Source: Octopus sinensis
Lineage: Eukaryota
DNA: 64,000 nucleotides
Direction of reading: 5' to 3'
Assembly (NCBI RefSeq): GCF_006345805.1
Contig: NC_043001.1
Span: 37,882,001-37,946,000 of the forward strand
Shown one piece after another: positions 1-64,000 of this stretch. The notes under the pieces are model-generated. The model was not told where the DNA came from and ran no database searches. It saw nothing but the letters and a program-made list of their open reading frames with translations. Within the stretch, counting starts at the first letter, position 1. Each line of letters begins with the position of its first letter. The translations under genes were made by a program, and so were the position numbers.

Positions 1-34
1 ATGAATTATTATTATTATTATTATTATTATTATT

Positions 35-710
35 GAGTGAGAGAGCAGTTCATGCCATCAAAGTGACACTGGGGTAAAATATACGAAGCCCAATATACCC
101 ATCATGACTACCCGTCTGATAAAGGTACACCAGGCACATGCATCACAACCATATGTGCGCGACATGGTGATCTCATATTAAGATAAACAGCACATGACCT
201 TGCAGGTGGGGCCCAGTTAGAATTTTCTTCAGGTTGAGTAGCCCATCCCGCTCAAACGGTCCCTGAATAAGGGTTGTTTAAGGATGTTGAAAGAACCACC
301 CATGTTTCCAGAGGTGAACTATTCAAACCCCAAAGAATCCCTCTCAACACATGGCTATGATGCTCCCCCACTACTTCTGCTCGTGATCAGAAGGGTTGTT
401 TAAGGATGTTGAAAGAACCACCCATGTTTCCAGAGGTGAACTATTCAAACCCCAAAGAATCCCTCTCAACACATGGCTATGATGCTCCCCCACTACTTCT
501 GCTCGTGATCAGAGATGCACATATCGTCAGCCACTAAGGGACATGCTCAACTGGTTAAGGTCAAACAACTGACAAGCAAATCTGTGGTATTGAGCAGAAT
601 ATTTGCTGTAGCCCATCTTTTATACCAAGACAAAACAATGTACATGATAACACTTCCAATCAGTTAAGATCAGAAGCCATGAGAGCCACTGCCTGGTACT
701 GCATCAGGGC

Positions 711-711
<1 letters not shown>
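35..711 (-). mobile_element. Unclassified non-coding retroposon inserted in an (ATT)n tract
   Basis: Complex sequence bounded by (ATT)n at 5-34 and ~712-757. Internal 122-bp tandem duplication at 269-390/391-512. Confidence 0.55.
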
Positions 712-743
<32 letters not shown>

Positions 744-1669
744 CATTATTATTATTAGATGTATTATATTATTCATCTCTCATGATAAAAGGCAGATTTT
801 CTCTGCCTGTGACTATGTTTCTTTTTAATACAATTGTACAATATAGAATTTCTTCAATTGGAATTTACCTATGATTTTCGAAGTAGATTCGATTGGGTCA
901 TGGCATATACATTTTTTTTCAATTTCACCCCCAATTAAGCAAAAATTCGAGAAAACTCAATATTTTACGATTTGCCTCTCTCATTTCAAATGCTTTACTC
1001 CTGCTATTACCACACTTTCTCCTACTTTCTCTTTGCAAGTGTATACCACTATCATATCCTCTTTCTGCAACTCTTATTCAACATCACACATTCTGCTACT
1101 TTCTCTTATTAATGCTTAAACCAATCCTCAAAAAAAAAAAAAAGGAAACAGAGAAAAAAATAAATACATAACGATTTACTCCTCACACACACACACACAT
1201 AGACACGCAAACATATACATCGACTTTCACTTTGCAAACCACTCATCAAAAAAAAAGATCAAACAGGAAACAGAAAAAAATAAATACATAACGATTTACT
1301 CCTCACACACACACATAGACACCCAAACATATACATATATGACAGTGACAAACACAAACGTTTTAAACAACTACATACAAACACTCGCTAACTTTTGGTA
1401 GTATTCATTGGCGAGCGTACTTCAGTTGTCAATTGTTGAAAGAAAGAAATTGTAAGCTAAGAAGGTGTGTGTGTGTATGTGTGCGTGCGTGTGTATGTGT
1501 GTGTGAGTTTGTGTGTGTGTGTGTGTGTGTGAGTGTGTGTGTGTGTGTGTAGGAAGTGAAGGATAAAAATATGGCAAGAAGTGGACAGATGTAATACATC
1601 CATACATACATCCATACATAGATACATGTGTGTGTGTGTGTATGTATGTGTATTAATGTGTGTGTATTA

Positions 1670-2056
1670 TCTCTCTCTATATAAAGCTGAAGTTGTCTGT
1701 GTGCGGCAGGTTTGGTAGCCTTCAACTAACACTATCTCCTCCGAGACCCTGCGGCGCAAGTTGACCAAAATTGAGAGTATGATAGAAGGATTGCTCTTCC
1801 TTCCGTAGAAGAAAAAAAATTCAAATCGGACCATGTTAACACCAAAAATTATTTACATCTAAAAGGTGCTTTTTTCTATGAAAATCCCTATGTTTTACGA
1901 TTTTTTCACTGCTGTGTCGCCACTTTTCGGTGTATTTCAACCAGAAAAATGTTCACTTGAAGAGAACAAGCTACATAATGCAAAATTTTTACTTTTCAAA
2001 AATTCCAATTCCAGCGGGTCGAAACAAACCCAAGCAACGCCGGGCGATACTGCTAG
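1670..2056 (+). mobile_element. Non-autonomous Helitron-like element
   Basis: A|TC...TATATAAAGCTGAAG 5' end, imperfect GC hairpin CCCAAGCAACGCCGGG near the 3' end, then CTAG|T. Confidence 0.7.
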
Positions 2057-2464
2057 TATTAGATAAAATGCAAACAGAGGTATGAGAAAGTTATAAGAAG
2101 AGTAATATTGTAATTTTGAAAATGAGAATATCTGAAATAAATTTAACTGCTCTCACCAATGAGAATATTAAAAATGAACCCAACCACTCCAGAAAAAGAC
2201 TTCATTTTCATCACTGTATAAATACTTCATCTATGACTAGATTTCTCCCATTGATAAGGGCCTTTCATACTTAAGTACATTTGATGAAGTAGATGCTTGT
2301 ACATCAGTTGATGATGTCCACAATTCTCAAAAGAAACATTAATTTGTGATGCCTGCAGTTTAAGGGTTAAACACTTTTTCTAAACATCATTAGAAAAAGA
2401 AAATGAAAACTCTTTATCAAATAATATTATCAATTTCTATACTATTTGAGACACTTGAGATAAA

Positions 2465-2751
2465 TTAGATAAAAAAATATCAATTTCTTAAGGTAAAAAG
2501 AAAACCATTAGAGTAGTTTCTGAGAAATTGTATAAGGATTACAAATGTTGAACTTTAGAAAGGGAACCATCCCAATAGTTACATTTTGATCAATAGGGAA
2601 TATAACTTAGATAAAAAAAATATCAATCTCTTAAGGTAAAAAGAAAATCATTACAGTAGTTTCTGAGAAATTGTATTAGGATTACAAATGTTGAACTTTA
2701 GAAAGGGAACCATCCCAATAGTTACATTTTGATCAATAGGGAATAGAACTT
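2465..2751. repeat. Tandem duplication of ~142 bp
   Basis: Two near-identical units starting at 2465 and 2607. Confidence 0.9.
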
Positions 2752-2888
2752 AATGAACTCTTTCTACAAACAAAACAATAAGATTTAAGATAAATGATCA
2801 AAAAGCTCATAATTATACAAATGCATGATAAACATAAAGTTGCATATTTATTATAAATGAAGGAAGAGTGGTGGTTGTGACATTCATT

Positions 2889-2930
<42 letters not shown>

Positions 2931-3007
2931 ATAATGTAAGTAAAAGTGAAACCAACTGGGGATAGAAATCAGATTGGTTAATGTAACTATGCCTCTCTTT
3001 CTCTTTA

Positions 3008-3408
3008 TCTCTTTTACTTGTTTCATTCATTTGACTGCAGCCATGCTGGAGCACCACCTTTAATCGAGCAACTCGACCCTGGGGCTTATTCTTTGTAAGC
3101 CCAGTACTTATTCTATTGGTCTCTTTTGCCGAACCACTAAGTTACGGGGACATAAACACACCAGCATCGGTTGTCAAGCAATGCTAGGGGGACAAACACA
3201 GACACACAAACACACATGCACATATATATATATACATATATACGACGGGCTTCTTTCAGTTTCCGTCTACCAAATCCACTCACAAGGCTTTGGTCAGCCC
3301 GACGCTATAGTAGAAGACATTTGCTCAAGGTGCCACGCAATGGGACTGAACCCGGAACCATGTGGTTGGTAAGCAAGCTACTTACCACACAGCCACTCCT
3401 GCGCCTAT
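3008..3408 (-). mobile_element. tRNA-derived SINE family A (CORE-like). Other copies at 6540-7140(-), 8955-9135(+), 41050-41220(+), 62945-63320(-).
   Basis: Head with A-box (TGGCTGTGTGGT) and B-box (GGTTCAGTCCC) on the minus strand, ACCTTGAGCAAATGTC core-like block, multiple copies in the window. Confidence 0.85.
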
Positions 3409-3579
3409 GCCTCCCTGATCATGTCGCCTTTCTCACCCCCTACCACATATCTGAGTAACAGATTCAAGTTCAACACCATCCTCTGTTTTTCTCAAGACAA
3501 AGAAGTATAGATCCTGAAATATAGAAATATAATGTAAAATGCAAGCTGTCATTTTGTCTTCATTATTTATTATTCTAAA

Positions 3580-3975
3580 GGTGGTGAGCCGGCAGAAACA
3601 TTAGCACGCCCGGCGAAATGCTTTGCGGTATTTCGTCTGCCGCTATGTTCTGAGTTCAAATTCCGCCGAGGTCAACTTTGCCTTTCATCCTTTCGGAGTC
3701 GATTAAATAAATATCCAGTTATGAACTGGGGTCGATATAATCGACTTAATCCATTTGTCTGTCCTTGTTTGTCCTCTCTGAGTTTAGCCCCTTGTGGGTA
3801 GTAAAGAAATAGGTATTTCATCTGTCACTACGTTCTGAGTTCAAATTCTGCTGAGGTCAACTTTGCCTTTCACCTTTCAGGGTCAATAAATTAAGTATGA
3901 GTGAAATACTGGGGGTCGATGTAATTGAATAGTCCCTGCCCCACAATTTCAGGCCTTGTGCCTATATTAGAAAGG
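3580..3975 (+). mobile_element. tRNA-derived SINE family B (full copy plus partial). Other copies at 11294-11432(-), 36950-37170(-).
   Basis: GAGTTCAAATTCC B-box and GCCTTTCATCCTTTCGGxGTCGAT central block (Meta/Nin-domain-like from memory), repeated in the window. Confidence 0.8.
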
Positions 3976-4894
3976 CTTATTTATTATTTTTTGCTTATAT
4001 TTCATTCCACATTGTACTGAGTTTTGAACAATTTCAATTTAAATTTTTACTTCATCTGATAGGGATGGTTCATAAAATATAGATATGGGTTCTGGGATTT
4101 TTGAAAAATGGCATAATGTCTGCTGCACCAAAATAAAAACAGGAAGTTGTCTTAGCCACCTAAAGGCAAACAATCACCTAGAGGACCTGGAGTAACTTAA
4201 CAGCTCTTATTGGCAGAAATATAGAGAAAGTAATTCTAAATACCAAGACCTCATTGATGTAACAAGACTGAAATAATATTAAATTTAGATGATGATTTCT
4301 TATTAATGATATATTGTCTTGTATACTTGATGGCAGAGATTTAATCTAAACGGTGTATATGCATATCTCAAAAGCTCTTACTCTTTCTTCAGTATCACAT
4401 CCAACCATTTAACCATCCATGAACACATTATTTAAATAGCTACCAAATATAGCCATGTAGCTTAACAGCATATACCAATTTTACATGATAAACACATTCA
4501 TGGCAATTGGTATATACATATTAATTGCTGGTAGGGACACCATATTTCATTAAACAACCATACTATACTATCAAAATATGCACATAAACATACATGTATA
4601 TATATATGTGTGCGTATATATATATATATGTATGTCTTAAAAGATATTGATACATTTTGATAATGTTATATTTGTCAATTTTCATACTATAAAACACAAG
4701 CACTGTTACTTCTTTACTTCCTTTTTAGTCCAATTATTGATATCATCAGTCTTTTATTACCCTTCTATGACCAATCCACAGATTTCTGTAATGCATAATT
4801 CAGTTCTTGGAAGATGCAAACCTTATATATGATTGTTGTATTTTCTGCCAGTTACGTTTTTATAACATTATCTTCTTTTTTTTCTTATGTTTTT

Positions 4895-5659
4895 ATTAGT
4901 AGACCCAGCATCTACTTATTCCCTCCACAACATTAATCTCAAAAAGTCTTCTTGTGAACGTGACCTGGGCATTATTGTCGACAGCGATTTGCGTTGGACA
5001 AAACACATTGCTAAAATTGCCAAGAAGGCTGAGGGTGTCTTGGCATCACTTACCAAGTCCTTTGTGAGCCGCTCTCCGGCTATCTATCTGAGGCTTTATA
5101 TAGCTGTGGTGCAACCTCACCTGGAATTTGCATCACCGGTCTGGAACCCCTATCTTGGCCAGGATATTAATCGTCTGGAAAGGGTTCAGCGACGTGCAAC
5201 CAAGAGAATATGGCATTTGCCATATTCTGAATGCCTTACTTCCCTGGGCATGGATACATTGAAACTCCAATGTCTGGCAACTGACTTGGCAGACATCCAT
5301 AAAATTATTAACCATCTTACTAACAATAACTCTGAGCACCTTTTCAAACTCCCCTTGTCTAACACCTGTGGACATGTTTACAAAGTCAAAAAACAGCACG
5401 GCTTCCATGACTTTCGGAAACAATTTTTCACATTAAGAGTTGCTGAAGTATGGAACAAACTGCTGGCATCAGTTGTTAGTTGTTGGAGCACTGCATCCAT
5501 GTTTCCTGAGATTCGCCAACACTACACCTGATTTTCTCCCCTCCATACACACGCAAGCATGTATCTGACTCATACACTGTTCACTTCCCAGACATTTGTA
5601 CATTATTGCATATGCTTTATATGCACTTTTGATAAGTTGTGAGCACTGTATACAATAAT

Positions 5660-5691
<32 letters not shown>

Positions 5692-5695
5692 ATTA
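4895..5695 (+). mobile_element. 5'-truncated CR1-clade LINE (RT C-terminus, 3'UTR, ATT tail)
   Basis: ERDLGIIVD...PHLEFASPVWNPY...LERVQRRATK...FTLRVAEVWNKL. Confidence 0.9.
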
Positions 5696-6392
5696 TCTCA
5701 TTTTTCTTCTTTATTTTTTTAAGTTACCTTCATTCTCATTTGAATGTGAATATCTGATTGCTGTTGTTTTATGTTGTTGGAGACCCTCTCATCTTTTCAG
5801 TGATTGTATATTCATTACACACACAATTCACTGGTGTAAGGGGACTTTGAGACGTTGCAGTGTTCCAACCTTATTGTGTGTCTCCCTACTCAAAGTCAGC
5901 CCACTAAACTGACAAATCTAACAAGAGTACAAGCTCTTGTTCATAAAAATCAATAAACAATTATCTGCTGATGCATGCTAAACCAATAATTCATAAGGTG
6001 TAAGTAGAACAGTAAACATCCAAACATAACAAGACTGTCTTAAAGTCATCTCTACAGATATACTATACAAATCACAGTCAGCACTGATTTTCAGATGCAA
6101 ATATGTCTATGTAAACAATGCTACTGAAGATAGAGAAATAGGTAACGGGTGTATATGCATATCTCAAAAGCTCTTGCTCTTTCTTCAGTATCACATCCAA
6201 CCATTTAACCATCCATGAACACATTATTTAAATAGCTACCAAATATAGCCATGTAGCTTAACAGCATATACCAATTTTACATAATAAACACATTCATGGC
6301 AATTGGTATATACATATTAATTGCTAGTAGGGACACCGTATTTCATTAAACAACCATACTATACTATCAAAATATGCACTTAATCATACATG

Positions 6393-6427
<35 letters not shown>

Positions 6428-7139
6428 ATTATATATATATATAGATAGATATGCACACACATGCAAAGATAAATTGATAGATACAACTGAGTGGGCAAAC
6501 AAAACTATGAGACACAGCCTAGTAATTTTTTTATGTTGATAAGCCTGGTACTTATTCTATCAGTTTCTTCTTGTCAAACCAGTAAGTTATGGGGATGTAA
6601 ATAAACAGACAGCAGTTGTGAAGTGGTGATGAGGGCAAAACACTGAGACAAATACACACACATACACTTACATATATATACATACGTATATATGATTGAT
6701 TTCTTTCAGTTTCTGCCTGCGAAATCCATATATATATGTGTGTGTGTGTGTGTACACAAAGAGATAAATTGATAAATACAACTGAGTGGACAAACAAAAA
6801 TATGAGACACTGCCTTGTGCTTTTTTTTATTTTGATATGCCTGGTACTTATTCTATCAGTTTCTTCTTGTCAAACCAGTAAGTTATGGGGATATAAATAA
6901 ACGAACACCAGTTGTGAAGCAGTGATGAGGGAGAAACAGGAAGACACACACATAGATTTACATATATACATAACATATATATACAATTGAATTCTTTCAG
7001 TTTCTGTCTACAAAATCCACTGACAAGGCTTTGGTTGGTCAGAGGCTATAGCAGAAGACACATGCCAAGTTACCACACAGTAGGACTGAACCCAGGACCA
7101 TGTGTTTTGGAACCAAGTTTGTTACCACACAGCCACACC

Positions 7140-7380
7140 TGCACCTCTGTATGTGTGTGTGTATGTGTGTATGGATGTATATATGTATGCATGTATATAT
7201 GTGTATATATATATGTGTACATATTACATGTACATCTATATATATATATATACATCTACAGCTATACATATACATGTATACATATGCATCTATATATATA
7301 TATACATCCATATATATTCATGTATATATATATAAATACATCTATATATATACATGTATATATATACATATATATATACA

Positions 7381-7448
<68 letters not shown>

Positions 7449-7456
7449 TATATATA
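7140..7456. repeat. Compound (AT)/(GT) microsatellite. Similar tracts at 1465-1660, 8210-8450, 8766-8930, 19762-19820, 31880-32005, 43735-43825, 52260-52710, 55075-55170.
   Basis: Visible simple repeats; source of many spurious ORFs in the track. Confidence 0.95.
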
Positions 7457-7664
7457 CCGGAGTAAACACATAAATGTGAAACACGGTGGAAAAAAAGAGT
7501 ACTCAAATACCAGTGGTAGAGTAATATGCTTTATTTAAAGCAGCAGAAAATTCAACAAAACCTGTTACTCTGAGTTTCCCGTTGCCGTTCGTCGGACAGT
7601 TTTTGCTAGCAACGTGAAACTCAGAGTAACAGGTTTTGTTGAATTTTCTGCTGCTTTAAATAAA

Positions 7665-7667
<3 letters not shown>
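7457..7667. mobile_element. Penelope-like terminal fragment in inverted (fold-back) form
   Basis: 57-bp arms at 7529-7585/7609-7665 with 1 mismatch. Shares sequence with 32715-32825 next to a Penelope RT fragment. Confidence 0.75.
7562..7599 (-). ncRNA. Minimal type I hammerhead ribozyme-like motif
   Basis: CTGT-CCGACGA-ACG GCAA CGG-GAAA-CTCAGAG-TA-ACAG: stem I, core, GNRA-capped stem II, palindromic stem III, GUA triplet. Confidence 0.65.
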
Positions 7668-7719
<52 letters not shown>

Positions 7720-7932
7720 TATATTAAATTACAGATAAAACCACTATTAGGCAAATTATACAATGAAAAACTTACATAAGATTAATTAATTTATATTATT
7801 TTAAATATATATCAAAATTATTAAAAAGAAGATCTGCTATGGTCTTACCTTTCCTTTGTTAGTGGTAAGACCATTGCGGATCTTCTTCTAGCATAATGGA
7901 TTTCCACTTACAGGTCATCCCTTCTTATATAA

Positions 7933-8255
7933 TAGTTTCACTTTAATAGTTTCAGTATTAAAGTGAAAGCATGTGACATTACAATAGAGAGAAGTTATTG
8001 TTTCACTTTTGACGCGTAATACTGAAATAGTGGAGAAGATATGATATTGCTGTGGGTTCACACTAGGCAAGAAGTTAACAATTTTTTTTTACCTATGACA
8101 CTACATGGAGCCTAAGTAAGGCATGTGTAAAATTTGAATGAAATTGGTTGTGTAGTTCTCAAGTTTTAGGGATTCACACAGACAGACAGCCAGACACATA
8201 TTCTCATCTTTATATATATATATGTGTGTGTATGTATATATATATATATATATTA

Positions 8256-8303
<48 letters not shown>

Positions 8304-8304
8304 C

Positions 8305-8347
<43 letters not shown>

Positions 8348-8379
8348 TATATATACATACATAATATATATATATATAT

Positions 8380-8410
<31 letters not shown>

Positions 8411-8763
8411 CATACATAATATATATATATCTATATTATATACATGTATGTATGTATGCCTGTATATATGTGAGATAATAGTTTCACATTAATAGTTTCA
8501 GTATTAAAGTGAAAGCATCTGACATTACAACATTACAATAGAGAGATGTTTTTTGTTTCACTTTTGACACGTAATACTGAAATAGTGGAGAAGATATGAT
8601 ATTGCTGTGGGCTCGCCCTAGGCAAGAAGTTAAAATATTTTTTTGCCCATGACACCACATGGACCCTAATTAAGGCATGTGTAAAATTTGAATGAAACTG
8701 GTTGTCTAGTTCTCAAGTTTTAGGGATTCACACAGACACAGACAGACAGACGCACATTCTCAT

Positions 8764-8770
<7 letters not shown>
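7933..8770 (-). mobile_element. Two tandem copies of a Helitron/DINE-like non-autonomous element separated by (AT)n
   Basis: ~290-bp duplicates at 7933-8222 and 8478-8770. Minus-strand head TATATAAAGATGAGAAT...GTCTGTCTG. Confidence 0.5.
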
Positions 8771-8800
<30 letters not shown>

Positions 8801-8863
8801 TATATACATACATACATACATACATACATAAATACATACATACATGCATATATACATACATAT

Positions 8864-8932
<69 letters not shown>

Positions 8933-9155
8933 ATGTTTATGTGTTTGTGTTTCTACCACCAGCATCGCTTGACAACTGATGTTGGTTGGTCATGTCCCCA
9001 TAACTTAGCAGTTTGGCAAAAGAGACTGATAGAATAAGTACTTGGCTTACAAAGAATAAGTCCTGGGGTCGATTTGTTTGACTAAAGGTGGTGCTCCAGC
9101 ATGGCTGCAGTCAAATGACTGAAACAAGTAAAAAATGAATGCACATCATCTAAAG

Positions 9156-9479
9156 TAGGGGTCAGCGAGCTGAAGTGAATTACCCCAAGTAGGGTAAAAA
9201 TGAAATTCTTGGAGGTAATAAGGACTCGTTAGACATAAGTAAAATTATATAAAAAAAAACATGTTCTTTGTTACGACAGAAAACTTTCTTCTGGCAACAT
9301 TGTATCTGTCTAATGTAATGGACACAAATAGATTCATATAAATAGATTCAATAAAACAGATTCAATAAACCTTTTGGATTCAAAGAATCTATGATCTTCT
9401 TCCTTTCAAATCAAGGGGGGTAACGTCAGCATAAATAAATATATTTGGGGTAATTGGTTAAAAAGTTCCCCAACCCCTG
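9156..9479. mobile_element. hAT-type MITE
   Basis: TAGGGGT.../...ACCCCTG termini with a perfect 8-bp TSD ATCTAAAG (9148-9155, 9480-9487). Confidence 0.85.
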
Positions 9480-10465
9480 ATCTAAAGGGAGGAGATATTC
9501 TCCAATGACAAAGAAAAAACAACAGCATTCAGGTTATTGTGTTTGAATCTGCTGGAACATATTAAGAATGAATAAATACTTTATTGTTTGGATTCTTGCT
9601 GTTTCACATGCAATTCATGAATAATTTTCTTTTTGGCAAACATCAGCAAATAATTTGTTTGCTGATTTCTATAATCAAGAGCCTTCACCTTTGCTAGTTT
9701 CATTGGTCAGTTGGAGTAGCTATGACTAAGGAGGCACACAATGAAGTCGAAACTTTGCTGTATCTAAAAGTCCCCTTATACCTGTGAGCCATCTGTGATT
9801 GGAACACATGCTGTCTAAAGGAAGATATTCTCCAATGGTGAAAAACGGCAGCAATTAAATATTACCATTCAAATCTGCCAGAATGCATTAAGAATGGATA
9901 GATACATTACTGTTTGGTTTCTTACTGTTGTGTGTTCACCTCATGAATTATTTTCTTTCTTCTCATCTCAGAGTATAAATTAGACCCATTTCTTTACAGA
10001 TACATTAATTTCATCAAATCATGAGGAATGTGTGAAAGGCTAGATTGATAACATCATTTGAACTCAGAACTATTTTTTTCTTTGTCTCTAAATAAACTAA
10101 TTCTCCAGTCATTTTGAATTGACTTTAGCATGTGTAACAATGTTAACCCATAGTACTAAAGAAATAAATTTTAATATTGAGGACAATGTCTTTTGTGAAT
10201 GATAAGAAAAAAGAATAGCTTTATATATTTACATAGCGGATACTCATGTCTGCACCCTGTTATCCTCTTCAGATCATTGACTTTTGAACTCCTACTACTA
10301 TACTTTGATAATAACATTTCCACTCCTATTACTGCAACTGCTACCACAACCACCACCACTACCGCCACCATTATCACTGAATACTACAACAAATCCAAAC
10401 AATTTTACAAGTACCTATCTAAAATAACAACAACAACAACAAAAGCAACAACAATAATAATAATG

Positions 10466-12120
10466 ATTTCTTTTATTGATCACAAGGGCCCATAGCATGG
10501 AGGACAAACCTGCTTTGACTCCTTTACCATGCTGTATCACAAAGGTCACCACTAATCATGGGTCTACATCATATCCAGTATCTTTTATTGTAAATTTTGT
10601 AATTCTTTGACCCATATACAGAGGCGCCAACATATAGCCTGATAATTTCATCCCATGTTTTGATTCTGTTATCAGATTTAAAGGTGCAGCAAATGGTTGT
10701 GTAGAGGATATTTAGACCATTTCATCTTATTGTAGATATATAATTTTTTTTTCTTATTATAGACAGAGATATAAATCCTCCACCCTAATTACCTCTTGTG
10801 GAAAAGAAATGCTATTGGGTTTAACAAAATTTTCCTATCTGCATTTGTTCTGTAATTGTGATTGGTTAAAAAATCCTGTTTAGTCATTTAGCATCAAAAG
10901 AAAGTTTGTTTTCAAATAGCACCTATATAAATGGGCAATAGTGTTTGGAATTGTTTAAGAGTTGTTATTGCTCTTGTTGTTGTAAGTATTGTCTCTGTCT
11001 TCCAAATTACATATTTGTGCATTTGGAACATTTTCTTTTAAATGTCCACTAAACTGCTCAATTTGTTCTTCATCTTGGACATTTAGTTGTGTTTAATTTT
11101 CCACAATGTTATTTTAGCCATTGTGGTACTCTGTCATATAGAATATGTGTGATAGTCATCTGTGTGCAAATAGAACTTTAAATGTATGTGAAACAAATCT
11201 CTTTTTTTTTTATGTACACTTAGGTATTAGGGGAAGCCTCTTTTTAGACAATTATATTCTTTTTATAAGTATTTCAATGAAATATTTATAAAATGGTACT
11301 TGATTTATTGACCACAAAAGGATGAAAGGCAAAGCTGACCTCGGCAAAATTTGAACTCAGAACATAGCAATGGGCAAAATACCACTAAGCATTTTATCTA
11401 GTATGCTAACAATTCTGCCAGCTCACCGCCCTGGTGGTGACAATAATAGCGGTAATTGTTTTATAATAATGGTTTATTAACTGCAAGGGTTGACAAAAGT
11501 ATCTAGATTGATACAAGACAATGCAGAGTGAAATTACATGAAAATGTGTAAACAAGAGAAATGACAATACAAAAATAGATTAAAAAAATTAAACAATGGT
11601 AAATTCTCCAAAAGGCAGGGACACTTTGAATGACCACAAAAACCATGGTCATCTTGATTACAGCTGTGAGTGCTCTCTCCAGACTATTTTCTAGTTTACA
11701 GGCACATGCTCAGAGCGCATCTGCTCATCTGGGCCATGCTCACACCTCCCAGCAACCTGCCAACAAATATGCTAGCAAATGACAATTTCATCTGTATCCT
11801 CATTTTCCTTTTTAAATGAAACTTCAAAAGTTGATGGCTAAGTCAAATTGGAATGTGTCTCTTCAACCCTTTCAGTCTTGTCTATCAGTAAACCTCTTTT
11901 ACCAAAGCTGCCAGATAGATTTTGAATGACAGCAACTGTTTGACATAGCTCCACAAGTCAGCAATGCTTGAGCACTGGACAAGTTCATGCTGAACAGTTT
12001 TGTTGTCCTGTGCACATCTCCATCAAAAGTCCTGTTTCTAAAATGTCAGATAATTTTTTTCTTCGCTGCAGTCAAACTTATTGATATCTACAAACTTCCA
12101 TGGATTTTATTGCCACTGTT
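10466..12120 (-). mobile_element. Highly decayed L1/Tx1-like LINE remnants
   Basis: Minus-strand traces LVQCSSIADLWS and FHLKRKMRI; 3' tail similar to that at ~18360. Confidence 0.35.
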
Positions 12121-13537
12121 GTTAACATAGCCCCACACTAGATTCATGGGATTCTAGATTTCACTCATGAAACTAAAAACTAACTATACATTAAACACTT
12201 TAAGCAGATTTTAAAGATTAACTAATCACTCATGTCTAACTAAACACAAGATACTAAACATTCAGCAGACACAAGATATTAACTCTATCTAAACGTAAGT
12301 TAATACATTTTAGATGGTCATGGTGAAGCATGGTGAAACCATCTAATAACAACTCTGTTCAGAAGGCTGGAATAATGCATATTATGTGCCAGTTGGAAAG
12401 AGAGAGAGACACAACTGAGTAGAATGTTTGAGAGAAGATTTATTGATAGGTTAACATGTGTGTCCATGTGTGCATCATCATCATCATCATCGTTTAACGT
12501 CCGTTTTCCGCGCTACAGAATAATAGATAGGCCATCATGAGAACAAAGTGTGTATAGGGATGAATGTATATGTGTGCTACACAATAGAATAACAATGAAG
12601 GAGGAAGTGAAAGAGTGTATAATAAGAAGTTAGATGAATGTTCAGACACAAGAATGAGAGATACTGCTTCATAGTCAATTGTACATGGCAGTTGAAATTC
12701 TCTATCAAGAAGTTGTGGCTGTAATACTGCCTGGGTCACTTGTACAGGAGTTCTCACAGATTGTATATTCTCTGTTAACTATGGTGAAATAATTCACAAA
12801 CAGTACTATGTTAGAACCTGAGCAGTCTTACTGGTTGAGTTGTGTACACAGAGATGTTGTTGTCATCATTGAGAAGAAGATGGCTCACAGGTTATATTTG
12901 CTGTTAAACCATGGTGAAGTAATTCATGAACAGTGCTGTGCTGAAACCTTAGAATCTGGCATTGTCACTAGAACTGGCTGTGTCTTGTGTGGTCAGTGGC
13001 TAGACCTTAGAAGGTCTGGAACCAAAGACCTCAAGAGGAGGAGAAGTTAAGTTTTTATAATGAACATTAGGCTCAATGGGGGTAGAGAAAAGGCTGTCTC
13101 ATATGATTTATTTAGGGGCTCCAGTTGGTTATACACTGCATATTGGCATGACAGAATAAGAGACAAATTGCACCAATACCAACCAGTTAGATCAGTGGAC
13201 ACAACAGTATCCAAATTGTTGCCAAATGTTAGCTGTTATCTGTTACGTTTGAATGTATGTGTATATATTAAAAGGGAGAAGAATTTCACTCGAGTATACG
13301 CTACAACATCAATAATCATTACAACAATAATACCAATTTCCTATGTTAACACATGGCTACAAACTTCTTGAAGTAGGATACACTTGAATGGATTGACCAC
13401 AGTGAACACTTTGTTTTTAATTCAGTGATTTTCCATTTAGTGAGAATGAATTTAAAATGAAACCTCAATAAACTAAATAATGTAAGCATGAGTTTCAAAC
13501 ATAGGCATGGCTCTGTGGTTAATAAGTTTGTTTTGCA

Positions 13538-13568
<31 letters not shown>

Positions 13569-13632
13569 GGGAGTATATCCAAACTTACAGGGAAAAATTA
13601 GATTTAGAATTAAATCAAATTTCACAGTATAA

Positions 13633-14157
13633 ATATAAATTAAATTGGAGATAAAACCACTATTAGGCAACTCAAACAGTGAGACATAAACCAAAACATA
13701 AAAAACAAAAAATAAATATAATTAATATAATATATATATAAAATATAAAATTTAAAATTTAAATTATTAAAATTAAATTTTTTTTTAATTTATTTATTTT
13801 TAAATTTGTATATTTTTTAATTTTTAAATTTTAACTTTTTTTTATCTACCCAAAAGTATAAAAAAGTTAAATATAATATAAGTAAAAACACTTATATTAT
13901 ATTTAACTTTTTTATACTTTTGGTTAGATAAAAAAAAAATTTAATTTTAAAATTTTAAAATTTAAGATTTAAAAATATACAAATTTAAAAATAGATAAAT
14001 TTTTTAAAATTTTAAATTTTAATAATTTAAATTTTAAATTTTATATTTTATACATATATTATATATTATATTAATTATATTTATTTTTGGTTTTGGTTTA
14101 TGTCTATCACAGTTTGAGTTGCCTAATAGTGGTTTTATCTCTAATTTAATTTATATA
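13633..14157. repeat. ~525-bp AT-rich fold-back palindrome
   Basis: Arms of ~250 bp symmetric about a loop at 13884-13889. Confidence 0.85.
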
Positions 14158-14759
14158 TGTATATATATATATGATGTATATTTATATTCCAATATTTGTC
14201 ACTGGTTGAGCAAATTGGTGCTGATGTTGTCATTCCTTATTGATATTATGACCAGTTGATCTGTACTTTCAATGACTTGTAGGATAAAGAAATTTTTTAG
14301 AAACAGATAAGGTTTGGAAACAGGAAGAGCACCCAGCTATAAAATCCTGCTTCAACAAACTCAATAACAGACATCATGACGTTGGAAGAACAAGGTTACC
14401 TTTAACCAAAACTGCCTTAAGGTCACTGCTGAGCAAAGTGTAGTACCTGTAAGCCCACCCAAGGCTTAGAAATACCAGGTTGGTGACTTGCAGGGTTAAG
14501 CCTGACTCATGGGGGAAGAAATCCCTTTAGCGTTGGTTGGCAATGCCTCTAGAGAAGGTGTCTCAATAAAATTACTGATGTTTGTGGCATCTCAACACCA
14601 AAATTCTCAAAAGTGAAAATGTCAAATACAAAGATATTAAACAGTGGAGTGAACAAGACTGACATTAAAAACAGAGTATACAAGCATAGTTGTGGACTCT
14701 CAGATCCTTGGCTAGCAACCCACCTAGTGATGGTGTCACAATAAAAATACTAGTGATTG

Positions 14760-17700
14760 TACAACCTTACAAATGCTACCGCTAAATGAGTGAGGTCAAA
14801 ATTAAATAATAACCACAATTGTGCTAACAAGACTTGAACTGTTAACAATGAAGGTATAGTACATAACAGGCTGGGAGTCTGTGATGAAGCTCCAGCAGGT
14901 TGTCATCAAGCTATTGATCAGGACCAAAATTGCAGTGAAAAGTGCAAAAGCAAAAGAATGAAATGGGATAAACAAACAAAATAGCAATAGAATTCTGGCT
15001 AAGAAGTGAGTCAAAATAAAAGAGGGTTCATGAATTGAATGAAGAGAATATGAGATGTGAAAGGAAGATCTGAAGCATCCACCCAGTGACTGATCGATCA
15101 AACAAGAGAAATCCATAAGAATGACTGGATTATGGAAGTAGAGATTGAAAAAATTCAGAGAACGATAGAAAAAATATGAGTAGAAGGAGAGTAACACAGC
15201 AGTAGTAGAAAGAGGTAACGAAGGAATAAGAGATGAAGAATATATGGAAAAAATGGAAATCACAGAGTATCAGAGAATACTGATAGAGTAACTCGTGAAT
15301 ATAATCTGGTTGGACAAGTGACAGTAAGTACTTGAATGCTGAAGAGGAGATTTTAGAAATGTTGCAAGATAAAATGTCTGATGGGAACAATGAAGTAAAT
15401 TTAAGATGTATGGATAGAAAAAATTGAGGAGAGCCACAGGCAAAGTAAATGATATTTTAAGCTTGATTAAAACAGAAAATATCAGTGAAACAAACCAGCT
15501 AATCATAGCTGCTGCTAATGATGTAGCTAACAAAATAGATTACAAGCAAAAATCTAAAGATATAAAAAGGAAATGAAAAGAAAGAATCAATCTGGAGGAA
15601 GAGAATACAAATGAAGCTGGAAAAGACATGGAGAGAACTGAGGCAATTGAATAGGATAAAGAGAGGAGAGCTCAATAATAAGGTAGTAATCAGAAATTTG
15701 AATAGAGAATACAGGTTAGAAGCAAGGGGAAAACAAACAGTACATGAAGAATTAACACAAAAGGTGACAGCTTTAAAGGCCAAATTGAAAAGATATGATG
15801 CTAGATCCAAAGTTTTCGAACAGAATAGTCTGTTCCAATCAAATAGAAGGCATCTATTTGAGAAAATAGGAGGCCAACACCAGCAACTGATTCTAGATGA
15901 GGAAGAAAGTAAAGAATTTTAGAACAGGCTGGTGAGACATACAGAAAGTGTGAGGTGTCAAACAAAGGTGGAAAGACAACTTGTAACTGTACCAAGACAA
16001 AAAGGCATCAGAATTAACCTGACATCCTTTTGTCTTGCAAGACAGAAGTTAAAAGAATAGCAAACTGGAAAAGACTAGGCTTGGTTGGAGTACAAGGCTA
16101 TTGCTTGAAGAACTTTATACAGTTGCATGAAAGGACTGCAGCACAACCAGATGACTTCCAGCAGCAAGGTCACATCCCTACCTGGATAACAAGTGGACAA
16201 ATGCTACTATGCCTAAAGGATCCCTTGAAAGGGAACTTGGCATCAAATTTTCAACCTGTAACCTGTTTACCACTTATGTGGAAGCTTATGACTGGTGTCC
16301 TGCCGAAAGAGTTATACAACCATTTTGAAAGTAAAAATCTACTTCCAGAACAGAAAGGGGTGCAGGAAACAAAGTAGGGCAACAAAAGATTACTTATTAG
16401 TTGATAAAAGGATAATAAGAAATCGTAGATGCAAATTGATAGGACAGATATTATGAAAGGTGACATCAGGGTACACCTTAAAAAGTGGAGGAAATCAAAT
16501 CATCTGTTATATATGGATGACTTAAAGATCTTTGGAAACACCAAACATGAAATATATGGCCCAGTTTCAACAGTGTAGATATTCAGCAAGGATATCAGAA
16601 TAGAATTTAGGACTAAAAAGTGTGGTATGCTTATAATACAAAGAGGCAAAGTAGTGTCATCTGATGGTGTAGAGCTACCCAATGGTGAGAAAATCAAGGA
16701 TATTGAGACTAATGGATATAAATATCTGGGGATTTTAGAATACGACAAAATCAAGGTAAGTGAAATGAAGGAAAGCTTTAGGCAAGAATATATCAGAGGA
16801 ACCAAGTTAATTATGGGAAGTAGACTCAATGGAAAAAGCAGAATCAGGGCAATGAACACATTGACTGTTTCCTTAATGCAATACAGCACAGGTGTTATTA
16901 GGTGGACAAAGAATGAGCTTGAAGAAATGGACAGAAAAACTAGAAATGTGATGGCAATTGACAAGGAACTTCACCTTAAAATTGATACTGACAGACTGTA
17001 TGTTCCCAGAAACAGGGGAGGAAGAGGTCTCATAGGATGCAAGATCTGTGTTGTCAATGAGAAGAAATGGAAAATGAAGCCACTCCACAGGCAACACCTC
17101 AGAGAAATCAAAGGGAAAGACAAGATCAACACTTGGAGACGGTTACAAAAAAGTGATCTGAAAGGGTGTGTTAAGGCATTGATATGCAGCACTCAGGAAA
17201 ACCTCTGAGAACTAATTGCACCTAGTTCCAAATAGATAAGAGTAGTAAATCACCCCTTTGTAGGATGTGTGGCAGTAGAAATGAAACAATGAAACAAACA
17301 AAAGGCGACGAGCTGGCAGAATCGTTAGCAGTATTTTGTCTGCCGTTATGTTCTGGGTTCAAATTCCGCCAAGGTAGACTTTGCCTTTCATCCTTTCAGG
17401 GTCGATAAATTAAGTACCAGTTACACACTGGAGTCGATGTAATCGACTTAATCCCTTTGTCTGTCCTTGTTTGTCCCCTCTATGTTTATCCCCTTGTGGG
17501 CAATAAAGAAATAAGAAATGAAACAATCCCACATATTGTGTAGCAATCTGGCCCAAAAGCACTACAAACAGAGGCACGATAATGTAGATAATGTAGTACA
17601 GACTGCTAAAAGATGAAATTGCAAGAATGTGGTCTATGAAGAGAGTGTCTGTCATTCCAGTAGTTGTAGGGGAACTTGGAGTACTAATAACCAAGTTCAA

Positions 17701-18190
17701 GAAATCATCATCGTTTAACGTCCGTTTTCCGTGCTAGTACGGATTGGATGGTTCGACCAGGGTCTGGGAAGCCAGGAGGCTGCACCAGGCTCCAGTCTGA
17801 TCTGGCAGTGTTTCTACAGCTGGATGCCCTTCCTAATGCTAACCACTCCATGAGTGTAGTGGGTGCTTTTTATGTGCCACCGGCACAGAAGCCAGTCAAA
17901 GCGGCACTGGCATCAGCCAAGGCGGCGCTGGCATCAGCCATGTCAAAAAAATCGGAATTGACATGAGAGTGGAGCAATCCCCAAAACATTGGTCTGCTAG
18001 GGACAGCTAGGATTTTGAATATCACTCACAATAATTACCAACCAAGTATTAAGGTTTATAATGTGTGGAAAGAGACCCTGTGAGACCTCTGACAACAGGT
18101 GGCTGTCCACTCTCACAGAATCTATCAGAACAAACAAGACTGTACTTTCTGAGAAAAAAAAAGCAATAATAATAATAATAATAATAATAT
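14760..18190 (+). mobile_element. Decayed R4/Dong-clade (RLE) non-LTR retrotransposon with nested insertions
   Basis: LIDQTREIHKNDWIMEVEIEKIQR, NFQPVTCLPLMWKLMT, LLYMDDLKIF, GYKYLGILE, CRMC..CSNLAQKHYKQRHDNV, QNIGLLGTARIL, (AAT)n tail; many stops and frameshifts. Confidence 0.85.
17304..17513 (+). mobile_element. SINE family B inserted in the R4-like LINE
   Basis: Flanked by a 14-bp direct repeat AGAAATGAAACAAT (17277-17290, 17514-17527). Confidence 0.85.
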
Positions 18191-18317
18191 TTGGAATTGC
18201 TCAAATACTCCAGATGTTGCTCGAAAAATAAGAGGTGTAACCTTAGTTCACTGGTAGTCAACAGCTGACACCGTAGTACATCTCCAGCATTAGAAGCTGT
18301 GCAAAGACGATATAATA

Positions 18318-18349
<32 letters not shown>

Positions 18350-18357
18350 GGTGGTGG

Positions 18358-19145
18358 TTCTTTTATTAATCACAAAGAGTGATTAAGAAAAACATTAAGG
18401 ACAGTACAGGACAAAACAAAGAATGTGAATGTGTGTGTGTGTATGTGTGTGAGCATATGTTGCAGTGATTTTTTTGTGTGTAAACAAGATTAACATAATG
18501 AAACATAAAATATCAATAATGTGTAACACTCAATTTAGAGAGATGTTTGGAAGTTAGCCATTGGTCCCAGGCCAAAAGTTCTCCAGAAAAGAGCAGCTAG
18601 CTGACCTTCTTCGACACCCAAGGTCTCCCCAAGAACATCATTACACTTTCACTCCCCTAAACCTCTATAGAAAGCTATGTTGGACATTCCACCTATCACA
18701 GTGTCTGACTGGTTGAGGGCTGTGAGGATTGAAGACATTCCACTTTTGAGATGCCTTTTCAAGATCTTTGTTTGATCCAGGGCTGCAGCTTCATTAAAGA
18801 GACCAGCTGAGGAAATACATGTCAGGTGAATGGTAACCACACCTGTTCACCATCAAGGAAGTACAAGAAATGTCACAGCTTCAGCATATGTCTGCACATC
18901 ATCAACCATGGCATGCCCAAGCCAACTGCACAGTGGGTGTTGACAACAGACAGACCCTCTGACTATTGGGACATACACCTTCTACAAGAAGCAGAAGATA
19001 TATGCTCCAGCATAATCAGACAGTGGCCGGGACAAGCAGTAATAGATGATGGTCATGATGTACACATTAGCCAACCTTTCAGTGATAGCTTCCTCTTGAC
19101 CCATTTCTGGATGAGAGTAGTCACCCTACTTATTACCTCATGAAA
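18358..19145 (-). mobile_element. Decayed Tx1/L1-like LINE fragment
   Basis: Minus-strand IQKWVKRKLSLKG and LGMPWL traces. Confidence 0.5.
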
Positions 19146-19269
19146 TGCATCTCAGTTGCAGCAGCTTAAAAAAGGAGAATGATAACAACAGTGACCACAA
19201 AAGTCAAAATTAAACTATCGTCAGTAATAGAATCAGTCACAAATCTCCTGAAATTTTTATCAGTAAAGG

Positions 19270-19407
19270 TGATGGTGGTGGCGGCGGCGGCGGTGGAGGG
19301 TGGGGGTGGTGGCAGTGGCGGAGGCTGCAGCAGCAGTGTTGGTGGTATGGGTGGTGGTGGTAGTGGTGGTGGTGGTGGTGGTAGTGGTGGTGGTGGTGGT
19401 GGTAGTG
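19270..19407 (+). repeat. (GGT/GGC)n compound tract upstream of the gene
   Basis: Visible repeat. Confidence 0.9.
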
Positions 19408-19510
19408 GACAGGATAATGATGATAGCAAAATCGTCTTCATGATAATTTATTATCAAAACATTTGAAGAAGGAAACTTTGAACCTCATCACATGTTGTTC
19501 TACTTGTATT

Positions 19511-19517
19511 TATAAAA
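19511..19517 (+). promoter_or_regulatory. Candidate TATA box (TATAAAA)
   Basis: Begins 40 nt upstream of the predicted ATG; TSS unknown. Confidence 0.25.
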
Positions 19518-19550
19518 TCGTTGTAACTGAGAGATTTAATTGGAAGCAGA

Positions 19551-19617
19551 ATGTCTATATTACAAGTCACAAAAATTAGCTGCTTTTTACTGATTGGAAT
19601 CCTTCCATATGCATTCG
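19551..19617 (+). CDS. Exon 1 (signal peptide) of MAM-like/mucin type I membrane protein gene
   Basis: ATG TCT ATA... gives MSILQVTKISCFLLIGILPYAF(G) with a hydrophobic core and A-x-G cleavage pattern. Donor G|gtaaga, phase 1, matches the next exon. Confidence 0.75.
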
Positions 19618-19763
19618 GTAAGACATTAATAGATTTATTTTCAAATAACAAATACTTTTTATTAGTCTATTTGATATCTGTATGCCTAGGACATATTGTG
19701 AGGAAAAAAACTGTGCGGTTGTATATCAATCACTCTTAAAGCTCTCAGGTACACAGGTATACA

Positions 19764-19820
<57 letters not shown>

Positions 19821-19959
19821 GCAAACAAATCAAACAAACAAGTACATACAGACATTCATGCACATAAATGCACACACTGTAAATATATTCAAATACATGC
19901 ATGCACACTCGCATATTCATGTGCACATGATCATAGCCATAAATATGTACATGAATTTA

Positions 19960-22300
19960 TATGTACACATGTATGGAGGACTGCAATAATCATTTTTATT
20001 AGCACTGTTACATTCATGTCTTGAGCAAGATTTGTTCTCTGTTGAAACTGCTGCCCAGGTCAGTCTTATGTCATGCTTGCACACATCTTTGTATCTCAAG
20101 AACGAGTAACCTTTACCTTTACACCCAAATTCCAGTTCATTAGAGAATAGCTCTTTTGGAATATGACCATCACCCAAACAACAAACATCTTCAACTTATC
20201 AAAATTGCCATTGGAGTGGGAAAAGAAAACACGGAGGATATGCTTACACTGGAAATCCTGTCCTGTCAGCAAACCTCAAGGATTCTACAGGAACACCTCA
20301 TATTGAAAATTGTTGTTTTTGTGAAAAGTGTGTAGTCCACAATTCACTGCTATAAATAATTGTACAAAAAAGCATAATCCTGGTAAACATATTTCTTGGC
20401 CCAATATTCTCTGATGTTATACTACCGTATTTTCTGAGTCTTGAGAGAGTAATAATTTCATTTCCAGTCAATCTCTTTCCAGTTTTCTTTCTCAGGCAAT
20501 GTTATCTATAGCAAACGAACAAAGATATTAAAACTTATGTATTATGTCCAGTCACTTACCTTTGATTATAATGCATAGAGGTTCTGGAGTACATTATCTC
20601 ATAAAATGGATTTTCTTGTGACTGAATGTAACTCCTAAAAATCTCTCCATTATGCTTTTTAAACTTCTGCAGAGTTTGGAGTTCATCATCAGCAAATGCC
20701 ATGCCTCTGATAGTAACTTTCCTTATCTTAGTTTTCACATTTAGTTTGGCTATATTGAAGAATCAGCCATCTTACATATCAGATGAATTCTTGAATATTT
20801 ATTTCATGAGTAGCATAAAGATACCAAGCTTATTTAATACTACTCTTCCTTCCAAATTCACAAGACACAGATCAATCATAGTGTACAGAGCTCAACATTT
20901 CATTATACAAGGACCTTATGATATTATAGATTAGGTTTGCAGTCAGTGAATGATATCATCTTAAAAAGACCATCTTAATCAATGAAGTCAAAAGCTCACA
21001 TATCCAGAGGAACTGTACCATTTCCCAATATTGAATGAGAAGCAATTGCAGAAGTACAAGCAAGATTGGCCTGCTATTTTTCAAGAACTCTATCAAAATA
21101 CAATCTTTTCTTAGGGCTTTGCCTATTGGCATCTAATCATAAAGTCCTTCTATGATAGGAAATTTGATCATACATGGGAAACTTTGAATACCATCAAAGT
21201 TGATTGGTCAACAAGTTTCTTTCTTCAATGATATTCAGTAAAGTTCCATCCATTTCTCTATCTATTCTGGTCTCACTGTAATTATTGTTACAGATTTGGG
21301 TTTGCTGATTGAGGTACCCTTTTTCTTTTTACCAGAATACATTTCCCTGATATTACTTGTGTCTCAGTTTGGAGGAGGGAGTTGGAGAGGAGTCAATAGT
21401 TATTAATGCCAATTCAGACAGTTACTTGAATTCTGCTTCTAGTTGTCACAAGTGTTTGGTGATTCTTGTAGAAGGCAAGATTTTTGTAGGCCTGAAGAGT
21501 CTATAATTTGCAGCACTGAAGTCACATAACCTTTCTAAATAGAATGAATGCCAATTATTGTGCTGCAGGATTTTTCTCAGAAGATTCTATTGCAGCAATG
21601 TGAAAGATTGTTTTGCAGTTGTCCAAGGGCTGCATGGCATTTTCTACAGTTTCTCAAGAAGACATATGAGAGCAATGAGTTAAAGTGGACAGGCTTTTCT
21701 GGTTTTGAATCGTTTGTTGCATTCAGGAATATCAACCCCTCTGTCTTTGGTGCAGACAAGTGAATAGTCTATATCACAAACTGCCTTGTTTTAAGTCCTG
21801 TTCATCCTATCTTAAGTAGCTTTAACTATTATCATTGACCATGTCAATATTGTAACAATCTAAGCAAATAGGCAATCTTCTTTTTATTGCATCACCTCTG
21901 GCATTAAAGTAGTGAAAAATTATCAAGGTTCTATTTCTAGGAAATGTTTGGTGTGACTGTCCAAGTTAACATCGAAGTCATCAACAACAGTAAGTCTAGT
22001 GTCATACATATAGAGAAGATGAAATCTTGTGAAGGAAAAGCATACACTCTGTATCTGAGCTAGTAAGGCTTAAAGAAGTGTATTCAAGACAGCAAACAAA
22101 ACACTATGTCCATGAGTTTCATATTCTCTCTTGCCTTACCAGAAAAATGAGTAGACAGCTTTTCTTAGGCTCCTAGATTCAATCTGACGGATATCTTGAA
22201 GAGCAACAGTGCACATAAAGATCTGACAAGAAGATTCGAAAATAGATTTCCGATGTCAATACAAATCCTTTGTACTGATTCTTTAACTTGAGCTAGTTGA
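19960..22300 (-). mobile_element. Decayed RTE (BovB-like) LINE in intron 1
   Basis: MAFADD RT motif and IPKELFSNEL...LRYKDVCKHDIR C-terminal motif. Confidence 0.65.
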
Positions 22301-22660
22301 TGTTAAATAACCAATTTATCAGCATAGTTATATTATGACTTCTAATATAGGCATAGACCAAACATTTTGGGGCAACAGAACTTGAAAGATGAGAACTCTA
22401 TTCTAAATGAAGGAATGTAAGCTATTAGACTAAGTGACTTGTTTAATATGAAGTCTAAAATATAAAAATTTTAATTCACTTACTCAATTAAATCTATTGA
22501 GAAAGGTATAAGCATCACAGAATCTCATTTCCCCTTTCTATATTAAACCTAATACTTTGAGTCTATGTAAAAAAAAATTGATATTAAAAATAAAGTAAAA
22601 TTATTTCAGTACACAATACTTTCAGAAAGCTAATAGTGTTTATATTTTCATAATATAAAG

Positions 22661-22762
22661 GTTCCTGGGAATGTAGTTTCCAAAAGGGAATTTGTGATTG
22701 GTCTCCTGCAAATAGCAAATGCTCCTGGAAATGGACAAACAAGCAACTTGATGGAGTTAAAG
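22661..22762 (+). CDS. Exon 2, N-terminal part of MAM-like domain
   Basis: aag|GT...AAAG|gtgaga, 102 nt, phase 1-1. Reads (G)SWECSFQKGICDWSPANSKCSWKWTNKQLDGVK, matching the MAM CxFExxxCxW...W start. Confidence 0.8.
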
Positions 22763-23914
22763 GTGAGATTTTTTTCCCTTTTTTTTTCTGTAAGCTTGAG
22801 AAATATTAGTACTGCACAGTCTTATTTTTTCTTCATTTTCACACATCTTACTTTTACCTTCTTATTAATATAACAGTTCAAACAATAATGTCTGAGTAAA
22901 TATGAAGGAATATTTACATATTTATTAATCCCCAAGAAATAGCAGCCAAATTATTCTTAAATCACACTCTGGAAGCTCAGACTATATAAAATCTGGTACA
23001 TAAACAGATGAGTTGGTCATTGTTGGAATTCACAACGAGATCAAACAGAACCCAGTACCTTCACAATTGATTCATCAGTTATAAGTTTCTCCTGATACCT
23101 ACATTAGTGAAATATATACCTTTATGGTACTGACTTGAAACCAGAAGAATTGACTGTTGTTGAGGGTTAAGTCATTTTACACAAAGCATGATATTGTCTC
23201 GGACAGTTACTAAATCTCATTAATATACATATACACAACAGAAATGATACTCTAGGTTTTGGCATTTTTTCTGTCTTTGTCAAGAGGAAAGGATGGCAAC
23301 TGAAACATTTGCAGACCCTCAGAGACTAGTTAGATCAATTTTTTTTTTATTCTTTAATTTACATCACATCACTTGTAGACATTGATTCTAACTTGAAAAC
23401 AAATTTCCCTCCAGGCTTGTGAGTGCACAGTCATGAGACATTAAACCAATTTTCATTCAAATGTTAGATCAATAAAGTCTATGTTCAGCTTGAACATCTG
23501 TAAGCTGACATCTGCAAAAACAAGATATCTAGAGTGTTGATATGTTGGGGATGAAGGATTGTGTAAAGGAGTTAGTGTGAAACAGAAGATGAGGAAAGAC
23601 AGGTGTTTTGGTTTGACTTGACAGGTGATATTCAAGTAGCAAGTTTAAATGAGGACGGTTTATTGCAGTAGTGATAGAATAAGAATAGAGAAGAGAGAAT
23701 CATATTTCCAAGGCAGTACATTGGTGAATGAATCAATGCCAAAGTCACTGAGATGACTTTGTATTAGTTAAGACCTTGGGTGTTTGAGTGCTTAGTAACA
23801 GCATCATGTATGACAAACAGCCTCAGTGTATATATATATTTATGTGAGTGTGTATGTGTGTGTGTGTTTTGTGTGTTTTGTGTGTGCGCACGCGCGTATG
23901 TGTATCATTAGTGT

Positions 23915-26900
23915 AATAAGAATTATTGGATGCTGGATACTGGATGGTTTCCGTGTTGAAGCTCCTAGGAGCTTGTTCACAGGTCTTTTCCACTAGTACA
24001 ATTAATTTGTCATGTGTGGTACAACACTTCAACAGTTGTAGCTAATAGTAACAGACAGGGTCAAATTTTGCTGGAAGCTTCTTCCAGTGTGCATCAAGCA
24101 TGTTTTTGAAGGCATTGATTGATGGAACTGTGATCACACTGTTTGACAGACTGTTCCATGTGGGGGTCGCATGCTGTACAAAAAAGCAGCTTCTAATATT
24201 GAGCCTACAGTGTGATCTTTCCAATTTTAGGTTGTGTCCTCTCGTATTTCTGCCTTGGAAGTAGTTAAATTGGGGGCAGTTGATCAGGTACAGGCTGTGC
24301 GTATACTTATACATGTTGATCATATCCCCGCTCAGAAGGTGATGTTTGAGACTAGACAGCGCTCTGGGTATGGCTTTTCTTTCAAGGATGCAATGAGTTT
24401 AGTGGCAACACATTGCATTATGCCGGGGTTGCCAAACTGTGTGTCTATATTCAAGAATCTGGCGAACTAGAAACTTGTACAGGTGGACGAAGACAACGGG
24501 TGATGAAGTGAAATAATCATCGGATGACTCCAAGGATTCGATTTGCTTTTGCAGTTGCTTGGTTTATGTGGTTCCTGAAGGTCAGCACTTTGTTGATCAA
24601 GACGCCAAGATCCCCCTCCACCTCACTTTCTGCTAGCTCCATCACAGTCCGTTCCCCCTGTGCATCCTAGCCTCTCATGTAGTATTTCTTGTCCATCTTC
24701 GGGTTCCCCACTCTCAAGACGGAACACTTCTCAAGATGGAACCGCATTTGCCAGTTCATCGACCACTTGTGAAGGCGATCCAGGTCGTCTTGCAACGTTG
24801 CCGTGGTCACATCAACGTAATTCCTTGCGAAGAATTTTGTGTCGTCAGCAATAACCTGACGTGCCTCTGGACATGCCGCGGCAGATCATTTATATACATG
24901 AGAAACAGTACGGGGCCAATGACATTGCTTTGTGAGATGCCACTTGTCACCTCTCCTCTCTCTGACTTCACGCCATTGAAACAGACTCATTGTGACTGGT
25001 GGCTCAAGAAGTTCCGGATCCACTGAAGGACATTTCCCTTGATACCATGAGCTTCTACTTTGGCTACAAGCCTACGAGGTGGGACACTGTCGAATGCTTT
25101 CATGTTATCCATGTAGATCGCATTGAGTCCTCCCCCTGCGTCCAGATGTCAAGAACATCAAGTATTTGCATCACACATGATCTCCCCTTTGTGAACCAAT
25201 GCTGTTCTTGGTTGATGAGGTCATTTCGCCGCAGGTGTTCAATGATGTTCTCACGAACAAGCACCTCCATCACCTTGCACAGTACACAAGTCAAGCTTAC
25301 TGGCCTGTAGTTGTTGACCACAAAACGGCTCCTTTTCTTGAATATGGGGGTGACGTCAGCAGTTCTCCACTCGTCTGGGATTTTGCTTGTCTCCATTGAT
25401 TTTCTGTAGACAATTGTGATTGGTAGAGCGAGTACATCCGATAGCTCGGAAAGTATGCATAGGCTGATTCCATCCGGTCCTGGGGTCTTGGCAATCTTCA
25501 GGCTTGTCAGCTGCTTGTGAACTTTTTCCACAGAAATGTTTAAGTTGGTCAGCTCTGTGTCATATGTGTACTCTGACATGTCTGGTAGATTGCTTTCCTT
25601 CTCTACAGTGAAGACACTCTGAAAGAAAGTGTTCAGCAGATCGGCTTTCTCTTTGTCTGTGATTGTCTTAGAACCATCACTTCTTTTCAAGTCTGCAGTA
25701 CCAGTCTTTGATTTCGTCTTTGACATCACGTATGACCAAAATGACTTCGGGTTTGTCTTGGCTTGTGTTGCTACCATTTCCTCTAATTTCTTCTTTGCTT
25801 TATGGCATGCCTTTGTCCCTTTATTTCTGCTCCTAATGTAGGTTTGAAATCTTGCCCAACGTCTATACAGTTTGTGCTTCTGCCACACTGTTCTAAGTGT
25901 ATCTCTATCGAGTCACTTCTTCCTTCTTGCTCTCGAGCCTCCCATCTTTGGTACATATTTCTCTGTTACTCTGTCCAATTCCTTGCGCAGCTTTTCCCAT
26001 GCCTCTCCAACTGATAGACATTTCAGCTCATCCACCCATCTGATATTTTCCAGGTCTTTCCTCATCTCTTTAATATTTGCCTTTGTAAAGTTGAAATATT
26101 CTTTCTTTCCTGTTTCTTGGTATGCATAGGACAAGCTGATGATTAATACTACATGGTCACTCTTCCCAAGGGATGGTGCTATAATGATATCATTGATCAT
26201 GTCTTCCCTGTTTGTCATCACCAGGTCATCTAAAGTTGGACACTCTCCTTCCCTGATTCTTGTTGGTTCTCTCTGGTGCTGTATCAGGAATGCTTCCTTT
26301 GTCGCCATGAAGAACTTGTTCGCTGCATGGTTCTCACCTTTTAGACTCCTGTCTTGTTCCCAATTTATATCGGGGTAGTTGAAGTCGCCGATTAGCAGTA
26401 GATATTGAGGTTTCTTGTCTGCCATGTTTAATAGCAATCTGTTTAGACTCTCATTATTTTCCTCTGAGTTTGTATTTGGGCTCCTGTAGAACAATCCAAA
26501 TGTTATAGTTTCTTCTCATAGTTTACAATCTATGAATGCACACTCTTCGAAGTCCATCTCTAAATCACCATTCAAGGATGGTCTCAGCTCATTCTTAACA
26601 TATAAGCATTATCCTCAACCTCTTTTCTCGAGATTGTGAAATGGTTCATATCTGGGAATTGTGATTTCACTCTCTTGGATGTCAAATCTCAAGTTCTTTG
26701 GTTTAATCACCACAACCCCCATCACTACAGGCTTACGTATCTCTATCATGGCCTCTAATTCAGTCCTTTTATTTAGAAGACTGTCAGTATTTGTATATAG
26801 ACAGGTAACTGAACTATGGCTATTCAACGTATATACATTTGGTCTTTTGTAAATAATTTTATAGCGGTCCGTGGTGCAGGATGATTTAAAACTATCTACA

Positions 26901-27970
26901 CACTTTCCGTTTATTCTGTCTAATTGCCCTCCTCCTCTCATGGTGGCTTCCGGTATTCCCCGATGTTCACCACTTTGCCATTTCTACACACACAATTCGT
27001 TGTGTTGTTCCCCGATTACTTGGCCTGATCTTGTTTCTCTTTGAGCTCCTTGAAGAGTGCTTCTTCCTCTTTCCTCTCTGAGGAGGTCATGTCATTTCTC
27101 GCATTGACATTCCTGATCAGCTTGGGTTCATCCACTTCATCTTGCTTTTTTTTTTTTGCTGCTTTCTTAACTTTCCAGAAAGTTTAGAGAACTTCATCCC
27201 TGGAGTGTTGGTTGGAGAACGAAAGCCTTAGTGGTCTAAAATTCTTTGCTTTTGTTTTTGCTACAATGAGCTTTCCAAGTCTACGGACATCTTTTGGGTC
27301 ATGCAGGCTATCCAAGCAGTCAATCGCTTTCATGAACCTCTTTACACTGCCAACATCTTCCTGTCTTCTTTTCTCTTTATCTTCCATAGTTGGTTCATCC
27401 AGTCCAAATATGACCAAATTTTTGTTCCTTCTTGCTCTGTCTTCCGACTCCACTCTTTGCTCTCTAGCTTTCTCCTCCATCAATTTCTCAATGTCATTTT
27501 TGCTGATTTCTGCTCCCGACGTTTCATTTGCTGCAACTCCTACTGCTAACAATGTCTTCACTGCTTCTGCCATCTTGGGTGGGAATTCTCCCGCTTCAAT
27601 CTTTTGAAGTCTGTTCTTCGTTTCCTTCATCTCACTTTCAAGAGAGTCCATTCTATCCTCCATCATACCAAATCTAAGGAGGAACTTCCTGGCAAGCTAA
27701 TTGCCCAGTTTGGGACAATACCAAGAGAGGCCAGATCCCTGTTCCCTTTGGTTTGTTTCTGCTCTGATTGCCTTGAACAGTGATTCGCCAAAACCCAAAC
27801 ATTTTGTGTGGTACCAGGCATGGCACAGCTCACAGCCAACTGACCTCTGTTTATCCTCCCCTTCTTCCTCACATATGTTGCAAATGCTCAGTTGCTTTTT
27901 GTTTTTTTGGTCCCTTTCAGTTCCTTTATCAGCAAACCCATACATGCATCCACACAGGCTGAGAAACAAT
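23915..27970 (-). mobile_element. Near full-length CR1-clade LINE with PHD-finger ORF1 (disrupted), intron 2
   Basis: ORF1 C-x2-C...CELCHAWYHTKC...WYCP; APE (CLYTNTDSL, IGDFNYPDINW, SDH); RT (PGPDGI, NYRPVSLT); C-terminal TPTWNSL. Confidence 0.93.
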
Positions 27971-28055
27971 ATATATATATTTGGACTTTTGTAAATAATT
28001 TTATAGCGGTCCCTGATGCAGGATGATTTAAAACTATCTACACACTTTCCATTTA

Positions 28056-29235
28056 TACAAAACTTTTATAATAACCCATCCTTATAGCTTATCTGTCCTT
28101 CCAGCTCAGACATCGGTACACTTAGTAAATACATCTTAGATAAGTATATCCCTACATTAATCAATAAATTAAAATTTAGCTTATGGTCTAATTCTTTTCA
28201 AGTTGTAGATTGGTTTACTTCTATTACTAATAAGGTAAACACTAAATTTATTCAGTTTGATATATCTAGCTTTTATTCATCCATCAACCCTATTATACTC
28301 AATAAGGCACTCTGGCATGCATACAATAAAGCAGGTCTCTCTAGAGAGGAAATTAATGTGGTACTGGCTGTCAGAAAATCAATCATTAAGTTTGATAACA
28401 AGTTGTGGGTCCGGAAGGATAATCCCAACGCCTTTGATGTCCCAATGGGAAGTTCAGATTCTGCTCAAATTGCAGATTTAGTCGGCATATATATACTTCA
28501 TGAAATGGCTGACCAGTTCCCAGACATCTGTGAAGGTCTATATCGTGATGATTGTTCGCTTTACCTCCAAAACAGTTCCAATCAAAAAATACAGAAGGTT
28601 AAGAATAGGTTAGTTAGGTCTTTTGTAAAATGGGCTTTCACATCATTTTTGACGATGAGATAACTAAAGCTAACTTCTTAGATATTACTCTTAATTTGCA
28701 TAATAACTCATACTTCCCATTCCACAAACCTTCCACCAATCTCAAGTATATAAGTCCATCCAGTAATCACGCTAGGGCAATTACTAAGAATTTAGTTAAA
28801 AACATTTCAGTTAGATTGTCTAAACTATTTGCCAATGATGACAATTTTAACGACAAGGCAGAATTTTATAACTCTGCTTTAGTTAAAGCAGGGTATAAAG
28901 AAAATGGCACATACATTGATTCTGCTCAATCTCATCCTTCATCTACTATTCGAGACAAGAAATCTAGTTGTAATAAGAAGAGTGACTTTAATTCTAATAT
29001 TGAAACCAATACAAAACATGATAAAATTCCTTTACGGGGTAAGAGAGGCAAGTGTTATTTAAGCCCATTTTTTCACTCTAGAGGTATTTCACCAATCTTT
29101 ATAGATAGTACCACTTACAATTTGACTTACTAGGAAAACTTTGGTTTGTTATTCCGTATGGAAGTCAAATTAAATCTAATCTTCCTTTGCAGTTCCGTGA
29201 AGCGGTTGGTAAGAACTTTCCAAAAAATTCTATAA
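28056..29235 (+). mobile_element. Penelope-like element RT fragment
   Basis: NFYNNP, FIQFDISSFYSSI, DVPMGS, GLYRDD, NFLDITL, LWFVIPY...KNFP. Confidence 0.88.
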
Positions 29236-29350
29236 ATAAAGCCTAGAAAAAATGATGTTTTATAAACACATTCTACCAGTATACGAAGTTTAAAAGTGTT
29301 TAGTTAACTAGAAATTGTGTTGACATCTGCCATTCAAAAGGAAAAGATCC
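29236..29350. mobile_element. Solo right TIR of the 32007-32714 element
   Basis: Ends CTGCCATTCAAAAGGAAAAGATCC. Confidence 0.75.
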
Positions 29351-29416
29351 CATATATACGCTTATCCATCTATACATACATATATATGTGCGTGTGTGTG
29401 TGTGTGTGTGTGTGTA

Positions 29417-29796
29417 CGACAATATTTTCAAGGATAACAGTTAAAATTCAAATTTGCTTTTATTATTATTATTTATTCTTTTTTTATTTTTTATTTTTCT
29501 TCCACACATACATATACAATACATACATATATCTACACACATATGCATGCATGTACATACTCATACACTAACATACTCACACAACACACAACACATACAC
29601 ACATGTACACACACACACACATCTACACATACATACATACGTATGAAACTATGTATGCTCATATGGTTATATATAACTACATATGTGCATTTCAGTATCA
29701 CGCATCTCAACATGTATGTATGTATGAATGAATTTCCACATGTAAATAAGAGAAAGCAAATTTGAATTTTAACCGTTATCCTTGAAAATAGTGCCG
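29417..29796. mobile_element. TA-flanked MITE
   Basis: ~45-bp TIRs (CGACAATATTTTCAAGGATAAC...) with TA on both sides and microsatellite interior. Confidence 0.75.
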
Positions 29797-29800
29797 TATA

Positions 29801-31064
29801 TCAGGTCATCCCATAAGTTCTGTCCGAATTTTGAATATAGAAAACAAGTGATCAAATGTTATATTTAATTGAAATTTAATCATCAATGTACTTTCCTTGA
29901 TTATCTATGACTTTCTTCCATCTATTTACAAGCTTTTTAATCCTATCAATGTAAAACTCTTTTGGTTTCAAAGCGAAGAACTCTGAAATGTCAGTTTCGA
30001 CCTCCACCTGGCTTGCGAAAGTTATGTCCCCCAAATGATTCTGTAAACTACGAAACAAATAGAAGTCTGAAGGAGCAAGATCAGGAGAATAAGGTGGTTG
30101 AGGATTTTTTTCCCAACCAAGCTCTTCGATCTTCTGTGATGTGATCTTTGCAATGTGGGGTCGCACATTGTCCTGATGAAACATCATTCCTTTTCGATTC
30201 ACTAAAGCGGGTCTTTATTTCTTCAAAGCTTGGTTCAAACGCTCTAATTGCTGACAGTAGACATGAGCATTAATTGTTGCATTAGGTGGTAACAATTCAA
30301 ACTGAATTACTCCTTTGCAATCCCACCAGATAGAGAGAAGAACCTTTTTCCCATGAAGTTCCCTTCTCGTTGTGGTTCAGTTTACGACATTTAACATTTC
30401 GATAGAAGATCCATTTTTCGTCACCAGTCACAAGTCTATCCAGAAAGGGGGAAATGAGTTCATGAGAATGGAGAGAAGAGCAGATGTCAACTCGGGATTT
30501 GCGGTGGCTTTCGGACAATTCATGAGGCACCCATTTTCCAAGATTAGGAACCTTTCCAAGTTGTTGAAGATGACGATGAACAGTTGTATGGTTTGATCTA
30601 AGTTTTATTGTCAAATTCTTCAACTGATAATGCAGGATTTTCTTCAAGTAATGCCTTAAGGAGCTTATCATCAAACTCAATTGGATGCCCTGTTCGATCT
30701 TCATCTTCAAGGCTGAAATCTCCACTTCTGAATTTTGCAAAGCATCTTCTGCAAGTTCTTTCATTCAAGCATTTTTTCCCATAAACTGAGTGTATGTTTC
30801 GAGTCGCTTCAGCTGTAGAATTTCCTTTTTTGTACTCATAAAGCATTATGTGCCTTAAATGCTCTTTGGATACTTTCACGTTAGAAAGGGTTTTAATCAA
30901 AGAAATTTTAATTCTATTATTCTCTAAAATAATATTTAATTAGTTTAAATGCACACAAATGCATAAAAATAATTTTTAATTCCATTAGACATCCTAAAAT
31001 ACTAATAAATTTCATTCAATTTTAGAAAAGGTAAAATCAGACAGAACTTTATGGGATGACCTGA
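29801..31064 (-). mobile_element. Full-length mariner transposon with frameshifted transposase
   Basis: TIRs TCAGGTCATCCCATAA(A)GTTCTGTC, TA TSD; WVPHEL, TGDEKW, HQDN, YSPDLAPSD split over three frames. Confidence 0.95.
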
Positions 31065-31614
31065 TATATATGTATAGATGGATAAGTGTAGATGTGTGTA
31101 TACTTTAAGATTATACGCATATTTGTGAGTGTGTGTGTCTATATGATTGTGTATACTTGTATATATGTATTAGTAAAGTTATATGTGCATATATGTATCT
31201 AAGACGTATGTATTCAAACTTAGACGGTGGTGAGAGGGACAAACATACACACATAAACATATATATATGTGTGTGTATGTGTGTGTGTGTATCTATATAT
31301 ATATATATATGTATATGAGTGTGTATATACAACCTTCAATAAAGTAACAGTCATGTATACAACTTCAACAGACACATATCAGTACATAAACGTACGTTCA
31401 TATGTACATACACATGTACACATACACAGACACGTCTACAAACTTACCTAAATAATCACGTACATATATAAGTACATACGTACAACAAACTTACATACAT
31501 ACATACATACATGCATACATACATACACACATACATGTGTATAAGCATGCACACATGCATACGCATGTACACATATGCATACGCATATGCATACGCACAT
31601 ACATACATACATAC

Positions 31615-31880
31615 ATGATGGCTGCCCCCTCGTTATCGAGTATGGCCATTGCACGAAGCTTAACTGTTACTGGTGCTGTGATCGAATGTGACTTTTTAGC
31701 CCAGCCAAAGATCTACAATGTCTTGTACAAAATTGGCAACTAAAACCTTTACTGGTAATAGTCAGCTGAAGTTGTAACTGGGCTTCATGTACCTTTGCAT
31801 GTCGTTTAAGTCCTCCTGCCAAATTACACTCTCTTCCACATGCCCAACAGATATGATTAGTATGGTATGTTACACCACCA
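31615..31880 (-). mobile_element. RTE-1 3' end fragment
   Basis: CWACGREC...LKRH and CQFCTRHCRSLAGLKSH C-terminal zinc-finger-like motifs followed by a 3' tail. Confidence 0.65.
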
Positions 31881-32006
31881 CCAGTATACATACATACATG
31901 CATCCATCCATCCATACATACATTCATACATACATACATACATACATACATACATACATACATACATACATACATACATACATACATACATACATACATA
32001 CATACA

Positions 32007-32714
32007 GGATCTTTTCCTTTTGAACGGCAGACAATTTCTAGTTAACTAAACACTTTAAAACTTCGTATACTGGTAGAATGTGTCAAAATAAAAGATTTTT
32101 TTCTCTTGGCTTTCTTGAGAAAATTGTAATTTGTTTGTTTAAGGTAGTTTAATTTTTCGAATTTTAACCAATCCTATGCTCTCTTTTGAGCTAAAATCAT
32201 TTGCTGCATCTAAAACTGAGACAACATCCTGTAACTAATCCTAAACCTTCCCCTAATCCTAACCCTAACCCTAAATTATTTTTTTCTTAATTGTTAAATT
32301 AATTTAATTGTTATGCGTGTATACACATACAGAAAGCATGTGTATAAAATTATAAAATTATTTTGTTTGTTAATTGTTTAAATTATTTTCCATTGCTTTA
32401 GTTTTTTTTACATGCGTAACAATTACATTAATTTAACAATTAAGAAAAAAAAGTTTAGGGTTAGGGTTAGTTACAGGATGTTGTCTCAGTTTTAGATGCA
32501 GCAAATGATTTTAGTTAAATGGAGGTAATCGATTGGTTAAAATTGCCAAAATGCTCGGATTTTCAGACGAAATATCTTACAAACTATAGAATTTTCTCAA
32601 TAAAACCAAGAGAAAATGATGTTTTATTAACACATTCTACCAGTATACGAAGTTTAAAACTTTTTAGTTACCTAGAAATTATGTTACAAACTGCCGTTCA
32701 AAAGGAAAAGATCC
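32007..32714. mobile_element. 708-bp fold-back MITE with internal telomere-like repeats
   Basis: GGATCTTTTCCTTTTGAACGGCAG TIRs, long internal inverted arms, CCTAAC runs at 32252-32274 and TTAGGG at 32455-32470; no TSD found. Confidence 0.8.
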
Positions 32715-33590
32715 AAAAGGAGTACTCAAATACCAGAGGTAGAGTAATATGCTTTATTTAAAAGCAGCAGAAATATAACAAAAGCTGTTACTCAGTTTCA
32801 CGTTCCCGTTCATCCGACAGTTTTGTTAAAATAGAACAGAAATAACAATATGTTCAAAATTAGTTAAAGGATACACCTTTAAAAATGGATTTGTTTCACT
32901 GGTCCTTTCAAATAACGGTCTTAAGCATGCGATAAACAAAATAATCAAAATAAATGCACTCAATATAAATTACAAAATATAAAAATCGATGAAAAACCTT
33001 AAATCGAAGAGCGGATTCAAAATTTTAATATTTCACAACATTATATACGCATACTAAACCATCAATTTACATATATACATCAAAATACACAGATAGATGT
33101 ACACAGACCACATACATATGCAGACATATATATGCAAGACATAAAGGGGGCTGAGGGAGGCAACAGAAATCATAGTGGGTATAGTCATAAAAACTATCAA
33201 TATAAGATAGCTTATCATTAGACTTAGGGTAAGGTTTGACTTTGTCTGACTGTAAATCTAAATTTATATCTAAAAAATCTACACTTTTAAGGTTAGTATC
33301 TATCGTAATCCGTAAGCCCATCCTTTGGAAGAAAGCAATTAGATCCTTCCTAAGATTTATCTGATTCATGGCCGTTTAAATTATGGGTAACTATAAGGCC
33401 ATCATCCCTATATAATCCTGCGTCTATAAACGAGAATTCTAGCTTTAGATTGTGCAAAATACAAGCTCCTATCAGCACACATAACTCAGCCCCATCGTAT
33501 GCCGCCATCGGTACATCAACAAGAGAATTCTCACTATTTTTTAACAAAGAAGAATCCTCGTACAAAAGAAGTGATTTCCTCGCATGTATG
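32715..33590 (-). mobile_element. Penelope-like fragment (RT plus 3' terminus)
   Basis: DVPMAAYDGAELC, GLYRDDGL, VDFLDINLDL; hammerhead motif downstream. Confidence 0.85.
32785..32820 (-). ncRNA. Minimal type I hammerhead ribozyme-like motif
   Basis: CTGT-CGGATGA-ACG GGAA CGT-GAAA-CTGAG-TA-ACAG. Confidence 0.7.
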
Positions 33591-33776
33591 ATAATATCTA
33601 TTTCCTACACATGTGCATATGCTTGTGTGTATGTGAGTATGTGTGTGTATGTATGTGTGTGTCTTTGTGTGTGTGTTGGTGTCATAAGTATTATTATCAC
33701 CAAACTCATACATGCATACAGACATGCAGAGAAAGAGACAGATGTATATATATGTGCGTGTGTGTGTATATGTATA

Positions 33777-33807
<31 letters not shown>

Positions 33808-33820
33808 TTGCCACTTAAAT

Positions 33821-34141
33821 GTGGCTAACCACTAAGGGTGGATGGTATTGTAGCTTGTAGCCCCAGGAGAACATCTCCAGCTGGCTATTGACACACTTTC
33901 TGTGCCCTATCAGTATTTGCAAAGGGAAGCCATCCTTCCCATCATTGACCAGACATGATATGCACGGACCTGGGTGTCCAATTATTTACCTGTCGTCAGC
34001 GCATGACAATCACCAGTCTTCGATGCGAAGGGGTCCCAATGGAAATACATATATCCTTTTTCTCGAAAAAGTGTAAAGCTGGAGAAGATGTTCTTCTGGG
34101 GCTACAAGCTACAGTAGCATCCACTCTTAGTGGTTAGCCAC
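33821..34141. mobile_element. MITE with ~60-bp TIRs
   Basis: GTGGCTAACCACTAAG...CTTAGTGGTTAGCCAC. Confidence 0.85.
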
Positions 34142-34178
34142 ATTTTGCCAAATATACTTCACACACACACACACACAC

Positions 34179-34246
<68 letters not shown>

Positions 34247-35001
34247 TATATATATTGAAGATATACTTTTCTGGAAAGTGATTTCATCTGAGACAGTGTA
34301 TTGAAATGTTAAAACTAAATCAATTACAGCATGGGGGAGATATATTAGACATTCAAAATGCACAGAGACTGTTAACTTCACTTATACATATATTATTTGG
34401 TGGATGTCAAACATCTCATTTAGGACATGGTTGTTGTCAGTATATATAGTATATATCAGGGTTATAAATACATTTTTAGGCATTCTGATTGTCATTGTTT
34501 GGCACTGGTAGTTGGTTCATTAAAACAGTATGTGTTTGTAATATACAAGGTTTCTCTTTCTTCTTCCTTTGGTATTGTATTGAACAGCAAGTCAGAAATG
34601 ACAACAAACAAAATAATGTATAAAGTCTATAACCACAGGTTGACACAAACTCTACAAAATCAGGTTGGGGAACAAGTATACATGTGGATGGAAATCTTGC
34701 TATTTTCCACATTACTGAAAACAGAAAAATAAGATGCACTTAAATCTTTATGATAAAATTTGTTTTTAAAGGTATGATTTTCTAATTAATGATGTTATAA
34801 TTTCAAGATTTCACATAATGAGATGTTGATTGTATCAGGGATAATGGATAAATACATGTATTCATATGTTGTAAATTAGTACATTACGTCATGATCTGAA
34901 GTATTTTTATAAAAATTTGTTTGTCTTCATGTAAGTATTTGCTTATCTGTCTCTTCATCTATATATTGGTCTATCCATCCATCTTGCATTGTTTTACCTA
35001 G

Positions 35002-35246
35002 GTTATATGGTTTCTACTGGACAAAGCAAATGTACATCACAAATGAAATGGAAAGCGGCTACTTGGGGAGAAGCTGGGAAGCCTTTTTCCTTCTTATATC
35101 GAATAAATGGAAATGGTAAGGTTAGCTTAACAGTAACTTGTGCTGAATATGGTATACCTTGGGATACTCCTCATAAAATATGGACTTGTAATGCATCTCC
35201 AGCACATGAATGGACAAAGGCTCACATAAATTGCCCTTATAATTTG
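35002..35246 (+). CDS. Exon 3, core of MAM-like domain
   Basis: ttttacctag|GT...TTG|gtaaga, 245 nt, phase 1-0. Reads GYMVSTGQSKC...FSFLYRINGNGKVSLTVTC...KIWTC...EWTKAHINCPYNL, following the MAM pattern (GYM, FxFxY, W, WxxA). Confidence 0.8.
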
Positions 35247-37249
35247 GTAAGAATTCCTTATTGTCAAAATTCTTTTGCTAATATCACTTCTCTTTCTCTC
35301 TCTCTTTCACACAGATGCACATATGGACACATTAATTCACACATACATACACATAAACACACATACATGGACACACGAGGTTACACAGGCATAAAATGGA
35401 CACATGAATACAGACACACATGCATGTGCAAATACAGTAAACGCAGACACATGGACATGCATGCAGACACACATAAATACATACAGACACACAAGCACAT
35501 GCTCATTAACATACACACATGGACACATACACATGTACACACACATGTGGACATACACATGTGGAATACACACACACACATGTGCACACATTTCGTGCAC
35601 ACACACAAACAAAACCAATTCTATTGCATGTGATCTCTTGACCATTTCCTATTGCTGTTCTTGCCTGAAAAATGGTAGGATGACTTTGTTTGGGAAAACC
35701 AAGGCACTTTAAGAAGTGATGGGAGCTTTGCCTCATCTCCTTATACTATGGACAGTCATAATGGGAACTAAACTGTAATTCAATAAGGTTTGCTATGAAA
35801 TGCATGATGGGAGTGATAAGAAGAAAATACACATACGTCTGTTTTTATAAATGACCACAGTTCATTGGGCCAGAGCTTACATTTGGTTTCTGAGGTATTA
35901 AGTAGATGACAGTTTAAAAAAAACTAGCTTTGAAAAAGATAACAGACTTTGTGGGTAACACTTCCCATAGCACCTTATCACACAAATTCATGCTGTGCCC
36001 ACTAGGCAATTTGAAGCACAGCTACAGCTAATAATCCTTTGGAAATAGGAAGTTTCAGCCAATGAAAATGACATGATATTCTGTTAAATCAAATACCTAA
36101 TTGCATACTAAATGGAATTCACAAAAAATTCGTTAAAAATTTATATTTATGTCTTATTTTGACAGGAAAAAAATTTAGAAAGTAGTTTTTATTAGACAGG
36201 ACAGTGAGAGTAATAGGCATGTTTCTATCTTATAGAATTTCATCAGCAGAGCTTTGTCAGAACAAAATTTACTTGATCAATTGACAATAGTGTTATACAT
36301 AGATAGATGATTACAAAAATAGCAAAAGAAACATCCCTAGCAATATCTGTTGTAATATTATGAAAAATTTTCAGATGCAGCACAAATTTTATTCAGTGAA
36401 AAGGACACAGTTTTGAACAATGAAAATTTTGACTCAACATTACAAATAAATGTTCAAGTGAAGTTAATGGTCTTGTATGATTCTAAATGGCTAATTTATG
36501 TCTTCTGCATTGCAATCACATTAATTTGCCTCATATCAAATAAAACTGAATCAACAGATCTGACTAATATTTTCAAATGGATTAAAATAAGCAAAGGGGG
36601 CAATATTCTGGTAGCAGGACATGAGTTGCCAGCATCTTGACTAGTTTTCCAATACTCTACCAACTCTATTGAGTGATGTTGGAACATCACTCAATATCTC
36701 AAACTTCTTGAAGACAAGTTAGCTTAATGGACAATATTAAATAGTTTTTAAATAGCTATATTGCCATGTACCTTAACCTTAGATCTTGTCTTTAAGGTTT
36801 CCATGAGTTCAACATCATTTATTTTCAAGCAAACATTTAGCTATATTAAACATTGATGTCATCCATTAAGAGCTCAGAGCATACTTTCTTCCAGCATACA
36901 TGTAGTTTTTATGTGCATTTGGTTCATCTTTTGTCCCTGTCTACATTTATTTCTTTATTGCCCAGAAGGGGCTAAACACAGAGGGGACAAACAAAGAGAT
37001 TAAGCCAATTGCATCGACCCCAGTGCGTAACTGGTACATATTTTATTGACCCTCAAAGGATGAAAGGTAAAGTCAACCACAGCGAAATTTTAGCTCAGAA
37101 CGTAACAACAGACAAAATACCGCTAAGCATTTCATTCGACATGCTAACGTTTCTGCCAGCTCACTGCCTGTCTACATTAGCTAATTCTTAGGATGTCCAG
37201 TAACTTTCTAAATTCTGCAGCTCTCACACTTCTTATAAATCAATGTTAC

Positions 37250-37620
37250 ATATCGAGTGATCTGTCCTTTACTGATATTGAGTGTGAGACCATTCACCAA
37301 GGTGAGAGCCCTCTGATGGGTGATATATGTAAGTCATCGGTGGATCTGGATCTATGAAAACTGCACTGGTGGTCATTAAGGAGAGGTATTGGAGAACGTT
37401 GTGGTCAACAGCTGTCTCCAAAATAATGTAATAATTGGCAGGTGGTGATTTTCTAGGTAATGAGGTACGCTGTAGCATGTTTTCAAAGATCCTAGTAGAG
37501 AGGGAGAAATTGAAGAGTCTAGTAAGTATTGGGGTTAGCTCTGAGTGGGTGCAATGTTTAAAAATAACGGAAAGGACTTTTTCTGGGCTGGTTAGGATTT
37601 TTTAACTCTACTACTTAAGT
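37250..37620 (-). mobile_element. Possible decayed Penelope-like fragment
   Basis: IILET..DHN..LQ.L...F..P.P...Y pattern resembles the PLE RT-EN linker. Confidence 0.35.
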
Positions 37621-38160
37621 TCTCTGCTAACTCAAAATAAATAGATTTGACAAGTAGAACTTCTTCATTGGGAATTAATCTAATTATTATAGTGAAATAA
37701 ATATATTATTTGTTAAAAAATACATCATAGTGGTTAATTATTCAGAGATTATATCTGCATTAAAAAAATATATTTAAGTTGTTATTTCTATGTTTAATAT
37801 ACTATAAGTTAATATTTTATGTTCATTATATACAATATATTAACACTAATTTAACTATATTATTTACTGTCCACTTGATAAAAAAAAAGACATACTCACA
37901 AATACGAAGTAATGGAAGTTGATATTTGGTCAACAACATTCAGGAAAACCAAATATACATAACATACAACAAAAATCGCCCTACAGTCTCATCATGACAT
38001 TCATAAAATCAAATACAAATTGATAAGCATTGTATCATTTTACATGTACATTTGGTCAAAGCAAGTAGAGCATTATATTAAAACATTACATAGTACATCA
38101 AATGATATAACCACACTGGGATATAATTGTACCACCCTGTCTTATAACTGGATAGGTGTA

Positions 38161-39715
38161 TCAAAATCAAATCAAATCAAATCAAACCAAATCAAAATAG
38201 ATGAACATCAATGGAATTTGTATCTTTGTGGTACCAGTACCGGTGGCACACAAGAAAACCATCCGAACGTGGCCGTAGCCAGTACCGCATCGACTGGCCT
38301 CTGTGATGTGGGCACATAACAAACACCATCCGATCGTGGCCGTCCACCAGCCTCATCTGGCACCTGTGTCGGTGGCACATAAAAACACCAACCGAAGACC
38401 CGGCAAGACTAGTCAGGCCATAACCCGTGGCCCCTACTTGGGACGTAGTTAGTCCACCTGTGCATACCTTCCTTCCTTCTTGTGACACTTGTGAAGACCT
38501 GTGAAGACCTGTTGAGGCAAGTGAAAATCAAATCAAATCAGATCAAAATAGATGAACATCAATGGAATTTGTATCTTTGTGGTACCAGTGCCGGTGGCAC
38601 ACAAGAAAACCATCCGAACGTGGCCATAGCCAGTACCGCGTCGACTGGCCTCCGTGCTGTGGGCACGCAACAAACACCATCCGATCGTGGCCGTTCGCCA
38701 GCCTCATCTGGCACCTGTGTCGGTGGCACATAAAAACACCATCCGAAGACCGGCAAGACTAGTCAGGCCATAACCCGTGGCCCCTACCTGGGACGTAGTC
38801 AGTCCACCTGTGCATACCTTCCTTCTTGTGACACTTGTGAAGACCTGTTGAGGCAAGTGAAAATCAAATCAAATCAAAACAAATCAAAATAGATGAACAT
38901 CAATGGAATTTGTATCTTTGTGGTACCAGTGCCGGTGGCACACAAGAAAACCATCCGAACGTGGCCGTAGCCAGTACCGCGTCGACTGGCCTCCATGCTG
39001 TGGGCACGCAACAAACACCATCCGATCGTGGCCGTTCGCCAGCCTCATCTGGCACCTGTGTCGGTGGCACATAAAAACACCATCCGAAGACCCGGCAAGA
39101 CTAGTCAGGCCATAACCCGTGGCCCCTACCTGGGACGTAGTCAGTCCACCTGTGCATACCTTCCTTCTTGTGACACTTGTGAAGACCTGTTGAGGCAAGT
39201 GAAAATCAAATCAAATCAAAACAAATCAAAATAGATGAACATCAATGGAATTTGTATCTTTGTGGTACCAGTGCCGGTGGCACACAAGAAAATCATCCGA
39301 ACGTGGCCGTAGCCAGTACCGCATAGACTGGCCTCTGTGCTTTGGGGACGTAACAAACACCATCCGATCGTGGCCGTCCGCCAGCCTCATCTGGCACCTG
39401 TGTCGGTGGCACATAAAAACACCATCCGAGCGTGGCCGTCTGCCAGCCTCGTCTGGCACCTGTGTCGGTGGCACATAAAAACACCATCCGAGCGTGGCCG
39501 TTCGCCAGCCTCGTCTGGCACCTGTGTCGGTGGCACATAAAATCACCCACTACACTCTCGGAGTGGTTGGCGTTAGGAAGGGCATCCAGCTGTAGAAACA
39601 CTGCCAGATCTGACTGGCCTGGTGCAGCCTTCGGGCTCCCCAGACCCCAGTTGAACCGTCCAACCCATGCTAGCATGGAAAACGGACGCTAAATGATGAT
39701 GATGATGATGATGAT
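38161..39715 (+). mobile_element. Multimeric RTE-tailed non-coding retroposon (array A)
   Basis: Unit marker AAAATAGATGAACATC at 38194, 38545, 38886, 39228; ends in the RTE-type 3' stem-loop and (GAT)n. Confidence 0.85.
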
Positions 39716-40161
39716 AACTAGTCAACCATATATCTGTTCTGCCATAAAGCCTGTCAGTTTAAATTCTAACTTTACGAACTCCATCTCTTTTACATAAGTT
39801 CCAAAGAACACAGAAACAGTTCCTTCTCTGAATTAACCGCTTTAAGTTATAACTTAGTCTGACACCCATAGCACTTCTACTATACCATATCAACCTGATA
39901 CAGTAAATTCCTAGGACACATGAGACTTACTTTTGGAAATGACTTCTACATTGATCTTTGATCAATTACTTAGAATCCCCTGGATAATTTTCTGAACAAG
40001 CAACAGCAACACAACTATAAAGTTCTCTACTACATGTTTAATTATAATTAATAATCATTAACCATACAAATAAAGAAAATGATTCTTGAAGCATTCCTGC
40101 TACTGAAGGATTATGTTATTTTGAAAGTTTTCAATCTCATTCTATTTTTATTCTGTTTTAG

Positions 40162-40228
40162 GATCAAATCATTATTGAAGCTGAGTTTCATGGCAAATCA
40201 AATGTCATGATTGGAAAAATATGGAATG
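40162..40228 (+). CDS. Exon 4, C-terminal strands of MAM-like domain
   Basis: ttctgttttag|GAT...AATG|gtaagt, 67 nt, phase 0-1. DQIIIEAEFHGKSNVMIGKIWN resembles MAM FQIIFE...IAID. Confidence 0.8.
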
Positions 40229-40789
40229 GTAAGTAAGTTAATTGATATTGAAATCATGGCCATCCACACATACATGCATGTCCTTTATGGTCATGCACCC
40301 CAACACTGACACTCAAATTATCTAACCCCTCTCAAAACACTCCTATCTTCCCAACACTCATGCAGCCCCCCCCCCCACCTCTTCACTCTCATATGCCTAT
40401 CCACACACTCTCCATACTCTCTCTTTGTTCCTTACTCCCCACTCCAAGCCACTCAACACTCTCATGGTACTCTCTTCCTCTATCCTCTTCTATTCCCAAT
40501 ACTCTCATGGAGCATCCTCCTCTATCCCCTCTCTATAATTTATACCCTACTCTATTGTTCACTGAGGGTAGGCTCCAATACATCTCCCACACCATCTATT
40601 TCACTCTCTCTCACTCTGTCTCTTTATCTTTCTCTCTCTTTTCCACCTTCCTATCCCTTCCTGTTCTACTGGGGTGGCCAAATATCTCCTCTATAGTAAA
40701 ACAACTATATCTGTCTCTTGATCATACTCTAGCCTGGCACACAACTACTCCCATCAGTTCTACTTCCTCTCTCAACTAAGAGGTCTTTC

Positions 40790-42120
40790 TCTTACAAGTT
40801 ACTTGGCAACCCTCTGATGTTGGTGCCACATAAAAAGTACCTGTGCCAGTGCCACATATAAAGCACCTGAGCCAGTACCATGTAAAAAGTACCCAGTACA
40901 CTCTGGAAAGTGGTTGACATTAAGAAGGGCATCCAGTCTAAATAGACAATTGAAACCTGGTACACTCCTCCAGTTTACCAACTCCTGTCAAGTCATCCAA
41001 CCCATGCCAGCATGGAAAACAGATATTAAATGGTGATGATGATGACAACTGATGCTGGTGTGTTTACATCTCTGTAACTTAGCGGTTTGGTAAAGGAGAC
41101 CGATAGAATAAGTACTAGGCTTACAAAGAATAAGTCCTGGGTTCGATTTGCTCGACTAAAGGTGGTGCTCCAGCATGGCTGCAGTCAAATGACTGAAACA
41201 AGTAAAAGAGTAAAAGAGTAATTGGACATGTGCAAAGGTCTTCTGCCTACATGCAGACACAAGCATTTGCACAAGCCTTTTCAGGTGCTGAGAACCATTT
41301 CCTGGACACTTACTAGATATTTCTATCAAAACAACAGCATTAGAGAAGCCACAGTCAATGCAGGCACAATATGTTGTAGATCCAGTGTGATTGAAATGCC
41401 AGAGCAGGGGTACATATATTTCTGTGTTGGTAATAGCAATGATGTTAGGAGTGTGAATATAATTTTAGCAAAGAAATGGGTAAATAAAGTGATCAAGATA
41501 ATCAGAATGTGTAACAGGATAGTTAACTTTACACTAGTTTTGGAAAATATTTGAGTTACATCTCTGCATATGATCCACAATCTAGACTGGCAGATAAACA
41601 GGGGAACAGATTTCAATGATCTTTAAACTCTGCTTGCGAAGACCTGTTGAGGCAAGTGAAATCGAAATCAAATTCAATGACAGCATCGCATGACTGGCAC
41701 CCATGCTAGAGGAGCACTGAGAGCACCATCCGAGCATGATCATTGCCACGGCCGGTGACTGGCCCCCATGCCGGCGGCACGTAAAAAGCAGCATTTTAGT
41801 GTGATTGTTACCAGTGTCGCCTTAGTGGCACTTGTGCCAGTGGTACGTGGAAAAACAACATTCGAGCAAGGGTGTTGCCAGTACCGCTGGGCTGGCTCCT
41901 GTGCAGGTGACACATAAAAATACCATTTGAGCGTGGCCACTGCCAGTACCGCCTGACTGGCCCTCATGCCGGTGGCATGTAAAAGCACCCACTACACTCT
42001 CAGAGTTGTTGGCGTTAGGAAGGGCATCCAGCTGTAGAAACTCAGTCGGATCAGATTGGAGCCTAGTGCAGCCATCTGGCTTGCCAGTCCCCAGTCAAAC
42101 CGCCCAACCCATGCCAGCAT
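40790..42120 (+). mobile_element. Cluster of RTE pieces (3' tail at 40790-41045; APE remnant at 41225-41640 fused to 3'UTR at 41640-42120) with an intervening SINE A fragment
   Basis: ILAKKWVNKVIKIIR APE trace; shared 3'UTR blocks. Confidence 0.7.
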
Positions 42121-43694
42121 ATTATTTCATGTAGCTCTTTATTTTTCATAATTTCTTTTTTAACAAAATTGTCCTGTATTTCTTTAACAGTACATGTAAT
42201 AGATTTGTGCAGTTTGTGCCTTTTATAGCTTTCTGATTGGAAATCTAAGTTCAACTTGGTAATATCTGGCAAAATGTATACTAAGAATGCATAATACATC
42301 TCTGCAATTGGATTTGTTAATGAGTCCAGCACATTTTAATCTGCACAGTTGTCATCTTCAATAGTAGCAGTAGTAACGAATAACACTAGAGCATACCATT
42401 ATTCTAGTATTCTTTTGATAACTTGTTCGAAAGATAGCCACCTTGTACAACTTACATGTAATAATTTATGAGGACTTATTAGAGTAAATGCCTGAAATCC
42501 TTCATATTCCTGCAGTCTCTTTGGGCTATTTGAAATGGATGAATATGTGCTTCTAGCATATGCTCCCTTCTGTCCCATTACTACACTAGCATTGTCGCTG
42601 GTAAATCTTGTCAAATTTTTCGTAAGGAATATCACATAAGGTGAAGAATCTTTCAACAGAGAAAAAAATTCCATTAGCTGAGAAATCCTTGGCTTCCAAA
42701 AAATTAAATAACTATCAATAATTTCTTGAGTGCTAAATCTAGCTAACAGAACAAGCGGGTTTTTTGTACTTACATCAGTAGTTTCATCAGCATGTCATGA
42801 AAACTTACTCTCTTTTAACTGTTTAATGAGGTTTTCAAAGTAATAAAGGCCTAAAACTTTTTATATTTGAATAGCTTTGGTTCTTGCACACTTAATATCT
42901 TTAGCTATTTTGGAATAAGGACATGCATTCTGAATTAGTCCAGGTAAATGATCCATAAGTCTCACTAGTAAGTTATGTTCTGCAATGAAGGATCAAAAGC
43001 TTGAGCTCTGTAGCTGCTACGTTTGTAATATGAACAGAAGTTTTAGGCTGCAAAAAGTCGGTCAGTTTTCCGCTTTTATTCTTTGAATTAACATTTTTAA
43101 TAAGTTCACCTGTTTTTCCATGCCTCTCCAGGTGAGTCATACTGCCTTGAATTTTACACCAAAATTTACAATATGCTCTTTCGATATTTGTTTTACTTGG
43201 TTCTAACCATGATGAAAATTGAGAATCCGATAAAAGCTTGTTTGATAATTTATGATTATATTGTTTAATTCTTTTCTTTGGTGGAGTTAAACCTACGTCA
43301 ATTTCATCATTGCTTTTATCTTTCAAATTCTTGTCATGAGGGGTATAAATCACTCATAACTGATAAAAGTTTAACGAGATAGCAAGGAAGCACATGCCAC
43401 TTATGTATAAAACATGCTACTGACTGGCATTAGAGGCAGGAAGCCAATAATATTGGAAGGTATCCCATTATAAAATGTTGCAAAATATATTTTGATGTAA
43501 AATAGTTAGTCCAATAGTAATGTAATATAGTTATTGTTACATTGCTCAGTTACATATGCTGTAAGCTTAATTGTTTACATAAAGCAAAAAAATTTGAAAA
43601 AGTATGAAGTTATTACAGCGTAGTACCAAAAGTATAACCGCACACCAAAAGTACCAAATTTGGTACAATAGTACCAGGTTCGGCAAGAATACTG
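42120..43694 (-). mobile_element. Decayed hAT transposon
   Basis: SDNASVVMG, TRWLSFEQVIKRIL, BED/TTF-like WLEP...YCKF...H; terminus CAGTATT with GGTAC subterminal repeats. Confidence 0.75.
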
Positions 43695-43729
43695 AGGTCT
43701 AACAACTGACTGTTAGTATCACTATACCA

Positions 43730-43796
<67 letters not shown>

Positions 43797-44162
43797 ACTC
43801 ACTCACTCACTCACTCTCACTCTCAGCATGAATTGCAGAATAGTGAGTATTCTAGACAGCCAGTTGTTACTAGCACTTCACAGAGTTCCTGTCCAAAACA
43901 CTTAACTCTAAAATATCTCCATCTTCAAACTACATAGTAGTTGCCATAAAGTAGCTTCAAGTCTCCATTCCATGTAATGTTAAATGATTCCTTAGATTTG
44001 TGTGCAATACTTTCATATAGGCTTGGGGAATTCACTTCAGTTTTCAGTCTCAGATCAGGATCCATTAATCCACTCAGTTAAGCTTGCCAATTGGTTTAAT
44101 AACATTGGTTTTGTTGCAACTTGTGGTTGCAGGCTATGTCATCAGATGTCATGAGTATATTA

Positions 44163-45056
44163 CATCATCATCATCATTTAACGTCCGCTTTCCATGCTAG
44201 CATGGGTTGGACGATTTGACTGAGGGCTGGTGAACCAGATGGCTGCACCAGGCTTCAATCTTGATCTGGCAGAGTTTCTACAGCTGGATACCCTTCCTAA
44301 TGCCAACCACTCCAAGTGTAGTGGGTGCTTTTACGTGCCACCAGCATGGGGCCAGTCAGGCGGTACTGGCAATGACCTCACTCAAATCTTTTACACATGT
44401 CACTGGCACAGGTGTCAGTAAGGTGATGCTAGTAACGATCAAGCTCAAATGGTGTCTTTTACATGCCACTGGCATGGAGGCCAGATAGCCGCTCTGGCAA
44501 TGATCACGCTCGGCTGGTGCTCTTAACACCCTTCTAGCATGGGGCTCAAGTGCCAGCAAGGCAACGCTGGTAACGATTACACTCGAATGGTGCCTTTTAT
44601 GTGCCACTGGCACGGAAGCCGGTTAACCGCTCTGTCAACAATCATACTTGTATGGTGCTCTTTGCACCTCGCTAGCATGGATGCCAGTCATCGAATTTGA
44701 CTTTGATTTTGATTTCACTTGCGTCAACAGGTCTTCGCAAGCAGAGTTTTTGTGTCCAATGAAGGAAAAGGTACGCATAAGTGGGCTGGTTATGCCTCTG
44801 GCATAGGCCATGAGATTGTGGTCTCATTTGGCTTGCTGGGTCTTCTCACGCACAGCATATTTCCAAAAGTTTCACTAGTCATTTCCTTGGTGTGGCCTAA
44901 AGTTCAATGGTCGTGCTTCACCAACCACTTCATCCCAGGTCTTCCTGGGTCTACCTCTTCCACAGGTTCCCTCAACTGCTAGGGTATGGCACTTTTTTAC
45001 ACAGCTATCCTCATACATTCTCGCCACATGACCATACCAGCACAGTCGTCTCTTGC
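44163..45056 (-). mobile_element. 5'-truncated RTE (ORF2 end plus 3'UTR)
   Basis: GRPGMKW...WKYAVREKTQQAK* followed by the modular 3'UTR and (GAT)n. Confidence 0.85.
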
Positions 45057-45852
45057 AGCATTGGTAGCTGATTGAGTTAATGAATGAAAATATGTTTCTA
45101 GGGCTGTGTGAAGAAGTAAATAAACAATGCCCACGAACATTTTAACTGAAGAATTTATTTTCACAGATTAAGACAAACTACATTGGCCTTTTACAATTAA
45201 CAACATCAATAATTACATGCTGGGAAAGAGATACTGCTCTGAGTTTACACCAAGCATTTGATATGGCAACATTTGACTTGCCCAACATACCTGAAAACAG
45301 TTGTGCAATCTTTGTGGTGATGGAGGTTCTTGGTCATCTATCTGCATCAAATGTCTTAGCTGTCTTCCTGAGTTGTCTGTCTGAGTCGTCTGTAAAGGTT
45401 GTCTGGTGTGGCAAGAATGGTTGCACATATCACTCAGCTGCCTCAACTTTCTGCATGGCAAGAGGTGAGATGTATGAATGAGATAGCTTCTCTCAACACT
45501 GTACCAACAGTTTTTTATAGGATAGTGGAAGAAGATTTCAGAAGAATGCATCATGTAAGAGTTTCATGCTGATTGGCTGCTTAATAGATCAATCATGTGA
45601 AACTATCGTGGTTTGGTCGTGGTGTCTGATCAGTTATCTAGCAGTTCAGTTTTGAATCATTGCTACGGGTTTTATTACAGACTGCATGAGACTGTTACTC
45701 TTATCTTACTCAGAGTCCACAGGTGAAATCCACCTTCTAAGAGAGAAAATTGTAAGAGATTATGACTATAACAAATATGATGATGTAAGGAATAGAGATT
45801 ATTTCTGTTTCCATTCATGCCATTAAATTTAATTTTAATTCTTTCTTTTCAG

Positions 45853-46901
45853 AAAATGGGCCCCAAACAGAAAATTCTTGTCCACCAGTTCCACCCACAA
45901 CCACACAAGCACCAACTACCACCACTCTACCAACAACTACAACCAGGCCAACAACTACAACCAGGCCAACAACTACAACTAGACCAACAACTACAACCAG
46001 ACCAACAACTACAACAACACCAACAACTACAACCACACCAACAACAACAACCACACCAACAACTACAACCACACCAACAACTACAACCACACCAACAACT
46101 ACAACAACAACAACCACACCAACTACAACCACACCAACAACTACAACCAGACCAACAACTACAACCAGACCAACAACTACAACCAGACCAACAACTACAA
46201 CCAGACCAACAACTACAACCACACCAACAACTACAACCACACCAACAACTACAACCAGACCAACAACTACAACCACACCAACAACAACAGCAACAACCAC
46301 ACAATCAACAGCTACAACTGCACCAGGACTAACAACAACTACACCAACCATCAAAAGGACCCTTTCACCAAGGACATCAACAAAAGGTACAAACCTCCCA
46401 AGCTCAATAATGAGTACAAAAATGGAATATCATTCAAGCAAAACCATTTCAAAATTATCAACAACTTTCCATCCTGGTAAAGATATTTCAACAGTTTCAA
46501 TATTGGACATTATAAAGAACAGTACAAAGATGTTTAATACCAATACTCCTACGCAGAAAACATCTATAGCATCTACAACTAACAATATACTACCAACAAC
46601 TTTACTTCATCATAACACAAATGGACACAAACAAACTAAGACAACATCTGTCGGAAATAAAGTTACCAAACCAAGCAAAGGTTTTACCGTTTATACCACT
46701 ACTGAGAGTAGCAGAAGCAAATTTGAAAAAATGAAAAGCAATCTTCACAAGAAAAGAACAGTTATCCTTGCATCCATTTTTGGTACTGCAAGTATTTTAG
46801 CAATTGTATTCACGATTGTATGGAGCAGACGAAGATCAAAGAAACATTCAAAGTTGTTAGATGATAAAGTCCCTGTATTGTCTCTTGATGCCATGAAATG
46901 A
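45853..46901 (+). CDS. Exon 5: last MAM Cys, Thr-rich mucin stalk, TM helix, cytoplasmic tail, stop
   Basis: ctttcttttcag|AA, phase 1. Open frame continuous with track ORF 46410-46901. TM segment TVILASIFGTASILAIVFTIVW followed by SRRRSKK. The five exons total 1530 nt = 509 aa + TGA. Confidence 0.85.
45931..46280 (+). repeat. Coding minisatellite, 18-bp unit CCAACAACTACAACCA(C/G)A = PTTTT(T/R), about 19 copies
   Basis: Directly visible tandem repeat inside exon 5. Confidence 0.9.
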
Positions 46902-46912
46902 ATTGTTAATTA

Positions 46913-46918
46913 AATAAA
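46913..46918 (+). promoter_or_regulatory. Candidate polyadenylation signal AATAAA
   Basis: Starts 12 nt after the stop codon. AATAAA is common in AT-rich DNA. Confidence 0.35.
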
Positions 46919-47599
46919 ACCTGGGACTCTTTCTCATAAATTGAAGTAGTTGTAATGCTAACATAATACTGACCTACTGTTGTACTCTGCTATGCAGACT
47001 ATATGTAAAATTTCACATAATCTCCATTTATATTACACATGCACACTCACACACATATGTGCACTTCCACACACACACGCATACATACACAAACACACAC
47101 ACGCATACATACGCAAACACACACACACATGCAAACACACATATAGTAGGTACTCCTTGACATGACTGAGTTTTATTCTGATTAACCAGTTATAGGTTTA
47201 TATGAACATATTATTTGACCTATATGTATTTGACCCTCTTACTGGTTATTTTATATGCATTACTGCATTACTGTATGTAACAGATTTTATCTTTTTATTG
47301 AATTTTTGCATTTTATTTCGTTAATATATATGGATAACCACATGGCCACAGAAACTTTTACTGCTTTCAAGATATTTTTCTTTGCCATTAAGAATAAGAA
47401 AGATTGAGTGGGAAAACTGCAGACTACATATGACTGCATTTACTCCGTCTCAACCAGCTTCTATGTTTGCTAATTATTTCTTTTCAGCTTCCAAATCAAG
47501 AGACTTTCTCAGTTTCTTGCTAGATGCATTTATAAATGAAAAGTCTTCATTTTGCACATTTTGTGGGATGATAAATCTGTAGAGATATTTATGATCTGA

Positions 47600-50500
47600 T
47601 TATTGAATTAAACTGATAATATGAGGATCTTGAGAAGACTTGCCAATTGTGACAAAACTGACTTCTGCAAGCACTGCATACAAGAGGTAAGATGGAGAGG
47701 TGTAGGGGGTGTAGGCATTCTCTTTGCGGAGATATGGGTGGATAAGGTTATAGAGGTTGTCAGGGTATGCGATAGAGTGCTCAAGCTCAGGTTAGTCCTA
47801 CAGAACGGCACAGCTACGATTATCTCCGCCTATGCCCCACATGCAGGGCTACCAAATGATCAGAAGGACCACTTTTATGATACCCTTCTTGGGCGAGAAT
47901 CGGGTATCTTCACTGGGGTACACAGTGGCCATGGTATTGGCACCAGAAATGATGAGGGAACTAGACTACTGGAATTCTGTGATGCATGTAACCTTTTAAT
48001 CTGCAACACTAACTTCAGGAAGCCAGACTGCCACCTTATAACCTATCAGTCAGGGGACTCTGCTAGCCAAATAGACTTCATCCTCACCGGACAGCGGGAT
48101 GCTGAGTTGCTCTTAAATACAAAGACCCTCCCAGGTGAAGAATGTACACCCCAGCATAGGTTAGTCATTAGTGACTTTAGGCTTGAGGCCAGAAGGATAC
48201 TAAGAAGCAGACCAATCCAGAAAAGAAGGATTTGGAAGCTAAATAACCTTCTCATGGTCAGAGATTTAGGGACATCCTCATCAAGAAATTTGATGAGAGG
48301 GAGGAGGAGCTACAGACGTTGGACATAGAAGGTAGCTGGAAATTCTTACGGGACAGCTTACTGAGTGCCTCTGACCAAGTCTGTGGATGGTGCAAAGTCC
48401 CTTCCAGACCTAGAGTTTTGTGGTGGGGGAATAGTACAGTAGACAAAGCTATTAGAGCAAAGAAACAGGCCAAGAACTCCTGGAGGGATGGGGGTAGCAG
48501 GGAACTGTACCAGGTAGCCAAAAGGGAGGCTGGGCAGCAGGTATACATAACCAAGGGTGAAGCAGAAAAGAAGAAGTTTGCCAATGTCCAACGACATGAG
48601 AACCAAAGAACTGAGGTATTTCAGATTGCAAGACAGTGTGTGAGAGAAAATAGTGATGTCACAGGAGAGAAATGCATCCGCATGGATGATGGTGCACTTG
48701 CTTTCAATGTTTCTCATTATAGCTTGGAGAAGCTATCATGAGAGACTACTGAATGTGGAGAATGAATGGGAGGAGGAGAGCCTACCAAATGTTGACCCAG
48801 TAGAGGGACCAGCTATTCGAATAGACAGCTCCCTAGTAGTTAAGGCAATTAAGGGTATGAAACCAGGAAAAGCCCCTGGCCCATCAGGAATCACTGCTGA
48901 GATGCTTAAAACATCTGGTTGTGTGGGCTATGGCCTAGTCACCTGCATTATAAACCAGGTAGTTCATAATGGAGTCAGACCCAATGACTGGCGTAGCAGC
49001 ACCATAGTCAACTGCTACAAGGATAAAGGTGATGCTCTAGATAGAAATAACTACAGGGGTATTAAACTGTTGAATCAGGTGATGAAGGTCACAGAGAGGG
49101 TCATAGCCCATCTCATTAGGGAGAGAATTTGCTTAGATGAGATGCAGTTTGGTTTTGTGCTGGGTAGAAGCACCACTGATGCCATATTCCTGGTTCAACA
49201 ACTGCAGAAGAAATACCTAGCTAAAGATAAACCCCTCTACATAGCTTTCGTGGATTTGGAGAAAGCCTTTGACAGGGTCCCCCGATCCCTTATCTGGTGG
49301 TCGATACGGAAACTGGAGATTGACGAATGGTTAATAAGGGCTGTACAGGCCCTATACAGAGAGGCTGTCAGCAAGGTTAGGATTGGCAATGAGTATAGTG
49401 AAGAATTTCGGGTAGAAGTAGAGGTCCACCTAGGTTCAGCCCTCAGTCCCCTTTTATTCATCATAGTCCTCCAGGCAATAACAGAGGAATTCAAAACAGG
49501 TTGCTCCTGGGAACTCCTCTATGCTGATGACTTGGCCCTCATAGCAGAATCACTACCGGAACTAGAAAAGAAATTTCGGGTGTGAAAACAAGGTTTAGAA
49601 TCAAAGGGCCTTAGAGTAAATGTAGCAAAGACCAAAGTTATAGTAAGCAGAAAGGTGAACTCATCACACACACCCTTGGGCAGGTGGCCCTGCTCGATCT
49701 GTAGGAAAGGTGTAGGTAGAAACTCCATAAGATGTACCCAGTGTAAGCTATGGATGCATAAGAGATGCAGCAACATCAAAGGAAAATTAACTGATAAGAT
49801 AGCTTTCATGTGCAGCAGATGCACAGGGGCAATAGACACCATAGATACTCAGAAAACAGATTTCATCACACTCCAGGGGGAGAAACTAGAAGTAGTTGAT
49901 AGTTTCTGCTACCAAGGTGACCAAGTTAGTAGTGGAGGTGGATGCTCAGAGAGTTTCACCACTAGAATACCAATAGCCTGGGCAAAGTTTAGAAAGCTCC
50001 TACCTCTACTGGTGACAAAGGGTCTCTCGCTCAGAGTGAAAGGTAGATTGTATGATGCATGTGAACGAACTGCCATGCTTCACGGTAGTGAAACATGGGC
50101 TGTGACTGCAGAGGACATGTGTAGACTTGAAAGAAATGAGGCTAGCATGATCCGCTGGATATGTAATGTCAGTGTGCACACACGACAGAGTTTAAGCACC
50201 CTGAGAGAAATGCTGGACATAAGAAGCATCAGATGTGGTGTGCAAGAGAGACGCTTGCAATGGTATGGTCATGTGCTGCAAGCTGGCAGAAACGTTAGCA
50301 CGCCGGGCGAAATGCTTAGCGGTATTTCATCTGCATTACGTTGTGAGTTCAAATTCCGCCGAAGTCGACTTTGCCTTTCATCCTTTCGGGGTCGATAGAT
50401 TAAGTACCAGTTACGCACTGGGGTCGATGTAATCGACTTAATACCTATGTCTGTCCTTGTTTGTCCCCTCTGTGTTTAGCCCCTTGTGGGTAATAAAGAA

Positions 50501-51208
50501 ATAGGTATGGTCATGTGCTGCGGATGGATGAGGAGAGATGTGTGAAGAAGTGCCACTCCCAAACAGTTGAAGGTATCATGGGGAGAGGTAGACCCAGGAA
50601 GACATGGGATGAGGTAGTCAAGCATGACCTCCGAGCGTTGGGCCTCACAGAGGCATTGACGAAGGACCAAGATCTCTGGAGATATGCTGTGACTGCAAAG
50701 AGCTGGGCTGCTTCCTGCACCAGTTTCACATAGCCCCAGCCCATTCAAAGTACCTTGGATTGCAGAACGATCTGCTGTGCTTACCTTGGATCATAGAGTG
50801 ACCTGCTGTGTTTGAGGAGACCTATTGAGTCAAGTACATCAACATCAAAATAAATATCAAATGGAAATAGCAGCTGTGATACCTGTGCCGGTGGCACGTA
50901 AAAGGCACCATCCGAACGTGGCCGATGCCAGTGCCACCTTGACTGGATTCTGTGCCGGTGGCACGTAAAAGCACCAACTGATCGTGGCCACTGCCAGCCT
51001 CCCCTGGCACCTGTGTCGGTGGCACGTAAAAAGCACCCACTACACTCACGGAGTGTTTGGCATTAGGAAGGGCATCCAGCTGTAGAAACACTGCCAGATC
51101 AGACTGGAGCCTGGTGCAGCCTCCTGGCTTCCCAGACCCCTGTCGAACCATCCAACCCGTGCTAGCACGGAAAACGGACGTTAAACGATGATGATGATGA
51201 TGATGATG
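47600..51208 (+). mobile_element. RTE-clade LINE, 5'-truncated and disrupted
   Basis: APE (CIQEVRW, QIDFIL, QHRLV), RT (GKAPGPSG, YRGIKL, FVDLEKAFDRV, LLYADDL), PHD-like insert, RGRPRKTW, 3'UTR, (GAT)n. Confidence 0.95.
50280..50503 (+). mobile_element. SINE family B inserted in RTE ORF2
   Basis: 18-bp TSD GGTATGGTCATGTGCTGC (50262-50279, 50504-50521); the RTE frame resumes after it. Confidence 0.92.
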
Positions 51209-52079
51209 ACATTGTTTATGTGTAATTTTATGTGCCCTGGAATAGACTTTTCAAAAGCATACAGATACTTAACTATCCTCAGGGAACACTTTATTATATC
51301 AAGTTACAGATACCTATGTCTTAAGTTGGATGGAAGACTTATTTTTGGAGGTAAATAGAGAAAACAAGAGGATGGAAAAGATGTATCCTAAATACAAGAG
51401 AGAAGGAGAAGAGAAAGAGACTAAGCAGACAACTAAATTATGGAGATAAAAAAAGGAAAAAGATGAAGAGAAAGATAGAAAGAGGTAAAGAGAAAATCAA
51501 TAAGGGGGTAAAAGGGAAAATGAAGAGAAAGAAAGACAGGCATAAAGAATAGACAAAGAACAGATAAATTAGAGTAACTTGTTTTACAAAAGCAGAGGTG
51601 AATTATCTCACATAATATAAAAGCAACGTGTGTTCAGTCAATCATGGTGGTAGAGGAAAACTAAAACAACAAATGAAGTGGGTGTGAGTAACAGTCAGAG
51701 ACGCTAAATGTAGGCAAACTATAGTGAGAGGTTTTTACTCTGAGGTTTTTCACAGTGAAAATGTGTGTAGGGAGGGAAATTACACTCTTTTGTTTTCAAA
51801 ATGTTGTTCACATAACATTTATGTATATAGATAGATAGATAATGTATGTATGTATGTATGTATATATATATATATATATATATATTATTTATATATATAT
51901 ATATATATATATTGAGTAGTTGAATGAATTATCTTATTAAGGATAATTCGAAAGATAACCGGTACCTGGGTACCTGGGTGGCAAATTCACATCAGAAAGA
52001 ACACAGTTGAAGTTACGTCCCTAGGGCATAGACTACATGCTTTCGTGCGGAAATTTGTATGTTTATTTTAAAAATATAA

Positions 52080-52260
52080 GTTTATGAAAGAATGGAGTTG
52101 AACGACTTAACAATTTCCTTTATTTTCGACATATGTTTCGAAGGAGAAATCTGCATAATGTACTCCTTATTCCTTCGGAATTAGGAATATACAGCCTTCG
52201 AAACATATGTCGAAAATAAAGGAAATTTGTTAACAAGTCGTTCAACTCCATTCTTTCATA

Positions 52261-52263
<3 letters not shown>
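52080..52263. mobile_element. Penelope-type fold-back terminus with degenerate hammerhead-like motif
   Basis: ~65-bp inverted arms; GAAACATATGTC palindromic stem III with GUC. Confidence 0.6.
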
Positions 52264-52334
<71 letters not shown>

Positions 52335-52600
52335 ATATGTATATATCAGCACCGCTTTGACTGGCTTCCATGCCGGTGGCATGTAAAAAGCACCCACTAC
52401 ACTCACGGAGTGGTTGGCGTTAGGAAGGGTACCCAGCTGTAGAAACACTGCCAGATCAGACTGGAGCCTGGTGCAGCCTTCTGGCTTCCCAGATCCCGGT
52501 CAAACCGTCCAACCCATGCTAGCATGTAGAACGGACGTTAAACGATGATGATATATGTGTGTGTGTGTGTGTGTGTGTATGTGTGTGTATATATATATAT

Positions 52601-52660
<60 letters not shown>

Positions 52661-53108
52661 GTACAAACACACACACACACATACAAACACAGACACACAC
52701 ACATGCACACATACATATAGTTAATTTGAGGAAGTTAAAACCTCATTAGGGATTCCACTAGTTTAATCCATATGATATAAAGGGAACATCATTGGTATGT
52801 GTTTAGGATTATTGAAATTATCAATATTGAAAAAAATAAGAAGAAAATGGAGAATAAATCAATGTAATTACTGATTTATTTGCATGCTATAAAAAGATGA
52901 TGTTTTTTTCTTAAATCATTATAAATAAATAAATTATTGGAAGTTGAAAGCTCAAAGAAAAATTAAGGTAAAAACAGAAAAAAACTAGTGGGTACGACTG
53001 AAACATATGTAGGTTCTTTTTTTTTCTGTTTCTATAATAATTTTCCTTTGAGCTTTCAACTTCTAATCAATTTATTTATTTGTAATGTTTTTATTAAAAA
53101 AAAACGTT

Positions 53109-53286
53109 ATAGGCACAGGAGTAGCTGTGTGGTAAGTAGCTTGCTTACCAATCACATGATTCTGGGTTCAGTCCCACTGCACAGCACCTTGGGCAAGTGT
53201 CTTCTGCTATTGCCTCGGTCCGACCAAAGCCTTGTGATTGGAGTGGATTTGGTAGACGGAAACTGAAAGAAGCCCATCGTATATAT

Positions 53287-53317
<31 letters not shown>

Positions 53318-53524
53318 TGTGTGTGTGTGTGTGTGTATGTTTGTGTGTCTATGTTTGACAACCGATGCTGGTGTGTTTACATCCCCGTCACTTAGCGGTT
53401 CAGCAAGAGAGACTGATAGAATAAGTACTAGGCTTACAAAGAATAAGTCCTGGGGTCGATTTGCTCAACTAAAGGCGGTGCTCCAGCATGGCCGCAGTCA
53501 AATGACTGAAACAAATAAAAGAAT
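53109..53524 (+). mobile_element. Full-length SINE family A copy
   Basis: ATAGGCACAGGAGTAGCTGTGTGGTAAG head, B-box GGTTCAGTCCC, internal (GT)n, A-rich tail. Confidence 0.9.
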
Positions 53525-53615
53525 AATAATAATCCAACGATTATTATTATTATTGCTATATATATACATATACATATATATATATATATTATATATATAT
53601 ATATATAAACATATG

Positions 53616-54586
53616 TATTAGACAAAATGATATAACAAAGCCAAGGTTGTGAGGAATTTTCAGGAACGCCCAACATATACAGAGCTCCAGCATTGAACTC
53701 CAAACGTTAGACCACAACTATAACCGAACCTATTCAACTAACACTATCCAGAATACTACCACAACTTCCACCACTGTCACAAATATAACAATTAATAACA
53801 ACGATAGCAATAATAATGATAATAGTAATAATAATACTAGTAACTTAGACCTTTCTTCCACCATCTCTAACCTCTCCTTTGACAGTATTACCTCCTCCAT
53901 TCCTGAAAATAATCCCCAAAATACACCCACTTGCAACTGCCATCCTGGGTCCATCTGCCCTCTATAAATACATTGTAGAAGATCTAATGTAATTTATAAT
54001 CGCACCGTCCCTTTTTTTTTTCCATTCTGTTCACTTTTTCTCTTTTTTTTCTTTTTTTCTCTCATTTTCTCTTTCTGTTTTCATTTTGACCTATCTCCTC
54101 ATTCTAATCATACAAATCTCTCCCCACCATCTATCCACAAATACTACTAACACATTCTCAAATTTTCATTCACACCACAAGACCCTTTCAAATGAACAAC
54201 ACAGAATCCACAGCTCCATACTTTGAAATGACTAAACATGAACTACTATTGGAAAATTACATACCATGTACAGGGAACTTTTTTGCCACTTCTATACACC
54301 ACTTTCCTTGCATAATGGAACTGCAACTATATCTTTATATATTTAATTTTTTATTTCTACTTTCATTCTCTTATTTCCCTCTATATTCCCTGTCTCCTCC
54401 TTTTCCATAATAATTCCTCATTTGGAACTCAAATATTTATCTCTACTTAACCAGCTCACATCATCTCTGATGAAAGGATATCCATAATATCCCAGAAACA
54501 GCTGTTACCATATCTATATCTTTTTCCTTATAAATGTCCTGAAAACTCCTCACAGCCTTGGCTTTGTTATCTCATTTTGTCTAATA
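53616..54586 (+). mobile_element. Penelope-like 3' fragment (GIY-YIG remnant) with inverted termini
   Basis: CNC...CPL...C...VIY motif; ~50-bp inverted arms at 53616-53665/54537-54586; CTGATGA...GAAA motif. Confidence 0.7.
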
Positions 54587-54649
54587 TATATATATGCATG
54601 CTAATACAAGACCCACATTAGACTCCTCATTTGTATCACTATTGAACCA

Positions 54650-55082
54650 AGATTTAACGTCCTTCTATGTTGGCATGGATAGGACAGTTTGACAGGAGCT
54701 GGCAAGGCAGAAGCCTGCATCATACTTCTGGGTCTGTTTGGCATGGTTTTTATGACTTGATGCCCTTCCTAACACCAACCACCCTGCAGAGTGGGCTGAG
54801 TGCTTTTTACATGGCATCAGCACAGACGAGGTCAGATTTGGCATGGTTCTTACAACTGAATGACCTTCCAAATGCCAACCACTTTACAGCGTGGACTTGA
54901 TGCTTTTAAGTGGTAGCAGCACTGGCAGGGTCACCAAGTAGCTTTGCAGGACAAGGAATCTTTGAGAGGGATGGGGGCATTGGAGGAGATCTTGTGTCAC
55001 ATGATGAATGGCTAGAGTATGACAGACAGAAACAGGTGTCATGCTGTAGAGGAGGTACATGGTTACCCAGCCAGAGAGAAAG

Positions 55083-55157
<75 letters not shown>

Positions 55158-58100
55158 AAGAGAGGGAGATATATCATCATCATCATCATCATCATTTAAC
55201 GTCCGTTGTCCATGCTGACATTGGTTGGACAGTTTGACCAGGGCTGGCAAGCTGGAAGGCTGCACCAGACTCCAGTCTGATTTGGCATGATTTTCTACAG
55301 TTGGATGCCCTTCCTAATGCCAACCATTCCAAGAGTGTAATGGGTGCTTTTACATGTTACTGGCATGGGTGCCATTTGCATGATACCAGTATTTGCCACG
55401 ACTGTGATTTTACTTGGCTTGATGTGTTTTCTTCTCAAGCATAACAAAATACCAAGATCTCAGTCATTCGTTATTTCCTCCATGAGGCCCAACATTTGAA
55501 AGAGAGCATTTCATGTGCTACCAGCATCAGCCACATTGCCTTTGTGAGGCCCAACGCTTGAAAGGTGCTCTTTATGTACCAGTTACTTGACACCAGCATC
55601 AGCCACGACTACACCGTACACTTTGAAAGACTTTCAGAATGGAAATCATGCCAAAGCAGACATTGGAACAGAATACAGTCTTTAGACAACCCCCCATTGT
55701 TCCTGTCAAACCATCCAATCCATACGAGCATGAAAGATGAACATAGAATGTTACCGCTGCTGCTGCTGATGATGATGATGACGCTGATATATGGTGATCA
55801 TTATCATCATTTAACATCTCCTTTCCATACTGGCATGAGTTGGGCAGTTTGACAGGAGCTGGCTAAGCCAGAGCCAGACCAGGTTACATTGTCAGTTTTG
55901 ATATGGTTTCTACAGTTAGATGCCCTTCTTAACGTCAACCACTTTAGACGCCTTTCCTAATACTATTTTACAGAGTGTACTGGGTACTTTTTATGTGGCA
56001 TGAGCATTAGTGCTTTTTACATGACACCAGCACCAGTGTTTTTTACCTGACATCAGCACTGTCACGTTCACCAAGTACCTTGCACAAGAAAAAACCCTTC
56101 AACTAGGAGGCAGGAGTACTATTGAAATCATGAGGTTTTGTGGCAGTTGAGAGATTCAAGGTTTAGAAGGGACAGATCTAAGTGTCTTGCTGAAGAGTAG
56201 ATACATGCACACCCCAGTTGGGAAACATTGGAGAGTAAGATAAAAAGAGTGATAGGGAAAGAGGTAATGGCTGAGTCGTGTCAAGACATGCTCTTAAGGG
56301 ACACTTTCAAGCTTTCACAAGTCTTCTGTACCCAAAACCCATGTTTCACTGCTATGTAGCATAGCTTTACATACACAAGCATCATACAATCTACCTTTCA
56401 TTCTGAGAAGGAGGCCTTTAGTTACCAACAAAGGTAGGAACTCTCTGGACTTTGCCCAGACCATTCTTATTCTAGCAACTACACTTTAAGAACTTCCTCC
56501 TCCACTGCTAACTTGGTTACCTAGGTAACAGAAGCCTTCTAGTACTTCTGATCCTCCCACCACTGAGCATTTGAGGGTTTGCACATATTGTTTGTGCATT
56601 TTTTATGTATATTGTACCTGTACATTTGTCATACACAAAGTCTATTTTCTTCATTAACCTCCCTCTAATACTGCTACACCTCTTATATGTCCAAAGACTG
56701 CACTGGGTACAACATATGAAGTTTTTACCAACACCCTTATTACATATCAAGCACGGCCATCTCCCTGAAGGGACATGTAATTTGTTTTCCTATTTACTAG
56801 GACCTTCAGATACACACACACACACACACAATTATGTGCGCAAATATATGCCCATAGTTCTCCTATGCCCAAGCTCATGTGTGAACAAATATAAACACAC
56901 ATATACAAGAAGTCATATGCGCACATGCACTTGAACTTCCTTCACAAAGGTGGTGATGATTCAATTGAGATCATGACTAGACAGCCTTTAACAAAATTTT
57001 CTGATAGAAACTGAAAGTTATTTGCTTATCAACAGAGAACCCTTATATTTAGTGATTGTAAGAGTGACAGACAGATTGATAGAGACAGGTCCATAATATC
57101 ACAGAGAGAAAAAGAGAAAGAGAGGTGATACAATTACTATCCTTAAGATAGAATTCAAATTGAGAAATTGTTGGGGGATAGGCTTTAGGGTCTAAAGGAA
57201 ATTGTAACACAGTTATACAGTCACATACACAGGAGCAGTAATAAAGTTCAAAAGGCTGAAGATGATAAAAAATTAGTTTGCTTAGCTTAGTTTTAGTCCA
57301 GGTGGCAACTCAGTACACCAGCCCAACCATTTGGAGGTAAACTGAGACCATGTGTTTAAGTCCCTTCGTAATACCCAAAGACCCATGACAACACAAGAGA
57401 ATCTGTAAGTGTTGGAAGAACTATGAGCCTTTTTACTATCATCATCAGCATTATTTACAATATGCAAGAGCGATGGAAGAACTATTAACCCATTTACCAC
57501 CACCACTGCTGCTGACACCATCGTAATTGTTATTATCATCATCATCAAGATTGTACAAAGAGCACATCTACCAAATATATCCTTTATGACTCAATACAAG
57601 AGAGTTTGACAGAAACTAAAAGTTATTTGCCTATTGATAAGGAACTCTTATTTTTAGTCCTTCTAAGAGAAATAAACAGAATGAAAGAGAGGGACAGACA
57701 TACACACATAAATCATCATCATCATCGTTTAACGTCCGCTTTCCATGCTAGCATGGGTTGAACGAATGACTGAGGGCTAGCAAACCAGATGGCTGCACCA
57801 GGCTTCAATCTTGATCTGGCAGAGTTTCTACAGCTGGATACCCTTCCTAATGCCAACCATTCCAAGACTGTAGTGGGTGCTTTTACGTGCCACCAGCACG
57901 GGGCCAGTCAGGCAGTACTGGCAACGACCTCGCTCAAATCTTTTACACATGCCACCGGCACAAGTGCCAGTAAGGCGATGCTGGTAACGATCACGCTCAG
58001 ATGGTGTCTTTTACGTTCCACTGGCACAGAGGCCAGATAGCCACTCTGGCAACGATCAGGCTCGGATGGTGCTCTTAATACCCTACTAGCACAGGGCTCA

Positions 58101-59270
58101 AATGCCAGTAAGGCGATGCTGGTAACGATCACGCTTGAATGGTGCCTTTTAAGTGCCACTGGCATGGAAGCCAGTTAGCCGCTCTGTCAATGATCATATT
58201 CGTATGGTGCTCTTTGCACCCCGCTAGCACGGACACCAGTCATCGAATTGTGCATATATATATATAATCATCATTTAATGTCCAATGACCATGCCAGCAT
58301 TGGTTGGACAGTTTGACCAGGCTGGCACACTGGAAGGCTGCACCAGACTTCAGTCTGACTTGGCATAGTTTTCTATGGCTGGATGTCCTTCTTAATGCCA
58401 ACCACTATAAGAGTGTAATGGGTGCTTTTATATGCCACTGGAATGGGTTTGATTTGCATGACACGGGTGCCAATTTGCATGACACCAGTATCTGCCATGC
58501 CTGCAATTTTGCTCAGCTTGATGGGTCTTCTTCTCAAGCACAACATAATGCCAAAGGTCTCAGTTATTGCCTCCATGAGGCCCAACGCTCAAAAGGAACT
58601 CAGCCACTTTGCCTTTGTGAGGCCCAACAGTCAAAAGGTATTCATTACATGCCACCAGCACAAGTGTACTTGGCTTGATGGGTCCTCTCATGCACAGTAC
58701 ATCAGCAAAAGTCTTGGTCACTAGTCATTGCCTCTGTGAGGCTCAAAGTTCAAAGATCATGCTTCACAATCTCGTTTCATGTCCTCCTGGATCTACTTCT
58801 ACCACTAGTTCCCTCCACAGTTAGAGATTGGCACTTCTTTACACAGCTATCCTCATCCATATGCATCACATAACCATACCAGCGCAGTCATCTGTTGCAC
58901 ACTACATCTGATGCCTCTTATGCCTAACTTTTCACTCAAGATGTTTATACTCTGTTGAGCATGCACACTGACAATGCACATCCAGCAAAGCATACTGGCT
59001 TCATTTCTTTCAAGCCTATGTATATCCTTGGCTGTCACAGCCCACATTACACTGTCATGCAGCATAGCTGTTTGCACTCAGGAATCAAACAACCTGCCTT
59101 TCACTCTGAGAGAGAGCCCTTTGTTGCCAGCAGGGGTAGGAGCTCTCTGAACTTTGCCCATCCTAATCTTATTCTCACAGTTACGCTCTCTGAGCATCCA
59201 CTTCCACTACTAACTTGGTCACCTAGATCAGTGCTACTTAAAGTGGGGGTCCACAGCGAGTTTCCAGAAA
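54650..59270 (-). mobile_element. Cluster of RTE 3'UTR and ORF2 fragments (~54650-54900, 55177-55650, 55800-56080, 56370-56790, 57713-58250, 58268-59270)
   Basis: Repeated CAT-tailed 3' ends; MLHDSVMWAVT..RLERNEASML and CTQCSLWTYKRC traces. Confidence 0.75.
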
Positions 59271-59363
59271 AGAAAGAAACATTATAAAATGCTTATGTAA
59301 TACTATGTTATTTGTTTACAAAATAAATATAAGATAAAAACAATTGTCAACTTTTATTATATT

Positions 59364-61157
59364 CATCATCATCATCATCATCATTTAACGTCCGCTTTCC
59401 ATGCTAGCATGGGTTGGACGGTTCAACTGGGGTCTGGGGAGCCCGAAAGCTGCACCAGTCCAGTCAGATCTGGCAGTGTTTCTACAGCTGGATGCCCTTC
59501 TAACGCAAACCACTCCGAGAGTGTAGTGGGTGATTTTATGTGCCACCGACACAGGTGCCAGACGAGGCTGACAAATGGCCACGCTCGGATGGTGTTTTTA
59601 TGTGCCACCGACACAGGTGCCAGACGAGGCTGGCAGACGGCCACGCTGGGATGGTGTTTTTTATGTGCCACGACAGGTGCCAGACGAGGCTGGCAGAAGG
59701 CCACGCTCGGATGGTGTTTTTATGTGCCACCGACACAGGTGCCGACGAGGCTGGCAGACGGCCACGCTCGGATGGTGTTTTTATGTGCCACCGACACAGG
59801 TGCCAGATGAGGCTGGCAAACGGCACGATCGGATGGTGCTTGTTACGTGCCCACAGCACGGAGGCCAGTCGATGCGGTACTGGCTACGGCCACGTTCGGA
59901 TGGTTTTCTTATGTGCCACGGGCACTGGTACCACAAAGATACAGATTCCATTGATGTTCATCTATTTTGATTTGTTTTGATTTGTTTTGTTCACTTGCCT
60001 CAACAGGTCTTCACAAGTGTCACAAGAAGGAAGGTATGCACAGGTGGACTGACTACGTCCCAGGTAGGGGCCATGGGTTATGGCCTGACTAGTCTTGCCG
60101 GGTCTTCGGATGGTGTTTTTATGTGCCACCGACACAGGTGCTAGATGAGGCTGGCGAACGGCCACGATCGGATGGTTGTTTGTCATGTGCCCACCGCACT
60201 GACTACGGCACTGATGGATTTCTTGTGTGCCACAGGCACTGGTACACCAAGATACAAATTCCATTGATGTTCATCTATTTTGTCTATTTTGATTGATTTG
60301 ATTTTGATTTTCACTTGCCTCAACCGGTCTTCACAAGTGTCACAAGAAGGAAGGAAGGTATGCACAGGTGGACTGACTAGTCTGCCGGGTCTCGGAAGGT
60401 GTTTTTTATGTGCCACCGACACAAGGTGCCAGATGAGGCTGGCGAACGGCCATGATCGGATGGTTGTGTTACATGCCCACAGCACGGAGGCGGTCGATGC
60501 GGAACTGGCTACGGCCACGTTCGGATGGTTCTCATGTGTGCCACCGGCAGGTGTTGTTAGTGCCCACAGCACGGAGGCCGGTCGATGCGGAACTGGCTAC
60601 GGCCACGTTCGGATGGTTCTCATGTGTGCCACCGGCACTGGTACCACAAAGTGTGTGCCACCGGCACTGGTACCACAAAGATACAGATTCCATTGATGTT
60701 CATCTATTTTGATTTGTTTTGATTGATTTGATTTTCACTTGCCTCAACAGGTCTTCACAAGTGTCACAAGAAGGAAGGTATGCACAGGTGGACTGACTAC
60801 GTCCCAGGTAGGGGCCATGGGTTATGGCCTGACTAGTCTTGCCGGTCTTCGGATGGTGTTTGATGTGCCACCGACACAGGTGCTAGATGAGGCTGGCGAA
60901 CGGCCACGATCGGATGGTGTTTGTCATGTGCCCAGAGAACGGAGGCCAGTCGATGCGGTACTGGCTACGGCCACTTTCGGATGGTTTTCTCTTGTGTGCC
61001 ACCGGCACTGGTACCACAAAGATACAAATTCCATTGATGTTCATCTATTTTGATTTGTTTTGATTTGATTTTGATTTTGATTTTGATTTTCACTTGCCTC
61101 AACAGGCCTTCACAAGTATCACAAGGAGGAAGGTATGCACAGGTGGACTGACTACGT
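59364..61157 (-). mobile_element. Multimeric RTE-tailed retroposon (array B), same family as array A
   Basis: Reverse-complement markers near 59948, 60261, 60690, 61031; (CAT)n at 59364; same unit junction; candidate TSD ATATTCAT. Confidence 0.85.
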
Positions 61158-61656
61158 GTGCATATTCATTATATATATTGTTTCCAGCATAAATTAATAT
61201 TACTAAGAAATATTACCGGTCCCTGGCGCACTGGAAAAAAAAAACTGCTGGTACACCACATCAGTTAGTTTGAGAAGCAATGACTTAGATAACAGAAGCT
61301 ATATACAATCTCTAGCCCCTCTGCAGTTGATGGAGTCTATTTTCTGCCCATTTTTATATATATATAAAAACAGACTACCAAATTTCACTCATAAACCATT
61401 GGACAGACTCTGAAACTATGTGGTTTGGAAGTAAACTTCCTACCTACACAGATTATATCATAAAAGCTAGACAAAAATAGCAAGATATCTAAAATGTAGA
61501 TCAGTGTAAGAGGTCCAGATACAGTTAGACATTAACCCCATAACAACTTATAATACTAACATGGAATTGCTAAAGGCTGTTTTAATCTAATCACAATTGA
61601 AGTGATTAAGATTACATATACACAAAATAGTTTATCTATAAACATAAATAATATTT

Positions 61657-61875
61657 TTTATTGTTTCTGGGGAGAGTCATTCTGTTTTATGCCTTATCAA
61701 TCAACACACTCACTTGTTCAATTTCCACTCATTTACTTATATCAATGACTATTGAAGAGGTTGCAAGAAGCAAAGGAAATTTTAGAAAAAATAAGTAAAT
61801 GAATGGAAATTGAACTGGTGAGTGTGTTAATTAATAAGGCATTAAAACAGAATAACTCTCCCCAGACACAATAAA
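61657..61875. mobile_element. Fold-back/MITE with ~85-bp arms
   Basis: TTTATTGTTTCTGGGGAGAGT...ACTCTCCCCAGACACAATAAA. Confidence 0.8.
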
Positions 61876-63339
61876 TCATGCTTCAATACATGAATTCACA
61901 TAAAGAATCTTGCAAACCAAATAAAAAAACAACATAAATAACATATGATACTGGTAATAACAAATAAATCATATTTAAATAGTAGATATAATTTTTATTA
62001 CCAGGATGGAAAAAAGGTTGTTTACAGAATGTTATTATGTACAATATGAATGTGCATTCATTATGTGTATATGTGTGCATGTGTGGTAAGTAGTTAGCTG
62101 TCTAAGCCTGCATAGAAGGTCTTATCTCTTTAGCATCTAACTGGATTCCAGAAGCAGAAAATCCACTTGCACCCTACAAAAAGAAAATGAATAAATACAA
62201 TATAGTAAAGAGAATGTTAAAGAAAAGAGAAAAAAACATAGCTATAAGATAGCATGGCACAAATTCCATTTCTTCATTTCAGTTATCAATGTTCTTAGAA
62301 AAGTTAAGAATGCCATAATTTTCCATTTCTTTTCACTAAAATATGAAGTAAAGATAATTATATAACAAAAAAAAGTAATAATTTGATGTCAACTTTATAA
62401 CATCTAAATTATCAATAAAGTTAATACAAACATATACATCCAGAACCACACTAATAGCTTAGGAGTGAAATTTAGGATTTCTCGGTTTTCTGTGAATTGA
62501 TTTTGATAAAACTTTTCCCACCTAGTTTACACATTAGGGGAACACTATTGTTATGGTTTCATTATTCTCTGTAATGTCTTTTCTTTTTTATTTCAGATTC
62601 TTCAGTTTGGGGGTGAACCACGCTAATAGCTTTTGAATGAAAATAGCCCATTTAGACATTTTTTTTCAGAAAATGGAGAGTAATGATACATATTAAGCAT
62701 AGATTGAGTGTATATTTAACAGAAAATCATAATAATATTATAACATTTATTAACATAGTGAATTATTTAGCCACATGAGTGCCATTTCAACAAATAACTT
62801 CAAAAGCTCTATTAGTCTCTATTCGTCATGGAATCTGTCAATTGCTTAATAGTAGCTGGTGGGATAATTAAATTCCATAATCTTTAAATTGGACATTACT
62901 TTTGCACCAACCTGATATATATTCTTTTATTCTTTTACATGTTTCAGTCATCTGAGTGCAGCCATGCTGGAGCACTACCTTAAATAGTTTTAGTTGAAGA
63001 AACTGACCCCAGGACTTATTCTTCATAAACCTAGTACTTATTCTATCGGTCTCTTTTGCTAAACTGCTAAGTTACAGGGGCATAAACACACCAACAATGG
63101 TCATCAGTGTGGGTGGGGGGACAAACACTGACACAAAGACACACACAGAGAAACATATACATACATATATGATGGGGATTCTTTCAGCTTCTGTCTACCA
63201 AATCCACTCACAAGGCTTTGGTCAGTCCCAGGCTATAGTAAAAGACACTTGCTCAAAGTGCCACACAGTGGGATTGAACTTGGGAGCATGTGGTCGAGAA
63301 GCAAGCTTCTTACCACACACATATATATATATATATCAA

Positions 63340-64000
63340 ATCATTGGGTCATTCCATAAATGTGTTTTTTTATACTTTTTTTATTTTTCAAAGTTAAGAC
63401 AAACAAAGTTCTTTTTTAATCTAAAATATATTCTCCTTCGTTTTCTACAATGCTCTTCCATCTATCTGGTAGACTTGCAAGGTCCCTCTTCTATAATTCA
63501 CTTGTCCATGACAAAAAATACTCCACCGGTACTGTTCTGACATTGTCTACAGAATTCATATACTTTCCATCCAAATGATTTTGAGGACTGTAGAATAAAT
63601 GATAATCAGATGGGGTAATATCTGGCAAATATGGTGGGTGGGGCATCGTTCACTATTCAAACTGCTCCAGCCTTTGGAATGTCATCCTTGTTTAATTGGT
63701 CCCCTAGGTAACAGAAATTATCTACTACCTCTAGTGAGCCACCAGGGCATTTGAGAGAATCAATTTCCTGAGTCTTTATCATTTTTATGGATCCTGTATA
63801 TCTTCCACATACAAACACTGCTTCTCAGATAGCCTTCGTATTCATCCACAACAGCTCTCATGTCCATACCTTATACTGGTACACCATATGGAGTTCCTGC
63901 CTTACCTTTCCTACAAATTGAACAGGGCCACCTACTTGAAGTGGGTAGGATCCTGTCAGTTTTCTTGCTAACTAAGACCTTATTCTTTGCTAAGTTAACC
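63340..64000 (-). mobile_element. Mariner 3' remnant (~63340-63590) abutting an RTE ORF2 remnant running off the window
   Basis: TIR-like GGGTCATTCCATAA, RWKSIVENEG; RWPCSICRKG and LEVVDNFCYLG. Confidence 0.6.

What the first reader, a model, noticed from the sequence alone, without database searches (positions are those of the whole stretch)
19551..46901. Hidden 5-exon gene for a single-MAM, mucin-stalk type I membrane protein (509 aa)
Seen: five exons with GT-AG sites and consistent phases (1,1,0,1) spread over 27 kb of repeats and joining into an uninterrupted frame. Known: MAM domains mediate adhesion and interaction, and MAM plus mucin occurs in zonadhesin. I do not recognise this compact SP-MAM-mucin-TM-short-tail architecture as a named gene. 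It could be a lineage-specific adhesion, mucosal or gamete surface protein.
Basis: partly seen in the sequence, partly recalled or inferred. Interest (0 to 1): 0.7.

Follow-up and report, generated by a model that had tools for sequence, protein, structure and literature searches.

The report
Octopus MAM-head, mucin-stalk membrane protein gene
The five exons are real and join into an intact octopus gene for a cell-surface protein that holds a very divergent MAM binding domain on a long sugar-coated stalk; it belongs to a small, uncharacterised, fast-evolving cephalopod family, so it is a sound but fairly ordinary lineage-specific gene.

Summary
Five + strand exons (19551-19617, 22661-22762, 35002-35246, 40162-40228, 45853-46901) have GT-AG sites and phases 1,1,0,1, and give a 509-aa open frame.

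The gene is colinear with Octopus sinensis LOC115212404, an uncharacterised protein. Introns are about 91-92% identical and the exon boundaries are the same.

The layout is signal peptide, a 147-aa Cys-rich domain, about 21 PTTTT[R/T] repeats, a Ser/Thr-rich stalk, a TM helix and a 25-aa basic tail.

The MAM call holds, but not by the direct test. Pfam PF00629 misses the octopus proteins even at E<=10. Three other lines support it:
- A family profile hits the neuropilin-1 MAM at E 8.5e-6.
- Six of six non-octopus relatives hit PF00629.
- An AlphaFold model (pLDDT 88) matches MAM structures best (TM 0.71-0.74).

An exhaustive search found only about eight true relatives. All the named ones are cephalopods, and several share the MAM–stalk–TM layout.

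Evolution is fast: dN/dS is about 1.2 against the ortholog and 0.5-0.6 against a paralog. The stalk repeat has grown from 3 to about 21 copies.

The nearest named architecture is the arthropod class C scavenger receptor, but the CCP and somatomedin B domains are absent. Function is inferred only, as a surface recognition or adhesion receptor. Interest is modest.

The parts
19551..19617 (+). Exon 1: ATG plus the signal peptide (MSILQVTKISCFLLIGILPYAF, and the first base of G23). Donor G|gtaaga, phase 1.
   Evidence: tblastn with O. sinensis proteins gives 87-100% identity. The N-terminal hydrophobic window scores 1.7 on Kyte-Doolittle.
22661..22762 (+). Exon 2: the N-terminal part of the MAM-like domain (SWECSFQKGICDWSPANSKCSWKWTNKQLDGVK), carrying the C-x-F-x4-C-x-W motif. 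This is the most variable part between species.
   Evidence: It is 86% nt identical to the orthologue, and dN/dS is 2.4 on small counts.
35002..35246 (+). Exon 3: the core of the MAM-like beta sandwich (GYMVSTGQ...FSFLYRINGNGKVSLTV...WTCNASPAHEWTKAHINCPYNL). It ends in phase 0.
   Evidence: It is 93.5% nt identical to the orthologue. Distant relatives P0009, P0011, P0014 and P0022 hit here by tblastn.
40162..40228 (+). Exon 4: the last strands of the MAM-like domain (DQIIIEAEFHGKSNVMIGKIWN). This corresponds to the canonical '..FE....G.IAIDDI' end of MAM.
   Evidence: Located by tblastn. It is 98.5% nt identical to the orthologue.
45853..46901 (+). Exon 5: the linker with the last Cys (C170), the PTTTT[R/T] mucin repeats, the non-repetitive Ser/Thr-rich stalk, the TM helix (aa 463-484), the basic 25-aa tail and the TGA stop.
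45929..46289 (+). An 18-bp tandem repeat inside exon 5 (19.7 copies, 92% matches) that encodes PTTTTR/PTTTTT. Counted at the protein level there are about 21 units, against 3 in O. sinensis and O. vulgaris.

Best explanation
Shown: this is an intact, five-exon, protein-coding gene of an Octopus species, and it is the positional orthologue of O. sinensis LOC115212404. It encodes a 509-aa type I membrane glycoprotein with these parts:
- a cleavable signal peptide (aa 1-23);
- one highly divergent MAM domain (aa 24-170, 8 Cys, jelly-roll beta sandwich);
- about 21 PTTTT[R/T] repeats followed by a Ser/Thr-rich segment (aa 171-461);
- one TM helix (aa 463-484);
- a 25-aa basic cytoplasmic tail (RRRSKK...).

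Inferred: the Thr/Pro repeats would be densely O-glycosylated and would form a stiff mucin rod that holds the MAM head far above the glycocalyx. The MAM head would be the working part. It would bind a partner, either another copy of itself (MAM domains oligomerise in meprin and the neuropilins) or a foreign or extracellular ligand (as the MAM of arthropod class C scavenger receptors does). The short basic tail would give only anchoring or endocytic coupling.

The gene belongs to a small cephalopod-restricted family that sits in a tandem cluster. The family evolves quickly at the N-terminal loop of the MAM domain and in stalk length. That is the pattern expected of a recognition receptor (immune or mucosal surface) rather than a housekeeping adhesion molecule. 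The anatomy is near certain (about 0.95). The recognition-receptor mechanism is the most likely reading but is unproven, at roughly one chance in three. The confidence given is a blend of the two.
For: Gene model and splice sites. Orthology: introns are 91-92% identical and colinear, and exon boundaries are identical. Architecture. MAM homology rests on four results. (1) The family profile A3 against PDB sequences gives neuropilin-1 MAM 5l73 at E 8.5e-6 over profile positions 5-138, NRP2 at 8e-5, MDGA1 at 0.047 and LAST-MAM at 0.1. (2) Six of the 10 family domains hit PF00629 at E<=1, best 1.1e-6. (3) P0009 scores 38.7 bits against a gathering threshold of 26.4. (4) The AF2 model has pLDDT 88.3 and pTM 0.85, and Foldseek puts NRP1 MAM on top at E 4.5e-8 with TMq 0.71-0.74, meprin beta at 0.66-0.71, LAST-MAM at 0.67 and CBMs at 0.62 or below. 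The family is small and cephalopod-restricted as far as named members go: only 10 hits among 1.84 billion representatives, 2 of them spurious bacterial Ig repeats, with named members in Octopus and Sepia. Relatives are transcribed: uninterrupted CDS lie on 0.9-1.8 kb Logan contigs, and SRR20545817 is Sepia esculenta larval RNA-seq. The relatives P0009, P0010 and P0014 repeat the SP-MAM-S/T stalk-TM-short tail layout. Fast evolution: dN/dS is 1.21 against the orthologue and 0.46-0.60 against the paralogue, and the stalk repeat has gone from 3 to about 21 units. Analogy: SR-C has CCP, MAM, somatomedin B, a Ser/Thr-rich region and a TM segment (PMC6191154), and its MAM binds a viral envelope protein and drives uptake (PMC5222524).
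Against: There is no transcript or protein evidence for this species' copy, and no expression or tissue data for any octopus member. Pfam PF00629 does not detect the octopus proteins themselves. A dN/dS near 1 against the orthologue is statistically indistinguishable from neutrality (binomial p 0.82). The clustering of substitutions is only marginal (p about 0.03 for one statistic, not significant for two others). The O. sinensis orthologue carries an in-frame TAG just before the TM segment, so membrane anchoring is not conserved in every assembly. The ligand, glycosylation and oligomeric state are all inferred.
Confidence: 0.55

Rival explanations
1. The protein is a membrane-tethered barrier mucin. 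On this reading the working part is the O-glycosylated PTTTT stalk, which provides hydration, lubrication and anti-adhesion on skin, sucker, gut or gill epithelium. The MAM head would be only a cap or an oligomerisation module.
For: 67% of residues 171-345 are Ser or Thr and 17% are Pro. The repeat number has changed seven-fold between close species, as in the VNTRs of vertebrate mucins. MAM-containing proteins and mucins are found in octopus skin mucus proteomes, although this protein is not named there (PMC10138644).
Against: The MAM scaffold is the best-conserved part across cephalopods, with invariant Cys, GY, Y, G-x-G and W-x-C positions. The stalks share no sequence at all. The O. sinensis orthologue has only 3 repeats. 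No SEA or other domain typical of tethered mucins is present.
Confidence: 0.2
2. The protein is a gamete- or reproductive-tract recognition protein, zonadhesin-like in logic. The MAM head would mediate species-specific sperm-egg or sperm-tract adhesion, which would explain the rapid evolution.
For: dN/dS is at or above 1 against the orthologue, with changes concentrated in one N-terminal loop. The gene sits in a tandem paralogue cluster. MAM plus mucin plus TM occurs in zonadhesin (established knowledge).
Against: There are no VWD or EGF domains. A family member is expressed in whole Sepia esculenta larvae, which have no mature gonads. No tissue data exist for octopus.
Confidence: 0.1
3. The gene is drifting under relaxed constraint as a redundant member of a tandem cluster. 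It is still intact here but has no maintained function, and it is heading towards pseudogenisation.
For: dN/dS is 1.21 against the orthologue and is not different from 1. Exon identity (about 93%) is barely above intron identity (91-92%). The O. sinensis orthologue has a premature TAG before the TM segment. The paralogue LOC115212323 is annotated as a 191-aa truncated product, although DNA homologous to the stalk and TM follows it. No transcript-derived copy of the octopus members exists in the Logan-based collection.
Against: The 1530-nt frame is open and all four splice-site pairs are intact. Paralogue comparisons give dN/dS of 0.46-0.60, with p 0.03 for one pair. The structural core residues are invariant between octopus, cuttlefish and the other relatives. 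The TM segment and the positive-inside tail are preserved.
Confidence: 0.15
4. There is no gene here. The five pieces are chance open frames, or relics inside repeats, that happen to join.
For: The surroundings are dense in repeats and full of spurious ORFs.
Against: Exon-for-exon conservation with identical boundaries in O. sinensis. NCBI gene models exist for the orthologue. A confident fold is predicted across all the exon junctions. Distant transcript-derived homologues align across the junctions.
Confidence: 0.02

Closest known systems
Octopus sinensis LOC115212404 (XP_029637157.2 and XP_036359013.1, 'uncharacterized protein'), with paralogue LOC115212323; O. vulgaris CAI9722624, CAI9722628 and CAI9722629; O. 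bimaculoides A0A0L8GPU6 ('MAM domain-containing protein')
   Same: LOC115212404 is the positional orthologue. It has the same five exons and boundaries, 91-92% intron identity, and 86-87% protein identity over the signal peptide, MAM domain and linker. The stalk, TM and tail are homologous.
   Different: The window copy has about 21 PTTTT[R/T] units against 3. It also has a 10-aa deletion in the stalk, a different and longer tail, and no premature stop before the TM segment. The O. sinensis assembly does have such a stop, a TAG at L001 29468-29470. None of these proteins has been studied.
Arthropod class C scavenger receptors (Drosophila dSR-CI, Spodoptera Sf-SR-C, shrimp MjSRC)
   Same: They are type I membrane proteins with a single MAM domain, a Ser/Thr-rich (mucin-like) stalk, one TM helix and a short tail (PMC6191154). 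Their MAM domain is a ligand-binding and oligomerising head (PMC5222524). The Sf-SR-C MAM structure 8yt7 is among the Foldseek hits.
   Different: SR-C proteins have two N-terminal CCP (sushi) domains, and dSR-CI and Sf-SR-C also have a somatomedin B domain. Here the mature protein starts directly with the MAM domain, and Pfam finds neither of the other two. No sequence-level orthology was detected, so the resemblance is architectural and probably convergent.
Canonical MAM domains (PF00629) of neuropilin-1/2, meprin alpha/beta, MDGA1 and LAST-MAM
   Same: The fold is the same and there is profile-level sequence similarity. Shared motifs are the N-terminal C-x-F...C-x-W, the Y-x-x-x-G-x-G strand, W...G..W, and the terminal I-I-x-E ... 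I-A-I-x-x-I strands.
   Different: Identity is only 12-16%. The octopus sequences fall below any Pfam score. They are shorter than canonical MAM domains (147 aa against about 160-170), and their Cys pattern differs, with 8 Cys of which about 6 are conserved in the family. The domain partners also differ: CUB and F5/8C in the neuropilins, astacin and TRAF in the meprins, Ig in MDGA.
Zonadhesin
   Same: It combines MAM, a mucin-like region and a TM helix with a short tail, and it is a rapidly evolving recognition protein (established knowledge).
   Different: Zonadhesin has several MAM domains plus large VWD/TIL arrays and an EGF domain. None of these is present here.

Membership tests
MAM domain (Pfam PF00629) | The sequence scores above the Pfam gathering threshold (26.4 bits). 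| tested here: not met
   There is no PF00629 hit even at E<=10 for the 509-aa protein, for its isolated domain, or for the three octopus homologues.
MAM domain (Pfam PF00629) | Homology to bona fide MAM domains is shown through family members or a profile. | tested here: met
   The octopus-only profile hits P0009 at E 1.4e-13, and P0009 scores 38.7 bits on PF00629. All 6 non-octopus family domains hit PF00629 at E<=1, best 1.1e-6. The family profile hits NRP1 MAM 5l73 at E 8.5e-6, NRP2 at 8e-5 and NRP1 ectodomain at 2.5e-4.
MAM domain (Pfam PF00629) | A jelly-roll beta-sandwich fold that superposes best on solved MAM domains. | tested here: met
   The AF2 model has pLDDT 88.3 and pTM 0.85, with 10 strands. 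Foldseek PDB rank 1-2 is NRP1 MAM (E 4.5e-8, TMq 0.71-0.74), followed by meprin beta at 0.66-0.71 and LAST-MAM at 0.67. Other jelly rolls (CBMs, Eph LBD) reach 0.62 at most.
MAM domain (Pfam PF00629) | The conserved cysteine framework (four conserved Cys in canonical MAM; from established knowledge). | tested here: inconclusive
   The two N-terminal Cys (C27 and C34) align with Cys of the NRP1 MAM. C43, C119 and (where present) C170 are invariant in the family, but they are not aligned to Cys in NRP1. Disulfide pairing could not be read from the model summary.
MAM domain (Pfam PF00629) | Extracellular location in a secreted or membrane protein. | tested here: met
   A signal peptide lies upstream, and a TM helix with a positive-inside tail lies downstream.
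Class C scavenger receptor (SR-C) | N-terminal CCP (sushi) domains. | tested here: not met
   No CCP hit was found, and the mature N-terminus is the MAM domain itself.
Class C scavenger receptor (SR-C) | A somatomedin B domain between the MAM domain and the stalk (dSR-CI, Sf-SR-C; PMC6191154). | tested here: not met
   There is no Pfam hit. Only 5 residues separate C170 from the first PTTT unit.
Class C scavenger receptor (SR-C) | A single MAM domain, then a Ser/Thr-rich stalk, a TM helix and a short cytoplasmic tail. | tested here: met
   compared with PMC6191154.
Class C scavenger receptor (SR-C) | Binding and uptake of polyanionic, microbial or viral ligands by phagocytes. | not testable with these tools
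   This needs binding and uptake assays, and no expression data are available.
Zonadhesin-type gamete adhesins | VWD/TIL arrays following the MAM and mucin regions. | tested here: not met
   There are no VWD, TIL or EGF hits.
Membrane-tethered mucins (MUC1/MUC13/MUC16 type) | A tandem-repeat Pro/Thr/Ser domain. | tested here: met
   18-bp unit, 19.7 copies, encoding PTTTT[R/T]. Ser plus Thr make up 67% of the region.
Membrane-tethered mucins (MUC1/MUC13/MUC16 type) | A juxtamembrane SEA (or VWD-type) cleavage domain. | tested here: not met
   No SEA hit was found.

The most novel reading that the evidence does not exclude
Cephalopods have evolved their own family of MAM-on-a-mucin-stalk receptors, with membrane-bound and truncated or secreted paralogues in a tandem cluster. 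This family would play the role that class C scavenger receptors play in arthropods: germline-encoded pattern-recognition or uptake receptors on hemocytes or mucosal epithelia. Diversifying selection would act on one loop of the MAM head, and stalk length would vary between species as a VNTR.
Probability: 0.15. Interest if true: 0.55.

Novelty: new member of a known kind. Interest (0 to 1): 0.3.

Why it matters
Cephalopod innate immunity and surface biology rest on very few characterised receptors. This family is small, restricted to cephalopods as far as its named members show, and fast-evolving. It has a recognisable binding head, a simple architecture and a single-exon stalk whose length changes seven-fold between sister species. 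That makes it a tractable candidate for a recognition receptor. It is also a useful annotation lesson. Pfam misses the domain. Three public gene models of relatives look mis-built: one reads an exon in the wrong frame, one runs into an intronic repeat, and one has a non-canonical internal junction that bypasses a stop codon. This species' full-length form is absent from a 15-billion-protein collection. Beyond that, the gene is an ordinary lineage-specific membrane glycoprotein, and nothing about its mechanism is unexpected.

Tried and rejected
- Direct Pfam scans of the partial and full protein and of the octopus homologues gave no MAM hit; the only hit was a meaningless FlhE match at E 0.1.
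- phmmer of the domain, and of the octopus-only profile, against PDB sequences gave only noise: titin Ig and mitoribosomal uS9 at E about 0.8.
- My own scan for exon 4 using a 'DD' motif, expected from the canonical IAIDDI, failed because the motif here is IGKIW. The exon was then found by tblastn.
- The word-indexed search with family profile A3, and with P0009, added nothing named.
- The first AF2 model, built from 5 sequences, was mediocre (pLDDT 71.6) and did not separate MAM from CBM folds well. It was superseded by the 10-sequence model.
- A search for a second paralogue or extra MAM exons in the window found none.
- Other host genes in the window: the ORFs of 110 aa or more in the flanks look like LINE RT and repeat-derived sequence, but I read them by eye and did not scan them against Pfam.
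- A test for clustering of substitutions gave one marginal statistic (p 0.03) and two non-significant ones, so I claim no positive selection.
- Literature look-ups by locus and accession found nothing.
- Only one of the four Logan runs could be tied to an organism: SRR20545817 is Sepia esculenta.
- The hits P0008 and P0013 from the exhaustive search are bacterial Ig-repeat proteins that match short stretches only, so I discarded them as spurious.

Full report
**1. The observation**

Stop-to-stop frames on the + strand and the raw sequence show five exons:
- 19551-19617
- 22661-22762
- 35002-35246
- 40162-40228
- 45853-46901

The donors read G|gtaaga, G|gtgaga, G|gtaaga and G|gtaagt. The acceptors are AT- or pyrimidine-rich tracts ending in ag. 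The phases after exons 1-4 are 1,1,0,1. The joined CDS is 1530 nt, which is 509 codons plus TGA.

I first looked for exon 4 with a canonical-MAM 'DD' motif and missed it. tblastn with octopus homologues then placed it at 40162. The introns are 3.0, 12.2, 4.9 and 5.6 kb. They are filled with a LINE (endonuclease 25913-26494 and RT 25100-25888, minus strand), a Mos1-type transposase relic (29876-30900, minus strand), a 342-bp tandem array (38169-39429) and microsatellites.

**2. Is it a real gene?**

The N-terminal 138 aa find four octopus proteins at E 5e-77 to 2e-29:
- O. sinensis LOC115212404
- O. sinensis LOC115212323
- O. bimaculoides A0A0L8GPU6
- O. vulgaris CAI9722624

The O. sinensis LOC115212404 locus (L001, CM016863.1:37.79 Mb) is colinear with the window. 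Intron blocks are 91-92% identical over 2.5-3 kb. Each of the five exons maps one-to-one with the same boundaries.

The window gene is therefore the orthologue of LOC115212404 in a different Octopus species (dS 0.07). The paralogue LOC115212323 lies 6 kb downstream in O. sinensis. It is only 78-83% identical in introns. No paralogue or extra MAM-like exon lies in the window.

The exact 509-aa product is not in a 15-billion-protein collection. I have no transcript data for this species. Support for the junctions is comparative: the NCBI models of the orthologue use the same junctions, transcript-derived distant homologues align across them, and a confident fold spans them.

**3. Anatomy of the product**

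| Residues | Feature |
|---|---|
| 1-23 | Signal peptide |
| 24-170 | Cys-rich domain: 8 Cys and one NAS sequon |
| 171 to about 320 | About 21 PTTTT[R/T] units, encoded by an 18-bp tandem repeat at 45929-46289 (19.7 copies, 92% matches) |
| To 461 | Non-repetitive Ser/Thr-rich segment |
| 463-484 | TM helix (Kyte-Doolittle 2.4) |
| 485-509 | Tail, SRRRSKKHSKLLDDKVPVLSLDAMK |

The basic cluster just after the helix fixes the type I orientation by the positive-inside rule. That the stalk is O-glycosylated is an inference from its composition (67% Ser plus Thr, 17% Pro).

**4. Is the head a MAM domain?**

The direct test fails. hmmscan against Pfam gives no PF00629 hit, even at E<=10, for the window protein, for its isolated domain, or for the octopus homologues. 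phmmer and an octopus-only profile against PDB sequences give only noise.

Deeper tests succeed.

(a) An exhaustive HMMER search of 1.84 billion representative proteins with the octopus profile returns just 10 hits. Two are spurious bacterial Ig-repeat proteins. The others are the octopus proteins plus P0009 (E 1.4e-13), P0010, P0014, P0012 and a Sepia pharaonis protein, P0011.

(b) P0009 scores 38.7 bits on PF00629, above the gathering threshold of 26.4. P0010 and P0014 score 24.9 bits. Scanned domain by domain, all six non-octopus domains hit PF00629 at E<=1 (best 1.1e-6), and none of the four octopus domains does.

(c) A ten-sequence family alignment (A3) was used as a profile against PDB sequences:

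| Target | E-value |
|---|---|
| Neuropilin-1 MAM domain 5l73 (profile 5-138 against chain 23-176) | 8.5e-6 |
| Neuropilin-2 | 8e-5 |
| Neuropilin-1 ectodomain | 2.5e-4 |
| MDGA1 | 0.047 |
| LAST-MAM | 0.1 |

The aligned motifs are the canonical ones: C-x-F...C-x-W, Y-x-x-x-G, W...G..W, I-I-x-E and I-A-I-x-x-I.

(d) AlphaFold2 with A3 gives pLDDT 88.3 and pTM 0.85, an all-beta domain of 10 strands. Foldseek against the PDB ranks the neuropilin-1 MAM first (E 4.5e-8, TMq 0.71-0.74). Meprin beta follows at 0.66-0.71 and LAST-MAM at 0.67. Carbohydrate-binding modules and other jelly rolls stay at 0.62 or below.

The earlier five-sequence model (pLDDT 71.6) gave the same top hits with less separation. 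I conclude that the head is a genuine but very divergent MAM domain, and that the octopus branch is the most divergent of the family.

**5. The family**

P0009 (two MAM domains), P0010 and P0014 repeat the layout: signal peptide, MAM, Ser/Thr-rich stalk, TM helix and short tail. They and P0012 come from 0.9-1.8 kb Logan contigs that carry the uninterrupted CDS, which means they are transcripts. Run SRR20545817 is Sepia esculenta larval RNA-seq (PMC10466719). The other runs could not be assigned to an organism.

Every named member is a cephalopod (Octopus or Sepia). No paper mentions the octopus loci.

**6. Evolutionary rate**

Over residues 24-160, Nei-Gojobori dN/dS comes out as follows:

| Comparison | dN/dS | Note |
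|---|---|---|
| Window vs orthologue | 1.21 | 25.8 non-synonymous and 5.2 synonymous differences; not different from 1, p 0.82 |
| Window vs paralogue | 0.60 | p 0.11 |
| O. sinensis orthologue vs paralogue | 0.46 | p 0.03 |

Exon 2, which encodes the N-terminal loop SPANSK / TRDEY / TGKEY / TGYEQ, has dN/dS 2.4 on tiny counts. Eight of the 19 MAM substitutions fall within one 20-residue window (p about 0.03), but two other clustering statistics are not significant.

The stalk repeat has about 21 units here, against 3 in O. sinensis and O. vulgaris. The tail also differs. In the O. sinensis assembly the orthologous last exon has an in-frame TAG eight codons before ILASIFG (L001 29468-29470), where O. 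vulgaris has Tyr and the window has Asn. The family is therefore weakly constrained overall. These data cannot separate diversifying selection from partial relaxation.

**7. Mechanism**

Shown: the anatomy and the fold.

Inferred: a rigid O-glycosylated rod presents a MAM head well above the membrane. The head binds either itself or a ligand. The tail is too short for anything beyond anchoring or endocytic coupling.

The nearest named architecture is the arthropod class C scavenger receptor. [quoted passage not shown] Its MAM binds WSSV VP19 and triggers uptake in shrimp hemocytes (PMC5222524). The octopus protein lacks the CCP and somatomedin B domains and shows no sequence orthology, so it is not an SR-C. 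It may work like one.

The rivals are a barrier mucin, a gamete-recognition protein, and a redundant gene drifting under relaxed constraint. The chance-ORF reading is excluded.

**8. Verdict**

The finding is correct in observation and largely correct in interpretation. The gene is a new species' member of an already predicted but uncharacterised cephalopod family of MAM-domain surface glycoproteins. It is mildly interesting as a candidate lineage-specific recognition receptor and as an annotation lesson. It is not mechanistically surprising.

Noticed in passing
L001 29468-29470 (O. sinensis CM016863.1), homologous to window ~46760: The O. sinensis orthologue has an in-frame TAG eight codons before the TM-coding ILASIFG. 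Isoform X1 (348 aa) therefore ends before the membrane anchor. Isoform X2 (239 aa) reaches the TM only through an internal junction for which I could see no GT donor. O. vulgaris has Tyr at this codon and the window has Asn. The TAG could be a real truncation or polymorphism, or it could be an assembly error.
   Followed up: partly
window 22658-22762 (exon 2, alternative frame); window 40960-41049 and ~8 other copies (e.g. 39644-39718, 51136-51210, 59356-59433): Public models of relatives look mis-built. O. vulgaris CAI9722629 (P0007) contains exon 2 translated in the wrong frame (97% match in another frame) and a duplicated exon-4 peptide. The Asp-rich tail of O. bimaculoides A0A0L8GPU6 matches a dispersed intronic repeat ('TPVEPSNPC*HGKRTLNDDDDDD') rather than the true exon 5.
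   Followed up: partly
window 38169-39429 (intron 3); related copies 59409-60696: A 342-bp tandem array (3.7 copies, 94% matches), followed by a 62-bp array at 39355-39547. The same unit recurs about 20 kb downstream of the gene on both strands. It is probably a SINE- or satellite-like octopus repeat.
   Followed up: no
window 24600-27700 (-) and 47621-50398 (+): LINE-type retrotransposon remains. In intron 2 there are an endonuclease (PF14529, E 4.5e-10) and the start of an RT (PF00078). Just 0.7 kb downstream of the gene's stop codon there is a longer set of ORFs on the + strand that look like endonuclease and RT. That downstream element was not scanned against Pfam.
   Followed up: partly
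window 29876-30900 (-): A degenerate Mos1/mariner-type transposase in intron 2 (HTH_48, E 3e-22), split over three ORFs. A 73%-identical copy lies in intron 1 of the O. sinensis paralogue (L006 10342-11616).
   Followed up: partly
window 19170-19466: A G/C-rich triplet low-complexity tract, reading as poly-Gly, poly-Pro or poly-Thr depending on frame. It ends about 85 bp upstream of the start codon, where a core promoter or 5' UTR would be expected.
   Followed up: no
window 19551-19617 vs L006 10001-10067 and L001 10001-10067: Exon 1 of the window gene is closer to the O. sinensis paralogue LOC115212323 (97%, with an identical signal peptide) than to the positional orthologue (94%). This hints at gene conversion between the tandem copies, or at a derived change in O. 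sinensis.
   Followed up: no
L006 33161-34243 vs window 45713-46838: The paralogue LOC115212323 is annotated as a 191-aa protein with no TM helix. Even so, DNA homologous to the whole window exon 5 (repeats, stalk and TM; 74% identity over about 1.1 kb) follows its exon 4. The short product may reflect a frameshifted or mis-annotated last exon, or a genuinely secreted paralogue.
   Followed up: no
window 28088-29130 (+) and 33067-33565 (-): Two related ORF sets ('...VPMGSSDSAQIADLVGIYILHEM...' and '...VPMAAYDGAELCVLIGACILHNL...') have no Pfam hit. They probably belong to one unclassified transposable-element family, present in both orientations inside intron 2.
   Followed up: partly

What the first reader, a model, noticed from the sequence alone, without database searches (positions are those of the whole stretch)
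38161..39715. Multimeric ~340-bp-unit retroposon ending in an RTE tail (retrozyme-like organisation)
Seen: periods of 351, 341 and 342 bp. Each unit is RTE ORF2-end/3'UTR sequence, an (AAATC)n spacer and three hairpin modules, joined at CACCATCCGAAGACCCGGCAAG. The same junction occurs in the independent opposite-strand copy at 59364-61157, which is truncated at a different 5' point, so the multimer itself was mobilised. Known: metazoan non-LTR retrozymes are tandem repeats of a few hundred nt that yield monomeric and circular RNA through a ribozyme. No canonical ribozyme is visible in this unit. Inference: an undescribed non-autonomous family copied from a concatemeric or circular RNA.
Basis: partly seen in the sequence, partly recalled or inferred. 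Interest (0 to 1): 0.72.

Follow-up and report, generated by a model that had tools for sequence, protein, structure and literature searches.

The report
RTE retrotransposon copies with repeated 3'UTR
Two independently inserted, 5'-truncated copies of an octopus RTE-type jumping gene carry a ~341-bp block of its 3' untranslated region repeated three to four times; this is an ordinary tandem duplication inside a transposon, not a ribozyme-based "retrozyme".

Summary
At 38161-39715 (+) a ~341-bp unit occurs 3.7 times (periods 351/341/~340, 94% match). It is followed by two extra 62-bp modules and an RTE-type tail ending in (ATG)n. The copy at 59364-61157 (-) has the same junction three times, unrelated flanks and a different 5' end, so the junction predates both insertions.

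The unit is the proximal 3'UTR of an RTE-type LINE. A single-copy relative on an Octopus vulgaris chromosome (L015, 84% identity) has the same sequence once, beginning 4 nt after its ORF2 stop codon. The last unit runs straight on into the parental module and tail, with 2 nt (GA) of microhomology. That is what a simple head-to-tail duplication of an internal segment predicts.

No ribozyme was found: Rfam gave nothing relevant at E<=10 on either locus, and CUGANGA is absent on both strands. The unit folds no better than shuffled sequence, has 51% GC, and no breakpoint reading fits GT-AG back-splicing.

Best reading: a VNTR-like 3'UTR expansion in an RTE subfamily or its derivative, spread by ordinary target-primed reverse transcription with 5' truncation. 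I could not establish whether the master is autonomous, or how many copies exist genome-wide. Interest is low.

The parts
38161..38395 (+). Locus A, 5'-truncated outermost unit. It starts in the (AAATC)n spacer and continues through the mid segment, modules a and b, and the 10-nt stub of module c.
   Evidence: It carries more private substitutions than the other A units (10 observed against 3.5 expected, Poisson P=0.003).
38396..38746 (+). Locus A unit 1 (351 bp). It carries a 10-bp TGTGAAGACC duplication and a 4-bp CTTC gain.
38747..39087 (+). Locus A unit 2 (341 bp), the unit closest to the consensus.
39088..39426 (+). Locus A unit 3, the 3'-most unit. Its end, CACCATCCGA, continues into GCGTGGCC, that is into parental module c rather than another junction.
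39417..39540 (+). Two 62-bp c modules. The O. vulgaris relatives L015 and L017 have one.
39541..39715 (+). RTE-type 3' tail (CACCCACTACACTC...) ending in (ATG)n.
   Evidence: 14 such tails occur in the window, and this one is 96% identical to the locus B tail. It is 98.7% identical to an O. vulgaris copy in L017.
60849..61157 (-). Locus B, 5'-truncated outermost unit. It starts at ACGTAGTCAG, 49 nt into the unit.
60399..60848 (-). Locus B unit 1 (450 bp), enlarged by internal 29-bp and 88-bp tandem duplications.
60106..60398 (-). Locus B unit 2 (293 bp), with a degenerate junction and internal deletions.
59771..60105 (-). Locus B unit 3, the 3'-most unit. It has an exact junction at its 5' side.
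59536..59780 (-). Four 62-bp c modules.
59364..59535 (-). RTE-type tail with (ATG)n.
47621..51212 (+). Near-full-length but decayed RTE-type LINE of a different subfamily. It has APE endonuclease, RT, a PHD-like finger and a C-terminal domain, then the same 3'UTR layout once (3'UTR, spacer, 2.5 modules, tail). A 225-bp SINE interrupts it at 50280-50504.

Best explanation
Both loci are 5'-truncated copies of one young subfamily of an RTE-type (probably RTE-BovB-like) non-LTR retrotransposon of an octopus, or of a derivative of it. In a transcribed master copy, a ~341-bp internal segment of the 3'UTR was duplicated head to tail. That segment runs from about the ORF2 stop codon to the first 10 nt of the third 62-bp module. 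The duplication then expanded to at least about 4 units, like a VNTR, by slippage or unequal exchange. The 3'UTR of these elements is already built of 62-bp modules that vary in number between copies. Transcripts of the master keep the single, unrepeated RTE tail plus (ATG)n at the 3' end. The RTE reverse transcriptase uses that tail for target-primed reverse transcription, and premature termination gives the two different 5' ends inside the array.

**Shown here:** the anatomy, the shared junction, the independence of the two insertions, the single-copy relatives, and the absence of known ribozymes.

**Inferred:** DNA-level duplication in a master copy, the identity of the mobilising enzyme, and the timing of unit expansion.
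For: **Array and junction.**
- The array and the junction are far beyond chance.

**Single-copy relatives.**
- The O. vulgaris relative L015 9019-11846 has ORF2, the stop codon (11241-11243), then GAGA|AGACCCGGCAGG. The whole unit sequence follows once, then module c and the tail.
- The in-window RTE at 47621-51212 has the same order once.

**Shape of the duplication.**
- The 3'-most unit of both loci continues into module c (CATCCGA|GCGTGG), as an internal tandem duplication predicts.
- The junction shows 2 nt of microhomology, GA.

**Smaller-scale repeat instability in the same region.**
- Module c is present 1x in L015 and L017, 2x in locus A and 4x in locus B. L018 has about 5 modules.
- Locus B has 29-bp and 88-bp duplications, and locus A unit 1 has a 10-bp duplication.
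- Other RTE subfamilies in the window have 138-bp two-module repeats next to their tails, at 44428-44680 and 57957-58214.

**Independent insertions.**
- The flanks are unrelated and the 5' ends differ.
- The two tails are 96% identical to each other, against <=89% to the other 12 RTE tails in the window.

**The subfamily exists in O. vulgaris.**
- L017 holds a short copy (tail 98.7%, unit part 94.8% identical), truncated inside the 3'-most unit.

**No ribozyme.**
Against: - No copy was seen in which the array is preceded by ORF2, so an autonomous master with the array is not shown.
- The two 5' ends fall within about 70 nt of each other in the same (fourth) unit. That has roughly 8% probability under random truncation of a 1.8-kb template (my estimate), and could mean a discrete ~4-unit element.
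- Parsimony-informative sites group units within a locus (A1+A2, Ap+A3, B1+B3, Bp+B2). None groups units by position across loci. A single fixed heterogeneous master is therefore not supported. Several of these sites are CpG sites, and only two copies are available.
- About 61 kb of sampled O. vulgaris sequence (L015, L017, L018) contained no multimer.
Confidence: 0.6

Rival explanations
1. The multimer forms at the RNA or cDNA level. The RTE reverse transcriptase reaches the 5' end of a 3'UTR-only RNA fragment, which begins at about the ORF2 stop codon. It then jumps to an internal site (CACCATCCGA, 2-nt microhomology) of another such RNA, repeatedly. The multimer is made, or remade, during retrotransposition rather than being encoded by a master gene.
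For: - Non-LTR reverse transcriptases do jump templates serially. R2 proteins make longer products by jumping to further 3'UTR RNAs, and head-to-tail tandem transgene copies were seen in cells (PMC11371274; PMC8857657).
- The left breakpoint sits within a few nt of the ORF2 stop codon, a plausible RNA end.
- Units are nearly homogeneous, and variants group within loci, not by position across loci.
- Both copies stop in the fourth unit.
Against: - Template jumps normally go to the 3' end of an acceptor RNA, which would place a tail and (ATG)n at every junction. No junction contains tail sequence.
- The identical internal acceptor site would have to be reused six times in two loci.
- Unit A_p is significantly more diverged than A1-A3. 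Subsets of units also share variants. Neither is expected if all units were copied from one template at one time.
Confidence: 0.15
2. This is a retrozyme-like life cycle. A ~341-nt monomer RNA is excised and circularised, and then copied by rolling-circle reverse transcription into tandem cDNA.
For: Unit size (about 340 nt) and tandem organisation resemble metazoan non-LTR retrozymes of 170-400 nt (PMC7229834). The units are fairly homogeneous.
Against: - No hammerhead, HDV-like, twister or other Rfam ribozyme was found at E<=10 on either locus or strand, and no CUGANGA core is present.
- The unit folds no better than shuffles (z = +0.17). Its GC is 51%, against <45% for retrozymes.
- The RTE tail that primes reverse transcription is outside the repeat and occurs once.
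- Animal retrozymes derive from Penelope-like elements, not LINEs (bioRxiv 10.64898/2026.07.22.740005).
- With L015 as proxy for the parent, no breakpoint split gives both an AG acceptor and a GT donor for back-splicing.
- Units within a locus are not identical, and subsets share variants.
Confidence: 0.04
3. Only a dimer (one junction) was retrotransposed. The three to four units at each locus arose afterwards, in place, by unequal crossing-over or replication slippage.
For: - Within-locus sharing of variants (A1+A2 differ by only 1.8%; B1+B3 and Bp+B2 alternate).
- The outermost A unit is older-looking than the inner ones.
- Locus-specific small duplications show that in-place slippage occurred.
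Against: Both loci would have had to reach nearly the same unit number (3.7 and 3.85) independently. Cross-locus distances (A2-B3 3.0%) are as small as within-locus ones.
Confidence: 0.15
4. The two loci are one segmental (inverted) duplication, or an assembly artefact, and the multimer never moved.
For: The two copies lie only 21 kb apart, in opposite orientation.
Against: - Two kilobases of flank on each side show no collinear similarity.
- The 5' ends differ, c-module numbers differ (2 against 4), and each locus has its own indels.
Confidence: 0.02

Closest known systems
RTE-clade (RTE-BovB-type) LINEs of cephalopods and their 5'-truncated copies
   Same: - The in-window relative has an APE endonuclease plus RT in a single ORF, and is about 3.35 kb long.
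- It ends in a short-tandem-repeat 3' tail, and copies are massively 5'-truncated.
- RTE-BovB is reported as greatly expanded in cephalopods (PMC10294476). RTE families are reported active in O. vulgaris (PMC13282606; PMC9115989).
   Different: The proximal 3'UTR is present 3-4 times, not once. The described RTE-2_OV has a microsatellite-dominated 3'UTR, not this module and tail layout.
Transposon-internal tandem arrays that travel with the element: mouse L1 5'UTR monomer arrays and the SVA VNTR (from my own knowledge, not tested here)
   Same: A unit of a few hundred bp, or tens of bp, is repeated a variable number of times inside a retroelement. It is inherited through retrotransposition, and truncated copies end inside the array.
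   Different: Here the array is in the 3'UTR of an RTE-type element. Variation in the number of 341-bp units between copies is not yet shown. Only variation in the number of 62-bp modules is shown.
Metazoan non-LTR retrozymes (Cervera & de la Pena 2020, PMC7229834)
   Same: Head-to-tail repeats of a few hundred nt that are dispersed in the genome and non-coding.
   Different: - There is no hammerhead ribozyme.
- GC is 51%, not <45%.
- A unique LINE tail sits outside the repeat.
- The sequence derives from a LINE 3'UTR, not from a Penelope-like element pLTR.
Head-to-tail products of template jumping by non-LTR reverse transcriptases (R2; PMC11371274, PMC8857657)
   Same: It is a way to obtain tandem cDNA copies of a 3'UTR-bearing RNA without any ribozyme.
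   Different: Known jumps go end to end, so each junction would carry the 3' tail. These junctions join an internal module site to the start of the 3'UTR and contain no tail.

Membership tests
RTE-clade non-LTR retrotransposon (copy or derivative) | Single ORF with an APE-type endonuclease followed by a reverse transcriptase, in the autonomous partner | tested here: met
   The in-window relative at 47621-50733 matches Exo_endo_phos_2 and RVT_1 (E=4e-22). Loci A and B themselves carry no coding sequence.
RTE-clade non-LTR retrotransposon (copy or derivative) | 3' end made of a conserved tail plus a short tandem repeat, shared by the autonomous and truncated copies | tested here: met
   The 157-nt tail plus (ATG)n is present at A, at B, in the in-window RTE and at 11 other sites. 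It is also present in the O. vulgaris copies.
RTE-clade non-LTR retrotransposon (copy or derivative) | Phylogenetic placement of the RT inside the RTE clade | not tested
   No reference RT set was available. The length (3.35 kb) fits the ~3.2-3.6 kb given for RTE-BovB (PMC10294476). Homologues carry only generic names.
RTE-clade non-LTR retrotransposon (copy or derivative) | Variable 5' truncation of insertions | tested here: met
   Locus A starts in the spacer and locus B 49 nt into the unit. Other tail-bearing copies are roughly 170 to 3570 bp long.
Metazoan non-LTR retrozyme | A type I hammerhead ribozyme in every unit | tested here: not met
   Rfam cmscan at E<=10 found no ribozyme on either locus. 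The whole window gave nothing at gathering score. No CUGANGA on either strand.
Metazoan non-LTR retrozyme | Tandem units of about 170-400 nt | tested here: met
   Periods of 351, 341 and about 340 bp.
Metazoan non-LTR retrozyme | Low GC (<45%) and highly self-paired monomer RNA | tested here: not met
   GC is 51%. The MFE is -93 kcal/mol against a shuffle mean of -93.9, z = +0.17.
Metazoan non-LTR retrozyme | Monomeric linear and circular RNAs in vivo | not testable with these tools
   No transcriptome data were reachable.
LINE-mobilised SINE (non-autonomous) | Pol III-type head (tRNA, 5S or 7SL) at the 5' end | tested here: inconclusive
   ARAGORN finds no tRNA-like sequence in the window. 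However, both copies are 5'-truncated, so the true 5' end of the master is unseen.
LINE-mobilised SINE (non-autonomous) | 3' tail shared with the partner LINE | tested here: met
Transposon-internal tandem duplication / VNTR | The last unit runs on into the parental sequence; the unit is a contiguous internal segment of the single-copy parent | tested here: met
   The L015 single-copy layout compared with A and B.
Transposon-internal tandem duplication / VNTR | Copy number of the repeat varies between copies of the family | tested here: inconclusive
   Shown for the 62-bp module (1, 1, 2 and 4 c modules; about 5 modules in L018). For the 341-bp unit only two truncated arrays (3.7 and 3.85 units) are available.

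The most novel reading that the evidence does not exclude
The ~4-unit multimer is a discrete, ribozyme-free, non-autonomous element made only of RTE 3'UTR. It would be generated by serial template switching of the RTE reverse transcriptase on 3'UTR fragments whose 5' end lies at the ORF2 stop codon, or less likely on a circularised monomer. That would be a LINE-dependent route to dispersed tandem repeats, and so a way for satellite-like DNA to be seeded by retrotransposition.
Probability: 0.12. Interest if true: 0.5.

Novelty: new member of a known kind. Interest (0 to 1): 0.2.

Why it matters
It mostly matters for annotation. Octopus genomes are about 45-66% repeats, with RTE LINEs and many unclassified SINE-like families. 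A subfamily whose 3'UTR is a 341-bp macro-repeat will be split by repeat finders into 'satellite', 'SINE' and 'LINE' pieces, and it can be mistaken for a new class of element.

It also shows, in one family, 3'UTR repeat instability at three scales: 62 bp, about 130 bp and 341 bp. Such arrays are dispersed by retrotransposition, which is one way transposon-derived tandem repeats get seeded around a genome.

If the minority reading (template-switch concatenation from stop-codon-proximal RNA ends) were right, it would be a modestly interesting mechanism.

Tried and rejected
**Junction scan of JGI metagenome contigs.** It gave 14 hits. All are 20-22-nt chance matches in high-GC bacterial contigs.

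**Scans for a unit-specific 24-mer.** GTDB genome contigs and IMG/VR viral contigs gave 0 hits.

**Protein-space route to other copies.**
- A six-frame peptide query around the junction found nothing.
- A full HMMER scan with the 108-aa stop-free antisense reading of one whole unit found 4 proteins. The three I looked up (P0226, P0227, P0229) are O. vulgaris gene models. P0226, P0227 and P0229 cover only modules or the tail, and none of the four spans the junction.
- Searching with RTE ORF2 and with P0063 returned only one Octopus protein. A survey of autonomous copies was therefore impossible.

**Source of the window.** Looking up an in-window RTE ORF to learn where the window comes from found nothing on record.

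**A spurious alignment of my own.** My first alignment put the unit start on the GRPRKTW motif of ORF2. The closer relative L015 showed this was wrong, and that the unit starts just after the stop codon.

**Nested insertion.** One RTE copy landing inside another would explain the junction only if the junctions contained tail or (ATG)n sequence. They do not, so I rejected it.

**Back-splicing.** Rejected on splice-site grounds, using L015 as proxy for the parent.

**Literature search for printed tail sequence.** No papers.

**Bacterial promoter/terminator scan.** Irrelevant for a eukaryote.

Full report
**1. What is in the sequence**

Locus A (38161-39715, + strand) is a head-to-tail array. TRF gives period 342, 3.7 copies, 94% matches and score 2217 at 38169-39429. 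It gives a second array of a 62-bp module at 39355-39547.

Cutting at the junction CACCATCCGA|AGACCCGGCAAG gives these pieces:
- a 5'-truncated unit (38161-38395)
- three full units of 351, 341 and 339 bp
- two extra 62-bp 'c' modules (39417-39540)
- a 157-nt tail (39541-39697) ending in (ATG)n

The 22-mer junction, allowing small variants, occurs three times in A and three times in locus B (59364-61157, - strand). Shuffles give none.

Locus B has the same architecture, with these differences:
- it starts at a different point (ACGTAGTCAG, 49 nt into the unit)
- it has four c modules
- it carries its own 29-bp and 88-bp duplications and deletions

Two kilobases of flank on each side show no collinear similarity between the loci. 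They are therefore independent insertions and not a segmental duplication. TSD candidates are weak: ATAACT lies 12 nt from the A boundary, and ATGAATAT at B overlaps the tail.

**2. What the unit is**

The window holds a near-full-length but decayed LINE at 47621-51212 (+). It has an APE endonuclease, RT (RVT_1, E=4e-22), a PHD-like finger and a C-terminal domain. It is 3.35 kb long once an inserted SINE is removed. Its 3' end has the same order once: end of ORF2, 3'UTR, an A-rich spacer, 2.5 modules, and the same tail with (GAT)n.

A protein search with its ORF2 C-terminus found an Octopus vulgaris gene model, P0063, on chromosome OX597814.1. The 20.9-kb locus around it (L015) contains an RTE copy (9019-11846). 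Its 3' region is the closest single-copy relative of the unit, at 84% nucleotide identity.

Reading L015, ORF2 ends ...TATGCTGTG TGA at 11241-11243. Then comes GAGA|AGACCCGGCAGGACAAGTGAGGCCATAACCCGTGG... The whole unit sequence follows once:
- proximal UTR
- (AAATC)-like spacer
- mid segment
- module a
- module b

After that come module c and the tail.

So the repeated block is the proximal 3'UTR, starting 4 nt after the stop codon in that subfamily. In the more distant in-window RTE the homologous position lies in the last ~11 codons. The block ends 10 nt into module c. My earlier alignment of the unit start to the GRPRKTW motif was spurious.

In both A and B the 3'-most unit continues CATCCGA|GCGTGGCC, that is into module c and then the tail. 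The breakpoints share 2 nt (GA). This is the exact signature of a head-to-tail duplication of an internal segment.

**3. Organism and family**

- A second O. vulgaris locus (L017, chromosome OX597841.1) carries a short copy of the same subfamily. Its tail is 98.7% and its unit part 94.8% identical to A. It is truncated in the spacer of the 3'-most unit and has one c module.
- A third locus (L018) has about five modules and the tail.
- The window is therefore from Octopus vulgaris or a very close relative.
- The window contains 14 RTE-type tails. Only those of A and B are 96% alike; the rest are <=89% identical. Only A and B repeat the proximal UTR.
- The literature reports RTE-BovB as greatly expanded in cephalopods (PMC10294476). 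It also reports RTE families as recently active in O. vulgaris (PMC13282606; PMC9115989).
- I did not place the RT in a reference phylogeny, so 'RTE' rests on domain order, length and tail type.

**4. Tests of the retrozyme or circular-RNA idea**

- Rfam at gathering score finds nothing in the window. At E<=10 on each locus, both strands, there is no ribozyme family, only a few chance snoRNA or miRNA-like hits.
- The hammerhead core CUGANGA is absent from both strands of both loci.
- The 341-nt unit folds at -93 kcal/mol against -93.9 for shuffles, z = +0.17. Single modules, the tail and the junction region have z between -1.0 and +0.8.
- Aligned modules from several subfamilies share three short stems. 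Compensatory changes occur at only two pairs.
- Unit GC is 51%. Metazoan non-LTR retrozymes are described as <45% GC, carrying a type I hammerhead in each unit (PMC7229834), and deriving from Penelope-like elements (bioRxiv 10.64898/2026.07.22.740005).
- With L015 as proxy for the parent, none of the three possible breakpoint placements within the GA microhomology gives both an AG before the unit and a GT after it. A canonical back-splice is therefore not supported (reasoned).
- The tail needed for priming lies outside the repeat and occurs once.

**5. How the array behaves**

| Unit pair | Substitution distance |
|---|---|
| A1-A2 | 1.8% |
| A2-A3 | 2.7% |
| A2-B3 | 3.0% |
| B1-B3 | 5.8% |

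Locus B is the more decayed of the two.

The few informative sites group units within a locus (A1+A2, Ap+A3, B1+B3, Bp+B2). None groups them by position across loci, and several are CpG sites. Unit A_p has 10 private substitutions against 3.5 expected (P=0.003).

These patterns argue against all units being copied from one monomer at one time. They do not separate a heterogeneous, evolving master array from some expansion or conversion in place. Two copies are too few.

The same UTR region shows instability at smaller scales:
- variable numbers of c modules (one in L015 and L017, two in A, four in B)
- 10-, 29- and 88-bp duplications
- 138-bp two-module repeats next to the tails of other subfamilies at 44428-44680 and 57957-58214

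**6. Explanation**

The best reading, at about 0.6, is this. A transcribed master of this RTE subfamily, autonomous or a derivative, acquired a tandem duplication of its proximal 3'UTR. The duplication expanded to at least about 4 units. Ordinary target-primed reverse transcription from the unique tail, with 5' truncation, produced A and B.

The rivals are:
- serial template switching by the RT on 3'UTR fragments, about 0.15
- retrotransposition of a dimer followed by in-place expansion, about 0.15
- a ribozyme-free circle copied by rolling circle, about 0.04
- segmental duplication or artefact, about 0.02

For the template-switching rival, template jumping by non-LTR RTs and head-to-tail tandem products are documented for R2 (PMC11371274; PMC8857657). 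However, end-to-end jumps would put tail sequence at each junction, and that is not seen here.

One point keeps the 'discrete non-autonomous element' idea alive. Both 5' ends fall within about 70 nt of each other in the fourth unit. That has roughly 8% probability under random truncation (my estimate).

**7. What could not be done**

No tool could search an octopus genome by nucleotide sequence. The following remain unknown:
- genome-wide copy number
- the distribution of unit numbers
- whether any copy joins the array to ORF2
- whether the family is already in Repbase or Dfam

About 61 kb of O. vulgaris sequence reached through gene models contained related single-unit copies but no multimer. 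That sample is small and not random.

**8. Verdict**

The retrozyme-like interpretation is not supported. The feature is a VNTR-like 3'UTR expansion carried by an RTE-type retrotransposon subfamily. It is a new member of a known kind and of low general interest, though useful for repeat annotation in octopus genomes.

Noticed in passing
window 50280-50504, with TSDs at 50263-50279 and 50505-50521: A 225-bp SINE-like insertion sits inside the C-terminal part of ORF2 of the in-window RTE. It has a B-box-like GAGTTCAAATTCCGCC and ends ...AATAAAGAAATAG. It is flanked by a perfect 17-bp target-site duplication, GTATGGTCATGTGCTGC. It has no RTE-type tail, so a different LINE partner mobilises it. 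ARAGORN does not call a tRNA in it.
   Followed up: partly
window, 14 sites listed (for example 17710-17868, 41983-42120, 44173-44330, 52388-52546, 55191-55349, 57724-57882): RTE-type tails occur about once per 4.6 kb in this window. Most belong to copies shorter than 1 kb. The region from 38 to 61 kb is largely a pile-up of RTE fragments.
   Followed up: partly
window 44428-44680 and 57957-58214: Repeats of period 138 bp (about 1.8-1.9 copies), made of two-module blocks, lie directly upstream of the tails of two other RTE subfamilies. Module-level duplication is general in these 3'UTRs.
   Followed up: partly
window 49655-49830 (ORF2 downstream of RT); also P0002 and P0049: The RTE-type ORF2 carries a PHD-finger-like zinc finger just after the RT domain (Pfam PF00628, E=1.7e-5 here, 3.5e-8 in a homologue). 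Homologues with the same RT plus PHD layout are abundant in cnidarian, amphioxus and many unlabelled assemblies.
   Followed up: partly
L017 10001-10390 (P0226), L018 10001-10405 (P0229), and P0227: Three 'Hypothetical predicted protein' gene models of Octopus vulgaris (CAI9742642.1, CAI9741473.1, CAI9744441.1) are antisense translations of RTE 3'UTR modules and tails. They are annotation artefacts. The P0226 model appears to 'splice out' about 63 bp, roughly one module.
   Followed up: partly
window 25100-27666 (- strand): A second decayed LINE is present, with Exo_endo_phos_2 and a weak RVT_1 match. No RTE-type tail lies nearby, so it probably belongs to another clade.
   Followed up: no
window 269-513 and 45929-46289: A perfect 122-bp x 2 tandem duplication (100% identity) and an 18-bp minisatellite (ACCAACAACTACAACCAC, about 20 copies).
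   Followed up: no
L016 (metagenome scaffold XUSH22-1_SAMN16869661) and P0085 (labelled a Herbaspirillum MAG): Sequences 69-71% identical in protein to the octopus RTE sit in metagenome or MAG records. L016 has a matching RTE tail. This looks like animal DNA carried into microbial assemblies.
   Followed up: no
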